Source of the DNA: Candidatus Latescibacterota bacterium
Lineage (GTDB): Bacteria > Latescibacterota > UBA2968
Assembly (NCBI GenBank): GCA_965116885.1
Contig: OZ220741.1
Span: forward strand, 3,360,001-3,424,000
Length of the DNA stretch: 64,000 bases
Reading direction: 5' to 3'
This document shows positions 1 to 64,000 of this stretch, piece after piece (positions within the stretch are counted from its first letter, which is position 1; each line of letters opens with the position of its first letter). Made by a program: the position numbers and the translations under genes. The notes under the pieces were generated by a model, which saw only the letters and a list, made by a program, of their open reading frames with translations, was not told where the DNA came from and made no database searches.

Positions 1-1035
1 GGTTTAGATGAAAATTTTGGGGCTTCTCTTTCACTGATGATGAAATACGTCCAGAGCCCGACTGCAGATCAGGCCACGCTCGATGAACTCGTCAAAATCA
101 CCCTTGTGCAACGCGAAGATCAAAAAAAGGATCCCCGGTCTCTGCGCAATGCCCTGCGTTTCTACAGTCGCTATGGCGACAATTCGTCGTACAAGCGCCG
201 CATTTCTTCTGAAGCATTGCAAAAGCTCACGGTTGCGGAATTACACGGTTTGATATCCAGTCTGCCGACCTATGAACATGTCCTGATTTACGGTGGTTCC
301 AGGTCGCTGGACGATGTTCTTTCTACGATCAAAGAGCATTTTTCCAACAGTGGTGACTTAAAAACGCCTTCTGCTTATGAACGTCTCGTAGTTCACGCGC
401 CGGACAAAACCGAAATCCGATTCTTTCACAAAGAAACAGCTCAGTCTCAGGTCTTTGTCGAGTCTGGAGGCGTTGTGTTCGATGCAGCCCTCCGTCCGGC
501 TATTGATCTCTACAATGATTATTTTGCCGGAGGTATGTCGGGCATTGTTTTTCAGGAGTTGCGCGAAGCCCGCGCACTGGCTTATTCTACATTTGCGCGG
601 TATGACCTCGGCGATCGCAGCAATGATCAGAATGTCATGTGGGGATATATTGGCTGCCAGGCCGACAAAACCCCGGAGGCAGTTACTGCACTGGTCGAGT
701 TGATTGACGATTTGCCCGAATCGCCCGAGCGTTTTGCAGAAGCCAAAAATTCTGTGGTCAATCGCTATCGCGTCGCGAAGATCAAATACCGCGAGTTGCC
801 CGGTGTGTTGCGTATTTGGGAACGGCGCAACCAGATGCCCGATCCGCGAAAAGAGCGGTTTGATCACATTCTCCAGGCTGAGATGCCGAGTGTGCTTGAT
901 TTCCACAAGCAACATATTGCCAGACGTCCCAAACTCATTTCTATTATGGGCGATACAACCAAATTTGATCTCACCAGTCTGAGGACCCTCGGCGCAGTTA
1001 CGCCCGTAACACTGGATGATTTGTTTGTGGATTAG
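1..1035 (+). CDS. M16 (insulinase-family) zinc peptidase, C-terminal part, 5' truncated by window edge
   Basis: Frame open from base 1; LFQELREARALAYS-type motif (VFQELREARALAYST) typical of M16 C-terminal domains; TAG at 1033-1035. Confidence 0.8.
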   Translation, partial: GLDENFGASLSLMMKYVQSPTADQATLDELVKITLVQREDQKKDPRSLRNALRFYSRYGDNSSYKRRISSEALQKLTVAELHGLISSLPTYEHVLIYGGSRSLDDVLSTIKEHFSNSGDLKTPSAYERLVVHAPDKTEIRFFHKETAQSQVFVESGGVVFDAALRPAIDLYNDYFAGGMSGIVFQELREARALAYSTFARYDLGDRSNDQNVMWGYIGCQADKTPEAVTALVELIDDLPESPERFAEAKNSVVNRYRVAKIKYRELPGVLRIWERRNQMPDPRKERFDHILQAEMPSVLDFHKQHIARRPKLISIMGDTTKFDLTSLRTLGAVTPVTLDDLFVD

Positions 1036-1045
1036 GAGTGATCAG

Positions 1046-2137
1046 ATGAAAATCACCGAGGTAAAAACATATCATTTGCGATATCCCTTGCGAGAGAAGA
1101 TCGCGATTTCGAGGGGATGGTCCACGAGCCGACAGGCGCAGGTCGTGGAGATCGCTACGGATAGTGGTTTGGTTGGGTGGGGTGAGGGGACAGGCGAAAT
1201 CCATCGATCTGCGATTGATGCGCATATTGTGGGGCGCAGTCCGTTTGATTGTGGCGCGATCTATCAGGCGTTGTCCGATGACGGGGTAAGTCCGCAGGCG
1301 ATCAGTGGGATAGATATTGCGTTGTGGGATTTGATGGGCAAGGCTCTCGATATGCCGGTGTATCAATTGTTGGGCGGAAAGGTGAGAGATAAGATTCCCG
1401 CGTATGCCACCGGGTTATTTCGCATAGATCGCCCCGATGTGACACAGGCACTCGTCGATGAGGCAAAGGGATATGTCGATATGGGTTTTCCGGCGATGAA
1501 AATGAAGATCGGATTTGGCGCGGCTTACGATGTGAAAAATGTGACGGCAATTCGGCAGGCAATAGGCGATGATGTGTTATTTGCCGTGGATGCCAATTGC
1601 GGGTATGATGTGGGGACGGCTATCGATGTGGGGCACAAGATCGCACACAATGATTTGTTCTGGTATGAAGAGCCGATACCAACGGATGATGTGCGCGGGT
1701 ATTTGCAGGTGAAAGATGCGTTGCCTATACGCATTGCGGGCGCGGAAGGGCTGGGTGGACGTTGGGCGTTTCGCGAGTTGATTCAGCAGCGGGCACTTGA
1801 TATTGTGCAGCCCGATATCAGTATTGCGGGTGGGTTTAGCGAGTGTCGCATTATTGCGGCGATGGCGAGCGCAAATTATGTGCGGGTTTTGCCGCATATG
1901 TGGGGCAGTCATATTCGGTTGGCGGCGACTGTCCACTGGCAGGCTACCATTCCCGATGCGCCAGATGCGTTGAATCCAATTCCGTCTCTGTTTGAGTACG
2001 ATATGACAGAAAATGAGTTGCGAACGGAGTTGGCTGTAAACCCGATCCAGGCGGTGGATGGCGAAGTGCCCGTGCCCGATGCGCCGGGATTGGGTATTGA
2101 GATTGATCGAGATGTGTTGGAAAAATACGCTGTTTGA
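1046..2137 (+). CDS. Mandelate racemase/muconate lactonizing (enolase superfamily) enzyme
   Basis: AGGAG RBS before ATG 1046; ISGIDIALWDLMGK, KMK, VDAN, WYEEP, PDAPGLGIE motifs. Confidence 0.9.
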   Translation: MKITEVKTYHLRYPLREKIAISRGWSTSRQAQVVEIATDSGLVGWGEGTGEIHRSAIDAHIVGRSPFDCGAIYQALSDDGVSPQAISGIDIALWDLMGKALDMPVYQLLGGKVRDKIPAYATGLFRIDRPDVTQALVDEAKGYVDMGFPAMKMKIGFGAAYDVKNVTAIRQAIGDDVLFAVDANCGYDVGTAIDVGHKIAHNDLFWYEEPIPTDDVRGYLQVKDALPIRIAGAEGLGGRWAFRELIQQRALDIVQPDISIAGGFSECRIIAAMASANYVRVLPHMWGSHIRLAATVHWQATIPDAPDALNPIPSLFEYDMTENELRTELAVNPIQAVDGEVPVPDAPGLGIEIDRDVLEKYAV

Positions 2138-2172
2138 GTTGACGTTCGATAACATAAACACAAGGGACTAAG

Positions 2173-3339
2173 ATGAAAATTCACGAATATCAGGCTAAAG
2201 AAGTTCTCAAATCTTTTGGTGTGCCCGTGCCCAATGGCGCGGTTGCTCGTACTCCCGAGGAGGCCGAATCTATCGCCAAAGACCTCGGCGGTGCAGTGGT
2301 TGTCAAAGCGCAGATCCACGCAGGTGGCCGCGGCAAGGGGGGCGGTATTAAACTCGCAGCCGACCCTGCCGAAGCCAGAGAAGTGGCATCAGAAATTATT
2401 GGCATGCAACTCGTTACTCCGCAGACGGGTTCTGAGGGTCAAAAAGTCAAATCCGTTTGGGTGGAAAATGCGACGGATATTGACCGCGAATTATATTTGG
2501 GTATTGTGCTGGACCGCGCGCAGTCGCGTCTGGTCGTTATGGCTTCCCGTGCGGGTGGCATGGATATTGAGGAGGTTGCTGCGACGACTCCGGAAAAAAT
2601 CCTCAAAGAGGTCGTTCATCCCGGTGTTGGTCTCCAGCCTTTTCAGGCGCGGCATCTCGCACTCGGTCTGGGGCTTGAAGGCGATCAACTCAAACAGGGG
2701 GTTGGTTTTATAACCGCCCTTTACAATGCCTATGAAGAGACCGATTGTTCGCTCGCAGAAATCAATCCTCTCGTGGTGTCCAAAAGTGGTGAGGTTCTGG
2801 CGTTGGATGCCAAGATGAATTTCGATGATAGCGCGATGTATCGCCATTTGAATATCCATGAATTGCGCGATGTTGACGAGGAAGACCCGCTCGAGGTCGA
2901 AGCCTCAAAATATGATCTTAATTATATCAAACTCGATGGGGAAGTCGGCTGTATGGTCAATGGCGCAGGTCTGGCGATGGCTACGATGGATATTGTCAAA
3001 TACGCGGGGTCGTCACCGGCAAATTTTCTCGATGTTGGTGGAGGAACCAATGTCGAGCGCGTCAAGAATGCGATGCGTATTCTCACGTCCGACGAATCGG
3101 TCAAAGCTGTGCTGATCAATATTTTTGGCGGTATTGTGCGCTGCGACCGCGTGGCAGAAGGCGTTGTTGCCGCGCTTGAAGATATCGAAATCAATGTGCC
3201 GCTGGTGGTGCGACTGCAGGGGACGAATGCCGAAGAAGGCGCGCAAATTCTCGAAAATTCAGGTCTTGAATTTACCGTTGCCCGAAAACTTCAGGAAGCC
3301 GCTGAAGCTGTTGTTGCGGCTGTACAGAACGCCGCATAG
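2173..3339 (+). CDS. sucC: Succinyl-CoA ligase (ADP-forming) beta subunit
   Basis: MKIHEYQAK, KAQIHAGGRGKGGG, GCMVNGAGLAMATMD, ANFLDVGGG, NIFGGIVRCD. Confidence 0.97.
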   Translation: MKIHEYQAKEVLKSFGVPVPNGAVARTPEEAESIAKDLGGAVVVKAQIHAGGRGKGGGIKLAADPAEAREVASEIIGMQLVTPQTGSEGQKVKSVWVENATDIDRELYLGIVLDRAQSRLVVMASRAGGMDIEEVAATTPEKILKEVVHPGVGLQPFQARHLALGLGLEGDQLKQGVGFITALYNAYEETDCSLAEINPLVVSKSGEVLALDAKMNFDDSAMYRHLNIHELRDVDEEDPLEVEASKYDLNYIKLDGEVGCMVNGAGLAMATMDIVKYAGSSPANFLDVGGGTNVERVKNAMRILTSDESVKAVLINIFGGIVRCDRVAEGVVAALEDIEINVPLVVRLQGTNAEEGAQILENSGLEFTVARKLQEAAEAVVAAVQNAA

Positions 3340-3363
3340 ACCCGGGTTCAGGGCGTAAAATGC

Positions 3364-3396
3364 AAAGGGGCGCATGATGACAGCGCGCTCCTTTTT
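3364..3396 (+). terminator. Rho-independent terminator after sucC
   Basis: AAAGGGGCGC...GCGCTCCTTT stem followed by T-run. Confidence 0.65.
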
Positions 3397-3411
3397 GTTG
3401 TGTCTTTTGTT

Positions 3412-3443
3412 GACAATATGGCAATGATTTAGACAATATGGCA
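3412..3443. repeat. 12-bp direct repeat GACAATATGGCA x2 (20-bp period), possible activator/operator site
   Basis: Exact copies at 3412-3423 and 3432-3443; first copy overlaps TTGACA at 3410-3415. Confidence 0.55.
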
Positions 3444-3520
3444 GGATTTTCAAAATTGTACAAATTTCAAATTAAAAATAAATAGTTGTTCTATATCAAA
3501 TTACAAATTTTCGGTCTTTA

Positions 3521-3536
3521 TGGTATATATATTGCT
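3521..3536 (+). promoter_or_regulatory. Putative sigma54 (-24/-12) promoter
   Basis: TGGTATATATATTGCT = GG-N10-GC with TTGC, preceded by an AT-rich tract. Confidence 0.45.
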
Positions 3537-3626
3537 TTATAGAATGCGTGTTTAACCCCTCACTGCAATCCTATCTAAAGGGGAACACCCAGAGAAGATC
3601 GCCTCTACTGAAAAATTCTTCGCAAT

Positions 3627-3905
3627 TTGAGGCTCTATATTGACGCTCAGGAGATTGGGTTTGAGTACATCCTCAATCCCGATACTCAAGAACTGCATCG
3701 TGTTGATCCTCAAAATTTTTGGGAATCGCACAACTTAGAAATTGCTGATTTGGAGAACTTTATTGGTTTGACAAATGTTGGTATTCTGCCGATCCATAAA
3801 TTCAAAGATGGTGTAGGAGTACCAGTTTACGATCTCCAGACACGCGATTTGATTGGTGCCTATCGAATCAACAAATGTAAACACTGTTTCTCATCGGCAA
3901 ACTGA
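3627..3905 (+). CDS. Small hypothetical protein with C-terminal CxxC (start uncertain)
   Basis: 92-aa ORF with TTG start and no clear RBS; YILNPDTQELH and NKCKHCF suggest a small metal-binding protein. Confidence 0.6.
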   Translation: MRLYIDAQEIGFEYILNPDTQELHRVDPQNFWESHNLEIADLENFIGLTNVGILPIHKFKDGVGVPVYDLQTRDLIGAYRINKCKHCFSSAN

Positions 3906-4041
3906 GGTAATACTTCCGAAATTAGGCGCAAAACAGAAGAAACTATTGATGTGACTTTGGTTTGATATCTTTTGTGAACTTCGCCATCAAATACTGTATT
4001 TGGGTTGGGACTCAAAAGTGACTAAACATGGGAGATAAATT

Positions 4042-6810
4042 ATGACCGAATGTACATGGAATGGTGCACGATGGTGGAAGTTCGATATTCACGCGCATAC
4101 CCCAGCCTCTAAGGATTATGGGAAGGGTAATAGCCAGCCATCACTTCAGGACTTATCTCCCAAGAAATGGTTGCTCAACTACATGCGAGCCGGTATAGAT
4201 TGTATTGCGATTACAGATCACAACACTGGCGCTTGGATTGATCCTGTCAAGAAGGCACTCGGCGAACTCGAGTCAGAGAAACCGGAGGGTTTCAGACCAC
4301 TTTACGTGTTTCCTGGTGTGGAAATTTCGATCTACGGCGGTGTGCATCTCTTGGCGATTTTGGGATGCGATAAGACCACGTCGGACATTGACTCCCTCCT
4401 CGGCGCCGTTGGATTTCCTTCTACAAAGAAAGGTTCGAGCGACGCTGTCACAACCAAGACATTTACCGAAGTAGTAGAGGCCATTATCGCGGCAAATGGC
4501 ATTGCTATTCCCGCTCATGTGGATGATTGCAACGGGCTTTTTCGGTTGCAGGGAACGACATTGCAGCAAGTATTGGACTGCAAAGATATTTTCGCCATGG
4601 AGGTAAGGAATCCAACATATCCGAAACCACAAACTTATAAGGTCAAAGATCTAAGTTGGACAGAAATCCTTGGCTCGGATGCTCACCACCCTTCAGGTAA
4701 CGTGGGACAGTCATTTCCGGGCAGCCACTTTACTTGGATCAAGATGGGGTTGCCCAGCATTGAGGGGTTACGGTTGGCCTTATTGGACGGTGCGCTTTCC
4801 GTGGAACGCTCCGACCAAAATACAGGCGACTTGAACGAGTACGCGCCATTGACATTGGATGCCATCGAAGTTTCTAAAGCCCGCTACATGGGACGCTCCC
4901 AGTCCTTCACGATTGGGTTCAATCCCTGGTTTAATGCCATCATTGGAGGCCGGGGCACAGGTAAATCGACTGTTGTGGAGTTCCTTCGTATTGCTTTGCG
5001 TCGGGAAGATGAATTGCCAGAAACTTTGCAATCGGAATTCGAACAGTATAGCAAAGTCTATCCATATAGAGAAGAGAGTGGACTGCTTACAAACGAGGCA
5101 AGCATCCGAGTGATTTGTCGGAAAGACAGCGACCGGTTTCGCATCCAGTGGAATCCATCCGGTGGCCTTGAACCTATTGAACAAGAAATCGATGGACAAT
5201 GGCAACGCGCAGAAGGCGACATTCGGCAACGGTTTCCTGTGCGAATTTATAGCCAGAAACAGGTATTCCAACTCGCAAGAACACCTCTTGCATTACTTAA
5301 AATTATCGATGAAGCTCCAAGAGTTGATTACCATGCCTGGTCTGAAAAACGGAAGGTAGAAGAAAATCGCTTTCTTTCTATACGTGCTAGGTCTAGAGAA
5401 CTCAAGGCCGGTCTTGGCGAAGAGCCTCGTCTTCGGGGAGAACTAGACGACGTAAAACGAAGGCTGGCCATCTTTGAACAGTCGGGACACGCGGAAATTC
5501 TTAAATCCTTTCAAAAACGAAGCCGCCAGTATCGGGAGATTGAGGCCTGGGAAAAAAGCTGGACCGGAATAGGAGAATTATTGCGCAAAGTCGCGGCTGA
5601 AATTGTGCCAGATCTTCCGGAGGATTCCCTTTTCAATTGGGATTCAGCACCAGATAAGGAATTGCAGAAGCATACCGCTAAGACGAGAGATCATCTGGAT
5701 GAAATCCGCAAATCGGTTGAAAATCTGGCATCAAAAACGAATGACATTATCGCAGAGTGGCGAAAAAACAAGGAAAAGTCATCATGGAAACACAGCGTTG
5801 ATGCTGCCACGCAAGCCTACCGAAAGTTGCAAGACGACTTGGCGCAAGAAGGGATTAGCGACCCTGCAGCTTACGGCGAACTCGTGCAGCGTCGGCAAAT
5901 CATTGAGCAACGGTTAAAGGAACTGGATGAACGAAAACAACAGGTTGATGATCTAAATCAGGAAGCTGATGCATGCCTACAAAATTTGTTAAAAATTCGT
6001 CAAGACCTGACGGCATCCCGGCAGAAATTTCTCAAGCAGGTCCTCATGGACAACGAGTATGTCCGGATACAAGTCGCTCCTTACGGAGCGCGAGAGATGG
6101 TCGAAAGTGAGTTTCGCCAAATACTCCAAAGACAGGATGGAACCTTTGAGAAAGACATTGGTTCGCCGGATGGCGAGGGATTGCTTGGTGAACTTTATGA
6201 GAAAGATGATGGTGCAAAGGTAATTGAAGAGAATCTCGTAAACATTAAAACCCATATCAAAAAGATCGCCTCGGGTGAATACGACACAGGAACAGTGGCA
6301 GACCGGCGTTTTGCTACCCATGTCGGTAGTCTTCCGCCTGAATCGCTTGACCGCCTCGACCTGTGGTTTCCGGAAGATTCTTTAGAGGTTCAATATAGCG
6401 CAAGAGGTGATGGACAGCGTTTTCTTTCAATACAGGAAGGTTCGCCCGGTCAAAAGACCGCAGCACTCTTGGCATTTCTGCTTTCTTACGGGAACGAACC
6501 GCTGATCTTAGATCAGCCCGAAGACGATTTGGACAACCACCTCATCTACGATTTGATCGTAACCCAATTACGGGCGATCAAACGCCATCGACAGGTCATA
6601 GTGGTCACGCACAATGCGAATATCGTCGTCAATGGCGATGCCGAGCAGGTGTTAGCACTTGCAGCGCGTGGTGGAGAAACGCAAAAAGAGTGCGAAGGTA
6701 GTCTGCAAGAGCAACAGGTTAGAGATACTATTTGTACCGTCATGGAGGGTGGGCGCAGGGCTTTTGATGATCGTTATCGCCGCATCGCATTGGAAGGACG
6801 ACATGTTTAA
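4042..6810 (+). CDS. PHP phosphoesterase-ABC/SMC-like ATPase fusion (Ppl/TrlF-like), putative anti-phage protein
   Basis: PHP motifs DIHAHT, AITDHN, PGVEI, PAHV, GSDAHH; Walker A GGRGTGKS; coiled-coil middle; GSPGQKT signature; Walker B LILDQPEDDLD; VVTHN. Confidence 0.88.
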   Translation: MTECTWNGARWWKFDIHAHTPASKDYGKGNSQPSLQDLSPKKWLLNYMRAGIDCIAITDHNTGAWIDPVKKALGELESEKPEGFRPLYVFPGVEISIYGGVHLLAILGCDKTTSDIDSLLGAVGFPSTKKGSSDAVTTKTFTEVVEAIIAANGIAIPAHVDDCNGLFRLQGTTLQQVLDCKDIFAMEVRNPTYPKPQTYKVKDLSWTEILGSDAHHPSGNVGQSFPGSHFTWIKMGLPSIEGLRLALLDGALSVERSDQNTGDLNEYAPLTLDAIEVSKARYMGRSQSFTIGFNPWFNAIIGGRGTGKSTVVEFLRIALRREDELPETLQSEFEQYSKVYPYREESGLLTNEASIRVICRKDSDRFRIQWNPSGGLEPIEQEIDGQWQRAEGDIRQRFPVRIYSQKQVFQLARTPLALLKIIDEAPRVDYHAWSEKRKVEENRFLSIRARSRELKAGLGEEPRLRGELDDVKRRLAIFEQSGHAEILKSFQKRSRQYREIEAWEKSWTGIGELLRKVAAEIVPDLPEDSLFNWDSAPDKELQKHTAKTRDHLDEIRKSVENLASKTNDIIAEWRKNKEKSSWKHSVDAATQAYRKLQDDLAQEGISDPAAYGELVQRRQIIEQRLKELDERKQQVDDLNQEADACLQNLLKIRQDLTASRQKFLKQVLMDNEYVRIQVAPYGAREMVESEFRQILQRQDGTFEKDIGSPDGEGLLGELYEKDDGAKVIEENLVNIKTHIKKIASGEYDTGTVADRRFATHVGSLPPESLDRLDLWFPEDSLEVQYSARGDGQRFLSIQEGSPGQKTAALLAFLLSYGNEPLILDQPEDDLDNHLIYDLIVTQLRAIKRHRQVIVVTHNANIVVNGDAEQVLALAARGGETQKECEGSLQEQQVRDTICTVMEGGRRAFDDRYRRIALEGRHV

Positions 6811-8050
6811 TAGCCCGGAAGAACTGTTGCAGAAGATACGCCTTGGAGAAGATACGTCCCTTGAATTCAAGGCAGTTCGATTCAGGGGTGGTCGGGTTTC
6901 CGATCCACGTCGCGATGCTCTGGCCGACGAATTGGCGGCCATCGCCAATACGCACGACGGGGTGCTTGTTTTGGGTGTAGATGATATGACGCGGGATATC
7001 GTCGGAATTTCGATAGATGGCCTTGAGGTCGTCGAACGATATGTGTATGAAATTTGCAACGAGAGCATTACGCCGCCGATTCCTTTTCGTTCTTTTCGCA
7101 TGCAACTTCCCGATAGCACAGGGGAACTTCAGCCCGTGCTTACAGTAGAAATTTCGCGTAGCCTTTTTGTTCACAGGAGTCCCGGGGGATATTTCTTTCG
7201 GCAAGGAAGCTCAAAACGAGAGATGCAGCCTGATTACTTGGCGCGACTGTTCCAGCAGCGAAGCCAAGTCCGACTAATTCGATTCGAGGAACAATCAGTG
7301 CCGCAATCGAGTAAGGACGATTTATCCGAAAAGTTGTGGGCCAACTATACAACACGGTCTGATGAATCCACGGATATCGTGCTCCTTAAACGAGGTCTTT
7401 TGTCGAAGGGAGAAAGCGGCGCAGTAATGGCTTCGGTCGCTGGCATTCTGTTCTGTTGCGAGAATCCAGAGCACTTTTTGCCCAATGCTTATATTGAAGC
7501 TGTGCGATATCGTGGGAAAAACCAGGATTCCAATTACCAGATAGACGCACAAAGAATTTGCGGCCCGCTGAATCAACAGATTGAACAAGCAATGGCCTTT
7601 CTCAGGAAAAATCAGACAATCTCTGCCGTAAAGAGGCCGCATAGAATCGAACAGAAGCAATTCAGCGAGAGAGCGATTTTTGAAGCACTGGTCAATGCTG
7701 TGGCGCACCGCGATTACTCCATTTCTGCCTCAAAAATTCGGTTCTTGATTTTTGATGACCGATTAGAAATTTATTCGCCGGGTACTCTTCCCAACACTGT
7801 GACTATTGATAGCATCGCTCTTCGTCAGGCGACCCGAAATGAACTGATCACAAGTCTGCTTGCAGAAACGCCAGTGGCGGAAAGAGTTGGTGATGTGGGA
7901 CGAGGTTTTTACATGGAAAAGCGGGGCGAGGGCGTTCCCATCATTGTAAGCGAAAGCGAAAAACTCTCTGGTAAGAAGCCTATCTACCAATTGATTGACG
8001 ATTCCGAATTGCTGCTAACCATTTTTTCAAATCGGACTGAGGAGGCCTGA
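6803..8050 (+). CDS. Schlafen/AlbA_2 domain plus HATPase_c_4 (RecG C-terminal-like) protein
   Basis: ATG 6803 overlaps upstream stop by 8 nt; GEDTSLEFK and AAIANTHDGVLVLGV (AlbA_2); EALVNAVAHRDY, IYSPG, MEKRGEGV (HATPase_c_4). Confidence 0.88.
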   Translation: MFNSPEELLQKIRLGEDTSLEFKAVRFRGGRVSDPRRDALADELAAIANTHDGVLVLGVDDMTRDIVGISIDGLEVVERYVYEICNESITPPIPFRSFRMQLPDSTGELQPVLTVEISRSLFVHRSPGGYFFRQGSSKREMQPDYLARLFQQRSQVRLIRFEEQSVPQSSKDDLSEKLWANYTTRSDESTDIVLLKRGLLSKGESGAVMASVAGILFCCENPEHFLPNAYIEAVRYRGKNQDSNYQIDAQRICGPLNQQIEQAMAFLRKNQTISAVKRPHRIEQKQFSERAIFEALVNAVAHRDYSISASKIRFLIFDDRLEIYSPGTLPNTVTIDSIALRQATRNELITSLLAETPVAERVGDVGRGFYMEKRGEGVPIIVSESEKLSGKKPIYQLIDDSELLLTIFSNRTEEA

Positions 8051-8108
8051 TACAGGAACTGACCGAGCCAACTTAGCAGCATCACACCAACCCTAAGCAG
8101 AGGTTTTT

Positions 8109-8414
8109 ATGCCGACTTATGAATATGCATGTACTGCATGCGAGCACGAATTTGAAACTTTTCACTCCATCACCGCCGATCCCATTCGCCTGTGTCCCGA
8201 ATGCGGTGAGCAAAAAGTTGAGCGTCTCATCAGCGGCGGTGCAGGTCTGATCTTTAAGGGGTCGGGTTTTTATATCACTGATTATCGAAGTGAAGGATAC
8301 AAGGAAGCGGCTAAGAAAGATAAAGAAGCAGCCAGCGGTAAAAAATCTGACAAAAAGAAATCAGAGACCAAAAAGACCTCTGAATCAAAAAGTTCGGATA
8401 CCAAAGCAGCATAA
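8109..8414 (+). CDS. FmdB-family zinc-ribbon protein
   Basis: MPTYEYACTAC...CPECG...FKGSGFYITDY with Lys/Ser-rich tail. Confidence 0.9.
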   Translation: MPTYEYACTACEHEFETFHSITADPIRLCPECGEQKVERLISGGAGLIFKGSGFYITDYRSEGYKEAAKKDKEAASGKKSDKKKSETKKTSESKSSDTKAA

Positions 8415-8478
8415 AAAAGGAAATTATATTCTATCATGTCCCGTGCTCTGACATGGGAGCCAAACAAGGAGACAAAAC

Positions 8479-10404
8479 ATGAGCAACGTAATAGGCATTG
8501 ATCTGGGAACGACCAACTCTTGTGTCGCTGTGATGGAAGGCGGCGACCCGGTTGTTGTTCCAAATTCAGAAGGGGGGCGCACCACGCCCTCTGTCGTTGC
8601 ATTCGCACAAGATGGGGAGCGCCTCATTGGTGAGGTTGCCAAACGGCAGGCTGTGACCAATCCGGCTAAGACCATTTATTCCATCAAGCGATTTATGGGG
8701 CGCCGCCGCGAAGAGGTGGGCACTGAAATTTCCGAAGTGCCCTACACGGTTACGAGTGACGCCAATGGGCTGGCATCTGTACAGCTTGACGACAAGACAT
8801 ATACCCCGCCCGAGATTTCGGCGATGGTGCTTCAAAAGATGAAGCAAACTGCTGAAGATTATCTCGGCGAAACTGTCACGCAGGCTGTGGTCACGGTTCC
8901 CGCATATTTTAACGATGCACAGCGGCAGGCTACCAAAGATGCTGGCAAAATTGCTGGCCTCGATGTGTTGCGCATTGTCAATGAACCAACGGCTGCATCG
9001 CTGGCTTATGGCCTGGACAAAAAGAGCGATGAAAAAATCGCGGTTTTTGATCTCGGTGGTGGTACATTTGACATTTCTATTTTGGAACTGGGCGATGGCG
9101 TTTTTGAAGTCAAATCGACCAATGGCGATACCCATTTGGGTGGCGATGACTTTGATCAGCGCGTCATTGACTTTCTGGCTGAGGAATTTTTGAAAGACAA
9201 TAGCGTGGATTTGCGCCAGGATCCCATGGCTTTGCAACGCCTGAAAGAAGCGGCAGAAAAAGCCAAGTGCGAACTATCGACTTCCGCATCTACCGATATC
9301 AATCTGCCGTTTATCACAGCCGATGCATCTGGTCCCAAGCATCTCAATGTCAACTTGTCACGCGCTCGATTTGAGCAACTCGTTGATGATCTCGTCCAGC
9401 GCACGAAAGGGCCTTGTGAGCAGGCGATTCGGGACGCCGGTCTTTCGGCTTCTGATATCGATGAGGTGATTCTGGTGGGCGGTTCAACGCGTATCCCCAA
9501 AGTACAGGAAATTGTGCAGGACGTTTTTGGCAAAGAGCCTAACAGAGGGGTAAATCCCGATGAAGTCGTCGCCATTGGCGCAGCTATTCAAGCGGGTGTG
9601 CTTTCGGGCGATGTGACCGATGTGCTGCTGCTCGACGTGACGCCGCTCTCGCTGGGTATTGAAACGCTCGGCGGCGTGATGACGCGCCTTATTGATCGCA
9701 ACACTACAATTCCATCGAAAAAGGCCGAAGTGTTTTCAACCGCTGCCGACAGCCAGCCGTCGGTGGAGATTCACGTTTTGCAGGGCGAGCGCGATATGTC
9801 AGTAGATAATCGCACCATTGGTCGGTTCCATCTCGATGGCATTCCACCTGCGCCGCGCGGTGTGCCGCAGATTGAGGTTACGTTTGATATCGATGCAAAT
9901 GGTATTCTCAATGTCTCGGCAAAGGACAAGGGTACGGGCAAAGAGCAGAATATTCGCATTGAAGCCTCGTCGGGGTTGTCAGACGCAGAAATTGATAAAA
10001 TGGTCAATGACGCTCAGGCTAATGCAGCCGAAGACAAGAAGAAACGCGAGGCTGTGGAAATCAAAAATGCGGCTGAGCAGCAGGTGCATCAGACCGAAAA
10101 ACAGATGGAAGAGATGGGCGATAAAGTCAGCGCTGAGACGAAGGCCAAAGTGACAGAGGCTGTTGATAAGGTCAAAGATGCCCTCAAGGGAGACAATGTC
10201 GATGCGATTAAATCGGCGAACGAAAATCTTACCCAGGTATGGCATCAGGTTGCGAGTGAACTCTATCAACAAGCTTCAGCAGACGAGGCACCGCCTCAGG
10301 GTGCGCCAGGAGAGCCACCACCAGGTGGCGCAGAAGGTCCCAAACAGAGCGACGATGGGACTGTTGATGCTGAATATGAAGTTGTAGATGATAAGAAGAA
10401 GTAA
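8479..10404 (+). CDS. dnaK: Molecular chaperone DnaK
   Basis: [37 protein letters not shown]-terminal DAEYEVVD. Confidence 0.98.
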
Positions 10405-10421
10405 AGGCTGGATATTACAAT

Positions 10422-10457
10422 AAAACGCCGAGGGCAAAAGTCCTCGGCGTTTTTGTT
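10422..10457. terminator. Bidirectional rho-independent terminator
   Basis: AAAACGCCGAGG-loop-CCTCGGCGTTTT between convergent genes. Confidence 0.85.
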
Positions 10458-10478
10458 TCAAATATCTCGAACCCGCAC

Positions 10479-10727
10479 TCAGTTGTCGGCATATATGGGC
10501 CTATACAGAATGGAAGCCGGCAGCCTGAACGGGGGCGCGCCAACCCGTCTGATGAGATATGGTCCGCGGCCAAAACGCTCTATCGCAACCCCAGCCGCAT
10601 CCTCGAATGATTGATATGTTCCAATGAGTTTCTCATCGTGTACGACGACCCACTCACCGAAGTGATCGGTTTCTAACTCGTCGCGCATGCGCTCATAAGC
10701 GGCGATCTCTATACTCAGCTTGGCCAT
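10479..10727 (-). CDS. Small DUF5678-like protein
   Basis: 82 aa, AAGGAA RBS; HFGEWVVVHDEKLIGTY pattern. Confidence 0.65.
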   Translation of the reverse strand: MAKLSIEIAAYERMRDELETDHFGEWVVVHDEKLIGTYQSFEDAAGVAIERFGRGPYLIRRVGAPPFRLPASILYRPIYADN

Positions 10728-10964
10728 ATCAACATTCCTTTTTTTACTTAATATTTACTTGGTGGTTTTGCCATAAATATGGACAAACTACCGGCTTGTT
10801 GTCAAGTGCGTACCGGTCAGTATTGGGTGGTAAAAAATTTGGAATGAGCTGATATCGCACTTGTTTGTACACCGCTTGACACAATGACAATAATGATAAA
10901 AACCTTCTGGATTGCGGCTCAAAACCATGCCGCAATGACGACTTTCTGATACAGCACTTGTCTT

Positions 10965-10987
10965 GCTGATCGCTGATCGCTGACTGC
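10965..10987. repeat. Heptamer tandem repeat (GCTGATC)2-GCTGACT
   Basis: Seen directly just downstream of the SH3 gene stop. Confidence 0.55.
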
Positions 10988-10991
10988 CTAT

Positions 10992-11825
10992 TCACGACGC
11001 TTTTTCAATTGTCACGCGAATTGCGCTCAGGGGTTTGATAAAGCGGAATCTGACGGTTTTGCTGCGCGTGTCGAATCCGCCTGTGCCAACATCCTGGCTC
11101 GACAATTCCCGCAAAAAGTTTGCGACCCAGGTTGTGTCGCGTTGCCATTGTGGTACGGCATTTTGGATAAACAAGCGCACGAGGTCTGCATTGCGATTCA
11201 AGTCGGTATCGGATATATCGAGCACGGTTACCATAATTTCGGATCGCAACAAATCGGCTTCTGGACCCCAGAACTCCAGTACGACTTGTCCGCTGCCCGT
11301 TGCGCCGAAATGACGCGGCTGACCCTCAAGGGGATCGACTTCTTCCAGTATCAGATCATCGGGCATTCCCGCGATCATGCCATCAATGGATAGGGCGCCG
11401 GGAGATGGTTGTATTGTCTGGGTTACTGGCGTCTCTTGAGGTTCAGTTGCGGGCTGAGTTGGGCGTGCGGCAGGCCGTTTTTTTCGGGTGCTTGAAGAAC
11501 GGCGCGCGAGGTCTTTTTGCAAAGCTGCGCGTACGGCTGCGGCGTCTCCGACATAATTGCCGTGTACCCATCCCTCAGTTTTTCCATCTGTGCGTACACG
11601 TAACCAGGGATTGGCTCTTTCAAAAATCTCCAGTTCACGACCACGCTGCAAGCGCTCGACTACCTGCGATTTTGTCGTTGGCTTTTCGCGCAAATTCAGA
11701 ATTGCAACGGTGACATAGACTTTTTCTTTGGGTAATAGATAATCACAGCCACTTAAACTCGCCATGAGTACACAAAAAAGGCCGACAGAAAATCGGTCGG
11801 CCAAAAATCTCAACCGCACCATCAA
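10992..11825 (-). CDS. SH3-domain lipoprotein
   Basis: Lipobox LSGC; LNLREKP...WLRV...GWVHGNYV bacterial SH3 pattern. Confidence 0.8.
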   Translation of the reverse strand: MMVRLRFLADRFSVGLFCVLMASLSGCDYLLPKEKVYVTVAILNLREKPTTKSQVVERLQRGRELEIFERANPWLRVRTDGKTEGWVHGNYVGDAAAVRAALQKDLARRSSSTRKKRPAARPTQPATEPQETPVTQTIQPSPGALSIDGMIAGMPDDLILEEVDPLEGQPRHFGATGSGQVVLEFWGPEADLLRSEIMVTVLDISDTDLNRNADLVRLFIQNAVPQWQRDTTWVANFLRELSSQDVGTGGFDTRSKTVRFRFIKPLSAIRVTIEKAS

Positions 11826-11914
11826 TCATTCCTCCGCAAAAACCTCTGTGGATATTTTTTCGATGGGTTGAAAATATCGGAAATGCGATTGCGGTCAAGG
11901 ATTAAATTACATTT

Positions 11915-13342
11915 TCAATCCAGATATGTCATCCCTGGGGTTTGAGGCCATTTGCATTGTTCGGGTGCATTTGTCGCGCTTGCCCATTCCCGAATGACTT
12001 CCAGATCCCTTCTTTTTTCCAGCATTTTTTTCGCAACCCACTCCGGGTCCCATCCATCCAGTACTTTTGCTGTCAGTTCTTCTCGAATCGCCTGACATTC
12101 GCTGTCGTTTGCTCGATTGTGTATTTCTTCAGGATCTTCGGATAGATTGAATAATTGTGGATCGTAGCCGTGGTAGTAAATCAGTTTCCAGTCGCCCTGC
12201 CGAATCATGCGCTGGTAGTGGCCTTCATAGATACAGTACTCTGAAAAGGCAATATCTTCCCATGTATCTACTTCACCGCGCAGCAATGGCAACAGGCTGC
12301 GTCCGCGGGAATAGGGTAATTCGGGTGCGTCCAATGCGTCGAGCATGGTCGCATTTAAGTCCAGTGCGCTGATGACGCGGTTGTTGACCTGTCCTTTAGG
12401 TAGCACATTGGGCCATGAAATAATTGCCGGTACTCGAACGGACTCTTCGTAAAATGTTCGCTTCATCCACAATGCTTTTTCGCCCACATGTTCGCCGTGG
12501 TCTGATGAATATACGATCATTGTGTTCTGTGCAAATTCATTCTTTTCTAATGCCTCCAAAAGTTGTCCGATCATGCGATCCATCGCCGTGACCAGTGCCC
12601 AGTAAGCCGCGCGGGCGCGCGTGGTGTCGGCATCTTCGATTTCCAGGAAATGGTTCCGGTCTCGCCACCATTGAAAAAAGGGATGCGACTCATCGCCCAT
12701 TGGTTTGGGATGTTTTGGAGGCGTAATCACGTCGATGTACTGATCGTAGTCTGCTTTTCGCGCGATATAAGGCGAGTGTGGTAGCATATATCCCACGTGC
12801 AAACAAAAGGGGGTATCCGTTTGTCCGCTGCGTTTTTTTATGCCCTCTCGATTGATAAAATCAACTGCTGACGCTGTCACATCTTCATCGTGTACTTCGT
12901 AACTGCTCTGGCCTGCACCGGATTTTTGAACCGATTGGATTAAGTTGCTGGGGGCATCGCCTGTGCCCGGGTAATTCGAAGAATGATCTCCTATGGGACG
13001 ATCTATATACCCGTGCAACTGGTCTGTGCCCAGGGCGTGCATGCGGCCTATGAGCACGGGGTGGTAGCCAGCCGCGCCCATTGCATGCGCGAGGGTTGGC
13101 CGTCCCGAATCCAGGATGTGATGGTTTGTCCATACTTCATTCTCATAAGGATACCGTCCCGTTAACATCGACATCCGCGATGGCGTGCATACAGGCGATG
13201 GGCAATAGGCATTGTTAAATCTCACCCCCTGTGCAGCGATTGCATCCAGATGGGGCGTTTGTACGAGTGGATCGTCGTAACAACCGAGCACTTTTGGGCT
13301 GTGCTGGTCTGAGTGGATGTAGAGCAAGTTTGGTCGGTTCAT
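11915..13342 (-). CDS. Sulfatase (choline-sulfatase-like, Cys-type)
   Basis: PNLLYIHSDQH, CTPSRMSMLTG, SSDHGE. Confidence 0.92.
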   Translation of the reverse strand: MNRPNLLYIHSDQHSPKVLGCYDDPLVQTPHLDAIAAQGVRFNNAYCPSPVCTPSRMSMLTGRYPYENEVWTNHHILDSGRPTLAHAMGAAGYHPVLIGRMHALGTDQLHGYIDRPIGDHSSNYPGTGDAPSNLIQSVQKSGAGQSSYEVHDEDVTASAVDFINREGIKKRSGQTDTPFCLHVGYMLPHSPYIARKADYDQYIDVITPPKHPKPMGDESHPFFQWWRDRNHFLEIEDADTTRARAAYWALVTAMDRMIGQLLEALEKNEFAQNTMIVYSSDHGEHVGEKALWMKRTFYEESVRVPAIISWPNVLPKGQVNNRVISALDLNATMLDALDAPELPYSRGRSLLPLLRGEVDTWEDIAFSEYCIYEGHYQRMIRQGDWKLIYYHGYDPQLFNLSEDPEEIHNRANDSECQAIREELTAKVLDGWDPEWVAKKMLEKRRDLEVIREWASATNAPEQCKWPQTPGMTYLD

Positions 13343-13371
13343 GTTTGAGTCCTTTTCACCGGTACACAGAA

Positions 13372-13398
13372 GGCAGGCAGCGGTTGCCCGTGCCTGCC
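13372..13398. repeat. Intergenic GC-rich hairpin (REP-like)
   Basis: GGCAGGCA-N11-TGCCTGCC, no clear U-tract, between co-oriented genes. Confidence 0.5.
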
Positions 13399-13426
13399 AT
13401 TATTTTGTCAATCGTGAGTGAGAATG

Positions 13427-14398
13427 CTATTTTTCACTCGCAGCTACTGTATTTACCAATCGGCCGATGCCCGAGATCTCGATTTCTACCTTGTCACCTG
13501 GTTGCATGTAGGTGCCCGTTGTATTGCCCACGCCCGAAATTGTACCTGTGCTGATCAGGTCGCCAGGCTCGAGTGTGATAATCGCCGAAATGTATTCGAT
13601 AATTTTATCTACGGGATACAACATTTGCCCCGTGTTGTTGTGTTGTTTTCGGTCGCCATTCACATACGTGCTGATGTCGAGGGTGTGTGGATCTGTGATT
13701 TCATCTGAAGTTACAATCCACGGTCCTTGCGGTGCAAAGGTGTCCAGCCATTTGCCGTTCAACCAGTCGAACCATTCATCTCTTGGGCGGCTGTCTGTGC
13801 GTTTTTTGATTTCCAACGTGCGCTCGGAGACATCGTTCATGACCGTATAACCCGCGACATAATCCAGCGCGTCTTCTGCCTGTACGCCCTTTGCCTCTCG
13901 GCCCATTACGACGGCCAATTCGCCTTCCCAATCTACACTTCTTGCGATGGGGGGTATCAAAATTTGATCGCCTGGTCCGATTACAGTCGATGTTGGGGGC
14001 TTCATAAATACGCGCGGTGTTTCCTTGTCCTGAATTTGCATCTTGGCCGTGCCGCCTTCTTCAATGTGATCTTGATAATTACCCGCCAGGCAGAATAATT
14101 TGTGCGGATTGGGCATTGGTGCGCTCAATTTGACCTCGCTGACGGCAAAGCTGGTCTCACCATCTGGTTTACCATTCAAACGCTTTTCGGCATCAGCCGC
14201 CGCCTGTTGTGCCGCAGACTGCCCCTCGGCCCCGGCTTCGAGAAGGGTCAGCATATCCGTGAAAAAGGGATGTGTTTCGCGTTTTTCCGATTGGGCTAAT
14301 GCGCTGTCCGCTGCTGCGAGATCGACAACAATCGCGTCATCGGCGACGACTGCGCCAATGGATTCACTACCGCCGACTGAATAAGTCGCGAGTTTCAT
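13427..14398 (-). CDS. Fumarylacetoacetate hydrolase family protein
   Basis: GNYQDH, VFMKP, DWEGELAVV, NDVSER, GKWLDTFAPQGP, PGDLISTGT. Confidence 0.92.
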   Translation of the reverse strand: MKLATYSVGGSESIGAVVADDAIVVDLAAADSALAQSEKRETHPFFTDMLTLLEAGAEGQSAAQQAAADAEKRLNGKPDGETSFAVSEVKLSAPMPNPHKLFCLAGNYQDHIEEGGTAKMQIQDKETPRVFMKPPTSTVIGPGDQILIPPIARSVDWEGELAVVMGREAKGVQAEDALDYVAGYTVMNDVSERTLEIKKRTDSRPRDEWFDWLNGKWLDTFAPQGPWIVTSDEITDPHTLDISTYVNGDRKQHNNTGQMLYPVDKIIEYISAIITLEPGDLISTGTISGVGNTTGTYMQPGDKVEIEISGIGRLVNTVAASEK

Positions 14399-14419
14399 GT
14401 TTTCTCCTTGTGCGAATGC

Positions 14420-15283
14420 CTAATGACTGGTAAATGACAATGGAAATGTCGGTTCTTGTGCCTGATTTTGCGTAGGGGTTTCAATCTTTTGGTGATAATA
14501 TTCTTCAACGAATTGCGCCAGATTTTTGCTCGCTTCTTCAAACACGATTTTGCCCTTTTCTGCGGTTGCCTTTTCCGCCTCGCCCATCACGCCCGAATCT
14601 GTATATTGACTCGTCCATTCAATTATTCCCACAGGTCCTCTGCTGAACAGATCGGTCCAGACGAATTTGGATCCCCGTTTATTCGTCCTGGCGATTTCGC
14701 TCTTGATTTTATCCTTGCGCACGCTTTCTGGAGACAAATGGAGCAGCATGGATGTTTCCAATTCGCCCGCGTGCGAACATCCGCCGGGAAATACGCTTTC
14801 GCGCCATTCTTTGTCAAAGTCCGGATCGACTTTGAGCAATTGCCACCACGAACAGAAAGCACAACTCGCGTCTGTTTCTACGATTGTGCGCCGGGCGACC
14901 ATTTCGACCAGGTTGTGGTTGGAACCGTGTCCGTTGACGAGGATCATTTTTTTAAAGCCGTGATAGGCAAGGCTTTTGCAGATGTCCAGCAGGTACTGAA
15001 TAAAGTGTTCGTAGTGTATATTCAGCGAGCCGGGAAAATCCATGACGTGATGTACATAGCCATAACTTACAGGCGGCAGCACCAGGCTGTATTCCGGTTT
15101 TAAGCGCGCGCCTTCTGTTGCTACGGCATTGGCACACAGATGATCGACTTTCAAGGGCAAGTGATGCCCGTGTTGTTCGACTGCGCCGGTTGGAATAATC
15201 GGAATTTTTCCCATTTCCACCGCTTCGTTCACTTCGGGCCAGGTCAGTTCGTCAAATTTGTAGATATCTTTTACAGAGGCCAT
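14420..15283 (-). CDS. Creatininase/creatinine amidohydrolase family protein
   Basis: GAVEQHGHHLPL..D, NGHGSN, HAGELETS. Confidence 0.92.
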   Translation of the reverse strand: MASVKDIYKFDELTWPEVNEAVEMGKIPIIPTGAVEQHGHHLPLKVDHLCANAVATEGARLKPEYSLVLPPVSYGYVHHVMDFPGSLNIHYEHFIQYLLDICKSLAYHGFKKMILVNGHGSNHNLVEMVARRTIVETDASCAFCSWWQLLKVDPDFDKEWRESVFPGGCSHAGELETSMLLHLSPESVRKDKIKSEIARTNKRGSKFVWTDLFSRGPVGIIEWTSQYTDSGVMGEAEKATAEKGKIVFEEASKNLAQFVEEYYHQKIETPTQNQAQEPTFPLSFTSH

Positions 15284-15323
15284 TTTTTTCCTTTCTAAGT
15301 GGTCACATGAGACATCGCCGCCC

Positions 15324-16436
15324 CTACATTACCCTGAACTTCGTCACCACATCTTCGTCCAGACCCACGCCCAGTCCGGGTTGGTCTGTCAGATGTAACA
15401 CACCATTTCGAAATGTCATCTCGTGTTGTGCCAGTTTTTGTGCCAGGGGAGATGGCGCTCGCGTGTATTCTGTCAGCGGTTGTTCGCTTGCTGCGGCCCA
15501 TTGGGCAGATGCCGCCAACAAGACCCCGGTGCCAAATGCGTGCGGCACGGCACGCGCTCCCGTCTCTTTTGCCAATTTTTCAATTGCCAGGCCGCCGGTA
15601 ATTCCGCCTACGCGTCCCAGATCGGGTTGTACAAAGTGGAGTTTGCCATTGTGCAACAAGTCGGCGTATTCGCTTACCAGAGTCATTGCTTCGCCTCCTG
15701 AAATTGGGATGGATGACTGCGTTGAGAGTTCGCCATATCCCTGCACGTCAAATGGATGCAATGGCTCCTCGAGCCAGAATACATTGTATTTTTCAAATCG
15801 CGCCACGCGCTCCAACGCGGTTTCTGCATCCCACGCGCGACCGGCATCTACCATCAAATTTACATCTGGTCCCAAAGCCTCTCGTGCCGCTGCGACCAAT
15901 GCTTCGTCTAAATCTGCATCTGGTCCCATTGGTGCCCAGCCGTATTTTACAGACTGGTAGCCTTGTGATAGAAATGCCTTTGCTGATTCTTGTACTAATT
16001 CCGGATGATCGGGCCATAGGACGCTCGCATAAGCGGGCACTGCATCTGCCGCATCTTTTCGCAATAGCTTGCGCACGGGTTTGCCTTCGGCTTTGCCCCG
16101 AATATCCCACAGTGCCATGTCAATGCCACTCATAGCCTGTCGCGCCACGCCGCCTGGACCATACCAGGATACGCCTTCGATCATGGCGTTGTGGATTGCG
16201 TCAAAGTCCAGCACGTCCATGCCGGTTATAATCGCTGATAGGCCATGGCGAAATGGCGCAGAGCGCGGTGCTTCAATTACGGCTTTGGCTACATAGGAAC
16301 ACGATACGACTTCACCCAATCCCGTTATGCCTGCATCGGTATGTACCCGCACGATCAGGCAGTCCTGAGTCCCATCGGCCGCCTCTACAACTTCTGGCAA
16401 CCGTAAATGAATGGCTTCAATATGGGTAATTTTCAT
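15324..16436 (-). CDS. Mandelate racemase/muconate lactonizing family enzyme
   Basis: SGIDMALWDIRGK, LMVDAG, WLEEP, SGGE, QPDLGRVGG. Confidence 0.9.
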   Translation of the reverse strand: MKITHIEAIHLRLPEVVEAADGTQDCLIVRVHTDAGITGLGEVVSCSYVAKAVIEAPRSAPFRHGLSAIITGMDVLDFDAIHNAMIEGVSWYGPGGVARQAMSGIDMALWDIRGKAEGKPVRKLLRKDAADAVPAYASVLWPDHPELVQESAKAFLSQGYQSVKYGWAPMGPDADLDEALVAAAREALGPDVNLMVDAGRAWDAETALERVARFEKYNVFWLEEPLHPFDVQGYGELSTQSSIPISGGEAMTLVSEYADLLHNGKLHFVQPDLGRVGGITGGLAIEKLAKETGARAVPHAFGTGVLLAASAQWAAASEQPLTEYTRAPSPLAQKLAQHEMTFRNGVLHLTDQPGLGVGLDEDVVTKFRVM

Positions 16437-16439
16437 TTG

Positions 16440-17237
16440 TTAGCTTTTTTGCAATACCCGCCACCGGTCGTACAATGGGCGCATTTCTTTTGGCAAAAAT
16501 CCGCGCACATTGTCCGCGAGCATCCACTTCAGACGCGGGTCTGTCTCGCCGGGTTTGCCACCCCTTGAGTACATACCCCAGTTTCCGGATAGCGTCAACC
16601 GCTCCACATCCTTTTTCATTACGCCGCGGTGAATCAAATTGCCAGTCCAGAACACGGTTTGCCCGGCTTTGAGGGGCACGGTATATTGTCCCGGGATATC
16701 GTCGTGACGGTCTTCTAACAAGCACCTGCGCTCGTGGGCGGTGCGGTACCTTTTGTGACTGCCGGGCACAATTTGCAGACAGTAATCATCTACCAGTGCG
16801 AGATGCCACCCCAAACCCCTTTGGGGACGATTCAAGATTTCCATTTCCACCTGATACGATCCGTCGCGTTCTTTACTCCCAAAATCCCGGTGCCAACCAA
16901 AACCGTAATCCGCTTGATATGGATTTGTGAAGATGAGGGCGCCTCCCAATTGCAACTGCGTGCCCAAAAAAGCGCGCGCGTATTTCATTATGGGTTCTGA
17001 TATCAGATATTCGGCAAAGATCGGCTCGTTCATTTCGGGGGCAAACAACCCGCGAATCGCCCAGGGTTCTCCGTCCTCCGAGCGGTGTGTGTACAAATCC
17101 ACTTCGCCTGAACGCACCTTTTTTTTAGCGCGAATCGCAGCCTCCAACAGAGGTTTTAGCATATTGGGATCAACGGCGTCATCGACGATACAAAACCCCA
17201 GCTTCCTGTACTGTCGTTTCTCGGTGTCGTAAAACAT
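16440..17237 (-). CDS. Phytanoyl-CoA dioxygenase (PhyH) family protein
   Basis: WHRD, LQIVPGSHK, LIHRG. Confidence 0.85.
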   Translation of the reverse strand: MFYDTEKRQYRKLGFCIVDDAVDPNMLKPLLEAAIRAKKKVRSGEVDLYTHRSEDGEPWAIRGLFAPEMNEPIFAEYLISEPIMKYARAFLGTQLQLGGALIFTNPYQADYGFGWHRDFGSKERDGSYQVEMEILNRPQRGLGWHLALVDDYCLQIVPGSHKRYRTAHERRCLLEDRHDDIPGQYTVPLKAGQTVFWTGNLIHRGVMKKDVERLTLSGNWGMYSRGGKPGETDPRLKWMLADNVRGFLPKEMRPLYDRWRVLQKS

Positions 17238-17401
17238 AAGTGTCTCCTTTCATGTGCGGCGCAATATAGGTGTGTCGCGCGGCAAATACAAAAAAAAAGC
17301 GCAGGGGTATTGCGCGAGACGAAGCAGAAAACAGTGGCAGGACAGTGTCATTGTGATATTTTAAGAGAGGATACAAAGTATTGTGTGGATAAGCGATTGA
17401 A

Positions 17402-19600
17402 ATGGAGGAAGACATGATTGGACCGCGGTTGAGTGATGAAGCGTTTTTTGAAGCGCTTGATTTGTCGCGTGAGGATATGAGAGCTGTGAAAAGGGCGGTA
17501 GAGACGCGAGATTGGACAGGGGCGCGGCGTGCGTTTGCAGAACACGTTCGCACGCGGGAATATCCGAGATGGTTTTCGGATTGGCGAAATCGGTCAGAGC
17601 CACAGGATCGGGATGCAGAGGTCGAATTGGTGCGCGTGGGAGATCGCGCGATCAGAGATGTTGATCTCGAAAAGGCCGACCGCATTGTGGCAAATACGCT
17701 GATGAGCTGCGATGTGGAAGAGGCGTTTGGAGATGTGATCAATTGGGAATTGGATCCGATCAATTACAGGGAATGGACGTGGCAGTTGTCGCGCCATCCC
17801 TTTTGGGTCACGCTGGGGCAGGCGTATTGGAAAACGGGCGATGAAAAATATGCCAGAGCATTCAAGAGGCAGATGCGGCACTGGATTGAACATGTGCTGA
17901 TGCCAGTGGGTGAAGATGGCAATACCTGGAAAGACGATGCAGAGATGGGTACGGATCGCACGAATTGCTGGCGCACGATTGAATGTGGGATCCGGATGGG
18001 GCAGACGTGGCCCGCAGCGTTTTACTATTTTCTTTCGTCTGAAACATTTGGAGATGACGATGTGTGTTTGATGGTGAAGAGTATGGTCGAACACGCGCGA
18101 CATCTCACGCTATGGCCGCGCGGTGGCAACTGGCAGACGATGCAGGCCAATGGGCAATATCACGTTGGGGCATTGTTTCCCGAGTTCAAAGAAGCCGCAA
18201 GCTGGCGCGAGATTGCCATGCAGTCGCTGTATGAGGAATTGGATGAGCAGGTTTATCCCGATGGCGCGCAGATTGAGTTGTCGAGTGGATATCATCAGGT
18301 GAGTTTGCGAAATTTTGTGATGGCGCTCGCGATTGCGCGGTTGAACAATTTGTCCCTGCCGGCGGATTATGTCGCAAAACTGGAGCGGATGTATCACTAC
18401 GATCTGTATTTGGCTATGCCCAATTTGCGTTTGCCCGCGCTCAATGACGGCGGCCAGACGGATATCGTGCCCTACATGCAGGGTGGGTTCAGGTTTTTCG
18501 CAGAACGGACGGATTTTCAATGGGCGGGTTTTGAGCGTGCGGAAGGAACAAAGCCACAAACTCTGTCGTGCGCTTTTCCTTATGCGGGACATTTTGTCAT
18601 GCGTTCGGGCTGGGAACCGGACGATCTCTATCTCTTTTTTGATGGCGGCCCGTTTGGCTATGGACATCAGCACGAAGATAAGCTGAATATTATGCTGTAC
18701 GCACACGGTCGCGTGCATGTGGTGGATCCGGGAAATTATCCTTATGATTCGTCGCAGTGGCGCACTTATGTGCTGTCAACCCGCGCGCACAATACGGTGA
18801 TGGTGGATGGGATGGAGCAGAATCAGCGCGGGAAATCGCGGGAGGAATACGTGGTGTCCGAGCCGCTGCCGCATACGTGGATTTCAAATGAGAGATGCGA
18901 TTATGCGTCGGCGAGTTACGATTTGGGATATGGGCCTGAGAGGGATCAGACGGTTACACATACGCGGTCGATTTTGTTTGTAAAGCCCGAGTTCTGGATT
19001 GTGACGGATATTCTCAGGCCCTCGGATGAGGCGTCTCACACGTATGAAGCGATGTTTCATCTGGATGCTGATGATGCCGAGGTGCTGGCGAATGGGCGCA
19101 GTGTTATGACAAAGAACAGTGGGGGAGAGAGCAATCTGGGCATTTATGCCATTTCGACAAAGCCGATAGATGTGCGGATTATAAGCGGACAGGAAGAGCC
19201 GACTGTGCAGGGATGGATTCCCCGAGGGGGACCCTATCAGTGCGAACCCATTCCAACGGCAATTTTTAAAACGGAAGGCGATGGTCCCACGCTGATGTCT
19301 TATGTGTTATATCCCGTGAAAGCGGGTGAAGTGTCTCCTGTGGCACATGTGGAATATATTCCCGCGGTGGGGGACAATGGGGCTGCGATTGCCGGACGGA
19401 TTGCGTTGCGCGATGGCAGGGAGATTTATTTTGTTCAATCAGAAGCAGGGGAGGGTTGGATACGCGTTTCTGATGGGGAGACCGATGTCGAAGCGGGCGC
19501 GATGGAGTTGGTTGATGGATTTGTGAATAAAATAGCTCTCGCAAATGGACAAACGGTGCAGGTATATGGGCAGGAGATTCGGGAGGGTCAGTTGGTGTAA
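17402..19600 (+). CDS. Heparinase II/III-family polysaccharide lyase
   Basis: WQLSRH, GGNW, PDGAQIELSSGYH, MRSGW, GHQHEDKL, VDPG, AHNTVMVDG. Confidence 0.88.
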   Translation: MEEDMIGPRLSDEAFFEALDLSREDMRAVKRAVETRDWTGARRAFAEHVRTREYPRWFSDWRNRSEPQDRDAEVELVRVGDRAIRDVDLEKADRIVANTLMSCDVEEAFGDVINWELDPINYREWTWQLSRHPFWVTLGQAYWKTGDEKYARAFKRQMRHWIEHVLMPVGEDGNTWKDDAEMGTDRTNCWRTIECGIRMGQTWPAAFYYFLSSETFGDDDVCLMVKSMVEHARHLTLWPRGGNWQTMQANGQYHVGALFPEFKEAASWREIAMQSLYEELDEQVYPDGAQIELSSGYHQVSLRNFVMALAIARLNNLSLPADYVAKLERMYHYDLYLAMPNLRLPALNDGGQTDIVPYMQGGFRFFAERTDFQWAGFERAEGTKPQTLSCAFPYAGHFVMRSGWEPDDLYLFFDGGPFGYGHQHEDKLNIMLYAHGRVHVVDPGNYPYDSSQWRTYVLSTRAHNTVMVDGMEQNQRGKSREEYVVSEPLPHTWISNERCDYASASYDLGYGPERDQTVTHTRSILFVKPEFWIVTDILRPSDEASHTYEAMFHLDADDAEVLANGRSVMTKNSGGESNLGIYAISTKPIDVRIISGQEEPTVQGWIPRGGPYQCEPIPTAIFKTEGDGPTLMSYVLYPVKAGEVSPVAHVEYIPAVGDNGAAIAGRIALRDGREIYFVQSEAGEGWIRVSDGETDVEAGAMELVDGFVNKIALANGQTVQVYGQEIREGQLV

Positions 19601-19602
19601 GT

Positions 19603-20439
19603 TTATAGCTGTTTGATGTCGATGCCTCCGTTGAGGGTTTGGAGTTTTATATTCGGACCATTTCCGCCATTGAGGTTGCCCTTGAGGGACTTGTTAATGC
19701 GCCCACCAACGCGCCCTTTGACTTCAATTGGAAATTCTGTATCGATATGGCCTATCGTGCTTTCGGCCTGAATACGACCTTGAAAGTCTGAGGGAAGGGA
19801 TATTTGCAACCCTCCGTTTACGGCTTCTGCACGAATGTTGTCATGTATTTGCTCGGCAATTGCGATTTCAATGCTGCCATTCACGGTTTCGGCTTTTATA
19901 CCACCGATAATCTCAGTGAGATTGATTTTGCCGTTCACGGTTTCAACATCGATTGCGCCGCGTGTGCCATTGATTTTGATACTGCCATTCACGGTTTCGC
20001 TTTTTACATTGCCCGTGGTTGGGGGAATAGAGATACTTCCGTTGACTGTCTCGAGGTCCAGGCGCACGTTTTGGGGGACTGTGATTGTATAGTTTACGCT
20101 TATATTCCAGTCCTTAAACAGGTTCCACTTATTGTCGGGGCGTTTGGTGCGAATCTCGATACCGCTGTCTGTTTCTTCGATTTCGATGGTGGTGGTTTCG
20201 AGCAGTTCTTCAGCGCCTTCTTCATCGCTCGCTTTTGCTTTTTTTTCGGCGCGGACAAAGACCTGATCGCGCTCCCAGGTTTTAAGCGTGATTCCGCCAT
20301 TGCGGGCGTGTACAGAGAGCTTTTTGCCAGGGGCAAAATCGAGGGTATATTCGACGATTTCTTCGCGTTTTTCCGCGGCATTGGTCGGGAGCGTGAATAA
20401 CGTAGCAAGAAAACATATAAAAAGTAGGCGCGAGGTCAT
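19603..20439 (-). CDS. Secreted DUF4097 beta-strand repeat (adhesin-like) protein
   Basis: Signal peptide; repeated ETVNGSI units. Confidence 0.85.
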   Translation of the reverse strand: MTSRLLFICFLATLFTLPTNAAEKREEIVEYTLDFAPGKKLSVHARNGGITLKTWERDQVFVRAEKKAKASDEEGAEELLETTTIEIEETDSGIEIRTKRPDNKWNLFKDWNISVNYTITVPQNVRLDLETVNGSISIPPTTGNVKSETVNGSIKINGTRGAIDVETVNGKINLTEIIGGIKAETVNGSIEIAIAEQIHDNIRAEAVNGGLQISLPSDFQGRIQAESTIGHIDTEFPIEVKGRVGGRINKSLKGNLNGGNGPNIKLQTLNGGIDIKQL

Positions 20440-20578
20440 GGCAAGTTTCCTTCATAACTGTGGGTTGTGAAGCGCAACAGTAAGGTATGGGATTAGACTC
20501 GTTTTTATATTAAGGGTTTCGGATTTTTGAAAGTGAAGTGAAACAATTTTTATTGAATTTGTCCAGAGAAATGCATCA

Positions 20579-22546
20579 GTGGCTACGAGAGACTTTTCCA
20601 GAGAAATAGAGGTTAGCCGTCAGCGGTATATCATGACGCCAAAAGCATTGACGGTTGGGGTTCTGGTCGTTGTTGCGGTGAATCTGTTGGCGCCGTTTTC
20701 CGAGTGGATTGTGCGATCCACGCTGTTGACGACCAATTATTTTCCACTGGGGTTGGCGGCGTTGTTCATTTTTGTGGTTGTGGTCTTGAACCCGGTTTTA
20801 AAGGCAGTGAAGCGCGAGGGGGGATTGACGGGTGATGAATTGGGCGTGGTTTATACGATGCTTTTGGCGGCGGTATCGGTGCCGACTTATGGGGTAACCG
20901 GTTATGTGATTTCCGTGTCGGCTTCGCCCTTTTATTTTGCGACAACTGAAAATGGTTGGGGCGAATTTATACACGATCATGTGCCCCTGTGGGCTGTGCC
21001 CGGAGGTGGACGCGCAGTGGCATGGTTTTTTGAGGGATTGCCGCCGGGCGCGAAAATTCCGTGGGAAGTGTGGATTATGCCGCTGTTCTGGTGGGGATCG
21101 GTGATTGTCGCGACACTGATGCTTTGCACTTGTCTTATTGCGGTATTTCGCAAGCAGTGGGTAGATAAAGAGCGGTTGAATTTTCCTCTGGTTGATGTGC
21201 CGTTGGCGATGATGGATGGCGCCGAAGATGGTCGGATTTTGCCAAAATTTATGCGTAGCCGATTGTTCTGGATCGGTTTTGCCATTGCCGCAGGCAAAAT
21301 TGCGTGGAATGTGCCGGGTTACTTTTTTGAGGCCTGGCCGAGTATTCCCGCTATTCGATTGAGCATTCCGGGCGGGCAGGTTTGGCCGGGTGTTTCGTCA
21401 AATTTCTCGCTGCCTCTGGTGGGGATTACGTATTTTGTCAATGTGGATGTGATTTTCAGTGTGTGGTTTTTCAATTTGTTTAATATGGCTGAGATCGCGC
21501 TGTTTAATCGCACGGGATTTACCATTGGCACATCAGAGGTTTATTCGGTGAGTCCGGCGGCGTTGGGATGGCAGGGGTTTGGGGCGTTTGTGGCGATTGT
21601 GCTGGGCGGTGTTTGGGTTGCGCGCGAACATTTGCGCGGGGTGTGGCGAACCGCGTTGGGACAAGAAAATGGCGTTTCAGATGGCGATGAGATCATGGGC
21701 TATCGCACGGCGCTGATAGGGATTGCGCTCGGGGTTGTGTACATTTTTTTGTGGTTGACGCGCATTGGTATCCACCCCGGTGTGGCTTTGCTGCTTCTTT
21801 TTGCGGTTATTACGCTTTATCTGGGTCTGACGCGCATTGTCATTGAGGGGGGGCTGGTTTTTGTGCGGGGACCTCTCGTGCCGCAGGCTTATGCGATGCA
21901 TCTCATTGGTCCGGCAGATTTGACGGGTTCGACGATGACAGGGCTGGGCTTATCTTACGGGTGGGCGTGCGATCCCATTGCTACATTTATGCCTTTTGGG
22001 GCGAATGCCGCGCGCGTACACAGCGAGCGTCGTTTTCCTCAAGGCGTTTATCTCACTGCGGTTGGATTGGCACTGGGTATTAGTCTGATTGTATCTTTTT
22101 ATTTTTCACTCAAGCTGGCGTATGCTTCGGGTGCGTACAATTTTGGCGAGTGGGTCTTTCGCCGCGGAGGACAGGTGCCTTATGATACGGTTGTGGCGAA
22201 AATTAAGGCGGCAGAGACGCTCAAATTTGGTCATTTTGCGTTTTTGGGTATTGGCGCGCTTGTGACAGTTTTGCTGACGTATTTGCGCCATCGGTTCGCC
22301 TGGTGGCGCTTGCATCCTATCGGGTTTTCAATTGCTTCTGTGGGACAAGTGCGATGGACCCTGTTGTCGCTTTTTGTCGCCTGGGCGATTAAAACACTTT
22401 TGATTCGCTTTGGCGGTTTGATGCTTTACAATGGCGCAAAGCCCTTTTTTGTCGGTCTGGTAGTGGGGCACTTTTCCGGCGCTGGTATATCGTTTATCAT
22501 TGATGCGTTGTGGTTTCGCGGACATGGACACAGTTTGTATTTTTGA
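20579..22546 (+). CDS. Polytopic membrane protein, DUF6785/DUF6784-like putative transporter
   Basis: Many hydrophobic segments; RKQWVDKERLNFPL, WWRLHPIGF, KPFFVGLVVG. Confidence 0.75.
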   Translation: MATRDFSREIEVSRQRYIMTPKALTVGVLVVVAVNLLAPFSEWIVRSTLLTTNYFPLGLAALFIFVVVVLNPVLKAVKREGGLTGDELGVVYTMLLAAVSVPTYGVTGYVISVSASPFYFATTENGWGEFIHDHVPLWAVPGGGRAVAWFFEGLPPGAKIPWEVWIMPLFWWGSVIVATLMLCTCLIAVFRKQWVDKERLNFPLVDVPLAMMDGAEDGRILPKFMRSRLFWIGFAIAAGKIAWNVPGYFFEAWPSIPAIRLSIPGGQVWPGVSSNFSLPLVGITYFVNVDVIFSVWFFNLFNMAEIALFNRTGFTIGTSEVYSVSPAALGWQGFGAFVAIVLGGVWVAREHLRGVWRTALGQENGVSDGDEIMGYRTALIGIALGVVYIFLWLTRIGIHPGVALLLLFAVITLYLGLTRIVIEGGLVFVRGPLVPQAYAMHLIGPADLTGSTMTGLGLSYGWACDPIATFMPFGANAARVHSERRFPQGVYLTAVGLALGISLIVSFYFSLKLAYASGAYNFGEWVFRRGGQVPYDTVVAKIKAAETLKFGHFAFLGIGALVTVLLTYLRHRFAWWRLHPIGFSIASVGQVRWTLLSLFVAWAIKTLLIRFGGLMLYNGAKPFFVGLVVGHFSGAGISFIIDALWFRGHGHSLYF

Positions 22547-22560
22547 ATAGGAGATTTGTG

Positions 22561-23985
22561 ATGAATGTAATTTGTATTTGTCTGGATACATTCCGTGCTG
22601 ATATAGTCGGTCCAAATCAGAAGATGAGTTTTGTCGAGACGCCGAATATGGATGCATTTGCCGCAGAGTCCGTGGTGTTTGAGCGGGCTTTTGGGGAATG
22701 CCAGCCGACATTGCAGACGCGTCGGGGTTTGTTTACGGGGCGGCGCACCTTTCCCTGGCGATACAATTTTGATCGGCGCGGACACTGGCATCACGCGCCC
22801 GGTTGGCACAAAATTCCGCCGGAGCAAGATACGCTCGCTGAAATTCTGGTTGCAAATGGGTATATGACCGGGTTGGTCGCCGACACGTATCACATGTTTA
22901 AGCCGACGATGAATTATACGCGCGGATTTGTGACTTATGATTTTATTCGCGGGCAGGAGAGCGACAACTGGCGGTTTGGCTCGCGGGAAGCGATTGAAGA
23001 TTTGTTGCGTCCGCATGTGCGTGAACCGATCAACTGGGGTCGGCATGTCGGGTTGATGCAGTATATGTTCAATCAGAAGTTTCGGCAACGCGAGGAGGAT
23101 TACAGTTGTGCGCGTGTGTTTCGGCGCGCAGCAGATTGGTTGAGCGAGAATGCACGCAATGCGCCGTTTTTTTTATGGATTGATTCTTTTGATCCGCACG
23201 AGCCATGGGATCCGCCGAGGGAATATGCAGATCGGTATATGCCCGATTGGGATGGGAAGGATTTTATTACACCTGGAGCTGGAAATGAAGGCGGTGGGGT
23301 GAGCGATGCGGAGAAAGAGCGGATCAAGGCGCTTTATTTTGGCGAGGTCACGCTGGTGGATCGCTGGGTGGGGCACTTGCTGGATCGGGTCGATGATCTG
23401 GGTTTAAAAGGCGATACGATTGTGATGTTGATGTCAGATCACGGCACGCAGGTACTGGATCACGGACAATTTGGCAAAGGACCAGATCGCCTGCATCCGT
23501 ATAACACGCGATTGAACTGGATGGTGCGGCATCCCGATGTGTGCAAGCGCGTTTCGGGTTTTGTGCAGGCGCACGATTTGTTGCCCACTGTGTTGGGCTT
23601 GCTGGGTATTCCCTGCCAGGCTGTGGATGGGACAGATGTTTGGCCGCTGGTGACGGGAGAGGTGGATGCCGTGCGGGATCACGTTGTGATTGGGTGGGCC
23701 AGTTTTTCAACCGGGCCAGCTACGGGCAGGGCGTCAGTGCGCGATGACCAGTGGAATTATACGGTGAGTTTGAATGATGTGAACAATGAAGAACTCTTTG
23801 ACCTTGCAGCCGATCCCGATGAGCATACCAATGTCGCCGCGGATCACCCCGATGTGGTGGCTTTGCAAAGATCGCGCATCCAGGCGGTGATTCACCAACC
23901 CCTGCCCGCTACGTTTAACGAAGTGTGCGACCATGCGCCCTCACCGAGTGCTATGTTTGTGCAGGGGAGAAGAAGAATGCGTTAA
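22561..23985 (+). CDS. Sulfatase-fold hydrolase with non-canonical active-site motif
   Basis: [43 protein letters not shown]. Confidence 0.88.
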
Positions 23986-24653
23986 ACCACCACAGGGTCG
24001 CTATTTTTTGCGGCTTGCCAGGCGCGCCAGTCGTTGAGGAAGCGTTCCAGACCGATGTCGGTTAAGGGGTGCGCGAGTAACTTGCTCAATACATCGGGCG
24101 GAAGGGTCGCAACATCTGCGCCGGCGAGGGCGCATTCGACGACGTGTTTGGGCGAGCGCAAACTCGCGGCCAGCACCTGGGTTTCAAATCCATAATTGTC
24201 GTAAATCTGGCGAATTGTTTGAATTAATTCCATGCCGTCTTGGCCCAAATCATCCAGGCGGCCAATGAAAGGGCTGATATAAGTCGCGCCTGCTTTGGCG
24301 GCCATCAGTGCCTGATTTGCGGAGAAGCACAGCGTTACATTTACGCGAATCCCTTCATCCGAGCACGTTTTGATCGCTTTTAGACCATCTGGCGTAATCG
24401 GAATTTTCACCACGACCTGTTCGTGGATCGCGGCATTTCGGCGCGCTTCGGCGATCATGCCTTCGGTGTCGGTGCTGACCACTTCTGCACTTACTGGTCC
24501 ATCTACAATTCCGCAAATTGCGCGAATGATGTCTTCAAATTCCCCTTCTTCCTGCGACATAAGAGAGGGATTTGTCGTCACGCCATCCAGCACACCCATG
24601 GCCTGGGCTTCGCGGATTTCGTCTAAATTGGCTGTATCGATAAAGAACTTCAT
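23982..24653 (-). CDS. tal: Transaldolase/fructose-6-phosphate aldolase (short MipB/TalC type)
   Basis: [40 protein letters not shown]. Confidence 0.93.
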
Positions 24654-24718
24654 GTATGTCTCCTTTTTATAAATGTACGAGCAACAAAGATGAACAACTG
24701 GCGTCCCTTAGACAGTTT

Positions 24719-24745
24719 ATCCGCGCAATCCGCATCATCCGCGAT
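24719..24745. repeat. Three 9-bp ATCCGCNNN units
   Basis: ATCCGCGCA ATCCGCATC ATCCGCGAT immediately after the prenyl synthase stop. Confidence 0.5.
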
Positions 24746-25792
24746 CTAAAATACGCGCTCGACTAAAAATGAACACATTTCTCTGAGTATTTCTCTCGAT
24801 TCCGACGGGGGCAACTGGGCGAGGCGCGCTTCGGCAGATTCGGCGCGCGTCTGACAAGCCCGTTGCGCTTTTTCAATTGCGCCATATCTTCCCATCAGGT
24901 CAATTACCCACTCGATGTCTTCTTCCGATGTTGCATCTCGATCTCGATCCAGTATTTCGCGCACCTTTTGATTTTCTTCTGGCGTACAGTGGTTGAGCAA
25001 ATCGATGACCATCAAGGTGCGCTTGCCCTCGGCGATGTCCCCGCCGCGCTCTTTGCCATACCCCCCGGATGTCGTCGTGGGGGCTAATGTTGCATCGGTA
25101 TCTTCAACAACGATATTGAGCAGGTCGTCGCGAATTTGAAATGCAACAGCTATGGCCTCGCCAAAATCGCCAATCGCCCGTTTCATGTCATTGCCAGCAC
25201 CTGCAATAATCGCGCCCATAGTACAGGGACCGCGACCGCTATACCATCCCGTTTTGCGCCGCAGCATGTCAACAAAGTCGCGTACATCGGGAATGACTTC
25301 GGACTCGATCCAACCGATATCATAAGCCTGTCCTTCAAATGTTATTTGCGCGCCCTGGATCATTTCACAAAGCAAATCGAGCGTTGTTGTTTCCCCTAAT
25401 ATTTCGCGATTTGCATATAATATTTCAAATACTTTGGAATAGAGTGCGTCGCCCACGTTAATGCTCAGTGGGATCCCGTGTATCAGGTGCAAACACGGTT
25501 TTCCGCGCCGCATCAAAGAGGCATCCTCTATATCGTCGTGTACCAGGGCAAAGGACTGAAATAACTCAAAAGCAGCAGCCGTTCGCAACCCTACATTGGG
25601 ATCACCGCCAAATGCTTCAATGCCCAGCAGCACCAGTGCCGATCTGAACCGCTTGCCGCCGCGCTGGGGATAATCGCGCATAGGGGCGTATAAAAAATCA
25701 ACTGGATCTTGATCTTTTGGCAAGAACTGATACATTTCCTCGTCGATACGAGGCACCCAGGTTTCCAAATAGTTTTTTAATCGCGTTTCCAT
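24746..25792 (-). CDS. Polyprenyl diphosphate synthase (short-chain, GGPP synthase-like)
   Basis: GGKRFR, FALVHDDIED, RRGKP, FQIRDDLLN, GDIAEGKRT. Confidence 0.92.
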   Translation of the reverse strand: METRLKNYLETWVPRIDEEMYQFLPKDQDPVDFLYAPMRDYPQRGGKRFRSALVLLGIEAFGGDPNVGLRTAAAFELFQSFALVHDDIEDASLMRRGKPCLHLIHGIPLSINVGDALYSKVFEILYANREILGETTTLDLLCEMIQGAQITFEGQAYDIGWIESEVIPDVRDFVDMLRRKTGWYSGRGPCTMGAIIAGAGNDMKRAIGDFGEAIAVAFQIRDDLLNIVVEDTDATLAPTTTSGGYGKERGGDIAEGKRTLMVIDLLNHCTPEENQKVREILDRDRDATSEEDIEWVIDLMGRYGAIEKAQRACQTRAESAEARLAQLPPSESREILREMCSFLVERVF

Positions 25793-25793
25793 T

Positions 25794-28262
25794 TTAGCGC
25801 TTGAACTCCTTTACTTTTTTGCGAATTTTTGCCTCGACATTTGCCGATAGAGGCCGAACGGGAATTTTTTCATCGCTGTGAGTAGCAACATCACCTGCGA
25901 TGGATATTTCAAGACGCGGATGTTTGGGTACATAAGGTTCTTTTTCCAGCATGGCATGTAACAAGACGAGGGCGGCTTCTTTGTCGGGAATCGTTCCTCT
26001 CGTATTGCCATCGTCGCCAGGGGGCAATGGCGCGCCTACACACGACGGGCATCCGGCTTCACATTCGCATTCCGACACGACCATCCAACAGGCTGTTATG
26101 ACATCTTCGATCATCTCATAAGCTTTTTCCGAAAAACCAATGCCTCCCGGATGCCGGTCATATACAAATGCGGTCGGACGCCCCGTATTGGAGCTATCTA
26201 TCGTTGTGCCAATATCCATGATATCGCACATAGCAAATAGGGGCAGCACTTCCCCCATTACATTGGCAACGCCTTTGAGGCCTTCAGATGGCACGCGGCC
26301 ATGTCGCCGACACTGGTTTAACCCCTCTTGCGGTGGCACGATCCAGCAAGCGGCTGTATCGAGTTTGCGCTCGGGCAAATCGAGATTTTCCCAGCCAATG
26401 CTGTCGCGGTCTTCGAATTTTACTTTTTTGAACATCGTTACTATTGACGAGACAGAGACGTCGCCAAAATATACGTCACTGACGCGCCACGCGCCCGATA
26501 TTTCGGTATCATTTACGACAATACTCGTCTCGTCAACTGCATGGGTATAATAGTCCAGTGCTTTTTGGCTTACCCGCGCAATTTTGCGCTCTGTGTCGAG
26601 TTGATCGACAAAGTACGTTTGTCCATTGTGCAAATATACAGCGTGTGTATGTATCTGAAAAAACGCGCTGATTTCATCCAGGGAACCGATTACCTGTGGG
26701 GCATCTTCTGTCTCGTCGATAATAGTATAGGTCGAATCGCTGATATTGCGTAGGCCGACCTCTGCCGCTGGATATCCCGATTGGCTGTAAAACCACTGCC
26801 CATTGAGCTGGCGCGCCATGCCTTCATCTGATAGGATCTCGAGCAACGCACCCGTAAATTCTCCCATTACTTCGCCTTCTCCGCCCCGCACGGGCAATTC
26901 GCGCAAAGCACACCGCAGATGTCCCACGACAAGATGCGGATTGTTGGGGTCAATGGTCGCGTGTTCGGGCGATTGTCCGAAAAAGTAAGCCGGGTCGCGC
27001 ATCAAAAATTGATCGATGGGCGCGTTGTGTGCCACAAAGACCACCAGCGACTCTTCGGACTGCCGCCCCGCACGTCCCGCTTGCTGCCACATGCTGGAAA
27101 TACTGCCCGGGTATCCCACGATTAACGCGGCATCCAGGTCTCCAATATCAATGCCCAATTCCAAGGCGTTGGTACTTACCACGCCGAGCAACTCACCTTC
27201 AAATAATTGCCGCTCAATTTCTCGCCGTTCTGCGGGCAAATATCCGCCGCGATAAGCCCGAATCGCGCCTGCCAACCGCTGGTTTACCAGTGATAGATCC
27301 TCTTGCACATAGCGATAGATCACTTCTGCGGATGTGCGTGCTCTAACAAAGGCAATGGTCTGCACCCTGTTGTGGATGAGTTTGCCGAGTAACCAACGCG
27401 CTTCGGTATTTGAACTGCGGCGATCACTCGTGGTGCCTTCCAAAAAAGGCGGATTCCAGAACGCAAAATGGCGTTTGCCCCGCGGGGAGCCATCCCGATC
27501 AATCAGGGACATCGGCTGTCCGGTCAATGCTTCGGCGTGTTCTTTGGGATTTGCTATGGTCGCCGAGCAACACACAAATTGTGGGGGTGTGCCATAGTGC
27601 GCGCAAATTCGCACCAAGCGGCGCAATACATTGGCTACATGCGAGCCAAAGACGCCCCGGTAAGTGTGTATTTCGTCGAGTACTACATAGCGCAAATTCT
27701 GAAAAAAACGTGCCCAGCGCGGGTGGTTGGGCAATACGCCCTGATGCAACATATCGGGATTGCTCAAGATTACCCGTCCCTCTTCGCGCAGTGTTTTGCG
27801 CTGGTTGGACGGCGTATCCCCATCGTAAGTGCCCAGGGAAAATTTCAATTTTTCGTTTAATTCGCCAAACCGCGCCAGTCCTCGCGCCTGGTCCTGTGAT
27901 AGAGCTTTGGTCGGGAAGAGATAGAGCGCAGTCGCCTGCGGGTCGGATAGGAGTGCTTCCAGTGTGGGTATTTGATAACACAGGGTTTTTCCACTTGCCG
28001 TTGCTGTAACTACTACTACGTCTTCCTGACGCCTCAGGGCGGTCAAAGCATCGGCCTGATGCGTATAGAGCCGATCAATGCCTTGCTGTTTCAAGGCGTC
28101 GGAGATTGCGGGATGCAGGGCGTAGTCATCAGCGACGAATTTAGCTTCTTGCGCGGGTAAGGTCTCTATATGAGCAACCTGACCGGCATACCCATAGTCG
28201 CGGCGAACATGCGCGATAAATTGATCAAAACTCATCATGCGGGAAGGACTTTTGAATTCCAA
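25794..28262 (-). CDS. DEAD/DEAH helicase with DUF1998 (MrfA/Hrq1-like); true start probably ATG ~28238
   Basis: TASGKT, PTKALSQDQ, DEIH, SAT, TNALELGIDIG, QQAGRAGR, CECEAGCPSC. Confidence 0.92.
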   Translation of the reverse strand: MEFKSPSRMMSFDQFIAHVRRDYGYAGQVAHIETLPAQEAKFVADDYALHPAISDALKQQGIDRLYTHQADALTALRRQEDVVVVTATASGKTLCYQIPTLEALLSDPQATALYLFPTKALSQDQARGLARFGELNEKLKFSLGTYDGDTPSNQRKTLREEGRVILSNPDMLHQGVLPNHPRWARFFQNLRYVVLDEIHTYRGVFGSHVANVLRRLVRICAHYGTPPQFVCCSATIANPKEHAEALTGQPMSLIDRDGSPRGKRHFAFWNPPFLEGTTSDRRSSNTEARWLLGKLIHNRVQTIAFVRARTSAEVIYRYVQEDLSLVNQRLAGAIRAYRGGYLPAERREIERQLFEGELLGVVSTNALELGIDIGDLDAALIVGYPGSISSMWQQAGRAGRQSEESLVVFVAHNAPIDQFLMRDPAYFFGQSPEHATIDPNNPHLVVGHLRCALRELPVRGGEGEVMGEFTGALLEILSDEGMARQLNGQWFYSQSGYPAAEVGLRNISDSTYTIIDETEDAPQVIGSLDEISAFFQIHTHAVYLHNGQTYFVDQLDTERKIARVSQKALDYYTHAVDETSIVVNDTEISGAWRVSDVYFGDVSVSSIVTMFKKVKFEDRDSIGWENLDLPERKLDTAACWIVPPQEGLNQCRRHGRVPSEGLKGVANVMGEVLPLFAMCDIMDIGTTIDSSNTGRPTAFVYDRHPGGIGFSEKAYEMIEDVITACWMVVSECECEAGCPSCVGAPLPPGDDGNTRGTIPDKEAALVLLHAMLEKEPYVPKHPRLEISIAGDVATHSDEKIPVRPLSANVEAKIRKKVKEFKR

Positions 28263-28306
28263 AGGGAGAGAGGTAAGGAAATGAAAAATAAAGAGGGAGG
28301 TACGAT

Positions 28307-28344
28307 AGCTATAAGAATATAGCTGGAAGGTGAAAAGGGGTCAA
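28307..28344 (-). promoter_or_regulatory. sigma70-type promoter with palindromic operator over the -10 box
   Basis: TTGACC-17 bp-TATATT on minus strand; AGCTATA-N4-TATAGCT at 28307-28324. Confidence 0.55.
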
Positions 28345-28399
28345 CTCAAAAGAGGCGGACAGAAGGTGAGATTTACGTAGAGGATGGGGCCAACTATAA

Positions 28400-31201
28400 C
28401 TACAGACTATGGGAGAGGCGCATGTATAAATACCTGCCTAAGAAATCGTAGGTATTGGCATCGGAAGTGCCGAGGAAACCATTGTATATCACTGCTGGTG
28501 CCTGATTGAGGACGTTGTTTATTCCAATTGTGAGTACGGAGTGACCAAAGGCGGTACCCAGTTGGTATGATCCGTGCATACTAAAGGTACTGTTGGGACT
28601 GATTTTGCGGCTGGGTGGTATTTCTGTCACATCCGGGCGGTACATGCCCTTGCAGTCGTCATCTTCGCATTCCTCAAATCCGCCGATGTATCGCCAGGTC
28701 AGCCCAATGGAAGAACGGTGATTCTCTACGCCAACTGAAGCGGCGTGATGCCAGCCCGGAAACACGCCCAGGTCGTAGTAGCCCTTGCCTTTGACTAACT
28801 CGGAACCGTTGGCCGAAGGCAGGATTTGATCGTAATTCACGAGCAGGTTGCTCTCGATTTGCGCCGAGACAATGCCCAGGGGTGAGTCAGTAGCGTAATG
28901 GAGTCCGATATCCATGCCGCTGGTTTCGGTTTCGCCAACGTTGGTGTTGGGCGATGAGATGTAATTAATCAGCCCGGTGTTTGGATCGCGCACGACTTGA
29001 TCGCAGTTGGATGGCGTGTCCTGCGAGTAGCAGTTACTCAAGATGAGGCTGGCGGGTAATGCGCCGATTTCATTCGTGATCGCGCTGGTATAGTAATCGA
29101 CAGTTATATCGAATCCATCCAGAAAGCCCGCCTGATAAACCAGGCCTGCTGTGAGCATTGTGGCCTTTTCTGGATCGAGATCTGTGCTGCCACTGAACTG
29201 GGCTCGCAGTTGTGCCCGTGAATCCTCAAAGTCGGATGGGATGCCTTGATCTGCACAATTTCGCATTTGCTGAGCGGTCAATGTTCGGGCATTGCCCGCT
29301 TCATCGACTGTACTACAGGGATCGCTGACCAGCGGGAAACCATCGCTGTTGCCGAGGAACATTTCGGCGATGCTGGGCGCGCGAAAAGCATTGGAGTATG
29401 TGGCACGAAATGCCAATCCATGAGGCATTTCGAGACGAGTACCAGCTTTATAAGTAGAGCCAAAGCCGAACGAATCGTAGTGGAAAGTGCGCCCTGCGGC
29501 TATTAAATCGAGGCCAACTTCTCCCGCTTTGTAGAGCGGTAAATGGGCTTCCGCATACAAAGCCTTGACCGAATATGCACCATCGGTGGGCGCCTCGCCA
29601 CTACCGGTAGTATTTCCCGATGCGGTTATGGGATCGGGAAGATAGGCTCCCGCTTCCCAGCGCGAAGATAGACCTGCGGCTATGACCAGTGGACCGGCCG
29701 GGAGTTGCGCGATCTCTCCGGTCAGATTCCACTGCAGGATTTGCTGTTGGGAGTAGCCTCTGGCGATACCAGTATATTGGATGTAATCTAACATTTCCTG
29801 GGTAATCGTGCCGGCACCGTGGAGTATATCCAGCGGCACGCAGTCGCCGGTACAATCCTCGTCTGGTCCCAGTGCCCGTACGAGATTACTGATTATAAAT
29901 CGGCCCTCGTTGACGCTGGTGCCTTCGCTGCGCCCATAGGAAAAGGACAGGTCGGCGTCAAATTCCAGGAGATGATGGTCCAATCCCAGGACGATGCGAT
30001 AGGTGTCGATATCCTGGAGATAGTTGCGATTGCCTGCTTCGAGAAAACGCCGCCGAACATCGATAAAATCGCGGCCAAATTCGTTGTACCGGTTGGTGGC
30101 AGATACTACGATGCCGTCGCTGATGGTGAACAAGGGCGTCGGGGCCAGCTTTTGGTCGGATTGGCGATTGGTGTACGATACTTCGAAGAAGGTTTTCGCA
30201 TTTTTTGTAAACTCATAAGCGCCGCTGAAAAAGGAACTGTAGCGCGTCTGTGGGGTGTAGAGATAATTCTCCGGTTGATAATTGTACGTGTCACCGCTCC
30301 CATCCGAGGAGATTCCCGCCCAATTGAAGGGGCGCCAGCCTGTATTTGGATCGCGATGGTAATCACCGGCGTCCTCGCCAGCCGCTGCAACGACCGCTTG
30401 CCAGGCTTCGTTGCCCTCGGCACCCAAGCGGTCGATGATGTGGCCTTCCGGGGTGGCCGAACTGCCGTTTTTGTTATAGGTGCCGTCGTTTTTTCCCCAG
30501 TCGTAGTTTTTGTCCGATACGCTGAAACTGCGGTCGCCAGTCCAGACGGGCTTCCGGTTGTGGTAACCTGCCGAAAACAGTATATGGCCTTTTTCGCTCT
30601 GCAAACCGGCGGTTATGCTGAGGTCGCGGACTTCGCCATCGCCTGCGCCTGAAAGCCCCTCATAATAATCTATCTCTACCCCCTCCATATCTGACCGGGT
30701 GATGATATTGACCACGCCCCCAATAGCGTCTGATCCATATACGGCCGAGGCCCCATCCTTGAGTATTTCGACGCGTTCGATGACTGAAGCGGGAATAGAA
30801 TTGAGATCAACGGATGAATTTGCGCCTGTTCCGCCCGGCACGAAACGCCGCCCATTGACCAATACCAGGGTGCGATTAGAGCCGAGTCCGCGCAGATTAA
30901 TCCGGGTAGAGCCATCACCGCCGTTGTTGGACTGGGTATTGGTCGCGTTGGACTGTACTGTGAGTGTTTGTAGCACATCGCCAATGGAAGTCAATCCCCG
31001 CGCTTTGATTTCGTCACTGGATAGGACGACGACTGGCGCAGGCGAAAGGCTTTCCGCACTTTTGATGCGGGAACCGGTTACGACAATCTCTTCAAATTCG
31101 TAGGTTTTCGGCTCGTCGGGCGATTCTTCAATATTTTCTGCGAACACTGGTGTAATAAAGACGATGGCGATTACTTGCCAGATTATGTGCTTTACACTCA
31201 T
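28400..31201 (-). CDS. TonB-dependent outer-membrane receptor
   Basis: Signal peptide, EEIVVTGSRI, INLRGLG...RTLVLVNGRR, IERVEILKDGASAVYGSDAIGGVVNIIT; GAGGT RBS before ATG 31201. Confidence 0.95.
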   Translation of the reverse strand: MSVKHIIWQVIAIVFITPVFAENIEESPDEPKTYEFEEIVVTGSRIKSAESLSPAPVVVLSSDEIKARGLTSIGDVLQTLTVQSNATNTQSNNGGDGSTRINLRGLGSNRTLVLVNGRRFVPGGTGANSSVDLNSIPASVIERVEILKDGASAVYGSDAIGGVVNIITRSDMEGVEIDYYEGLSGAGDGEVRDLSITAGLQSEKGHILFSAGYHNRKPVWTGDRSFSVSDKNYDWGKNDGTYNKNGSSATPEGHIIDRLGAEGNEAWQAVVAAAGEDAGDYHRDPNTGWRPFNWAGISSDGSGDTYNYQPENYLYTPQTRYSSFFSGAYEFTKNAKTFFEVSYTNRQSDQKLAPTPLFTISDGIVVSATNRYNEFGRDFIDVRRRFLEAGNRNYLQDIDTYRIVLGLDHHLLEFDADLSFSYGRSEGTSVNEGRFIISNLVRALGPDEDCTGDCVPLDILHGAGTITQEMLDYIQYTGIARGYSQQQILQWNLTGEIAQLPAGPLVIAAGLSSRWEAGAYLPDPITASGNTTGSGEAPTDGAYSVKALYAEAHLPLYKAGEVGLDLIAAGRTFHYDSFGFGSTYKAGTRLEMPHGLAFRATYSNAFRAPSIAEMFLGNSDGFPLVSDPCSTVDEAGNARTLTAQQMRNCADQGIPSDFEDSRAQLRAQFSGSTDLDPEKATMLTAGLVYQAGFLDGFDITVDYYTSAITNEIGALPASLILSNCYSQDTPSNCDQVVRDPNTGLINYISSPNTNVGETETSGMDIGLHYATDSPLGIVSAQIESNLLVNYDQILPSANGSELVKGKGYYDLGVFPGWHHAASVGVENHRSSIGLTWRYIGGFEECEDDDCKGMYRPDVTEIPPSRKISPNSTFSMHGSYQLGTAFGHSVLTIGINNVLNQAPAVIYNGFLGTSDANTYDFLGRYLYMRLSHSL

Positions 31202-31231
31202 CCATACCTCGCGATTGAAGAATGACACTAT

Positions 31232-32188
31232 TCAGCTATTGCACGCATACGCATCAAATACAATTTTTAAATCGCGTTTTGCGCGTGCAAAATCCGAATA
31301 AGGCTGACGCGAGCGGTTTTGAAGGCAGGATAGAAAATCAGCCATCATCGCGCGATAGCCCATCAAATCTTTCAGACCCGGCCAAAGAATCCGAAAGCCT
31401 TTCTGGGGTTTGCGTATGTAAATGCCGTTGCTTTCAAAAACAATGCGTCCGTGCGTGCCTTCGATATAAGAGTGCTGAAAAACGCCTTTTGTCAAACTGG
31501 GCGTTTGCCACGAGTAATGCAATTCGGCAATTGCGCCTGTGGGATAGACTATCCGCACGACAGATTCGCGCTCTGGTGTACTGCTGGAAGAGCCAGGGAA
31601 TATCGCTTCGACCTGTTCGGGCACTGCATCGAATAGATCTGAAATCAGGGCGATAAAATGAATACCGCCTTCCAGCAAAGCACCATGAGCACTTTTCCAA
31701 CCCTGCGCCTGCTGCGTTGTGAGTTTTTTTACTGAGACTGAACGCATTTCGCCAATATCGCCCTGGGTGACCATGTGCTTGATGTACGATAGCGAGGGTT
31801 TGTAATAATAATTCTCGGCGATCATCAATAGGGAGGTCTCGACCCGTTCCCGCACGGTCTCGATCTCGACAATTTCCTCTGGCGAGATGCACATCGGTTT
31901 TTCGACGAGTACGGCTTTGCCAACCTCTAATAGTGCGATTATCTGGTCTTTGTGATGCTCTGGCGGGGAAGCGATCACCACGGCGTCCACATCACTTTCC
32001 AATACGGCGTTCAGGTCGTCAAAGATGCCCTCGCCCTTAAACTTGAGATTGAACTTGTACGCGCTTACCCGTGACCGACTGCAAAAATATAACATTGCTC
32101 GCCATTGCAAATTTTTCGCATGAAGCGCGCCGATATTCCCACAGCCCAGGATACAGATACGGGGCTTTTTATACGTTATATGATCCAT
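31232..32188 (-). CDS. Gfo/Idh/MocA family oxidoreductase
   Basis: ILGCGNIG, VLVEKP, GALLEGGIH. Confidence 0.88.
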   Translation of the reverse strand: MDHITYKKPRICILGCGNIGALHAKNLQWRAMLYFCSRSRVSAYKFNLKFKGEGIFDDLNAVLESDVDAVVIASPPEHHKDQIIALLEVGKAVLVEKPMCISPEEIVEIETVRERVETSLLMIAENYYYKPSLSYIKHMVTQGDIGEMRSVSVKKLTTQQAQGWKSAHGALLEGGIHFIALISDLFDAVPEQVEAIFPGSSSSTPERESVVRIVYPTGAIAELHYSWQTPSLTKGVFQHSYIEGTHGRIVFESNGIYIRKPQKGFRILWPGLKDLMGYRAMMADFLSCLQNRSRQPYSDFARAKRDLKIVFDAYACNS

Positions 32189-32194
32189 TAACGT

Positions 32195-32584
32195 TCATAC
32201 CTGTTGACCGAGGCAATAGCACAATCCGTCCGGCGCAATGACGAAGAATAAGCGAAAGGATTTATCGCCGTGTTGGTCAATCCGATAATCGGGGTTGTCA
32301 TTTTGCAGTCCATTGTTCTTTAATTCATTGAAGGCGACTTCGACATCATCCACTTCAAAAAAACAACCCTCCTGGGTCGGATCACCACCATTCTCTGCCA
32401 GGCCGATCTGAATATCGTCTCTTGCGAGTATAGCGGACTTACAGGGCGCGTCTTTCCGAGATACGACCTGAAATCCCATGATTGTTTCGTAAAAAGGGAT
32501 GGCCTCTTCCAGATTTTCAACTGGGAGGTTCATAGCGTCTTGCAAGTAGGGCGAGGCTGTTTTGAATAAGGCTTTGGTTTTCAT
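32195..32584 (-). CDS. VOC/glyoxalase family protein
   Basis: LPVENLEEAIPFY...FFEVDDVE...APDG. Confidence 0.8.
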   Translation of the reverse strand: MKTKALFKTASPYLQDAMNLPVENLEEAIPFYETIMGFQVVSRKDAPCKSAILARDDIQIGLAENGGDPTQEGCFFEVDDVEVAFNELKNNGLQNDNPDYRIDQHGDKSFRLFFVIAPDGLCYCLGQQV

Positions 32585-32606
32585 ACTTACTCCTTAAAGA
32601 TTGAGC

Positions 32607-33005
32607 CTATACGAATACTGAGGGTGAGACACCGAATCGTTCGGACAAAGCACGTATTTGACGGACATTCAACTTGCGCTTGCCAGCCAAAATCTCCGAA
32701 ACCACTCCTTGCGAACCCACCTCCGGCAAATCCGATTGAGTCAATTCATGCTCTTCCATGAGGAAACGAAGTGAATCCACACCCTCTGACCTGGGCAGGG
32801 GATGGTGTTGTTCCTCCCATGTGTGGACAACAGTACCCAGTGTATCAAGTAAAGAATAAAGAGGGTGCCGCTCATCAGTACCCACCTCATCTATCAGGTC
32901 GTTGAGACGCTCTATTGCAAGATCATAGTCCCGTTCGTCCTGAATCATGAGTAAAGGACTCACTTGCGTCCAGGATCGCTGAAGCTGTGGGGTAATAACA
33001 CTCAT
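32607..33005 (-). CDS. higA: HigA-type HTH antitoxin
   Basis: LRFLMEEHELTQSDL.EVGSQGVVSEILAGKRKLN; ATGA overlap with toxin stop. Confidence 0.9.
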   Translation of the reverse strand: MSVITPQLQRSWTQVSPLLMIQDERDYDLAIERLNDLIDEVGTDERHPLYSLLDTLGTVVHTWEEQHHPLPRSEGVDSLRFLMEEHELTQSDLPEVGSQGVVSEILAGKRKLNVRQIRALSERFGVSPSVFV

Positions 33006-33289
33006 GTCATCCATCCTCCACGGTCATAAGCCTGATGCGTAAGTATATGACGGATATATACTTTGCCACGGTTGAAGTGAATAGAGGCAATCAGACGGTA
33101 TTTATTGCCAGCGATGTTGAACACGACGAATGCTCCGACTTTGTCAGCAGAAGGAAAGGTGCGGCGCAATGCCGCAAAATTATGAAACTGAGTCTGGTGC
33201 ATGATCTTGAACCAGCGAATCAGAGGCTCCTCGCTGTCGGGATGCTGTGTCCAAAATACTCGCAAGGCTTTGCGTGAGATGATGTGCAT
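33002..33289 (-). CDS. higB: HigB-type toxin
   Basis: MHIISRKAL...FPSADKVG...VFNIAGNKYRLI...THQAYD. Confidence 0.92.
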   Translation of the reverse strand: MHIISRKALRVFWTQHPDSEEPLIRWFKIMHQTQFHNFAALRRTFPSADKVGAFVVFNIAGNKYRLIASIHFNRGKVYIRHILTHQAYDRGGWMT

Positions 33290-33293
33290 TTAT

Positions 33294-33328
33294 ACCATAA
33301 TATATCGCAAGTTGAGATATATTGCAAA
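33294..33328 (-). promoter_or_regulatory. higBA promoter with palindromic operator (probably leaderless or very short leader)
   Basis: TTGCAA-17 bp-TATATT; inverted repeat AATATATCGCAA-G-TTGAGATATATT at 33299-33323; no RBS before ATG. Confidence 0.7.
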
Positions 33329-33339
33329 TGGGTGACGAT

Positions 33340-35181
33340 TCATTCCTTCTTCTGGGCTGTGGCGCGAGTTATCCCTTCCGCAGGCACATCCACCCGCACG
33401 GTCAGCACGGTATATCTCCCATCGTCGCTGGTGACCATCGCTTCCAGACGTCCTCCATCCACCGCGTACGCTCCTGCTGGTAGCACAAATGTCACCCGGC
33501 AATCGGGAAATGCGTCTTCCAGAATATTGGTCACTGTCGCTGTCACTTTGTCGTGTTTCCCGTCGTTACCCGGATCGTATGTCACGCTAAGTGGTGGTGG
33601 CCCCGATCGATCAAAAGGAATGGGAGCAATAGTATCTCCTCGATAGGTCGCCGATGTTACATGACCATCTTTAAAACGCACCACCCGAAAACTGCTGCTA
33701 TTGCTTTTGCCTACCCGCGTCGTGGGTGTGGCTCCAATGGTCATCACCTTTTCCCCGGGGCCATGCGCGTCGTGGATCAGCTTTACCTTATGCCTATCCA
33801 GAAATGTCTCTACCGGCGCATTGTGCTCGAATGCGTTGATTATCTTGATCTTAGCCTTCGCTCGCGAGGATAAAAGCGCGTTGGCTTGCGATAGATCCAC
33901 ATGCCAGGGATGACCAAAATTCAGGATGCATAGGTCTGGCCCATGATCGATGATTCCCACCTGATCTCCATACCACCTCTCGTGTCCGTAAAATTGGTGA
34001 TTGCCGAATGTAATCGCATAGGGCATCTCCAGTACCAGATGTGATCCCGAGATATACGCCGGGTTCACCGCATTGCTAATCAGGACCATATCCGGCGCGA
34101 TCAGGTTGGCGACTTCGGCCAGTTGTCTCTCGTATTCCGCCTGGTACTGTCCCTGCGTGTCCAGGTGTCCAAACGTCATAAAAACCGGATCTTTCGGATA
34201 GTCTCGAACGACGTACACGCTTCTGGGAGACTGCCGCGTGAAATCTCCTCGCGAGCCGGACACCTTTATCGATAGATCGTATAACCCAGATGGTATGTCT
34301 TGAGGTAGCTTTACCGTACCTTCCCGATCATAATAAAACTTCGCACTCGGATCTTCCTCAAATACTACCGTGCGTGAGATCATAGCTGGCCCAATCCGAC
34401 GCGACAACTTCACTTGCCCTATCGTGTGATCGTAGGCTCCCAACCGCACCCGAAAAGATTCACCGGGCCGACGGATGTCAGGGTGTCCCAGAACCGGGAA
34501 TCGGAAGCCTTGTGGTCTGGTCTCCGGATTCCGGTGTAGATATACTGGTGGCAGGCGCGTTTCTTTTCCTTTTTGAATCGCGATTTCTTCAATTTTTTGA
34601 GACTCCCATCCGTGCGCAATCAATTCCAGTGAATATCCCATTCCTGCGGGTAGGCCAGTCAGACGACACGCCCCCGATAACCAATTCCGCACCAGCGTGT
34701 TCCGCACTATTTGACCACTCTGGCGTACCACCGCTCGTGCATCTACGAAGAATCCATTTTCCTCTCCGTTGAGTACAAATGACAGTTCTCCAGAATGCTC
34801 CGCCAGGACTCGAAAACCAGATATACGGCAGCCCGTCTCGCCCCTGTTCTGACGATGCTCAACGCGTACCCGGTGTTTCCCCAGCGTCAGTCCCCTCGCC
34901 AGTACCACCTCTCGTGCTTCGTTACCCGGATACAAGATGCGCGGACTCCCATCATCCACTGTCACAATTAGTTTTCCCAGAGAAGGTTTTCCGTAGGCCG
35001 ACACGGCGTGCTGGCCCAGACCGAGTGCCACTCCTGTACCGGTAAATTCAAACGTCAAGGCAGCACCATTATCCTCCGTCTCCAGACAGGCTGTCCTGGC
35101 ATACCGGAACTGGCTCTCCCACCACGTACCTGATTGCAGCACACGGACTGTATCCAGAGCAGATATCCACTCCTTACTCAT
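33340..35181 (-). CDS. Hypothetical multidomain protein with beta-sandwich N-terminus and degenerate metallophosphoesterase-like domain
   Basis: 613-aa ORF with RBS; LTFEFTGTGV module; PDMVLIS, FGNHQ, HDAHG. Confidence 0.65.
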   Translation of the reverse strand: MSKEWISALDTVRVLQSGTWWESQFRYARTACLETEDNGAALTFEFTGTGVALGLGQHAVSAYGKPSLGKLIVTVDDGSPRILYPGNEAREVVLARGLTLGKHRVRVEHRQNRGETGCRISGFRVLAEHSGELSFVLNGEENGFFVDARAVVRQSGQIVRNTLVRNWLSGACRLTGLPAGMGYSLELIAHGWESQKIEEIAIQKGKETRLPPVYLHRNPETRPQGFRFPVLGHPDIRRPGESFRVRLGAYDHTIGQVKLSRRIGPAMISRTVVFEEDPSAKFYYDREGTVKLPQDIPSGLYDLSIKVSGSRGDFTRQSPRSVYVVRDYPKDPVFMTFGHLDTQGQYQAEYERQLAEVANLIAPDMVLISNAVNPAYISGSHLVLEMPYAITFGNHQFYGHERWYGDQVGIIDHGPDLCILNFGHPWHVDLSQANALLSSRAKAKIKIINAFEHNAPVETFLDRHKVKLIHDAHGPGEKVMTIGATPTTRVGKSNSSSFRVVRFKDGHVTSATYRGDTIAPIPFDRSGPPPLSVTYDPGNDGKHDKVTATVTNILEDAFPDCRVTFVLPAGAYAVDGGRLEAMVTSDDGRYTVLTVRVDVPAEGITRATAQKKE

Positions 35182-35198
35182 CGGTATTTATCCCTCTT

Positions 35199-36092
35199 TT
35201 AGACACGCACTTCTCTTGGCACAACATCCAGATCCCACGCCTGCCAGTAGTATTTCACTGGATCGTTCTCGTCCCATTTTTCATACACATCTTCCCATGT
35301 CAGCCAATTCATATGCGGCTGTAGTGAATCATCTCGAACTGGATGGCTTCGCGGTTGATACCGGTAATCAGATGAAATGCGCAGAAGGTCTGCTGACTCG
35401 TTATCGCGTCCCTGATGAATGGTCAGGCTGTGTAAAATAATCACGTCACCGCACATATAGTCGCCGCCGATCCAGACGGAATCCTCTTCGACGGGAACCT
35501 GACGGCCACCTGGTCCCACGCCTTCGAATGTTTCCAGTTTACCTCGCCGGTGCGATCCTCGGGCGACGGCGAGTCCACCGAGTTCTTCTGGACAGTCACC
35601 GCAGGGGATCCAGGCTGTCCATGTCTCGTCCGATCCTCCTATAAAGTAATTGTCCTGGTGCGGCGGAGTCGAATGGGTATTGGTATTGGGGAAGACAAGG
35701 CGGCAGATGTTTCGGCTGTGCGGGAGTACATGTTCACCGAATAGAACTTCGAACGCCCGAATTAGAGGAGGTTCGAGCGCCAGTGCGTGAAAGTCTCGAA
35801 TTTTCAGTACATCACCATAAAATGCCTGCCAGCGCGGGTCTTTGCTCTCGACGACCTGAATGTCGGGGTCTGCAATGCCCTCTGTCAGTTCAGAGCCGTC
35901 CATCAGCCACCCGTGGTCCCGACAGACGCTGAGGATCTGATGTCGAACCTCGATTACACGTTCCGGATCGAGCAGGTTGCGAAAGAACAAATACCCGTTT
36001 TCTTTTGCCTGTTGTCGAAGCTTCTCAGGATTCTGCAACAAATCCGTCGCATCTTCAAGCGCCTCAATCTGTTTCATTTCAATCATCGCCAT
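35199..36092 (-). CDS. PhyH family dioxygenase
   Basis: PPHQD, WTAWIP, RGSH, GDVIILHSLTIH, RISSDYRYQ. Confidence 0.9.
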   Translation of the reverse strand: MAMIEMKQIEALEDATDLLQNPEKLRQQAKENGYLFFRNLLDPERVIEVRHQILSVCRDHGWLMDGSELTEGIADPDIQVVESKDPRWQAFYGDVLKIRDFHALALEPPLIRAFEVLFGEHVLPHSRNICRLVFPNTNTHSTPPHQDNYFIGGSDETWTAWIPCGDCPEELGGLAVARGSHRRGKLETFEGVGPGGRQVPVEEDSVWIGGDYMCGDVIILHSLTIHQGRDNESADLLRISSDYRYQPRSHPVRDDSLQPHMNWLTWEDVYEKWDENDPVKYYWQAWDLDVVPREVRV

Positions 36093-36119
36093 TATGACGG
36101 TCTCCTTTTTCTGAACGAG

Positions 36120-36488
36120 TTAGGACCTGTGCCAGGGATCTAACTCTTGAATTTCGTCTGGTTCAGGCATGGTCGTAAATTGGACTGCTTTTATCGTCTT
36201 ACGGCCTTCAAGTATCGCTTTGCACAAACGATGGCCGCCATCCATGAGTGATCCATCTGCATTTAGAATGATAGGATATTTCAGGGAAGCGTGGTTAATT
36301 TTTTTACAATGTCGCGCGATCTCTCTTAGTGTGGGTTTCTTTTGCCCAAACCAGCAATCTTTGTCTAACTCTTTAATTGATGATATATCGATTTCAAATG
36401 GAGGAAGATCTCTGGACTGCATCCAGAGTTTTTCGGTGTACCACACGAGCCGTTTACCATCGCGTATTGTACTGTGTTTCTGTGGCAC
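36120..36488 (-). CDS. Small ParB/Srx-like domain protein
   Basis: YPIILNADGSLMDGGHRLCKA; AGGAGG RBS before GTG. Confidence 0.7.
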   Translation of the reverse strand: MPQKHSTIRDGKRLVWYTEKLWMQSRDLPPFEIDISSIKELDKDCWFGQKKPTLREIARHCKKINHASLKYPIILNADGSLMDGGHRLCKAILEGRKTIKAVQFTTMPEPDEIQELDPWHRS

Positions 36489-36501
36489 GATTCCTCCTTT
36501 T

Positions 36502-37017
36502 TCAAGCCATACTCAGGCTGTATCGAATTTCTCTGCGTTCAACTCCTGCAAGGGGTTCTGATTTTTGTGCGCCATCCGCACTGAATCCGAATTTTTGATA
36601 GAAGGAAATCGCTCTCTGGTTGGTTTCGAGAAGCCAAATTTTCACCGTTGAGCAATTCATATTGCGAAGGGCCGTAAGAGATGCCTCCATCAGCTTTCGA
36701 CCAATGCCGCGGTCCCAGAATTCTTCAAGGGCGTAGATTGCATAGACTTCGCCAACGGCGTTTTTATCCAGTCCTTCATCTCGTACGGGGCCAAAGCTGA
36801 TGAATGCAACGATCCTTTGCTCTACTTCAGCTACAAGTACTTTGTTGGAGGGGCTGTTGAGGGTCAGGTGCCATTGTTTCTCCCTCTGGTCAACAGACAA
36901 ATTATCGAGGATGTCATCGGGCAATTGCCCCTTGTACGCAGCCTGCCATGACCGAACGTGGACCTCGGCCAAGCCCCTGGCGTCGTTTTTGGAAGGTTCT
37001 CGGATGATTATTGTCAT
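36502..37017 (-). CDS. GNAT N-acetyltransferase
   Basis: HVRSWQAAY, GEVYAIY, RGIGRKL, NQRAISFYQKFGF. Confidence 0.92.
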   Translation of the reverse strand: MTIIIREPSKNDARGLAEVHVRSWQAAYKGQLPDDILDNLSVDQREKQWHLTLNSPSNKVLVAEVEQRIVAFISFGPVRDEGLDKNAVGEVYAIYALEEFWDRGIGRKLMEASLTALRNMNCSTVKIWLLETNQRAISFYQKFGFSADGAQKSEPLAGVERREIRYSLSMA

Positions 37018-37055
37018 GGTGGGCGGCCTTTCAAAGTGATGGTGCCTTTCCTCAT
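37014..37055 (-). other. 13-aa junction mini-ORF MRKGTITLKGRPP
   Basis: ATGA overlap with upstream stop and ATGA overlap with downstream start. Confidence 0.5.
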
Positions 37056-37993
37056 TTCTTGAGCGCGTCTCTTACGGCTCTGGCGAGTCCCGGGTGCTTC
37101 TGCAGGGTGCTCAAGCGAGAGATGACGAGATTGCCGCCGCCGTGTTTCAGGGCGATTTCTATCTCTTTGGCAAGGCGTTCGGGTGTGCGTACGAAGCCAG
37201 GCAAGTCGTGAATGCCGATGAAGGAGACAAAGCGGTTGATCTCTGGATTTTCCAGGCGCTTCATTTCGGCGGCTTCCATTTCAACGCGTTCGAGTCGCCA
37301 TTCGGGGGGATAGAACCAGGAGATGGTCTGTGTGCAATAGTCGAGTTTGTATTTGGCGCCAATGTACTCGTCGGGAAGGAAGTGCGGCCAGACGTGGTTG
37401 GTGACGATGGCATTGGGATCTATGGATTTAGCGTGGTTGTAGAGGAGGCGGTGAACGTCAATGAGCGTTTGCGTGGAGACTTTGCCCATGATTTCGATAT
37501 CGGACAGGTCGGGGGTTTGCTCGCGCGCTTCTTTACGCAGGGTTTCACAGAGGTCACAGAAACAGGCGTAGTGGTTGACAAAGCCAAAGCCGTCGAGGGC
37601 GATCCCGTCGGCGATAGCCAGGGCGAGTTCAGCCCGCTTCTTGAGTTCGGCCTGCGATTCGGGATGCTCGAAACAGAGGACTGTTCTCGGTAAGATAAAC
37701 GATTGCCAGCGGTAGCTCTCTCCATGCGGGTGTCCGGCAATGGCGTCCAAGACTTTGTATTCGAATTCGCGCATTTTCTGAAGACAATGCGGATAGGTAT
37801 TTTCAAAGTCGTCGTCGGAATAGGGGAAGACGGTGGCGATGATCTGAATGTCCCGTTTATGTGCTTGCGCGACCATTTCAGGCGTGGCGCTATTGGTAAT
37901 AAGCATGTTGCAGCCAAGGTCAGCCACAAAATCGACGGCTTGTTCGCGTTTGGTGTCGGTTCTAAGACGATCGATGGCCCAAACGGCTTTCAT
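37052..37993 (-). CDS. Hypothetical protein, possible glycoside-hydrolase-like TIM barrel
   Basis: AAAGGA RBS before ATG 37993; LCFEHP, DGIALD, CFCDLC. Confidence 0.6.
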   Translation of the reverse strand: MKAVWAIDRLRTDTKREQAVDFVADLGCNMLITNSATPEMVAQAHKRDIQIIATVFPYSDDDFENTYPHCLQKMREFEYKVLDAIAGHPHGESYRWQSFILPRTVLCFEHPESQAELKKRAELALAIADGIALDGFGFVNHYACFCDLCETLRKEAREQTPDLSDIEIMGKVSTQTLIDVHRLLYNHAKSIDPNAIVTNHVWPHFLPDEYIGAKYKLDYCTQTISWFYPPEWRLERVEMEAAEMKRLENPEINRFVSFIGIHDLPGFVRTPERLAKEIEIALKHGGGNLVISRLSTLQKHPGLARAVRDALKK

Positions 37994-38041
37994 AGGGAGA
38001 TGTCCTTTCTGAAGTTGGGCAACGGTTATCATCTGGTTCTG

Positions 38042-38497
38042 TCAGGTAATATCTCCCAGGTATATGGGAGGTGCTCCGGGTTCAGAGCCAAGATAATCGA
38101 GTAAGGGCTTAGGATAGAATCTCAGGTTCTTGAGTTCACTAATGCTCATCCATTTCACCCCAACCTGGATTGAATCTCCCTCTGGGGCTTCGGAGGCATT
38201 ATAGTCTTCATCAACGGAACATCGGAAGATGAAGTCAATTAAATGGACACCCTTCGTCCGGGAACCCTCGTGATTGTCAGTGATATATTCTCGAACAAAG
38301 TTTAAACCTTCAACTGTGACGTCAGCCCCTATTTCTTCTTGACATTCCCGCTTGAGCGCATCTATAAGTGTCTCTTTGCCGGGGTCCATGCCACCCCCTG
38401 GCAGAATGTACCAAAGACCTTTGTCATCGATATTCTCGGTAACGAGAATTTGGTCGCCTCTCTGAATCAGAGCCTTGGCTGCATTTCGCAAGTTCAT
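38042..38497 (-). CDS. NUDIX hydrolase
   Basis: LPGGGMDPGKETLIDALKRECQEEIG Nudix box. Confidence 0.92.
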   Translation of the reverse strand: MNLRNAAKALIQRGDQILVTENIDDKGLWYILPGGGMDPGKETLIDALKRECQEEIGADVTVEGLNFVREYITDNHEGSRTKGVHLIDFIFRCSVDEDYNASEAPEGDSIQVGVKWMSISELKNLRFYPKPLLDYLGSEPGAPPIYLGDIT

Positions 38498-38507
38498 AAT
38501 AGATACC

Positions 38508-38531
38508 TCAAGCGAATCTCACGCTACTCAT
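38508..38531 (-). other. 7-aa junction mini-ORF MSSVRFA
   Basis: ATGA overlap with PhoD stop; its TGA overlaps the GAGGT RBS of the NUDIX gene. Confidence 0.45.
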
Positions 38532-39871
38532 CTCAGATCATTTTCTCCCAACACGTATTTGATCTGTACGTTCCCGTCTTTATCGACAATTTTCATGTTT
38601 AGCTCGCGGTTTCCTTTAGGGCCTGAGAAACGGAGTAGCCCAAAGTTGAAACCGGGATAGACGGTTGCGATACTCTGTGGGTTTCCGCGCCAGCCCGAGC
38701 GGGGTCTTTGAACGATTGGGTCTGTCCTGACAGCGGCGTTGGAACTGAGCAATTCAAAGAGGGGATAGGTGTCCTGTCCCTCGCGATAGAGGCGGTTGAG
38801 CGTTCCGACGTGCCAATCGCCTGCGATGAAGACGACACCGGTGATGTTTTCGGCGAACATCCATTTCAGGAAGTCGTCTCGCTCTGTACTGAAGTTGTCC
38901 CATCGCTCGCCGCGTCCGGTGAAGTCAACGACCATGCTATTTCCATTGGCGATCACTTTGAACGTCGCTGTGCTCGCCTTCAAGGACGCTTTCAGCCAGT
39001 CGATCTGGCCCTGGCCGAACATTGTCTTGCGGTCTTCTGCTTCATTCGGGTCCCTATGATAGCGATCGTCGAGCATGAAGAACTCGACATCGGAAATTCG
39101 AAACTTGTGAAAGATCCCCTTTGTCTGGGAAGTGCCCCCGCCCGAATTAGGCCAATACCGTCGATACAGTTCCAGGGTCTCTTCCCGGTAGGAGAATGTG
39201 CGATCGGAGTTGTTAGGCCCATAGTCGTGGTCGTCCCAGATCCCATAGCTGGGCGTCGTCGCCATTAGTGCTCTGATTTCCGGCACATGTCGTACTTCCC
39301 GATGATATCCCGCCATTGCATAGCGGACTGGATCCGGGTCCTCGCCGTAGTGACTGGATCGTCCCGGCATGTAGTTGATGTCGCCAATAAAGAGAAATGC
39401 GTTTGGACGGTGCTGCAAAACTTCTGCAAATGCGGGTTGCATGGGCTGTGTAGCCGGATTCAGGCAGGAACCAAATCCTACGGAGAAATCAGCGACATAG
39501 GTTGAGTCATTTCGCCTCGGTTGCATCGCGGGCATTGTGCGGAATACCTGGGGAACAAGTGCTCTTACCTGTTTCCCATTTACCGAAATCGCGTAGTGAA
39601 CCCTCGTGTTCTGCACAAGTCCGTTCAGTGTCACCGTGCCGGTGTGGGGATAGCTCTCAGAGGTCATCGTTTCTACTGCTGAACGGGTGATCTCCATTGC
39701 CCTGCCCGTTTGTGTCCAGTAATCCACTGTGACCTTCGCTGGCGCGTCTGTCTCAACCCAGATTATCGCCGATGATGTCGTCGTATGGCTTATCATTGGG
39801 CCTGCAAGTAGCTCTGCGGCCATTATCCGCGTTGGAATAAGCATCAGTACTGTCAGGATCAAAATTCTCAT
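38528..39871 (-). CDS. phoD: Alkaline phosphatase D family protein
   Basis: FGSC, IGDINY, IWDDHDYGPN, MLDDRYHR, AGDWH. Confidence 0.88.
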   Translation of the reverse strand: MRILILTVLMLIPTRIMAAELLAGPMISHTTTSSAIIWVETDAPAKVTVDYWTQTGRAMEITRSAVETMTSESYPHTGTVTLNGLVQNTRVHYAISVNGKQVRALVPQVFRTMPAMQPRRNDSTYVADFSVGFGSCLNPATQPMQPAFAEVLQHRPNAFLFIGDINYMPGRSSHYGEDPDPVRYAMAGYHREVRHVPEIRALMATTPSYGIWDDHDYGPNNSDRTFSYREETLELYRRYWPNSGGGTSQTKGIFHKFRISDVEFFMLDDRYHRDPNEAEDRKTMFGQGQIDWLKASLKASTATFKVIANGNSMVVDFTGRGERWDNFSTERDDFLKWMFAENITGVVFIAGDWHVGTLNRLYREGQDTYPLFELLSSNAAVRTDPIVQRPRSGWRGNPQSIATVYPGFNFGLLRFSGPKGNRELNMKIVDKDGNVQIKYVLGENDLR

Positions 39872-40368
39872 TTCTCCTCCTCTTGTGTAAAGGCTTTGGA
39901 AAGTATTGTTTTTGCCAGTTCTTCGGATCGCTGAGAGCCAATCAATAATCGCTTTCCATTGGTTAATTCCAATTGTACGCCTCGATCTCCACTCACATTA
40001 TAAGCCATTCCTTTAGCTCCATATCGAATTCCCCATCCGCCGTATTCTTTGATTGGGCTGTATTGTCTGGCATCACATTTTGCAATTTCTGAGAATGGAA
40101 TTATCTCTTTCTTCAGCGGAAAGAATCGGATGTGAATGGCGTCATTTTTGACATCCGTTACCATCTTTATCGAAAGCATAAACACCGGTACTAATACCAG
40201 AGCCAGAATACTGACACCATAAATAAGCGTATTGGTGCCAGACATTGGCCAGTTCCGAAATACCGTGAATCCTATATAGATCAAAGCTGAGATGCAAGGT
40301 ACAAGTACAATAGCCAATAGCCAGCCCTGTCTAAATTGCTGAATTTCGCTGAAATTTGAGTTGTCCAT
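39868..40368 (-). CDS. Membrane protein, DUF6141-like
   Basis: FSEIQQFRQ, two TM helices, YGGWGIR, LLIGSQ. Confidence 0.75.
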   Translation of the reverse strand: MDNSNFSEIQQFRQGWLLAIVLVPCISALIYIGFTVFRNWPMSGTNTLIYGVSILALVLVPVFMLSIKMVTDVKNDAIHIRFFPLKKEIIPFSEIAKCDARQYSPIKEYGGWGIRYGAKGMAYNVSGDRGVQLELTNGKRLLIGSQRSEELAKTILSKAFTQEEEK

Positions 40369-41358
40369 TTATGACTCCCAGGGTATGGGTACATCGATCT
40401 CTGTGGCAATGTGCTGCAACATGTCGAGATGTTCTTCGGTCAACGGGATACCGCTTTGTTCGCGTTCTTGTTCGCGTTGCCATTCCAAACTGCCGGGGAC
40501 TTCGGCGCTCGACAAGCCCGGCATGGGGTTCAGCGACCGGCTTTCGCGCAAGATGCGAGAGATTTCTGCCTTATAAGCCTCCAGATCGCCCAGTTGAGCC
40601 ACATCAATCGCCACAATCATAAATCCTCGCGTGGCACTTGAATATTTTGGTTTGTGCGATTCGGGTGTCGCTGTGCCCGATAGAATGCCCGCCAGGAACC
40701 ACGATGTAAATCGCATGCCCAAACTTTTAAAAATAAAATCTGGAAATGTCTGCAATGCCTCGGCGAGTTTGCTGCGGTCTTTCAACATGTTTGCGTTCAT
40801 GTCCAGTACAAAAGGCGGGCCTTCTGCCGTTGGTATGCCAAAACACATCGGGGGAGCAGACATCGCATCCCATACCGTTGCATCGGGGCGCGTCGGTTTG
40901 ACCCAGGCGATTCCCCCTGCCACGCAAAAGGTCGCCAGATCGCGCGTTAGTGCCAGCCGCGCGTAGATCCCCGCGCTGCCCACATGGCCGTGATTGCGCG
41001 TGCTCGCAACGGCAATGCCATTTGTTTTCGCCTTTTCAATGACGGCCTCTGTTGCCCGCGTTGCCACGAGGTAACCCGCACCGCCATCCCCGTCAAAAAT
41101 CGCCATTGAAGGGGCATCCGTAATCTGAACAATTTGGGGCTGTGGGTTAATGCGCCCTTCTCGAAACTCAGCCACATACCGCCGTAACTGTCGCGTGCCG
41201 TGTGTAGCCACGCCGCGCAAATCTACATCTACCAGATAGCGCGCGATCAACGCGGCGTCGCCATTGGGCAAATGGACTTTGCGCAATGCTGCGGTAGCAA
41301 AGTTGCGTAACAGGTCAGGCATTATACGCCTGGCGTCTTCGGGGATATAAACGGGCAT
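40369..41358 (-). CDS. Ldh_2 (malate/L-lactate/ureidoglycolate dehydrogenase-like) oxidoreductase
   Basis: DLRGVATHG, FDGDGGAG, RNHGHVG, VLDM, VPG. Confidence 0.88.
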   Translation of the reverse strand: MPVYIPEDARRIMPDLLRNFATAALRKVHLPNGDAALIARYLVDVDLRGVATHGTRQLRRYVAEFREGRINPQPQIVQITDAPSMAIFDGDGGAGYLVATRATEAVIEKAKTNGIAVASTRNHGHVGSAGIYARLALTRDLATFCVAGGIAWVKPTRPDATVWDAMSAPPMCFGIPTAEGPPFVLDMNANMLKDRSKLAEALQTFPDFIFKSLGMRFTSWFLAGILSGTATPESHKPKYSSATRGFMIVAIDVAQLGDLEAYKAEISRILRESRSLNPMPGLSSAEVPGSLEWQREQEREQSGIPLTEEHLDMLQHIATEIDVPIPWES

Positions 41359-41380
41359 GAGAGTCTCCTGCGAGGTGGAA

Positions 41381-42604
41381 TTACTGTTCTGTCCAACTGG
41401 CGATGAAGTCCGCCGTGCCGTAGTCCGCGGGCATTTCGTTGAAATAGTGCTTCATAGGGATGGACTGAAAGCCCGGTACAAAGTGCTCTTCGTCCGATTG
41501 AAGCAGTGCTTCGAGTGGGCTGAAGCGATCCCAGAGCAAGCGAGCTTCGTCAGAGGTGAATCGTTCGGCGAATTTCGATCCCCAGTTGAGCGTGATGGGA
41601 TGTTTTCCCAGAAGGCGACGCTGGAGGTCTTCGGCGATGCCCTGAAGCGGGGGATCTTTGTGCAGTCGAATCGCAAGTGCCGCCTTGCAGAGAAATACGG
41701 TTGACAGGATTCTGCCTTTTTCGGCTCGCCACGGGTGGAGGTTGTCCAGGGCGCTGAGATACGCGCTGCCATCTGCAGAGAGAACGGCTCTCAGGGCGTC
41801 TTCCGTATGCTGCTTCATCTGTTCGCTGTGGTCGCTCCAGCGCGCGAATGCCTCCTGTGCCTGCGGAGAGATGTGGTCGGCAAACGAGAGGTCGTCAATT
41901 GACGTGTGGGTCGAGAAGCCACCGTGGATGGTTCGCCGCATTTTAGGGCTGTAGTTGCTGCCCCAGTGGAGGATGGGGAGGATATAGACGACGCCGTCAC
42001 CGGCTTCGAGGTGGGTCTGTACGCCATTGGGTAGTGGGCGGCAGGGGTCTGCCAACAATAGTTCGTTCTCTTCGGGGGTGTTCAGTCGCAGATGGCTGCC
42101 GGGTATCACCCAGAGGACGCTGTCATCGTAGAGCGGGATGTTCCACTGGACGTAACGCGGGCCTCCTTCGAGGATGTCGTCGATATAGCCCTGAAGCGGT
42201 GCCGTGTCGATCGGATGGTGATCGCGGTGCCACTTTGCCGGTCCGTGATCTCTGACGGGGTTGCACATCATCATCATTTCCGTGACGGCTCCGTCCGTTA
42301 CATCGAGAAGCTCTGTGCTGACTCCGTGGATGTTTTCCTCAAGCCATACTTCGACCACTGGCGCGGTCTCCTGGTCAATCTGATTGACGAGCGGCGACCT
42401 CGAGAGTTGCAGGCGAGGCTGCGGCGCTGTTTCCCATACGCCACCAGGTGGATCATTGTCCGCACGCTCGGTCTTCCAGTTTTCGCGCTGGCGGTCAACG
42501 AGCGTTTCGTACGCCTGCCGCACGCGTTCGAGTTTGTCGCGTGGCACGGCTTCCTTAACGATAAGGTAGCCGGTTTCCAGAAATTCGTCGCGGTTGAGTT
42601 TCAT
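41381..42604 (-). CDS. PhyH family dioxygenase with C-terminal extension
   Basis: GGAG RBS before ATG 42604; WHRD, WVIPGSH, GDGVVY..ILHWG. Confidence 0.85.
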   Translation of the reverse strand: MKLNRDEFLETGYLIVKEAVPRDKLERVRQAYETLVDRQRENWKTERADNDPPGGVWETAPQPRLQLSRSPLVNQIDQETAPVVEVWLEENIHGVSTELLDVTDGAVTEMMMMCNPVRDHGPAKWHRDHHPIDTAPLQGYIDDILEGGPRYVQWNIPLYDDSVLWVIPGSHLRLNTPEENELLLADPCRPLPNGVQTHLEAGDGVVYILPILHWGSNYSPKMRRTIHGGFSTHTSIDDLSFADHISPQAQEAFARWSDHSEQMKQHTEDALRAVLSADGSAYLSALDNLHPWRAEKGRILSTVFLCKAALAIRLHKDPPLQGIAEDLQRRLLGKHPITLNWGSKFAERFTSDEARLLWDRFSPLEALLQSDEEHFVPGFQSIPMKHYFNEMPADYGTADFIASWTEQ

Positions 42605-42768
42605 GGATGACTCCAATTGGGGTAAAGGTGTGCTTGTGTAACATGGACCTATTACACGTTGGCACAGTGGGATAGGGATAGCAATAGTGGGGAATCCCTT
42701 GACTTTCAAGAGGTCTTTGTTGTACTTTCGATTATCCCAAATAGAGTACTCTATCAAGGAGGAACGAG

Positions 42769-43002
42769 ATGTCTGCGCCATCTCTTCTTAATGAATTAGA
42801 AGAAAACATCCGTCGTTTGCCTTTAGATGATCAATTGTTGCTTATTGAGCGAGTAAGCCATCGGATACGAAATGATATTTCTGTTAAAATGGATATAGAC
42901 GCTCAATTGAGTAAAATGGCCGCTGATCCTGAAATCCAAAAAGAACTTCAGGAGATTGAGCAGGAGTTCTCTGCCACAGAGCAAGACGGGCTGGATGATT
43001 AA
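42769..43002 (+). CDS. Putative antitoxin
   Basis: 77-aa acidic ORF, AGGAGG RBS, TAATG coupling to PemK/MazF toxin. Confidence 0.7.
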   Translation: MSAPSLLNELEENIRRLPLDDQLLLIERVSHRIRNDISVKMDIDAQLSKMAADPEIQKELQEIEQEFSATEQDGLDD

Positions 43003-43349
43003 TGGCTATTGAGCGTGGCGAAATATACTTTGTGAACCTCAACCCGGTGAAAGGGCGCGAGCAAGCAGGTCAACGTCCAGTATTGGTTCTGTCCACAGAT
43101 GCAATTAATCGCTTGCCTCTCGTCGTAACTGTTGTTGTAGGTACCAGTGGTGCTAATATCACCCGGGATTATCCTACAAATATTCGACTGCAGCCAGCAG
43201 AAACAGGTTTAGATTCGGAAACAGTTTTTCTCGGGTTTCAGATTCGATCATTGGATTCAAAACGCTTTCCAGATCGTGCAACAGGCCGAGTTTCAAGAAC
43301 AACTTTAAAAAAGGTAGAGGCGGTTGTTCGATATTGCCTTGGTCTGTAG
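43002..43349 (+). CDS. mazF: PemK/MazF family toxin
   Basis: RGEIYFVNLNPVKGREQAGQRPVLVLS, QIRSLD. Confidence 0.92.
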   Translation: MAIERGEIYFVNLNPVKGREQAGQRPVLVLSTDAINRLPLVVTVVVGTSGANITRDYPTNIRLQPAETGLDSETVFLGFQIRSLDSKRFPDRATGRVSRTTLKKVEAVVRYCLGL

Positions 43350-43380
43350 GTGCGTCTGGTTTTCTCTAAATATAGAAAAT

Positions 43381-43848
43381 CTATCCGGTCTGAATAAGCA
43401 CAAAATCTTCATCATCGCCCGGTGGCTCAAAGCGATTGATGAATTCTGTGAATGCCTGGTCGTTGATCCAAAGTGAATCCTGGTCGTTTTTTGAACGAGT
43501 GAGGGTCCGGTCCCGCAGTACGTCAATGGGAGCGTCGAGGAAATAGAGTTTTGAGTCTGCGCCTATAGCCGCCGCCGCTTGCCTAACATTTTCACGATCC
43601 CTTTTGTACCAGAATCCCCTATCGAGTATGACGTCTGTGCCGAGGGCGAGATTACGCGTGGCAATGCGCCAGATCAGGTTGGAAACGCGGTTGAAAAGTA
43701 CTTCAAATTGATCGGGCGATCTGCCGTAGAGTTGAACCATCCACTCGTCATAAGTGTATCGTATGGCCCCGTGAGTCTCTTCAAGTTCCCGAGCAAAAGT
43801 GGTCTTGCCTGAACCCGGTCGGCCACAGAGTAAGTGAACAGTTGCCAT
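43381..43848 (-). CDS. AAA_33 P-loop kinase-like protein
   Basis: LLCGRPGSGKTT, DEWM, VILDRGFW, RFEPP. Confidence 0.85.
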   Translation of the reverse strand: MATVHLLCGRPGSGKTTFARELEETHGAIRYTYDEWMVQLYGRSPDQFEVLFNRVSNLIWRIATRNLALGTDVILDRGFWYKRDRENVRQAAAAIGADSKLYFLDAPIDVLRDRTLTRSKNDQDSLWINDQAFTEFINRFEPPGDDEDFVLIQTG

Positions 43849-43870
43849 TGTATCTGATGATACCTCTTTT

Positions 43871-44686
43871 TCAATCATCAGGCCTTTGCCCGATGTAGAG
43901 TATGTGTCTGGATGAAGCTACCATGCTTTGTTCGGCGCTGATTTCGAATAGGAGATCCAACCAGAGGTCTCTCTGTTTTCCTGTAAGCGTGTTGTAGCTT
44001 TCGTCGTTTGCGGAGATAGCTGGCTCGACACCTGCAATTTTGAGGGTGCGGAATCCCACGTGTTCATGCATGGGGGCGATTTCTTCCTGCCGGACATAAT
44101 AGCCGCGGAAGCCACCTTTTGGGGCATTGGCAGGGCGTTGGCCTTGTTCTATGTGTGACCAAACCTCTTCCTGATTCTCAATCCACGAAGGATTGTCCTT
44201 AACGAGGGCTCCAAGAATACCGAATCTGGAAATCATTGCAGAAAAGATTACGCCTCCTGGTTTCAGGCAATCGTAAGCGGACCGCAGGGCTGCTGTTCGG
44301 TCGGTTTCAAGTAGCAGGTGATACAGAGGTCCCATAAGGAGAACAGCATCGAACTCGCCGCGCGGAATCCCATCCAGTTTTCGCGCATCGCCAGTGCGGA
44401 AATCGATTTGATCAGAGAGCCCAAGCTCTTCCGCTTTCGCTTTGCATCGGGTGACGTACTCGTCGGCGAGGTCAATAGCCGTGATCTGGTAGCCACGTTT
44501 TGCCAGGGGAAAGGTGTAAAATCCCGTGCCGAAACCAATTTCGAGGAGCCTGCCGCGAGGTGGGAGGTATAGGTTTAGATAGCGCCAGGTGATATCCGCT
44601 TCGAGTTGGTGGCGTTCCAACCTGTTTGCCTCTGCGTCCCAGGCAGCATTGTAAAACTCGCGTATATCGGTCAGGTCGTCCGTCAT
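43871..44686 (-). CDS. Class I SAM-dependent methyltransferase
   Basis: LLEIGFGTG, GDAR, FDAVLLMGPLYHL, LKPGG. Confidence 0.92.
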   Translation of the reverse strand: MTDDLTDIREFYNAAWDAEANRLERHQLEADITWRYLNLYLPPRGRLLEIGFGTGFYTFPLAKRGYQITAIDLADEYVTRCKAKAEELGLSDQIDFRTGDARKLDGIPRGEFDAVLLMGPLYHLLLETDRTAALRSAYDCLKPGGVIFSAMISRFGILGALVKDNPSWIENQEEVWSHIEQGQRPANAPKGGFRGYYVRQEEIAPMHEHVGFRTLKIAGVEPAISANDESYNTLTGKQRDLWLDLLFEISAEQSMVASSRHILYIGQRPDD

Positions 44687-44700
44687 GTCAGAGAATTGCT

Positions 44701-44724
44701 CTATGTGTCTGTGGCACTTTTCAT
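44701..44724 (-). other. 7-aa junction mini-ORF MKSATDT
   Basis: TAATG overlap with msrP stop; ends 14 nt before the next ATG. Confidence 0.4.
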
Positions 44725-45800
44725 TACCTCGGTTCGTTGGGATATAAATTCATTACATATTGGTCATATCCGTTGAACAGCAGGGTCGGACGTATTTCGG
44801 GGTTCGCAGGATCGGTGGTGATAAACCGTTCCTGAGCTTGAGACCACCGGGGGTGGGCGACTTTGGGATTGACATTGGCAAAGAAGCCGTATTCTCTTGG
44901 AACGAGGGTATTCCAGAAGGTTCTCGGTTGCTCGCGGACAAACTCAATACTCACGATCGATTTGATGCTCTTAAAACCGTACTTCCAGGGCGCAATAAGA
45001 CGGATGGGCGACCCGTGCTGGTTGGGCATTTCGTGCCCGTAAATCCCCGTGGCGATAAAAGCGAGTTCGTTTGTCGCTTCTTCCATCGTCAGCCCTTCAA
45101 CATAGGGCCAGGGATACCTTGGGGTATTCAACTGTCCAATAGCCTGATTTGGGTCCAGGAAGGTTGTCATCTTGACGAATTTTGCCGTAGAAAGCGGTTG
45201 TACCAAATCTATGAGGGCTTTCATCGGAAAACCGGTCCACGGTATCGCCATAGACCACGCCTCCACACACCGCAAGCGGTAAAGCCGTTCCTCCAGCGGG
45301 ATAGCGCGGACCAGGTCGCCAAAATCGTATGTCTTTTCCTGTGGGACCTCTCCTTTGATTACTACTGTCCAGGGATCTGTCATGAAGTTTTCCGACAGAG
45401 GCTTTACCAGAGTCTTGTTGGTGCTGAATTCATAAAAATTATTGTACGATCCGGCTACCGATTCCTCGGTTAAAGGCCGGTCCAGTTCCTTGAATTGCTC
45501 ATTGAGCCCGGCGGGATAAAGTGGCTGCGGCGGCTGTGGTGGTTGCGGCGGATCCGGCGGTTGCTGTGGCGGTTGTGGCGGTTGCTGTGGATCCTGAGGT
45601 TGCTGAGGTTGTTGCGGCTGTTGCGGCTCCTCAGTCGGCGTAGTGGGTGCTCTTTCAGCGGGGGTAAAAATCTTCTCATGTCCGCAGCCTGCTAACGCTC
45701 CCAGGGCACCTCCTGCGGCTACCATAAACTTTCGCCGGTTCATATAAACATCTTCTGGCGTTGCTTCTCTCTCGGGTATTTCCCAACCTCGTTTTGGCAT
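44724..45800 (-). CDS. msrP: Protein-methionine-sulfoxide reductase catalytic subunit with Pro/Gln-rich linker
   Basis: ATPEDVYMNRRKF Tat signal, YNNFYEF, RLRCVEAWS, PWKYGFKSIKSI, NVNP.V.HPRWSQ. Confidence 0.93.
   Translation of the reverse strand: MPKRGWEIPEREATPEDVYMNRRKFMVAAGGALGALAGCGHEKIFTPAERAPTTPTEEPQQPQQPQQPQDPQQPPQPPQQPPDPPQPPQPPQPLYPAGLNEQFKELDRPLTEESVAGSYNNFYEFSTNKTLVKPLSENFMTDPWTVVIKGEVPQEKTYDFGDLVRAIPLEERLYRLRCVEAWSMAIPWTGFPMKALIDLVQPLSTAKFVKMTTFLDPNQAIGQLNTPRYPWPYVEGLTMEEATNELAFIATGIYGHEMPNQHGSPIRLIAPWKYGFKSIKSIVSIEFVREQPRTFWNTLVPREYGFFANVNPKVAHPRWSQAQERFITTDPANPEIRPTLLFNGYDQYVMNLYPNEPR
45522..45630 (-). repeat. Coding low-complexity (P-Q-Q/P-Q-P) repeat in msrP
   Basis: Encodes PQQPQQPQQPQDPQQPPQPPQQPPDPPQPPQPPQP. 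Confidence 0.85.
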
Positions 45801-45826
45801 ATCAACCTCCTCAATCAGGTCCCGGC

Positions 45827-46678
45827 TTATCTTTTAAATGCTATTCCAAACAAAAATGTATTTCCCGCAGTGGTGTTGCAGCCCGCTGCGATGCGAATCA
45901 TATCCGCACTCAGTTCCAGCCAATCGGTTAAACGGTAAATCACTCCAGGAGAGAGTTTTAAGACACTCTGATCACCGATCAGTTCTACTTCCCCAACCGG
46001 GTTGCACGTTCCGAAGGTACGGATACCCGAAAGATACCCTTTGAACAGGAATCGGTCCACTGTAATCCCGACCTCCAGGGCATAAAATCCTTCATTACTG
46101 ACATCTCCTCCGCGGACCCGGTAGCCTATCTCTCCAGTCACGTAAATCGGAGCGGGGTACAGAGATTGGCCCAGTAGCAGCCGAATATCTGCATCCATCT
46201 TTTTAGAACTCAGGGGAACCCGTGTGTTGGGATCTTCATCGTACCACAGTGGAATTTTACCCCCTATAGCAATCGATGCGACCACGGGCTGATTGGCTAA
46301 AAGCCATCGCAAACGCATTTCCATGTCGCCAAAACCCCATCGACGCTCCAGAGCTGTTCCAGTAATAACCAAATCGAGATCCCTCAGGGTGCGGGTATCC
46401 TGCAGCCGTTTGTAGGGGACGGAAGATACAAGCGTTAGCCGGTCCAGCAGGCCGTATTCCAGATAGGCAGAATAATTGAGGTCTCTCAGTTCTCCCATAT
46501 TTGCCTTCTGAATCTGCTTGCCGTCGGCATCAATATCTATGGTCGAGTTCAAATAGCTGGCTCCGACCTTAAAATAATAGCCACCCTTATTCTGCGTCCA
46601 CGCACCGGCAAATGCCGCAGACGGCAGGCCCAGATAGGTGGCGCATATAGCGAGAAAAAACAGACTTCGATATATCAT
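45827..46678 (-). CDS. Hypothetical outer-membrane beta-barrel-like protein
   Basis: Signal peptide ending AFA-GAWT; YLEYGL, GFGD, amphipathic strands; frame also open back to ATG 46765. Confidence 0.65.
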   Translation of the reverse strand: MIYRSLFFLAICATYLGLPSAAFAGAWTQNKGGYYFKVGASYLNSTIDIDADGKQIQKANMGELRDLNYSAYLEYGLLDRLTLVSSVPYKRLQDTRTLRDLDLVITGTALERRWGFGDMEMRLRWLLANQPVVASIAIGGKIPLWYDEDPNTRVPLSSKKMDADIRLLLGQSLYPAPIYVTGEIGYRVRGGDVSNEGFYALEVGITVDRFLFKGYLSGIRTFGTCNPVGEVELIGDQSVLKLSPGVIYRLTDWLELSADMIRIAAGCNTTAGNTFLFGIAFKR

Positions 46679-46761
46679 TGGTTTACCCCATATTTCGAGA
46701 GGTTTTATTGATGGTGCGGTCAGCATTATAAAGCCTATAATAGATTTAAGTTCCCCTTCCC

Positions 46762-48255
46762 TCATTCCTCTTCGATCACGGCCGTGTGGGCAGTCATCGC
46801 CGCACTGGGCGAGAGTCGCGGTCTCAGGTTGCTGGCAGTCGTCAGACCCCGGAGCCTTACTTGCCGGCAAGGGGTGTATGGGAAAGGACGTTCCTCAGAC
46901 GCGGAGGCCTGTTCGACGCCATCGTGGAAGTCGTCCGGGGCGGTGAAGAAGTACATGCCCTGGTAATTCTCGGGCGTATTGGAATCATCTACGAATAGTC
47001 CGTCGATAACGACTTCTTCGGGCATAGAGCAGGGATATCCGAAATCGTGCATGCCGTCGTTGGAAACATTGATCATGTGTGGCTGACTGATATCTCCACA
47101 AGCCGGAATCCATCGGCAGTTGCGGATCTTGAGCGATCCCTCCCAGGTGCTGCCATAGTCGCGTCGAAAGGAGACCAGGCTGCTGCCGTATAATGTGGAA
47201 TCCTCAAGTGTCAGTTGGCCCCGACCGATCGCATTCAGCCCCATATGACCCAGGGTGCAGCGACGGATGACGTAGGTGCCGGAAACGCCCATGTGTGTGT
47301 CCATTCTGGAGAGATGGCAGTCCTCGAGCAGGATGTCCTTGCAGAAGTTGGATCCGATCACGCCCCAGCGCGTGCGGTCGGTGATGTGGTTCATCCGACA
47401 TCCAATCATTGTGAATCCCACGACGTTGTTCGCATTGTAGTCGTAGGTGCCCATGCTGACTGGCTTACCCGCCGCGCCGATGGTCGAGTAGATTTTGTGT
47501 CCGGTGGCAAAGCAGTTGCGCAGCGTGATGTGGGCACACTGTTGCACGCTGATGAATCCGGAATAGGGACAGCCCACGGCTGTTTCGCCGACGACATAGT
47601 GGGTCAGACCCGCGACTTCCGTGTTCGATCGGGAGATCACAATGTTCCGATTCCAGTAGTTGTAACCATTCGGGTGGTGCTCGCGGTTGGCAAATGTGGT
47701 AAAGACGCCGCCGCGCAGGTAGAGCGTCTGCTCGTCAATGGGGCGTGCCTCCACCCGGGTAATGAGATCGTATTCCCAATCGATGTCCGCCTCCACCGAG
47801 CCGTCTCGACGCAGGACGAAGCAGTCGTGCTGGGGAACACCGTCGTTCTGGTTTAGCCCCCGCCGGATATACATCCTCTTGTGTGCGTTTTCCACGAGGA
47901 CGTGACAGTCGCGCTTCGGCCGCGCATCCACCTGTCTCTGGTCTCTCGTGAGTTGATCGATTTGCAACTCCTCCGGCTCTAACAGCGAGCGTACTTCAAA
48001 GAGATGCGCCTTGTGGTCTTCAACCTGCGTGTCGTCGATTGTAAAACGGGAGGTGTTCCAGTCGGTATCGGTCGCGATCACGGCGGTCAGCGCCTGGCCA
48101 CCGAGATGGTATGTCGCGTCGGGCTTTGTCCTGACGCTCAGGCCGTGCGCGTTGGCGTAGGCGTGTGCCTCGCAGATCGCTGGCATGTCATCCGCGACGC
48201 CGTCGCCCTTTGCACCGAAAGCCTCGTAGTCTATCAGGCCGTCTTTGAAATCCAT
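46762..48255 (-). CDS. Right-handed beta-helix (pectate-lyase-like) protein
   Basis: YEAFGAKGDGVADDMPAI N-terminal motif; repeated I.L.NC strands. Confidence 0.7.
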   Translation of the reverse strand: MDFKDGLIDYEAFGAKGDGVADDMPAICEAHAYANAHGLSVRTKPDATYHLGGQALTAVIATDTDWNTSRFTIDDTQVEDHKAHLFEVRSLLEPEELQIDQLTRDQRQVDARPKRDCHVLVENAHKRMYIRRGLNQNDGVPQHDCFVLRRDGSVEADIDWEYDLITRVEARPIDEQTLYLRGGVFTTFANREHHPNGYNYWNRNIVISRSNTEVAGLTHYVVGETAVGCPYSGFISVQQCAHITLRNCFATGHKIYSTIGAAGKPVSMGTYDYNANNVVGFTMIGCRMNHITDRTRWGVIGSNFCKDILLEDCHLSRMDTHMGVSGTYVIRRCTLGHMGLNAIGRGQLTLEDSTLYGSSLVSFRRDYGSTWEGSLKIRNCRWIPACGDISQPHMINVSNDGMHDFGYPCSMPEEVVIDGLFVDDSNTPENYQGMYFFTAPDDFHDGVEQASASEERPFPYTPCRQVRLRGLTTASNLRPRLSPSAAMTAHTAVIEEE

Positions 48256-48274
48256 GGATGTCTCCTTTTAAATG

Positions 48275-48781
48275 CTATCTCGGTCCCTTGTATTTCCTAC
48301 CGCGATCAGCCACACGGCGTTCTCTGAGCAAAGCCATGATTGGGACACCGTAACCACAACTCGTTTGCGTTTTTTCAATGTTCACTTCGATCACTTGCCG
48401 AGGTTTATTCAATTCTTGAGCAGGTCTTTTGAGCATCTTACGCGCGAGGGGCGAGTCGTCAAGCTCAACGATCCGTGCATGTCCGTAGAGTCGGACGATT
48501 CCCGCGTCACCTTCCTCAAAGGAGCACACCATAATAGTGATTGGACCTCCAGAGATCGCATGACGCGCTGTCTCGTTTCCACTGCCGGGATAGTCGAGGT
48601 AAGCAATGCGATTTGGCGTGAGAATATGCAAGGGCGTTCCACCCTTTGGCGACAAATTTAAAGCACCTGTCCCATCGGGGCCGTTTTCCAAATTTGGATC
48701 GGCTGTCGCCACAAAGAATAGGGGCGCGTTCTTGATTAGCGCAGCTTGTTCATCTGTTATAGAAGTATATTGCGTTGCCAT
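48275..48781 (-). CDS. Pyridoxamine 5'-phosphate oxidase family protein
   Basis: FFVATA, NLSPKG, YLDYPGSGNETARH, QTSCGYGVP. Confidence 0.9.
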   Translation of the reverse strand: MATQYTSITDEQAALIKNAPLFFVATADPNLENGPDGTGALNLSPKGGTPLHILTPNRIAYLDYPGSGNETARHAISGGPITIMVCSFEEGDAGIVRLYGHARIVELDDSPLARKMLKRPAQELNKPRQVIEVNIEKTQTSCGYGVPIMALLRERRVADRGRKYKGPR

Positions 48782-48844
48782 TTCACTTATGTCTCCTTTT
48801 AGCGACGGTATTTGACTAACTCAGTTGTGACCTTATGGAAAAGA

Positions 48845-49318
48845 TCAGGCTGAATCTCTGAACAGTAGATCATCCCTAATTCTTGCGCAAATTTCATTCA
48901 TTTGATCTTCACTTACTCTTTTCTCTGGAGAGACTCCCAAATAGCCAAATACTTGCACGCTGCGCCGGTTGGCTGGTAGGTTAGCCATTCGTGGCACAAT
49001 ATGGAAATGAACATGCGGGTGATCCTCGTGTTCGGCAAATTGAATCACGTATGTTTTCTCGCATCCGATTACACTTTTGAGGGATGAGGAAACACGGCGA
49101 ATCAGTGAGCCCAATTCAGCGGCTTCCTGCTCAGTAAGCTCATCAAGAGATTCAATGTGTCGCTGCAGAACCAACACCAGCCACCCGAGCAAAGCGGTGT
49201 TGTATGCATGCGCCACGTCCCAGTATTCGGTCTGGTAAATGCAGTCCCAAAGTGGTGCCTTACCCAGTCTTCTTTGTGCTGTTAATTCGCACGTCTTGCA
49301 CCTGCCACTACCGTTCAT
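48845..49318 (-). CDS. HIT family protein
   Basis: CKTC, GWLVLVLQRH, HVHFHIVPR. Confidence 0.92.
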   Translation of the reverse strand: MNGSGRCKTCELTAQRRLGKAPLWDCIYQTEYWDVAHAYNTALLGWLVLVLQRHIESLDELTEQEAAELGSLIRRVSSSLKSVIGCEKTYVIQFAEHEDHPHVHFHIVPRMANLPANRRSVQVFGYLGVSPEKRVSEDQMNEICARIRDDLLFRDSA

Positions 49319-49341
49319 ATCGGCCTCGTATTAGTTGACAT
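49315..49341 (-). other. 8-aa junction mini-ORF MSTNTRPI
   Basis: Starts 2 nt after the transferase-remnant TAA; ATGA overlap with HIT start. Confidence 0.45.
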
Positions 49342-49343
49342 GT

Positions 49344-49642
49344 TTACACGTCATGTATAATCCATACATTGGGTTCTTCGTGATAGCCAATGTTGTTTTC
49401 TCGGTCAATTGATACGAGTGCCAACGCCCCTGGAACGACGTATTTACCCGATGTTGGAAAGGACATGTCCGTCCATTTCTCCCAATCATTGACTGTACCT
49501 CGGACAGACATTGATTTCGGTGCCGCCCGTGCAATCCGACCTCCAATCTTCCAATGTACTCGGGCCAGTTCGTTCGGGAATCCCATGTCTGCTCTCGCAG
49601 ATCGGGTCGCTCGATATGCGAATACACAGTCAACTTTTTCAC
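49344..49642 (-). pseudogene. Internally deleted, frameshifted transferase (GNAT-like) gene
   Basis: N-terminal ERPDL...WPEY in one frame joined to C-terminal RVHWKIGG...GTVNDWEKWTDMSFPTSGKYVVPGAL...EPNVW in another. Confidence 0.7.
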
Positions 49643-49668
49643 AGTATTTCGTAATTCCTTCCGAGCAT
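49639..49668 (-). other. 9-aa junction mini-ORF MLGRNYEIL
   Basis: TAATG overlap with upstream stop and GTGA overlap with downstream start. Confidence 0.5.
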
Positions 49669-50540
49669 TAACAAAGAAGCGTTGATGTTTTATTTATAGC
49701 GTCAGCCAGCAATTGGAATCCTCCGTCGCGTTTATAGGTACTCAGCCAATTTCCGCTCACAAATTCAAAATCGCCGGTCTCTGTATCGAGCGCACCAATA
49801 CATCCTTCATTTATAACCTGCAATGTTGGGGCTCTAGGGTTGCTCACTATGCTGGCAATCTGAATGCACTCCGTCTCGAACACTTTTCTCGGAGCGACTG
49901 GATGGTGAAAGTGTCCAAATACATGGTAGCGAGGTTTCGATATCCTCAGATATTCGAGCAAAGCCTGAGGCCCTTCGGCGAGATTATACGCATCGGCACC
50001 AAGTCCAAATCCTCCCTCATGTGAAACGAGAATATCTATACCCTTTGAATGGTTGTGTTGAAGAGCCTCCGGATCTCCTCCTTCACAAAAGCCAATTACT
50101 TCTTGTTCAATCTCAAGTGTAAAGCCATCCGGTACGCACTTGAAGAGACCATGTGGGTCAAGTGGAATGGGTACAGAAGATTTTGTCTCTACAGAATTTC
50201 GGATAGCAGCGAATTCGTCGTGATTGCCTGCTACAACAAGGATCGAAGATGTCAATTGCGCCCGTGTATCGCGTGCTAATTGAGCATCTGTCCCTTCTGC
50301 CAGGATGAGGCTACACAAATCGTACACAGCCGGATCCCACTGTGAGAACCTGTCGTATGGAATCTCACCGCTCTGCGGCAGTGGCATAACTCCCAGATCG
50401 CCAACCTGAACGACAAGGTCAAACATCTTTTTTCGCATTGACTGCCAGATCAGAAGAATGGCAAGAGCATGGCATGCGCGTCCGTGTATATCACCTATGA
50501 AACCTATAATCAATTTAAGTTCCTTCCATTGATTTATCAC
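49668..50540 (-). CDS. Calcineurin-like metallophosphoesterase (start possibly TTG 50513)
   Basis: GDIHG, VGDLG, AGNHD, VSHE, FGHFH. Confidence 0.9.
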   Translation of the reverse strand: MINQWKELKLIIGFIGDIHGRACHALAILLIWQSMRKKMFDLVVQVGDLGVMPLPQSGEIPYDRFSQWDPAVYDLCSLILAEGTDAQLARDTRAQLTSSILVVAGNHDEFAAIRNSVETKSSVPIPLDPHGLFKCVPDGFTLEIEQEVIGFCEGGDPEALQHNHSKGIDILVSHEGGFGLGADAYNLAEGPQALLEYLRISKPRYHVFGHFHHPVAPRKVFETECIQIASIVSNPRAPTLQVINEGCIGALDTETGDFEFVSGNWLSTYKRDGGFQLLADAINKTSTLLC

Positions 50541-51183
50541 CTGACCTGCCTGTAAAAACTACCACTTTATACTCAATCTCCATATCTACTTTGCTACCTA
50601 ATTTACTCCCATTGAGCGTCCAATAAAATGACAGAAGTTCCTGGGCTTCCTCTATGGAGTCAAACTTAAAACTGGTCTCCAAAATATGACTGTCAAAACC
50701 TCTCTTGTGCCACCAGGATGAATCACTGGAAATATCGCGCTCAAAAAGACCGCAGAATGCATCATTTCCCGCATTATCTACAATACAGATTGGCCCTTGA
50801 GGCTTGATCACTCTGGTCAATTCTTCCAAGCCCTCTTTTCCATATCCTATGGCAGGAAAAAAATACGCCCAGGTAGCATAGGCTCCTTCAAAGGAATTTG
50901 ATCTGAAGGGAAGTTCCTGTGCAATACCTCTGACCCAGGGAAGGGATTGATTGCGATCAATCATATTATTTGACGGCTCATAGGGTATCACTCTTCTATT
51001 ACTTCTGGTTAGCAAAGCTGCTGTATATCCATTTCCCGCGCCAATGTCAATCACCAGTCCAGGAGGCAAGATTTGATCGAGGTGCTCAATGACGACACCG
51101 TCTTTATCCATACATCGCCGCTCAATCTCAAATAAGTGCCGGTTCCTCGATCCGTAGAATGGTATGATCTTGCTTGTATTCAT
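50515..51183 (-). CDS. Class I SAM-dependent methyltransferase
   Basis: VIDIGAGNG, AQELPF, RVIKPQG. Confidence 0.85.
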   Translation of the reverse strand: MNTSKIIPFYGSRNRHLFEIERRCMDKDGVVIEHLDQILPPGLVIDIGAGNGYTAALLTRSNRRVIPYEPSNNMIDRNQSLPWVRGIAQELPFRSNSFEGAYATWAYFFPAIGYGKEGLEELTRVIKPQGPICIVDNAGNDAFCGLFERDISSDSSWWHKRGFDSHILETSFKFDSIEEAQELLSFYWTLNGSKLGSKVDMEIEYKVVVFTGRSGDKSMEGT

Positions 51184-51211
51184 TTCGATTATTATCACCA
51201 AATACTGCAAG

Positions 51212-52387
51212 TCAAGGTTCTACCTTAAGGGCGGCGATCACAGTATCCAACTTTTGTCCAACGCGGGGACTGCCCCCTGTTTGGTTATAGACCACAACGC
51301 CAGTCGCATCGATAATGATGTGACGAGGATATACTCTCCCAAGAATTTCTCTCAATCTATCAGAACAAAGCGTGATCTGATAGTCGAATTTATGATTCTT
51401 AAAAAACTCTTTTAATTCGGTAGGCGTATTGTCTGCAATTGCCAGAAAGATTACCCTATTAGAAGCATACTTCTCAACCAAATCATTGAGGCCTGGCATC
51501 TCCTCAATGCAAGGCGAACACCGAATATGCCACCAATTGAGTACTACAATATTTCCTCGGAGATTGCCGAGATTGAGGATATTTCCATCAAGAGTTTCGA
51601 TACTTAAATCTGGCACAGGGAAACCAGTATTGATATTCAAAATTGTCTTCGTTGGAGCCAGTTCCAATTTGTGTCCATCTGAAGATATTTTGGCGATTTC
51701 ATATGCTGTTGAGCCCAATGGAAAAGGCTGATTGATGGCGTAGGATTCAGTTCTCCGAAATATGCCAAGCGAATCTACTGAGCCTTCTGCTTGGAAATGT
51801 CCATCTCCATCCTGGTCAATCAATATTAGGCCTCTGCTTGTTTTCTGGAAGGAAAACTTGTTCTCAGGTGTAAGCGCGATTTTAACTTTTTTTCCGCCAA
51901 CAGTGATAGCACCAAGCCGAAAATCAAGTCGTCGATACATCAGCATTTTTTGGATCGGATAGTACCGGAAGGCGAGCAGGATCTTCGGCACCAACCCTTC
52001 ATCTCTGGGAATTTTGAGTGTTCCAGTATAGTACTCGTGTCCTCTGGATTGATGCAGCTCAAATGAAATCTCGGATGCTGTCTTAGCCTGATTATCGACC
52101 ATATAGAACGATAATTTTTCTGCATTTGCTTTGCCCCAAACCAGCATTAATGAATCGGTCTCGCTAAGTTCGATATTAGCTTTCATTGGATCGGTAAGTT
52201 CGGGTATGTAAGGTATCTCTTCGACAAGCTCCCTTACACCTATACCGCTATATGAATAAGTTGACGATAATAAAGCACTACAGGTGTCCATCCTGGCGAA
52301 AGCAAGCTCTGCGGTTATCGTTCTTCCTTGAACCTGGACAGTAGCGAATACAATTAAAAATATATTTAGGACTGTATGTGGACGCAT
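51212..52387 (-). CDS. Secreted TlpA-type thioredoxin-like disulfide reductase with N-terminal extension
   Basis: Signal peptide; VVLNWWHIRCSPCIEEMP, YPRHIIID. Confidence 0.85.
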   Translation of the reverse strand: MRPHTVLNIFLIVFATVQVQGRTITAELAFARMDTCSALLSSTYSYSGIGVRELVEEIPYIPELTDPMKANIELSETDSLMLVWGKANAEKLSFYMVDNQAKTASEISFELHQSRGHEYYTGTLKIPRDEGLVPKILLAFRYYPIQKMLMYRRLDFRLGAITVGGKKVKIALTPENKFSFQKTSRGLILIDQDGDGHFQAEGSVDSLGIFRRTESYAINQPFPLGSTAYEIAKISSDGHKLELAPTKTILNINTGFPVPDLSIETLDGNILNLGNLRGNIVVLNWWHIRCSPCIEEMPGLNDLVEKYASNRVIFLAIADNTPTELKEFFKNHKFDYQITLCSDRLREILGRVYPRHIIIDATGVVVYNQTGGSPRVGQKLDTVIAALKVEP

Positions 52388-52425
52388 TGAGATTTCTCCT
52401 TATCTGGAGTTCCTCAAATAATAAC

Positions 52426-53790
52426 TCAGCGTTTGTGTGTAGCAATCTCGTACATTTCGTTTGTGCAGGTCTTGAGGACTTTCAGGAGTTCGGGATACGG
52501 TTCGCCGTAGCCGGTGAGCAATCCAGAATGCTGGCGGTCCTGTTTTTGGGCGACCAGGTTGGAGGCATCGATCAGGCCGCAATAGTGCCAACCAATAAAT
52601 TCTGGACGCGCAAAGGCGTTTTGAAAGAACTCAGCGGTCCATTCGGCTCGCTGTTCAATGTTGTCGGCTACGGGACCGTAGGGGCGCGGCATGGTGTCTG
52701 TGATCATCGTGAAAGCAGAATCGCCATTGATCAGCGGTTTGTCGGCAGTCCTGTACCAGCGATCTAACCCGGGTTTTTGCACTTCGTATCGGGCATACAT
52801 TTGATAGAATACAATGTCGGTAAATTGGCTTGTAATGGGCAATAGGGTATCCAGCGCATCTGTGTTGGCATTGATTTTGTCGCCGACGAACAGATGGTTT
52901 GGATCGTACCGGCGGATCGCATCCCGCGTTGTCTGGTAGTATTTTGCGACGACTTTTTGGAGGAATTCAATATTGTCGCGGGTTTCGTTTCCATTGGAAA
53001 GATCGGTGTGTGGTCGCCAGTTCTCGGCTGTTTGGAGCGCGTCAAACGAATCAAATTGCGTGCCATAAGTTGCGTTGAAGTCGCTAATTTGCTCGCGATA
53101 GATATCGCGCATGGTCCGAACATAAGCCTTTTTGCCCGGTGCATCGGCACCCAAATTGCGCAATCGTCGCGGCCAGCCGATTCGCGCTTCCCGTCGTGCG
53201 CCGCCAATTACGTCGGGGCGTTCCCTGCAATCTTCTTCTGTAAATAACGGGCAGTCGGTCATGGCATAACCGAGCAGGAAGGGATCATCTTTTGCAGGTG
53301 CGGCAAACTCCTTTGCCATCTGATCGCAGTGTGAGGCAAATGCGTCTGAAAAGACATCCAAAAAATTGCTGTCGGGTATTTCTTGCTGCCAATGCGGGAT
53401 ATCGACAAAGTGAATCGACTGCATATAGGGCATAGATGGCTGCGGACGATTGACGGCTGACAACTCTGTGTGTACGCCTACTGTATTGAAGCCGTATTGA
53501 CGACATGTTTGCAGGAACCAGGTTTTGAGGGCAGGTGTGAATTCGCGGCTGTACAGATTGTCTATGCCCAAGCGTTTCTGCCAGGCTTCGCGATTGTAGT
53601 CCTGTTTCCACAGATGGGGATGCAGGTGGTTTATTCCGAAGCTCAGAAACGCATTCCCCTCGGGGGTTACAAGCCACCATCTTTCGTCTTTTTCTACGCG
53701 GAAAAAACCAGTTGCCTCAAATTTTTTGCCTGTCCAGCCGCCGTATTGATCGCGTTCGGCGGTGTTCTGGTGCGGTTTGTGTTTTTGCAT
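52426..53790 (-). CDS. Glycoside hydrolase, agarase-like
   Basis: GFFRVEKDERWWLVTPEG...GINH, GFNTVG, DDPFLLGY, IRRYDPNHL. Confidence 0.7.
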   Translation of the reverse strand: MQKHKPHQNTAERDQYGGWTGKKFEATGFFRVEKDERWWLVTPEGNAFLSFGINHLHPHLWKQDYNREAWQKRLGIDNLYSREFTPALKTWFLQTCRQYGFNTVGVHTELSAVNRPQPSMPYMQSIHFVDIPHWQQEIPDSNFLDVFSDAFASHCDQMAKEFAAPAKDDPFLLGYAMTDCPLFTEEDCRERPDVIGGARREARIGWPRRLRNLGADAPGKKAYVRTMRDIYREQISDFNATYGTQFDSFDALQTAENWRPHTDLSNGNETRDNIEFLQKVVAKYYQTTRDAIRRYDPNHLFVGDKINANTDALDTLLPITSQFTDIVFYQMYARYEVQKPGLDRWYRTADKPLINGDSAFTMITDTMPRPYGPVADNIEQRAEWTAEFFQNAFARPEFIGWHYCGLIDASNLVAQKQDRQHSGLLTGYGEPYPELLKVLKTCTNEMYEIATHKR

Positions 53791-53821
53791 TTGGGTACCT
53801 CTGAATAGTTATCAGAGTATT

Positions 53822-54673
53822 TTACTCAGCGGGAATAACTTCTCGCGTGACTTCCTGAACTTTACCGGGGTGGGTTCGTCCTCTTACCCACATAATGGGC
53901 TGGCCCTTGCCGGCGTTTTCCGGATTCATCCATTCTGCTTGCGCGCTTAAGTAGTGCGATACATAACTGCGCCTGAATCGCTGGCTGTGGTTATTGGTGC
54001 TTTTGTGCAGGAGGTGAGAGTGGAACCAGATGACGGCACCGGGGGGGACTTCTACGGGAATGCCGTCCTCATCGCGGGCATTGCGTGCGAGTTTAAATTC
54101 GTTTTGCTGTGATCCCTCAATGTCGTCGTGTTCAGAGATTGCCTGTTTGTGACTGCCGGGGATTACGTAGAGGCAGCCGTTGTCGCGATCGGCGGGGTCG
54201 ATTGCCGTCCATGTGCCGACGGTTGTCGCTGTTCTGAACCGCCTGCCAAAGTAAAATTTGTCCTGGTGCCAGGGGAATCCCAATCCGATTTCGGGTGCTT
54301 TCCAGATGAAGAGGTTGTTGATGCCCAGAATGTCTGGGCCGAGAATATCAGCAACCGGGTCTGTCAGGCGTGGGTCGCGCACGCGGACGAGGAATTCCGG
54401 GATGTAGCAACTGGGGTGGTGGATTTTGTGCATGGCGTAGATACCCGATTGTTTGTGTTTGCCGTCCCGGACAAGGGCATTGCGGTCGATGTGAGCCATT
54501 GGCATTTTTCGCTTTCCTGCGACAATGTCTTCGGCGACCTGTCGCAGGTCGTCGTTTTCTTCCTGTGAAAAGACGTTTTCCCGCACAAAATAGCCATTGC
54601 GTTTCCAGTGCTGAATTTCATAGGGTGTCATGCGATTGGCATTTATTTTTAATGGTGTTGCTGGGTTTCCCAT
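53822..54673 (-). CDS. PhyH family dioxygenase
   Basis: PWHQD, WTAID..NGCLYVIPGSH, LLHKS, RRS. Confidence 0.92.
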   Translation of the reverse strand: MGNPATPLKINANRMTPYEIQHWKRNGYFVRENVFSQEENDDLRQVAEDIVAGKRKMPMAHIDRNALVRDGKHKQSGIYAMHKIHHPSCYIPEFLVRVRDPRLTDPVADILGPDILGINNLFIWKAPEIGLGFPWHQDKFYFGRRFRTATTVGTWTAIDPADRDNGCLYVIPGSHKQAISEHDDIEGSQQNEFKLARNARDEDGIPVEVPPGAVIWFHSHLLHKSTNNHSQRFRRSYVSHYLSAQAEWMNPENAGKGQPIMWVRGRTHPGKVQEVTREVIPAE

Positions 54674-54724
54674 ATATAATCTCCTGAGTGTTTTTGGGTT
54701 GGGAGGTTGAAAGCCCCTTGTCCT

Positions 54725-55039
54725 TTATACCTTAAGTCCTATGTCATGTGGTTCAATCGTCTCTAATTCTTGAGCTTCAGATTGGATCGTTTGATACAGA
54801 TCCCAGCGAAGTTGGAGATTCATCCAAAACGCGGGTGACACATCGAAATATTTTGCCAGACGCAGGGCTATGCTCGGCGTCATACCGCGGTGACCATTCA
54901 CCAATTCGTTGACCCGCTGATAAGGAACATGAATGGCGTCAGCCAATTCGCGTTGCGTTAAACTCAAAGGATTTAGAAACTCCTCCAGCAGCATCTCACC
55001 TGGATGAGTTGGAACACGATTTGTTGGAATACGTACCAT
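54725..55039 (-). CDS. higA: HigA-type (addiction module antidote) antitoxin
   Basis: PTHPGEMLLEEFL, QRVNELVNGHR, FWMNLQ. Confidence 0.93.
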   Translation of the reverse strand: MVRIPTNRVPTHPGEMLLEEFLNPLSLTQRELADAIHVPYQRVNELVNGHRGMTPSIALRLAKYFDVSPAFWMNLQLRWDLYQTIQSEAQELETIEPHDIGLKV

Positions 55040-55062
55040 AATCGATACCTTTCATTCAGTGA

Positions 55063-55356
55063 TTAGTGATAGTCAATGATCTCGACATCCCAGGGGCCAG
55101 CATCCGACCACACAAAGCAAATCCGATATTGATCATTGATCCGAATACTGTGTTGTCCAGAACGCCTGCCTCGCAAGACCTCGAGATGGTTGCCCGGTGG
55201 ACTGCGTAGGTCGCGCAGTTCATCGGCTGAGTCCAGTTGTTCGAGCTTTCGTGCGGCTACAGTCCACAATGACGATGGACAAGTACCGCGTGCGGCACGT
55301 GTGTCCCGTCCATTGAAAATATCTTCAGTGCCAGTACGCCGGAATGATTGAATCAT
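55063..55356 (-). CDS. higB: HigB-like (RelE/ParE plasmid-killer type) toxin
   Basis: MIQSF, DLRSPPGNHLE, SIRINDQYRICFVW, VEIIDYH. Confidence 0.93.
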   Translation of the reverse strand: MIQSFRRTGTEDIFNGRDTRAARGTCPSSLWTVAARKLEQLDSADELRDLRSPPGNHLEVLRGRRSGQHSIRINDQYRICFVWSDAGPWDVEIIDYH

Positions 55357-55362
55357 GATCGC

Positions 55363-55391
55363 ATCATAACACGGACTCCATGCTATGTCAA
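55363..55391 (-). promoter_or_regulatory. Near-consensus sigma70 promoter with operator; leaderless toxin mRNA likely
   Basis: TTGACA-17 bp-TATGAT, 6 nt before ATG; imperfect inverted repeat ATAGCATGGA-G-TCCGTGTTAT. Confidence 0.8.
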
Positions 55392-55396
55392 ATATG

Positions 55397-55759
55397 TCAG
55401 GTGGTGGAAGCCTCACGCGCGCCGATCCAGACCTGATTGCCATCGGGATCGCGAACTCTAAATTCTGTCATGCCGTAAAAGGTTACGCGGGTAGGATCGG
55501 GTTCGAAACCAGCGGCTATCACGCGGTCTCTTAACGTTTCAATATCGGATGTATAGTAGTAAACAACGGTTGAGGCATTCGATTCCGTGCGAATCGAACG
55601 GTCTATCATCACCTGGCAACCGCGTTCACCTTCCAGCAGGGCGTGCCCCCACTCGTCTTTGCGCTGGATGATCTTGAGACCCAGGCCTTGCGAGTAGAAG
55701 GTTATGGCTCGATCCAAATCGGTTATTGGAACCATTGCGGTGATGCGATGTATGCTCAC
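55397..55759 (-). CDS. VOC/glyoxalase family protein
   Basis: ITDLDRAITFY, TFYGMTEFRVRDPDGN. Confidence 0.9.
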   Translation of the reverse strand: MSIHRITAMVPITDLDRAITFYSQGLGLKIIQRKDEWGHALLEGERGCQVMIDRSIRTESNASTVVYYYTSDIETLRDRVIAAGFEPDPTRVTFYGMTEFRVRDPDGNQVWIGAREASTT

Positions 55760-55984
55760 TGTTTTGTCTCCCTAATGATCAATCGAAAGTCGAGAACTGC
55801 CTTGTAGTACTTTGTTATCGAACCTTGGTATTTACGATAGCTGAAATTCCTTTAGACTCGACTTGGTCCATTTTAAGAGGTATATTTGAAAGTTGCGGAT
55901 GGGGAAAAGCAAAGCGTGTATTCTCTAATATCTGAAAAAAATAAATATTATGCAATTATCTGTAGGGAGATTGCGTTTTAGCAC

Positions 55985-56836
55985 ATGGAGCAGGAGATGG
56001 CAAATGCAGGTGTGAGGTCGAAACGGGAGATTTTGCTCGATACCGGATATTTTGTAGAAAAGGGCGTCCTGAGCGATTCGGATATTGCGATTTGTAAGGA
56101 TCGATTGCGAGAGATTGCGCTCTGTATTGATTTTTATCGCGATAAGATTCGGGCAATTATAGATGTGCAGGATGAGGCATACCAGAACCATCCCGATCCT
56201 CTGTTGCGATTTGATTGGATCAATGAGATTTCGTTTCGAGATCGGGTATTGTGGCAATATTCTGCTGCACATCCCAGGCTTATTGCATTGGCTATGCAAG
56301 TGTTAGGCCCCGATATTTATCCACTTAATGGCGGCGGGTTCTTTATGAAACCTCCCCGTTGTGGCGGTGAGGTACCGTGGCACCAGGATGCGAGTCCTTT
56401 CGATGGTTCAGAGGATATACCCGTGCCTGTGCTTTTCGATTTCTGGCTGGGGCTGGATGCGGCAGATGTTGAAAATGGGTGTATGGAATTGATTCCTGGA
56501 TCGCATACTCTGGGGCGTTTGGAGCACGAGCAGACGGGTAAGATTTTGAGGGAGATGGATCCCTTTAAGCAGGGATTTACCGAGGACGATGTGGTGCGTA
56601 TTGAGACTGATCCCGGCGATGTGATTGTGTGGCATCAAGATTTGATCCACCGATCTTCAGCTAATTTATCAGATCGTCCGCGGATTGGCAAAGCGAGTGT
56701 TTATATGTCCCAAGCCGATGAAGAGACGATACGGCAAATGTCCGATCCCTGGGGAGTGAATCCAAATCGACCACCGATCTGTTTGGACGGTAAAATCTGT
56801 GAACTGACGCATTTTATTGAAGCACCGGGTCTGTAA
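55985..56836 (+). CDS. PhyH family dioxygenase
   Basis: PWHQD, WLGLD..NGCMELIPGSH, GDVIVWH..LIHRS. Confidence 0.92.
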   Translation: MEQEMANAGVRSKREILLDTGYFVEKGVLSDSDIAICKDRLREIALCIDFYRDKIRAIIDVQDEAYQNHPDPLLRFDWINEISFRDRVLWQYSAAHPRLIALAMQVLGPDIYPLNGGGFFMKPPRCGGEVPWHQDASPFDGSEDIPVPVLFDFWLGLDAADVENGCMELIPGSHTLGRLEHEQTGKILREMDPFKQGFTEDDVVRIETDPGDVIVWHQDLIHRSSANLSDRPRIGKASVYMSQADEETIRQMSDPWGVNPNRPPICLDGKICELTHFIEAPGL

Positions 56837-57275
56837 ATGCTGGGAATTTTTTCATCTGAACATGTGTGGAATTTTCATCAACGATTGAAAATCCCAGTCT
56901 CTGGTAGAAGGCGATGCCGCGGATGTTGATCTTTAATACTTGCAGTTTCACAGCCTTCCCCGTAGCGTCGGCATCAGCGATAATGCTTGTCATACATGCT
57001 GATCCAATCCCTCTACCATGATACTCAGGATGGATGAAGAACTGATAAATCTTGAGAGAATCGGAAGTACAGGATGTGGAGAAGAATCCTACATCGTTTC
57101 CCTGAAATTGGATAATCCGAAAATCCTGCGAATCAAACCGCTTATTGTGTAATCCCCTCTGATGTGTATCGTCCCACCCCTCGACCTGCGCTACATATTC
57201 TCGGAATGCGGCCTTTTTTACGGCAAAGACAAAGTCGCTGTCAACTACATCTGCCTTACGGATTGTAATAGTCAT
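56814..57275 (-). CDS. GNAT N-acetyltransferase
   Basis: IHPEYHGRGIGS, LQVLKIN, FYQRLGF; 23-nt convergent overlap with PhyH gene. Confidence 0.9.
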   Translation of the reverse strand: MTITIRKADVVDSDFVFAVKKAAFREYVAQVEGWDDTHQRGLHNKRFDSQDFRIIQFQGNDVGFFSTSCTSDSLKIYQFFIHPEYHGRGIGSACMTSIIADADATGKAVKLQVLKINIRGIAFYQRLGFSIVDENSTHVQMKKFPAFTDPVLQ

Positions 57276-57309
57276 TTTGCATTCGGCCCATTACTGGCAA
57301 TTTCTCCAT

Positions 57310-57444
57310 CTAACCGAACCGCTCCTCTAACCATGCAACGGCGAAATCGGTCAGCATCAAGGTATCGCCCGAGACAATCCCCAGTTTTGATAAGTCAGAT
57401 ACCAGCTTGCTTCGCGTAATTACTGGCAAATCTATTTTCGCCAT
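57310..57444 (-). pseudogene. In-frame internally deleted aminoglycoside 3-N-acetyltransferase (AAC(3)-like) remnant, 44 aa
   Basis: AAGGAG RBS; MAKIDLPVITRSKLVSDLSKLGIVSGDTLML-TDFAVAWLEERFG* resembles the AAC(3) N- and C-termini joined. Confidence 0.65.
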
Positions 57445-57481
57445 TGCGATCTCCTTTTTAGATCAGGTTTATCATAATCCT

Positions 57482-58753
57482 CTATTTATCTAAACCAGGT
57501 ACAACTGCGCCATGTGACAAAAGCAATTCGCGCAGATCGGAAATAGGGACTTCGCGAGGTGTGGTTTCCAGACGCACAGATAATGCAGCGGCAGCACCTA
57601 CAGCTTGTCCCATGGCCATAGATGAAGCCTGTACTCGCAAAGCGGAATTCGCCAACCGATCACTGCTCACGCTGCGACCAGCGACCAGCAAATTGCGACT
57701 CTCTTTGGGGATAAGCGCGCGAAGAGGGACGGTGGGAACGATTCCTTTGGATAGCGGTCTGGGTTTGATGCCATCGCGGTCGTGGAGATCGATGGGGTAA
57801 AAAGAATAGGATACGGCGTCATCAAAAAGCCGTCCGCTCGTGTAATCTTCATGGGTTATTTGCACATCGCCAACAATGCGATAGGTCTCACGCACGGCTG
57901 TTTCTGCCTGAGCTTTCAAAACACATGCGTTTTCGCACCCTGGTAGAGAACGCACAAAACGCAGAATCCGCAATAGCGCCTGTCGCCCTGCTATGTTGGT
58001 TTTTGTATGCCTGTCAGAGGTTGATGCATCAGCACCAAATACATGCTGGGCATTTCCGCCTTTTCGAAGATAACTGATAAATCGCACCTGTGGATTCATT
58101 ACATCGCCGTGCTGCAAACGGCCATCTTTAATGGCAGCAGAAAAATGCGCCTGAATGACCTCCTCATCCAGTGATTCGACATTATAACCCCCGAGTTCAA
58201 AAATCAACGTGCCGGGTTGGGTTTCTTGTTCGCGCAAACGCGGAAAACCGATCTGCCCGACAATATTTGCGCCACCAGTACAATCAATTAACTGTTTGGC
58301 CCATATAGTGCGGCGCATGTTTTTGCCTGTGGTTTCTACTGTCCAACCCGTGTCCGTTTCTGAAACCCGAGCCGGTATTTCGTAGAAATGTAATTTCACC
58401 CCTGCTTGCGTACAGGCTTCTTCGACGAGTGCGGCATATACTGGACCGTTGATGCGAATTTGGTGCATCCAATGGCGCTCGGGAGGTACTGAAAAATCTG
58501 GCAATTTTCTACTGTCAAGTGCCACAGCTTTTGTAACGAGTTCCCATCCGATACCCGCAATAATCTGTTTTCCCCAGGCGTGAAAAAGGCCCGGAAACGA
58601 GACCCCACCCGTTGTGGTTACACCACCGAGTTGGCTGCCGGATTCAATCAGGGCTGTGCGAAGTCCCGTGCGCCCAGCTTGTACCGCAGCAATGGTGCCC
58701 GCTGTACCACCGCCAATGACCAGAACATCTACATTTTCTTTCATGTGCTCCAT
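57482..58753 (-). CDS. FAD-dependent oxidoreductase
   Basis: DVLVIGGGTAG, LGG..T.GGV, IDCTG, RETYRI, NLLVAGR, LRVQ...MAMGQA. Confidence 0.9.
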   Translation of the reverse strand: MEHMKENVDVLVIGGGTAGTIAAVQAGRTGLRTALIESGSQLGGVTTTGGVSFPGLFHAWGKQIIAGIGWELVTKAVALDSRKLPDFSVPPERHWMHQIRINGPVYAALVEEACTQAGVKLHFYEIPARVSETDTGWTVETTGKNMRRTIWAKQLIDCTGGANIVGQIGFPRLREQETQPGTLIFELGGYNVESLDEEVIQAHFSAAIKDGRLQHGDVMNPQVRFISYLRKGGNAQHVFGADASTSDRHTKTNIAGRQALLRILRFVRSLPGCENACVLKAQAETAVRETYRIVGDVQITHEDYTSGRLFDDAVSYSFYPIDLHDRDGIKPRPLSKGIVPTVPLRALIPKESRNLLVAGRSVSSDRLANSALRVQASSMAMGQAVGAAAALSVRLETTPREVPISDLRELLLSHGAVVPGLDK

Positions 58754-58773
58754 ATTGACAATCTCCCTGTACT

Positions 58774-59373
58774 TTACTCCTCAGTTTCAGTGTCGCCAAG
58801 GGGATGAAGATCAATCGGTGTGAGAATTCCGTAAAATCCGTATTTGATGCCTGACCGATCTCCTTTTCCAGGCGGAAAGTATTCTTCTATAAGTGCCAAT
58901 AATCGGCGACTAAATTCGGATGCCTGTTCTTCAGATAGCCGCGCGCGGTTGTGATTGACTGATGTCTGGAATGTCGAACCGTACAAGCCCTCGGCGACTT
59001 CGCGAAATGCTTGATTGAACTGGCTGACAACATTGATTGGCATGGCCTCTGCAATCTGGTTGTTTGCCAAGAGGTCCTGTCGAACGCGAATCTTGCCCGC
59101 TGCTGGGGAACAACGCCATTCATGGGGACCAGTTTCATCTGTCTCCAATTGTACGACACCTGTTTCTGCCAGCTTTTTCAAGTGGTATAGCATCCGGGCA
59201 TCAGTAATTTCCAATGTCTGCGAAATTTCTGCAACCGACTTTCCTTCTCCAAGGGTTTCGAGGATGAGCCAACGAAGTGGATCGGCAAGTATGTTCGCTC
59301 GGTCATCCTCGATAACGATTACTGTCTTCTTTAAAGTGTTGGTCGGGAATGTCAGTTCGCGCCATGTACTCAT
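58774..59373 (-). CDS. Winged-helix (ArsR-like) transcriptional regulator
   Basis: LADPLRWLIL...SVAEISQTL...LYHLKKLAETGVV. Confidence 0.85.
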   Translation of the reverse strand: MSTWRELTFPTNTLKKTVIVIEDDRANILADPLRWLILETLGEGKSVAEISQTLEITDARMLYHLKKLAETGVVQLETDETGPHEWRCSPAAGKIRVRQDLLANNQIAEAMPINVVSQFNQAFREVAEGLYGSTFQTSVNHNRARLSEEQASEFSRRLLALIEEYFPPGKGDRSGIKYGFYGILTPIDLHPLGDTETEE

Positions 59374-59426
59374 TCAGACTCTCCAGTCGTATAATTAAGG
59401 GATCTCTCTTTTCTCCGATTTCTCAT
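59370..59426 (-). other. 18-aa junction mini-ORF MRNRRKERSLNYTTGESE
   Basis: Starts 3 nt after upstream TGA; ATGA overlap with downstream start. Confidence 0.5.
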
Positions 59427-59429
59427 GGC

Positions 59430-60056
59430 TCAGGTTTGCTTCAGGTCTTTCATTCTTTGACTCAGCTTTGATATCCACTCGTGTCCAGGATGGCATAGCT
59501 CCAAGCATCGTCTTAGCCACTCGGCTTCCTCGTAATTGAGGAATGGCAGAGTATTCCTGAAGTCGGCGTTATTTCGATCGATCTGTAGATTATTCGCCTT
59601 GTAGAGAAGCTGAATCTGCGGAGCGAGGTAAGGTATTCCGGATTTGGCTATTCGTCCCAGAGAGGAAATTGGTCCGGTGATCGTCGGTTCGCGACGGAAA
59701 ACCCACGAATCCCCGTCTGTTTCCATAAGCATCAACTGGATTGCCCAGGGGGATTCCGGCGTACGGCGCCCCCAAATGTCATTAATGGGTGGATCCAGGA
59801 AATCGCCTTTGGACCACGTTGTAAACTCTGGCGAACTCCTGTCGCTTAGATCCCAATCAGAAAGGTGTTTCTGAAATATGAGCTGGTCATCCCTGAGGAT
59901 CAGGACATCCAGGTCCCCATGAGGACGTGTCTGATGACCGATAAAGAGATCAATGGCCCACCCGCCAGAAATCCACCACGGTGCGGATAGCCCAGAGAAT
60001 AGTTCCTGTGCCTCCGCGGGGGAGAGTGGGTCCCAAATATGAGCGGTTTCTTCCAA
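59430..60056 (-). CDS. Nucleotidyltransferase, ANT(2'')/Lnu-like fold
   Basis: WWISGGWAIDL..G.QTRPHGDLDV, PYLAPQIQLLYKA; AAGGAG RBS before TTG. Confidence 0.85.
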   Translation of the reverse strand: MEETAHIWDPLSPAEAQELFSGLSAPWWISGGWAIDLFIGHQTRPHGDLDVLILRDDQLIFQKHLSDWDLSDRSSPEFTTWSKGDFLDPPINDIWGRRTPESPWAIQLMLMETDGDSWVFRREPTITGPISSLGRIAKSGIPYLAPQIQLLYKANNLQIDRNNADFRNTLPFLNYEEAEWLRRCLELCHPGHEWISKLSQRMKDLKQT

Positions 60057-60136
60057 GTGGCTTTCTCCTTGTGTGCTACGGCAGAACTAAATTTTGCAGA
60101 AATCTTATCGCGCGTCTTCTGATTATTAAGGCTTGT

Positions 60137-60916
60137 TCAATTTTTGATCGGAATCACGTAGGTCCTGCGGGAGGCCTCCCGAAAGCCAAGTTTCGCTGCA
60201 ACTCGCAATGAGGCAAAGTTGTCCTCTCCCGTGCTCCAAACCGGAACTCGTCCTGCTTCCTGAAGCCGATTCGATACTATTGAGGCGGCGGCACTACACA
60301 GGCCTCTTTTGCGCCAGGGTTCAAGAGTGCCAACGCCAATCTCACCGTGAAGATCAGTGACGCCGCTTGTGTGAGCTATGGACACCAATTGGCCCTCATC
60401 AACAGCGCCCGCCACAATTCCCTCTGAGAGCATCGTTTCCATATCCTCATAGCCACCACCCTGTATTTCGATGGGTGCGGAGGCAATTAAGTTTCGGTCC
60501 TGCGTAGTCAATTCGCGGACATATTCACTTGTGAACAGTCGAACTGGCCTCGTCAACGAATGATAAACATCGCCGTAGTAACGTACTTTTACTCCGTTGG
60601 ACTTCTCTATCAGATCACCAAGCGGTTTGGCGCATTGTCGATTCACACCTATACAGTCCCAACCCTCCACCAACTGAAGCAATTCCCACAGTGCTCGCGC
60701 CTCGGTCCCAAATCCCCTGGGTTCTTCTGAATCGAAGTAGCCTTGGACAATAGCTGCGCTGAAGGAGGTGGGACTTCCCGCGACAAAAGCCTTGCACAAT
60801 TTTTTTCTCAGAAGGTGTACTGCCACTACAGTCTCGGGGGTATCACCCAGAGTATCCGCGAGTTCGGCAAAATCCGCTGAATCCAGTTGTGCGATGTCGT
60901 ATGCCATTGAAATCAC
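60137..60916 (-). CDS. GNAT family acetyltransferase (start GTG 60916 or ATG 60907)
   Basis: EIGVGTLEPWRKRGL, WST..DNFASLRVAAKLGF. Confidence 0.85.
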   Translation of the reverse strand: MISMAYDIAQLDSADFAELADTLGDTPETVVAVHLLRKKLCKAFVAGSPTSFSAAIVQGYFDSEEPRGFGTEARALWELLQLVEGWDCIGVNRQCAKPLGDLIEKSNGVKVRYYGDVYHSLTRPVRLFTSEYVRELTTQDRNLIASAPIEIQGGGYEDMETMLSEGIVAGAVDEGQLVSIAHTSGVTDLHGEIGVGTLEPWRKRGLCSAAASIVSNRLQEAGRVPVWSTGEDNFASLRVAAKLGFREASRRTYVIPIKN

Positions 60917-61633
60917 TCAGGTCAGTTTTTCGACCAGATCATCGTAGTCAGATGCGCTTACATCGAAGGTCTCAAGGGGCATAGTAGGCTCATCAGTCGG
61001 AAAGACCCTCCACCAGTCGTTTTCCCGATGTACGTATGCGGTTTTCAGGCCTGCGTCTTTGGCTCCCTTGAGATCGTTCGCATGCGCCGCTACCATCATC
61101 ACCTCATCTGGTGCGCAACCGAGGAGTTCAGCAGCCTGTTGATAAGCTCGCGTGTCTGTTTTATATCGTTCAAGAAATTCGCACGATAATATACCGTCCC
61201 AATTGAGGCTATTGTATTTAGAGCAATCTACGGCAATTGCGAAACTCAATACGGTCAATATGATGACTGAATAATGATCTCGCAATTTGTGTATTGCGCC
61301 AACGGCATCTGGCCAGGTCTTCATCCTGTGCCACACCAGATTCAGGTCGTCTCTTTCCTTCACTGAAAGATGAATGGTGTTGTAATTCTCGAGAATGTTG
61401 TCAAGTACGAGCCGATGAATAGCATCAGCGTTCATCTTTGGCAACTCATCTGTTTTTACTCGCGCCAACATCTCAAACATACCACTGCGCCAGTCTGTGG
61501 CGAACTGACGTACGTCAAACTTTACACCTTTTTTTGCTGACAATGCGCGGAGTTCAGCCTCAATTGTCCCTCTCCAATCAAAAACAGTACCTCCCACATC
61601 GAATGTAAGTGCTTTTACACCTGGATACTTCAT
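60917..61633 (-). CDS. Haloacid dehalogenase type II
   Basis: FDVGGTVFDW, WPD, YK, MMVAAH..DL.GA. Confidence 0.9.
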   Translation of the reverse strand: MKYPGVKALTFDVGGTVFDWRGTIEAELRALSAKKGVKFDVRQFATDWRSGMFEMLARVKTDELPKMNADAIHRLVLDNILENYNTIHLSVKERDDLNLVWHRMKTWPDAVGAIHKLRDHYSVIILTVLSFAIAVDCSKYNSLNWDGILSCEFLERYKTDTRAYQQAAELLGCAPDEVMMVAAHANDLKGAKDAGLKTAYVHRENDWWRVFPTDEPTMPLETFDVSASDYDDLVEKLT

Positions 61634-62943
61634 TGTTGACTCCTTGTATCTTCGACTCGAAGAGCATCCGTTATTTGGCCCTCTCTCTCAGCTCGAAAGT
61701 TTATAGATTTGCCATCTTTAACGGTGAAAGTCACCGTGTAATACGGATCGTTAGAAAAAAAGAAGGTGTGATTTCCTATGGCTCTAAGTGGACGACCACC
61801 TACTCTGAGTGTACCTTCTGCAACTGATACTGGGAATGGCAGGGGTGCCATAGTTGACCCCCACTTGTAAGTTCCCGTATAGATTGCGAGGTTATCTTCT
61901 GACACATGGATTTCATCAATTACGATTTCAGGAATCCTCAACATCAGGCGTGAAATTTGACTTTCAAGTTGTGCCTGTGGCGCAGAGTTGAGATTGCACA
62001 ATACAGTGACTGTAAGATCATCATCGGGGTAAGCAGATAATTGAGCACGAAATCCGTTTATGGTTCCGCCATGCTCAATTTTGCGATGCCCGTTGAGATT
62101 GCTCATGAAAAAACCATATCCGTATGTAGTTTGTTTTCCATTCCTTAAAAGACCTGGCTCAATCATTTTATTATAACTTTGTCGTGATATGAGTTGATTC
62201 TCGTTTAGTGCAGTCTGCCATTTCAGCAGGTCCAATACACTGGAACCCAATGAGCCGCCAGAGAATGGGTTATCCATGCCGAGGGGACGCGCCAAAACAA
62301 ATTCATTATCCTTATGGTCATAACCTGTTGCAATATTCATGATAGGTTTGATTTTTCCCAAATAGTGAGTGTCAAACATTTCCAAAGGTTGCCATACGTT
62401 CGCTTTGAGAAAGTCAGCATAGCTCATACCAGATACATTTTCGATTATCAAGCCCAGGAGGTAATACCCTGAGTTATTGTACTGGTAATTTTCACCTGGA
62501 GAGAATTCAACGGGTTCTGCTGAAAACAGACCAACGACCTCCTGCCGGGAAAGATCGCGTTCAGATATTTCCCAAAATCTCTCAATATCTGTATAGCTTT
62601 TGATGCCCGATGTATGGTTGAGAAGCTGATCAATCGTGACCTTATGATCTCTTTGGGGATAATTGGGCAGATAGTCCAGCATAATATCATTCAATTTCAC
62701 CTTGCCCTGTTCAACAAGAATCATGATGGCGAGGGCCGTAAACTGTTTCGTTATTGAGCCAATTCGGTAAACAGTATGTTCAGTAGCTTCTACTTTTTTA
62801 TTTAAATCTGCGTAGCCATATCCCCGCGCAAGAATGACCTCATTGTCGCGCATAACACCCACTGATGCCCCCACCAATTGGGTCTCATTTATCGCATTTT
62901 CTATAATTGCATCAATCTGATCTTGAATGGTTACGTCTGGCAT
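61630..62943 (-). CDS. Serine hydrolase, beta-lactamase (AmpC-like) fold
   Basis: SITK, LLNHTSG, YNN, HGG. Confidence 0.92.
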   Translation of the reverse strand: MPDVTIQDQIDAIIENAINETQLVGASVGVMRDNEVILARGYGYADLNKKVEATEHTVYRIGSITKQFTALAIMILVEQGKVKLNDIMLDYLPNYPQRDHKVTIDQLLNHTSGIKSYTDIERFWEISERDLSRQEVVGLFSAEPVEFSPGENYQYNNSGYYLLGLIIENVSGMSYADFLKANVWQPLEMFDTHYLGKIKPIMNIATGYDHKDNEFVLARPLGMDNPFSGGSLGSSVLDLLKWQTALNENQLISRQSYNKMIEPGLLRNGKQTTYGYGFFMSNLNGHRKIEHGGTINGFRAQLSAYPDDDLTVTVLCNLNSAPQAQLESQISRLMLRIPEIVIDEIHVSEDNLAIYTGTYKWGSTMAPLPFPVSVAEGTLRVGGRPLRAIGNHTFFFSNDPYYTVTFTVKDGKSINFRAEREGQITDALRVEDTRSQQ

Positions 62944-62958
62944 GAATTCACCATTTTT

Positions 62959-63765
62959 TTAATTCATACGACGAGTTCTTGCGACAAGAATCGGGGGGAT
63001 TTCGCCAAAATTTGTCCAGGAGAGTGATCGTTTTTCATTGGGTTTTGATTCAAAGACCGGTTCTTCCAAGCCATCGATCACAAAGCCAGCGTCAAAGCAG
63101 CTTTGAAAAAGCTGACTCAATGGTCTGTGAAAATAACGTGTGGGTACCGGCTGACCTTTTATACCAAGACCACGATACGTAGTGGGTGTGATATAAGTTG
63201 AAGTTTTGATTGAGTGACGAACTTCGATTTCACCGTCACAGTCTTCTTCCTCAACCATTTTAACTGCTCCTGGTGATTGAAAACAAGGATGTGCCAATGA
63301 GAAGACGAAACGTCCCTGCAATTTCAATATGGAACTTAAGGCGGCAAATAGGGGCTGGAGGGTGGCCATATCCATAAAAGCCTGGTTGCATACCACCGCG
63401 TCAAAATGATTTTCACCGAGACCGAGTAATTGGGTCCTATCAGTTGCATCGATGACTCGATATGTGATTCTGTCAGCTTGATTGGTCGTTCGCTTCCTGG
63501 CCTGAGTAATAAATGTTTTGCTAAAATCAATTGCCACAACTTCTGCACCTAATGTGGCAAGTCGTCGAGAAAAATTGCCGTTTCCACAAGCAACATCCAG
63601 AACCACTTCCCCCGGCTTTATGGCAAGCAGCCTTTCGACGGTCGGCCGAATAAGCTGATTGTGAAAATGGTTGCCTTCCCCAATATACTCATCCCAAAAG
63701 GCAGCATTCTGATCCCAAAACTCACGTGTTTCGGATGTTAGCTCTGGCCATTCTGAAGTGCTCAT
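62959..63765 (-). CDS. Class I SAM-dependent methyltransferase
   Basis: VLDVACGNG, FDAVVC, HPCF, FHRPLS. Confidence 0.92.
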   Translation of the reverse strand: MSTSEWPELTSETREFWDQNAAFWDEYIGEGNHFHNQLIRPTVERLLAIKPGEVVLDVACGNGNFSRRLATLGAEVVAIDFSKTFITQARKRTTNQADRITYRVIDATDRTQLLGLGENHFDAVVCNQAFMDMATLQPLFAALSSILKLQGRFVFSLAHPCFQSPGAVKMVEEEDCDGEIEVRHSIKTSTYITPTTYRGLGIKGQPVPTRYFHRPLSQLFQSCFDAGFVIDGLEEPVFESKPNEKRSLSWTNFGEIPPILVARTRRMN

Positions 63766-63788
63766 AGTTTATCCTTTTAGCTGTTATT

Positions 63789-64000
63789 CTATTTCCCATT
63801 ATCTGTTTCGCCGATCGCAGGCAACACATGACCAATTGCGATCCGGAATGCCTGATTGGCTACAGATGAGCCGTAGTTGCCACCCGTGAAGACGATGACC
63901 AAAGACAACTCTGGGATGGCGAAGATGAACTGACCGCCGTTTCCTTCGGCAGCAAGAACGTCAACTGATCGCCCGCGGTATGGAAAATGATCGAGCCACC
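63789..64000 (-). CDS. Serine hydrolase (beta-lactamase fold), C-terminal fragment cut by window edge
   Basis: Manual translation: AAEGNGGQFIFAIPELSLVIVFTGGNY...VLPAIGETDNGK*. Confidence 0.75.
   Translation of the reverse strand, partial: WLDHFPYRGRSVDVLAAEGNGGQFIFAIPELSLVIVFTGGNYGSSVANQAFRIAIGHVLPAIGETDNGK

Follow-up and report, generated by a model that had tools for sequence, protein, structure and literature searches.

Integron cassette arrays, including those of sedentary chromosomal integrons and integrase-less attC clusters, consist of short, unrelated accessory genes running in one direction, and typical attC lengths and cassette contents serve here as a yardstick. Flexible genomic islands occupy the same chromosomal site with gene content differing among close species. 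On a smaller scale, deletion between short repeats produces pseudogenes, and recombination between tandem paralogues produces hybrid genes. Stop and start codons that overlap by 4 nt (ATGA) or 1 nt mediate translational coupling, which published work describes for pairs of real genes (PMC12548453; PMC10666635).

The locus described here lies on a Candidatus Latescibacterota chromosome (GCA_965116885.1, contig OZ220741.1, positions 3,360,001-3,424,000), and this whole stretch of 64,000 nt is referred to as the window. The comparison set comprised 13 related Latescibacterota genomes of ~90% nucleotide identity, with loci of ~21 kb. The array, a mosaic across these relatives, and the elements within it have these coordinates:

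28400-63998, - strand, accessory-gene array of ~40 genes in one direction
42769-43349, + strand, MazEF inserted in the array
55985-56836, + strand, PhyH gene inserted in the array
55363-55391, - strand, promoter-like site (TTGACA, 17 nt, TG, TATGAT; 11/12 matches) in the 40-nt spacer before HigB

Among the products of the array genes are GNAT acetyltransferases, methyltransferases, PhyH dioxygenases, glyoxalases, HigBA, NUDIX and HIT proteins, a protein of beta-lactamase fold, and an ANT(2'')-like protein; the genes serve unrelated accessory functions and are separated by spacers of 0-80 nt. True ATGA overlaps between genes occur at 33002-33005, 39868-39871, 46762-46765, and 61630-61633. The chromosomal site is present in all relatives, with IS elements inserted in some, and among the 13 genomes genes are present or absent one at a time and their order is altered, with breakpoints falling in the spacers. 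This gain, loss, and reordering of single genes, together with the GNATs, glyoxalases, methyltransferases, and toxin-antitoxin pairs, resembles an integron array, but the spacers are too short to hold attC sites. Pairs of attC core motifs (RYYYAAC and GTTRRRY, 40-135 nt apart) numbered one per strand vs 3.3 ± 2.0 in shuffled sequence, no inverted- or direct-repeat family was found at the junctions, and none of 79 loci showed an attC following the 497-aa gene. A Pfam search found no recombinase or integrase among the 64 proteins of the window and 56 proteins representing families present only in relatives, in an array that runs past position 64000 and has its head beyond all loci. The proposal of the initial annotation that the array was built without recombinase sites fits these results for the window and the 13 loci, with the upstream end of the array lying outside the window. 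The locus shares a constant site and variable content with flexible genomic islands, but differs in that variation occurs at the grain of single genes inside a tightly packed, co-directional array.

The initial annotation had drawn attention to seven tiny ORFs that bridge stop and start codons at array junctions. All seven were confirmed in position, length, and overlap as ATG-initiated frames on the minus (gene) strand, and an eighth, which it did not list, belongs beside them:

37014-37055, - strand, mini-ORF A, 13 aa, ATGA at both ends
38508-38531, - strand, mini-ORF B, 7 aa, ATGA start, stop within TGAGG, 10 nt ahead of the next ATG
44701-44724, - strand, mini-ORF C, 7 aa, TAATG start
49315-49341, - strand, mini-ORF D, 8 aa, ATGA end
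49639-49668, - strand, mini-ORF E, 9 aa, TAATG start and GTGA end
57458-57475, - strand, mini-ORF F, 5 aa, in an ordinary spacer between the FAD oxidoreductase gene and the AAC(3)-family gene
59370-59426, - strand, mini-ORF G, 18 aa, ATGA end
33290-33343, - strand, eighth mini-ORF, 17 aa, ATGA start, with TAA directly before the next ATG

The seven mini-ORFs are best explained, with a probability of roughly 0.75, as incidental frames, by-products of short and rapidly evolving spacers in an accessory-gene array that is hypervariable. Starts may arise from a stray ATG or wherever NNA-TGA or TAA-TG happens to close an upstream gene. Ends may arise because more than half of the downstream starts read ATGA or GTGA, which places a TGA in the +1 frame; other ends would be supplied by a stop within the A/T-rich stretch that precedes a ribosome-binding site. 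In the window, the starts of A, B, C, and E overlap or adjoin the upstream stop, and A, D, E, and G end on a TGA that overlaps the next start.

The contexts of the start and stop codons themselves are in line with such an origin. TGA accounts for 19 of 39 stops, eight of them preceded by A, and four of these eight lie at true overlapping gene starts; with the overlaps set aside, A precedes 4 of 15 TGA stops, vs 23% A at third codon positions. At the other end of the spacers, A occupies position +4 in 21 of 39 starts, so that an ORF entering such a start in the +1 frame is terminated by the resulting TGA. With true gene overlaps left out of account, these contexts fit composition, and the mini-ORF pattern has plain causes.

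Individual histories vary. The ATG of B is formed from the last codon AGA and the TGA stop of a PhoD-like gene; it occurs in seven of eight relatives, the contained ORF in four of eight, and the identical peptide in two of eight. For C, the ATG is present in 5 of 13 relatives. The ATG of D lies 2 nt past the natural stop of the gene x28 (49344-49346), inside the ORF of an upstream frameshifted pseudogene, and is found in two of the four relatives that have the x28 end. Mini-ORF E straddles the boundary between a phosphoesterase 3' end and the x28 5' leader, and its ATG is found in the window only (zero of three relatives). F is identical in L006; in L016 and L010 a 7-nt insertion is present, and F continues out of frame. 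The first part of G is specific to the window, and the sequence from ~59411 on is the conserved 5' leader of an HTH gene; its ATG is absent from L005 and L024, which have the same adjacency, and is again confined to the window. No source was found for the window-specific part of G, an observation that runs against the incidental reading. The eighth mini-ORF overlaps a promoter-like site before HigB, and in L002 the same ATG runs in frame into HigB.

Of 29 comparisons of the same adjacency, 9 preserved the contained ORF and 5 the peptide. Functional micropeptides or leader peptides regulating the downstream genes would have in their favor only ATG initiation and a place next to genes. The start, frame, and peptide are not kept across relatives as expected of a conserved small protein or leader peptide, the products measure only 5-18 aa, no sequence common to the seven was found (as the initial annotation had stated), no RNA family was matched in 28000-64000, and the spacers contain no terminator-like structure on the gene strand. 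A regulatory peptide function is thus scarcely credible.

The ATG of mini-ORF A is part of the end of the upstream gene (AAG AAA TGA), and the contained ORF is window-specific, having arisen through a spacer shortened by 7-10 nt and a change of ATGG to ATGA. In four of six relatives this ATG opens a frame continuous with the GNAT gene, and in one of these four, L016, the spacer is deleted and the ATG is the GNAT start, which makes initiation there plausible. Moreover, the junction has lost most of the ribosome-binding site TTAAGGAG, which L006, L008, and L024 retain. These features are what would be expected if some mini-ORFs, above all A, were relays of termination and reinitiation serving expression rather than gene remnants; a ribosome leaving the upstream gene would reinitiate at its overlapping ATG, translate the short frame, and terminate at the TGA shared with the next start to begin again. 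According to one study, termination-reinitiation coupling drops steeply with distance and is almost abolished at ~20 nt (PMC10666635), and for this reason a relay would help across 25-56 nt. However, the arrangement of A is conserved in none of the six relatives, the relatives show no excess of such ORFs, and most downstream genes have a ribosome-binding site of their own: by the motif score of this analysis, a Shine-Dalgarno match lies within 4-12 nt of five of the seven downstream starts, although one of the five is weak (AAGG before the GNAT gene at 37017). The mini-ORFs use the same stop/start overlaps as the true ATGA overlaps of the array, but they differ from the gene pairs of the coupling literature in that they are not conserved genes and their translation is putative. 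We therefore regard relays as unlikely, while noting that A, with an ATGA overlap on both neighbors, could relay ribosomes, a point against the incidental reading.

Whether mini-ORFs exceed chance depends on how they are counted. In the window, 33 co-directional junctions with 892 nt of spacer were compared with shuffled spacers. Contained ATG-ORFs of at least 3 aa occurred at 9 of 33 junctions vs 7.2 ± 1.8 after shuffling (P 0.24), and spacer ATGs numbered 18 vs 21 expected. No excess appears for contained ORFs as such; a nominal one does for the statistic that the initial annotation had proposed, an overlap at no fewer than one end (8 vs 4.1, P 0.01; 8 vs 5.7, P 0.03, with the 14 nt before each start fixed). 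ORFs tight at both ends, a statistic defined after the data had been seen, numbered 7 vs 2.6-3.1 (P 0.002-0.004), or P 0.03-0.10 with GTG and TTG starts allowed. Among the 13 relatives, whose gene starts were called automatically, observed and shuffled counts at 168 junctions were 38 vs 41.7, 12 vs 10.3, and 24 vs 18.1 (P 0.05), and those for the 55 adjacency types absent from the window were 16 vs 16.0, 5 vs 2.8 (P 0.13), and 8 vs 6.5. The excess of ORFs tight at both ends is not significant across the 13 relatives, and its direction is the same as in the window. Two nominally high window statistics, with those junction types of the relatives that are absent from the window leaning likewise in the second of their three counts, speak against a purely incidental origin. 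The class as a whole stands barely above chance, and a frequency beyond chance is not established.

The initial annotation had further read each mini-ORF as a fusion of two removed genes, the head of the one and the tail of the other, kept because translation stayed unbroken. Loss of genes by deletion is indeed evident in the array, with heads and tails left at five other places in the window, none of them at the seven sites, and more in the relatives:

57310-57444, - strand, 44-aa ORF in which codons 1-31 of an AAC(3)-family gene are joined in frame to its last 13
56814-57275, - strand, chimeric GNAT gene whose 5' leader (57276-57309) and approximately first 8 codons come from the neighboring paralogue x22
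49331-49642, - strand, x28 pseudogene, internally deleted from one CCGAGT copy to another (joint ~49553-49558)
48799-48844, - strand, tail of a NUDIX gene (x48 of L006 and L007), last 14-15 codons and stop (score 89 vs a null maximum of 29)
46727-46760, - strand, head of a metallophosphoesterase gene, with Shine-Dalgarno sequence, start, and 5 codons (score 37 vs a shuffle maximum of 24)

The parent of the first remnant is a 273-aa member of the aminoglycoside 3-N-acetyltransferase family (PF02522, E 3e-62 for the full-length L002 copy), which is a complete ORF in L002, L003, L006, and L024; L016 has the full-length 5' sequence in common. In the chimeric GNAT gene, the x22-derived head passes without a frame change into the body of the following GNAT, and L005 carries an independent crossover 9 nt further in. 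Intact x28 encodes 244 aa in L004, L007, L008, and L010, and the pseudogene reads 28 native residues followed by 75 frameshifted ones. The NUDIX tail lies directly after the HIT stop without a start codon. The metallophosphoesterase head, whose native counterpart is at 50496-50525, directly follows the stop of the 497-aa gene; a possible tail of the same gene comes next, at 46699-46725 (P 0.02), and in the window the remnant is in frame into the next gene from the ATGA start at 46765. The relatives contain small ORFs of just the kind proposed, namely a 17-aa ORF in L005 made of Met and the last 16 codons of a methyltransferase, a 17-aa AAC(3)-family head, also in L005, whose ATGA end overlaps the next start, and, in L010, a 14-aa ORF with a methyltransferase head that likewise ends in ATGA. 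The x28 joint at CCGAGT is like pseudogenes formed by short-repeat deletion, and the GNAT chimera, joined within homologous heads, is like hybrids of tandem paralogues. As types, the remnants are nothing unusual, and only their number in one array is notable.

These remnants show that the process invoked for the seven mini-ORFs operates in the array (in frame in two window cases, and with two of the three small ORFs of L005 and L010 ending in ATGA on the next start), and the nominal window excess of tight ORFs also agrees with it. The seven themselves do not bear its marks. No longer gene occupies any of their positions in the 13 relatives, and none of the seven spacers scored above the null against 754 sampled gene heads and tails, in a test that detected both of two known scars and that misses remnants shorter than ~15 nt or from genes outside the 14 genomes. 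Furthermore, A and B take their ATGs from the last codons of the upstream genes, and the window alone has the ATGs of E and G. The spacer of C is gene-head-like, which counts against an incidental origin: in another frame it is similar (19/23 nt) to the head of a 122-aa gene, the one at 36120-36488, with a best pool score of 26 vs a null of 21.9 ± 2.0 (maximum 29). Unbroken translation is no condition of survival either, since remnants without any start codon persist in the window (48799-48844) and in relatives (a phosphoesterase tail in L004, a NUDIX tail in L009, and an AAC(3) deletion in L010), and the remnant of x28 has lost its frame. The interpretation of the initial annotation is therefore partly supported overall, and its account of the seven as fusion scars is decidedly improbable.

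The array changes by gene-scale deletions at short homologies, recombination between neighboring paralogues, and reordering, and its junctions retain genuine heads and tails of lost genes from this turnover, in the window at places other than the seven. It is doubtful that selection adds to this picture. On such a reading, the array would be a cassette-like system without attC or integrase, in which recombination at short homologies and between paralogues removes, exchanges, and rearranges single genes where stop and start codons meet. Remnants with a start of their own and an end on the following start (in-frame head-tail fusions and ATGA-ended heads) would survive preferentially because they keep ribosomes on the long transcript, and a minority of mini-ORFs (e.g., A, G, and the C spacer) would be selected relays or scars. 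Under the preferred reading of incidental frames in fast-evolving spacers, the mini-ORFs of this Latescibacterota array would have no selected role, and most of the downstream genes would initiate on their own ribosome-binding sites.

The minus strand of the window carries an array of genes with unrelated accessory functions, which is interrupted by two small opposite-strand inserts:

28400-63998, minus strand: gene array of about 40 co-directional ORFs with gaps of 0-80 nt
42769-43349, plus strand: MazEF insert
55985-56836, plus strand: PhyH insert

According to Pfam, the array families include several GNAT acetyltransferases, methyltransferases, PhyH dioxygenases, and glyoxalases, together with two HigB/HigA pairs and NUDIX, HIT, HAD, PhoD-like, beta-lactamase-fold, and ANT(2'')-like proteins. 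Outside the array lies ordinary chromosome, with genes for DnaK, sulfatases, heparinase, and a TonB-dependent receptor; a 922-aa AAA_21/SMC-like ATPase followed by a Schlafen AlbA_2/HATPase_c_4 protein (4042-8050) looks like a defence module. No tRNA genes were found in the window, no Rfam family matched within 28000-64000, and counts of promoter- and terminator-like sites were not above those of shuffles. Promoter-like sites lie in the spacers immediately 5' of both HigB genes (55363-55391 and 33299-33328), the former matching 11 of 12 consensus positions with a TG extension, and the toxin-antitoxin pairs may thus have their own promoters within the array.

Relatives were gathered by one scan with the 497-aa protein encoded at 46762-48255, which yielded 79 loci. 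Thirteen of these (L001-L011, L016, and L024), several of them on complete chromosomes, are from Candidatus Latescibacterota, with 94-96% protein identity and shared genes about 90% identical at the nucleotide level. The remaining 66 loci are distant and have unrelated contexts, and are therefore uninformative on the junctions. The 497-aa protein itself has no Pfam family, and copies of 61-80% identity occur across many phyla, including Chloroflexota, Planctomycetota, Gemmatimonadota, and Verrucomicrobiota; their unrelated neighborhoods suggest frequent horizontal transfer.

Across the 14 Latescibacterota genomes, the array is a gene-by-gene mosaic with gain, loss, and reordering of single genes. 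For example, the window order of methyltransferase, phosphoesterase, x28 (a family of 244-aa proteins), and HIT is HIT, phosphoesterase, x28, and methyltransferase in L007. Families present only in the relatives are of a similar kind (GNATs, toxin-antitoxin pairs, NUDIX, PhyH, and nucleotidyltransferases), and the mosaic breakpoints are situated within or adjoining spacers. The 326-aa gene (window 38000-38041) has two alternative heads, one placed after a 9-nt spacer (window, L024, and L007) and the other overlapping the NUDIX stop by 1 nt as TGATG (L005, L008, and L016), which indicates that gene heads themselves have been swapped. The arrays of four relatives contain DDE transposase genes from IS-element insertions: L004 (15070-16194), L005 (family x32, minus strand), L007 (19771-20343, within the NUDIX 3' region), and L010 (19510-20490). 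An integron was rejected for the stretch covered, on the evidence of spacers, core-site pairs, repeats, and Pfam scans. attC sites are absent: the spacers are not long enough to hold them, the window has 1 core-site pair per strand where 3.3 are expected, and no repeat family occurs at the junctions. Pfam identified no integrase in the window or the 13 relative loci, with the array continuing past 64000, and the breakpoints gave no common core sequence, only scattered short homologies, among the matches listed. Literature searches, mostly at the level of abstract listings, turned up no account of arrays like this one in Latescibacteria or of bridging mini-ORFs, which is weak evidence that none has been published.

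Several junctions in the window retain scars, i.e., the leftover head and/or tail of a deleted gene:

57310-57444, minus strand: 44-aa ORF in which codons 1-31 of a 273-aa gene are joined in frame to its final 13 codons
56814-57275, minus strand: chimeric GNAT whose leader and first 8 or so codons come from the GNAT paralogue x22, fused in frame
49331-49642, minus strand: x28 remnant that has lost the stretch between two internal CCGAGT copies, with loss of frame
48799-48844, minus strand: tail of a NUDIX gene (x48) directly 3' of the HIT stop, without a start codon
46727-46760, minus strand: phosphoesterase head (ribosome-binding site, start, and five codons) directly 3' of the 497-aa gene

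The parent of the 44-aa ORF is an aminoglycoside 3-N-acetyltransferase (AAC(3))-family gene, whose complete ORF is present in L002 (PF02522, E 3e-62), L003, L006, and L024. In the chimeric GNAT, x22 is the neighboring paralogue and the rest derives from the next GNAT; L005 has a separate, independent crossover at the same gene. The x28 gene is full length (244 aa) in four relatives. The phosphoesterase head, followed by a weaker match to the phosphoesterase tail, sits in the 83 nt 3' of the 497-aa gene (46679-46765), and in the window an ATGA start opens a frame that takes in this head and runs on into the next gene, annotated as 312 aa. A conserved internal ATG lies about 85 nt past the upstream stop. 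As the frame across this stretch varies in relatives, ATGA at 46765 is unlikely to be the native start, and the annotated start of the 312-aa gene appears doubtful. Annotators of the array should take care, since several of its "genes" are chimeric or are remnants out of frame: the ORF at 49331-49642, the 5' head of 56814-57275, and codons 1-29 of 45827-46765.

Relatives carry scars of the same sort. In L005, a 17-aa ORF joins Met to the last 16 codons of a methyltransferase, and a 17-aa AAC(3)-family head has an ATGA end on the next start, while L010 has a 14-aa ORF from a methyltransferase head with an ATGA end on HIT. The view of the initial annotation that gene removal leaves junction ORFs is therefore real for this array, where some remnants are mini-ORFs overlapping the next start, although it was not shown for the seven ORFs from which it was drawn. 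Its further proposal, that remnants are kept when translation stays unbroken, does not hold: start-less remnants persist in L004 (the tail of a phosphoesterase gene), L009 (that of a NUDIX gene), and L010 (an AAC(3) gene whose deletion took out the start), and these, along with out-of-frame remnants, indicate that translation continuity is not required. Rho polarity is an improbable force across spacers of 12-56 nt given the loading requirements of Rho. Some remnants in relatives are tiny: in L006 (19585-19612) and L009 (17709-17795), a start directly followed by a stop (ATG TAA) lies a few nucleotides 5' of the next gene, and a 6-aa ORF before a HigA-like gene in L011 (18968-19010) and L001 is possibly the leftover of a toxin partner.

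The seven mini-ORFs, here A (37014-37055), B (38508-38531), C (44701-44724), D (49315-49341), E (49639-49668), F (57458-57475), and G (59370-59426), do begin with ATG on the gene strand, show the lengths and stop/start overlaps first ascribed to them, and share no common sequence; an eighth of similar kind lies at 33290-33343. Their frequency was compared with shuffles in which curated gene starts were used and each spacer was shuffled with its flanks fixed, covering 33 co-directional junctions and 892 nt of spacer in the window. A contained ORF (ATG-started, at least 3 aa, and wholly at the junction) occurs at 9 junctions against 7.2 ± 1.8 expected from window shuffles (P 0.24), and ATG triplets in the spacers number 18 against 21 expected. 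ORFs overlapping a neighbor at one end or more are in excess (8 vs. 4.1, P 0.01), although the excess weakens when the 14 nt 5' of starts are also fixed (8 vs. 5.7, P 0.03). ORFs tight at both ends number 7 against 2.6 (P 0.004), a statistic defined after seeing the seven, and P becomes 0.03-0.10 when GTG and TTG starts are permitted. At 168 junctions of the 13 relatives, where gene calls are automated, the three counts were 38 vs. 41.7, 12 vs. 10.3, and 24 vs. 18.1 expected, and for 55 adjacency types that the window lacks they were 16 vs. 16.0, 5 vs. 2.8 (P 0.13), and 8 vs. 6.5. At most, the mini-ORF excess is weak, partly post hoc, and non-significant in independent junctions.

The stop and start contexts that make up the pattern are ordinary. 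TGA accounts for 19 of the 39 stops and is preceded by A in 4 of 15 cases once four true ATGA gene overlaps are excluded, compared with 23% A at third codon positions. In addition, 21 of the 39 starts have A at +4, so that a +1-frame TGA ends any ORF entering in that frame. Most of the seven mini-ORFs are accounted for by their neighbors' own end and start codons.

A direct comparison with gene heads and tails gave no indication that the mini-ORFs are scars. Each spacer was aligned to 754 heads and tails, taken from all ORFs of at least 80 aa in the window array and the 13 loci with flanking families left out, and its best score was compared with those of shuffled spacers, an approach that would miss remnants shorter than about 15 nt or from genes outside the 14 genomes. 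All scores of A-G and the eighth ORF fell within the null, whereas two known scar spacers used as positive controls scored 37 (null maximum 30) and 89 (null maximum 29). Nor is any of the seven sites occupied by a gene in a relative, and the identification of the mini-ORFs as deletion scars is not borne out. The highest-scoring mini-ORF spacer was C, matching the head of a 122-aa gene family at 26 against 21.9 ± 2.0 (maximum 29). Its match (44695-44722 vs. 36466-36493) covers 19 of 23 nt from a GTG start in a different frame from mini-ORF C, and the spacer may be an old head remnant common to all 14 genomes.

Among relatives, conservation of the mini-ORFs is poor. Over all same-adjacency comparisons, a contained ORF is present in 9 of 29 and the peptide in 5 of 29. 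The ATG of B, formed by the last codon AGA and TGA, occurs in 7 of 8 relatives (contained ORF in 4/8, identical peptide in 2/8), and the TAATG of C in 5 of 13, the rest having TAAAG, TAACG, TAAGG, or TAAAA. D begins 2 nt past the natural x28 stop, with the ATG in 2 of 4 relatives, while the ATG of E is in none of three, and this ORF runs from the phosphoesterase end into the x28 leader. F is an ordinary spacer 5' of an AAC(3)-family gene, the same in L006; in L016 and L010 the ORF continues out of frame. The ATG of G is missing in L005 and L024 despite the same adjacency, L024 being judged by eye because loss of 6 nt from the end of the upstream gene led the automated comparison to omit it, and homology to the HTH leader starts at about 59411, within the ORF. 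The first part of the G spacer (59374-59411) is window-specific and takes the place of a segment common to L005, L024, and L003; beside a short palindrome it reads GAGA where the relatives read TCTC, a hint of template switching at a quasi-palindrome.

The ATG of A lies in the end of the upstream gene. In L006, L008, and L024 it is in frame with GNAT across a 41-44 nt spacer containing TTAAGGAG, in L016 the spacer is lost and the ATG is the GNAT start, and the window and L007 have in common a shorter, frame-shifting spacer. A contained ORF is found at A in none of six relatives. It is unlikely that single mini-ORFs, above all A, serve as translational relays, even though the A spacer in the window has lost most of the ribosome-binding site kept by relatives and reinitiation-based coupling reportedly fades at about 20 nt (PMC10666635). 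The evidence instead points to the seven mini-ORFs as reading frames that arise anyway where a short, A/T-rich spacer separates a TGA or TAA stop from an ATGA start.

As first posed, the mini-ORFs would have meant a new, translation-policed route to cassette arrays. The lasting interest lies in the array itself, which varies gene by gene in 14 genomes without integron sites and holds several deletion remnants that can be dated, some of them in-frame fusions of head and tail. Together these make it a good natural system for the effects of gene loss on operon junctions, suited to asking if the survival of deletions is biased by reading frame or coupling.
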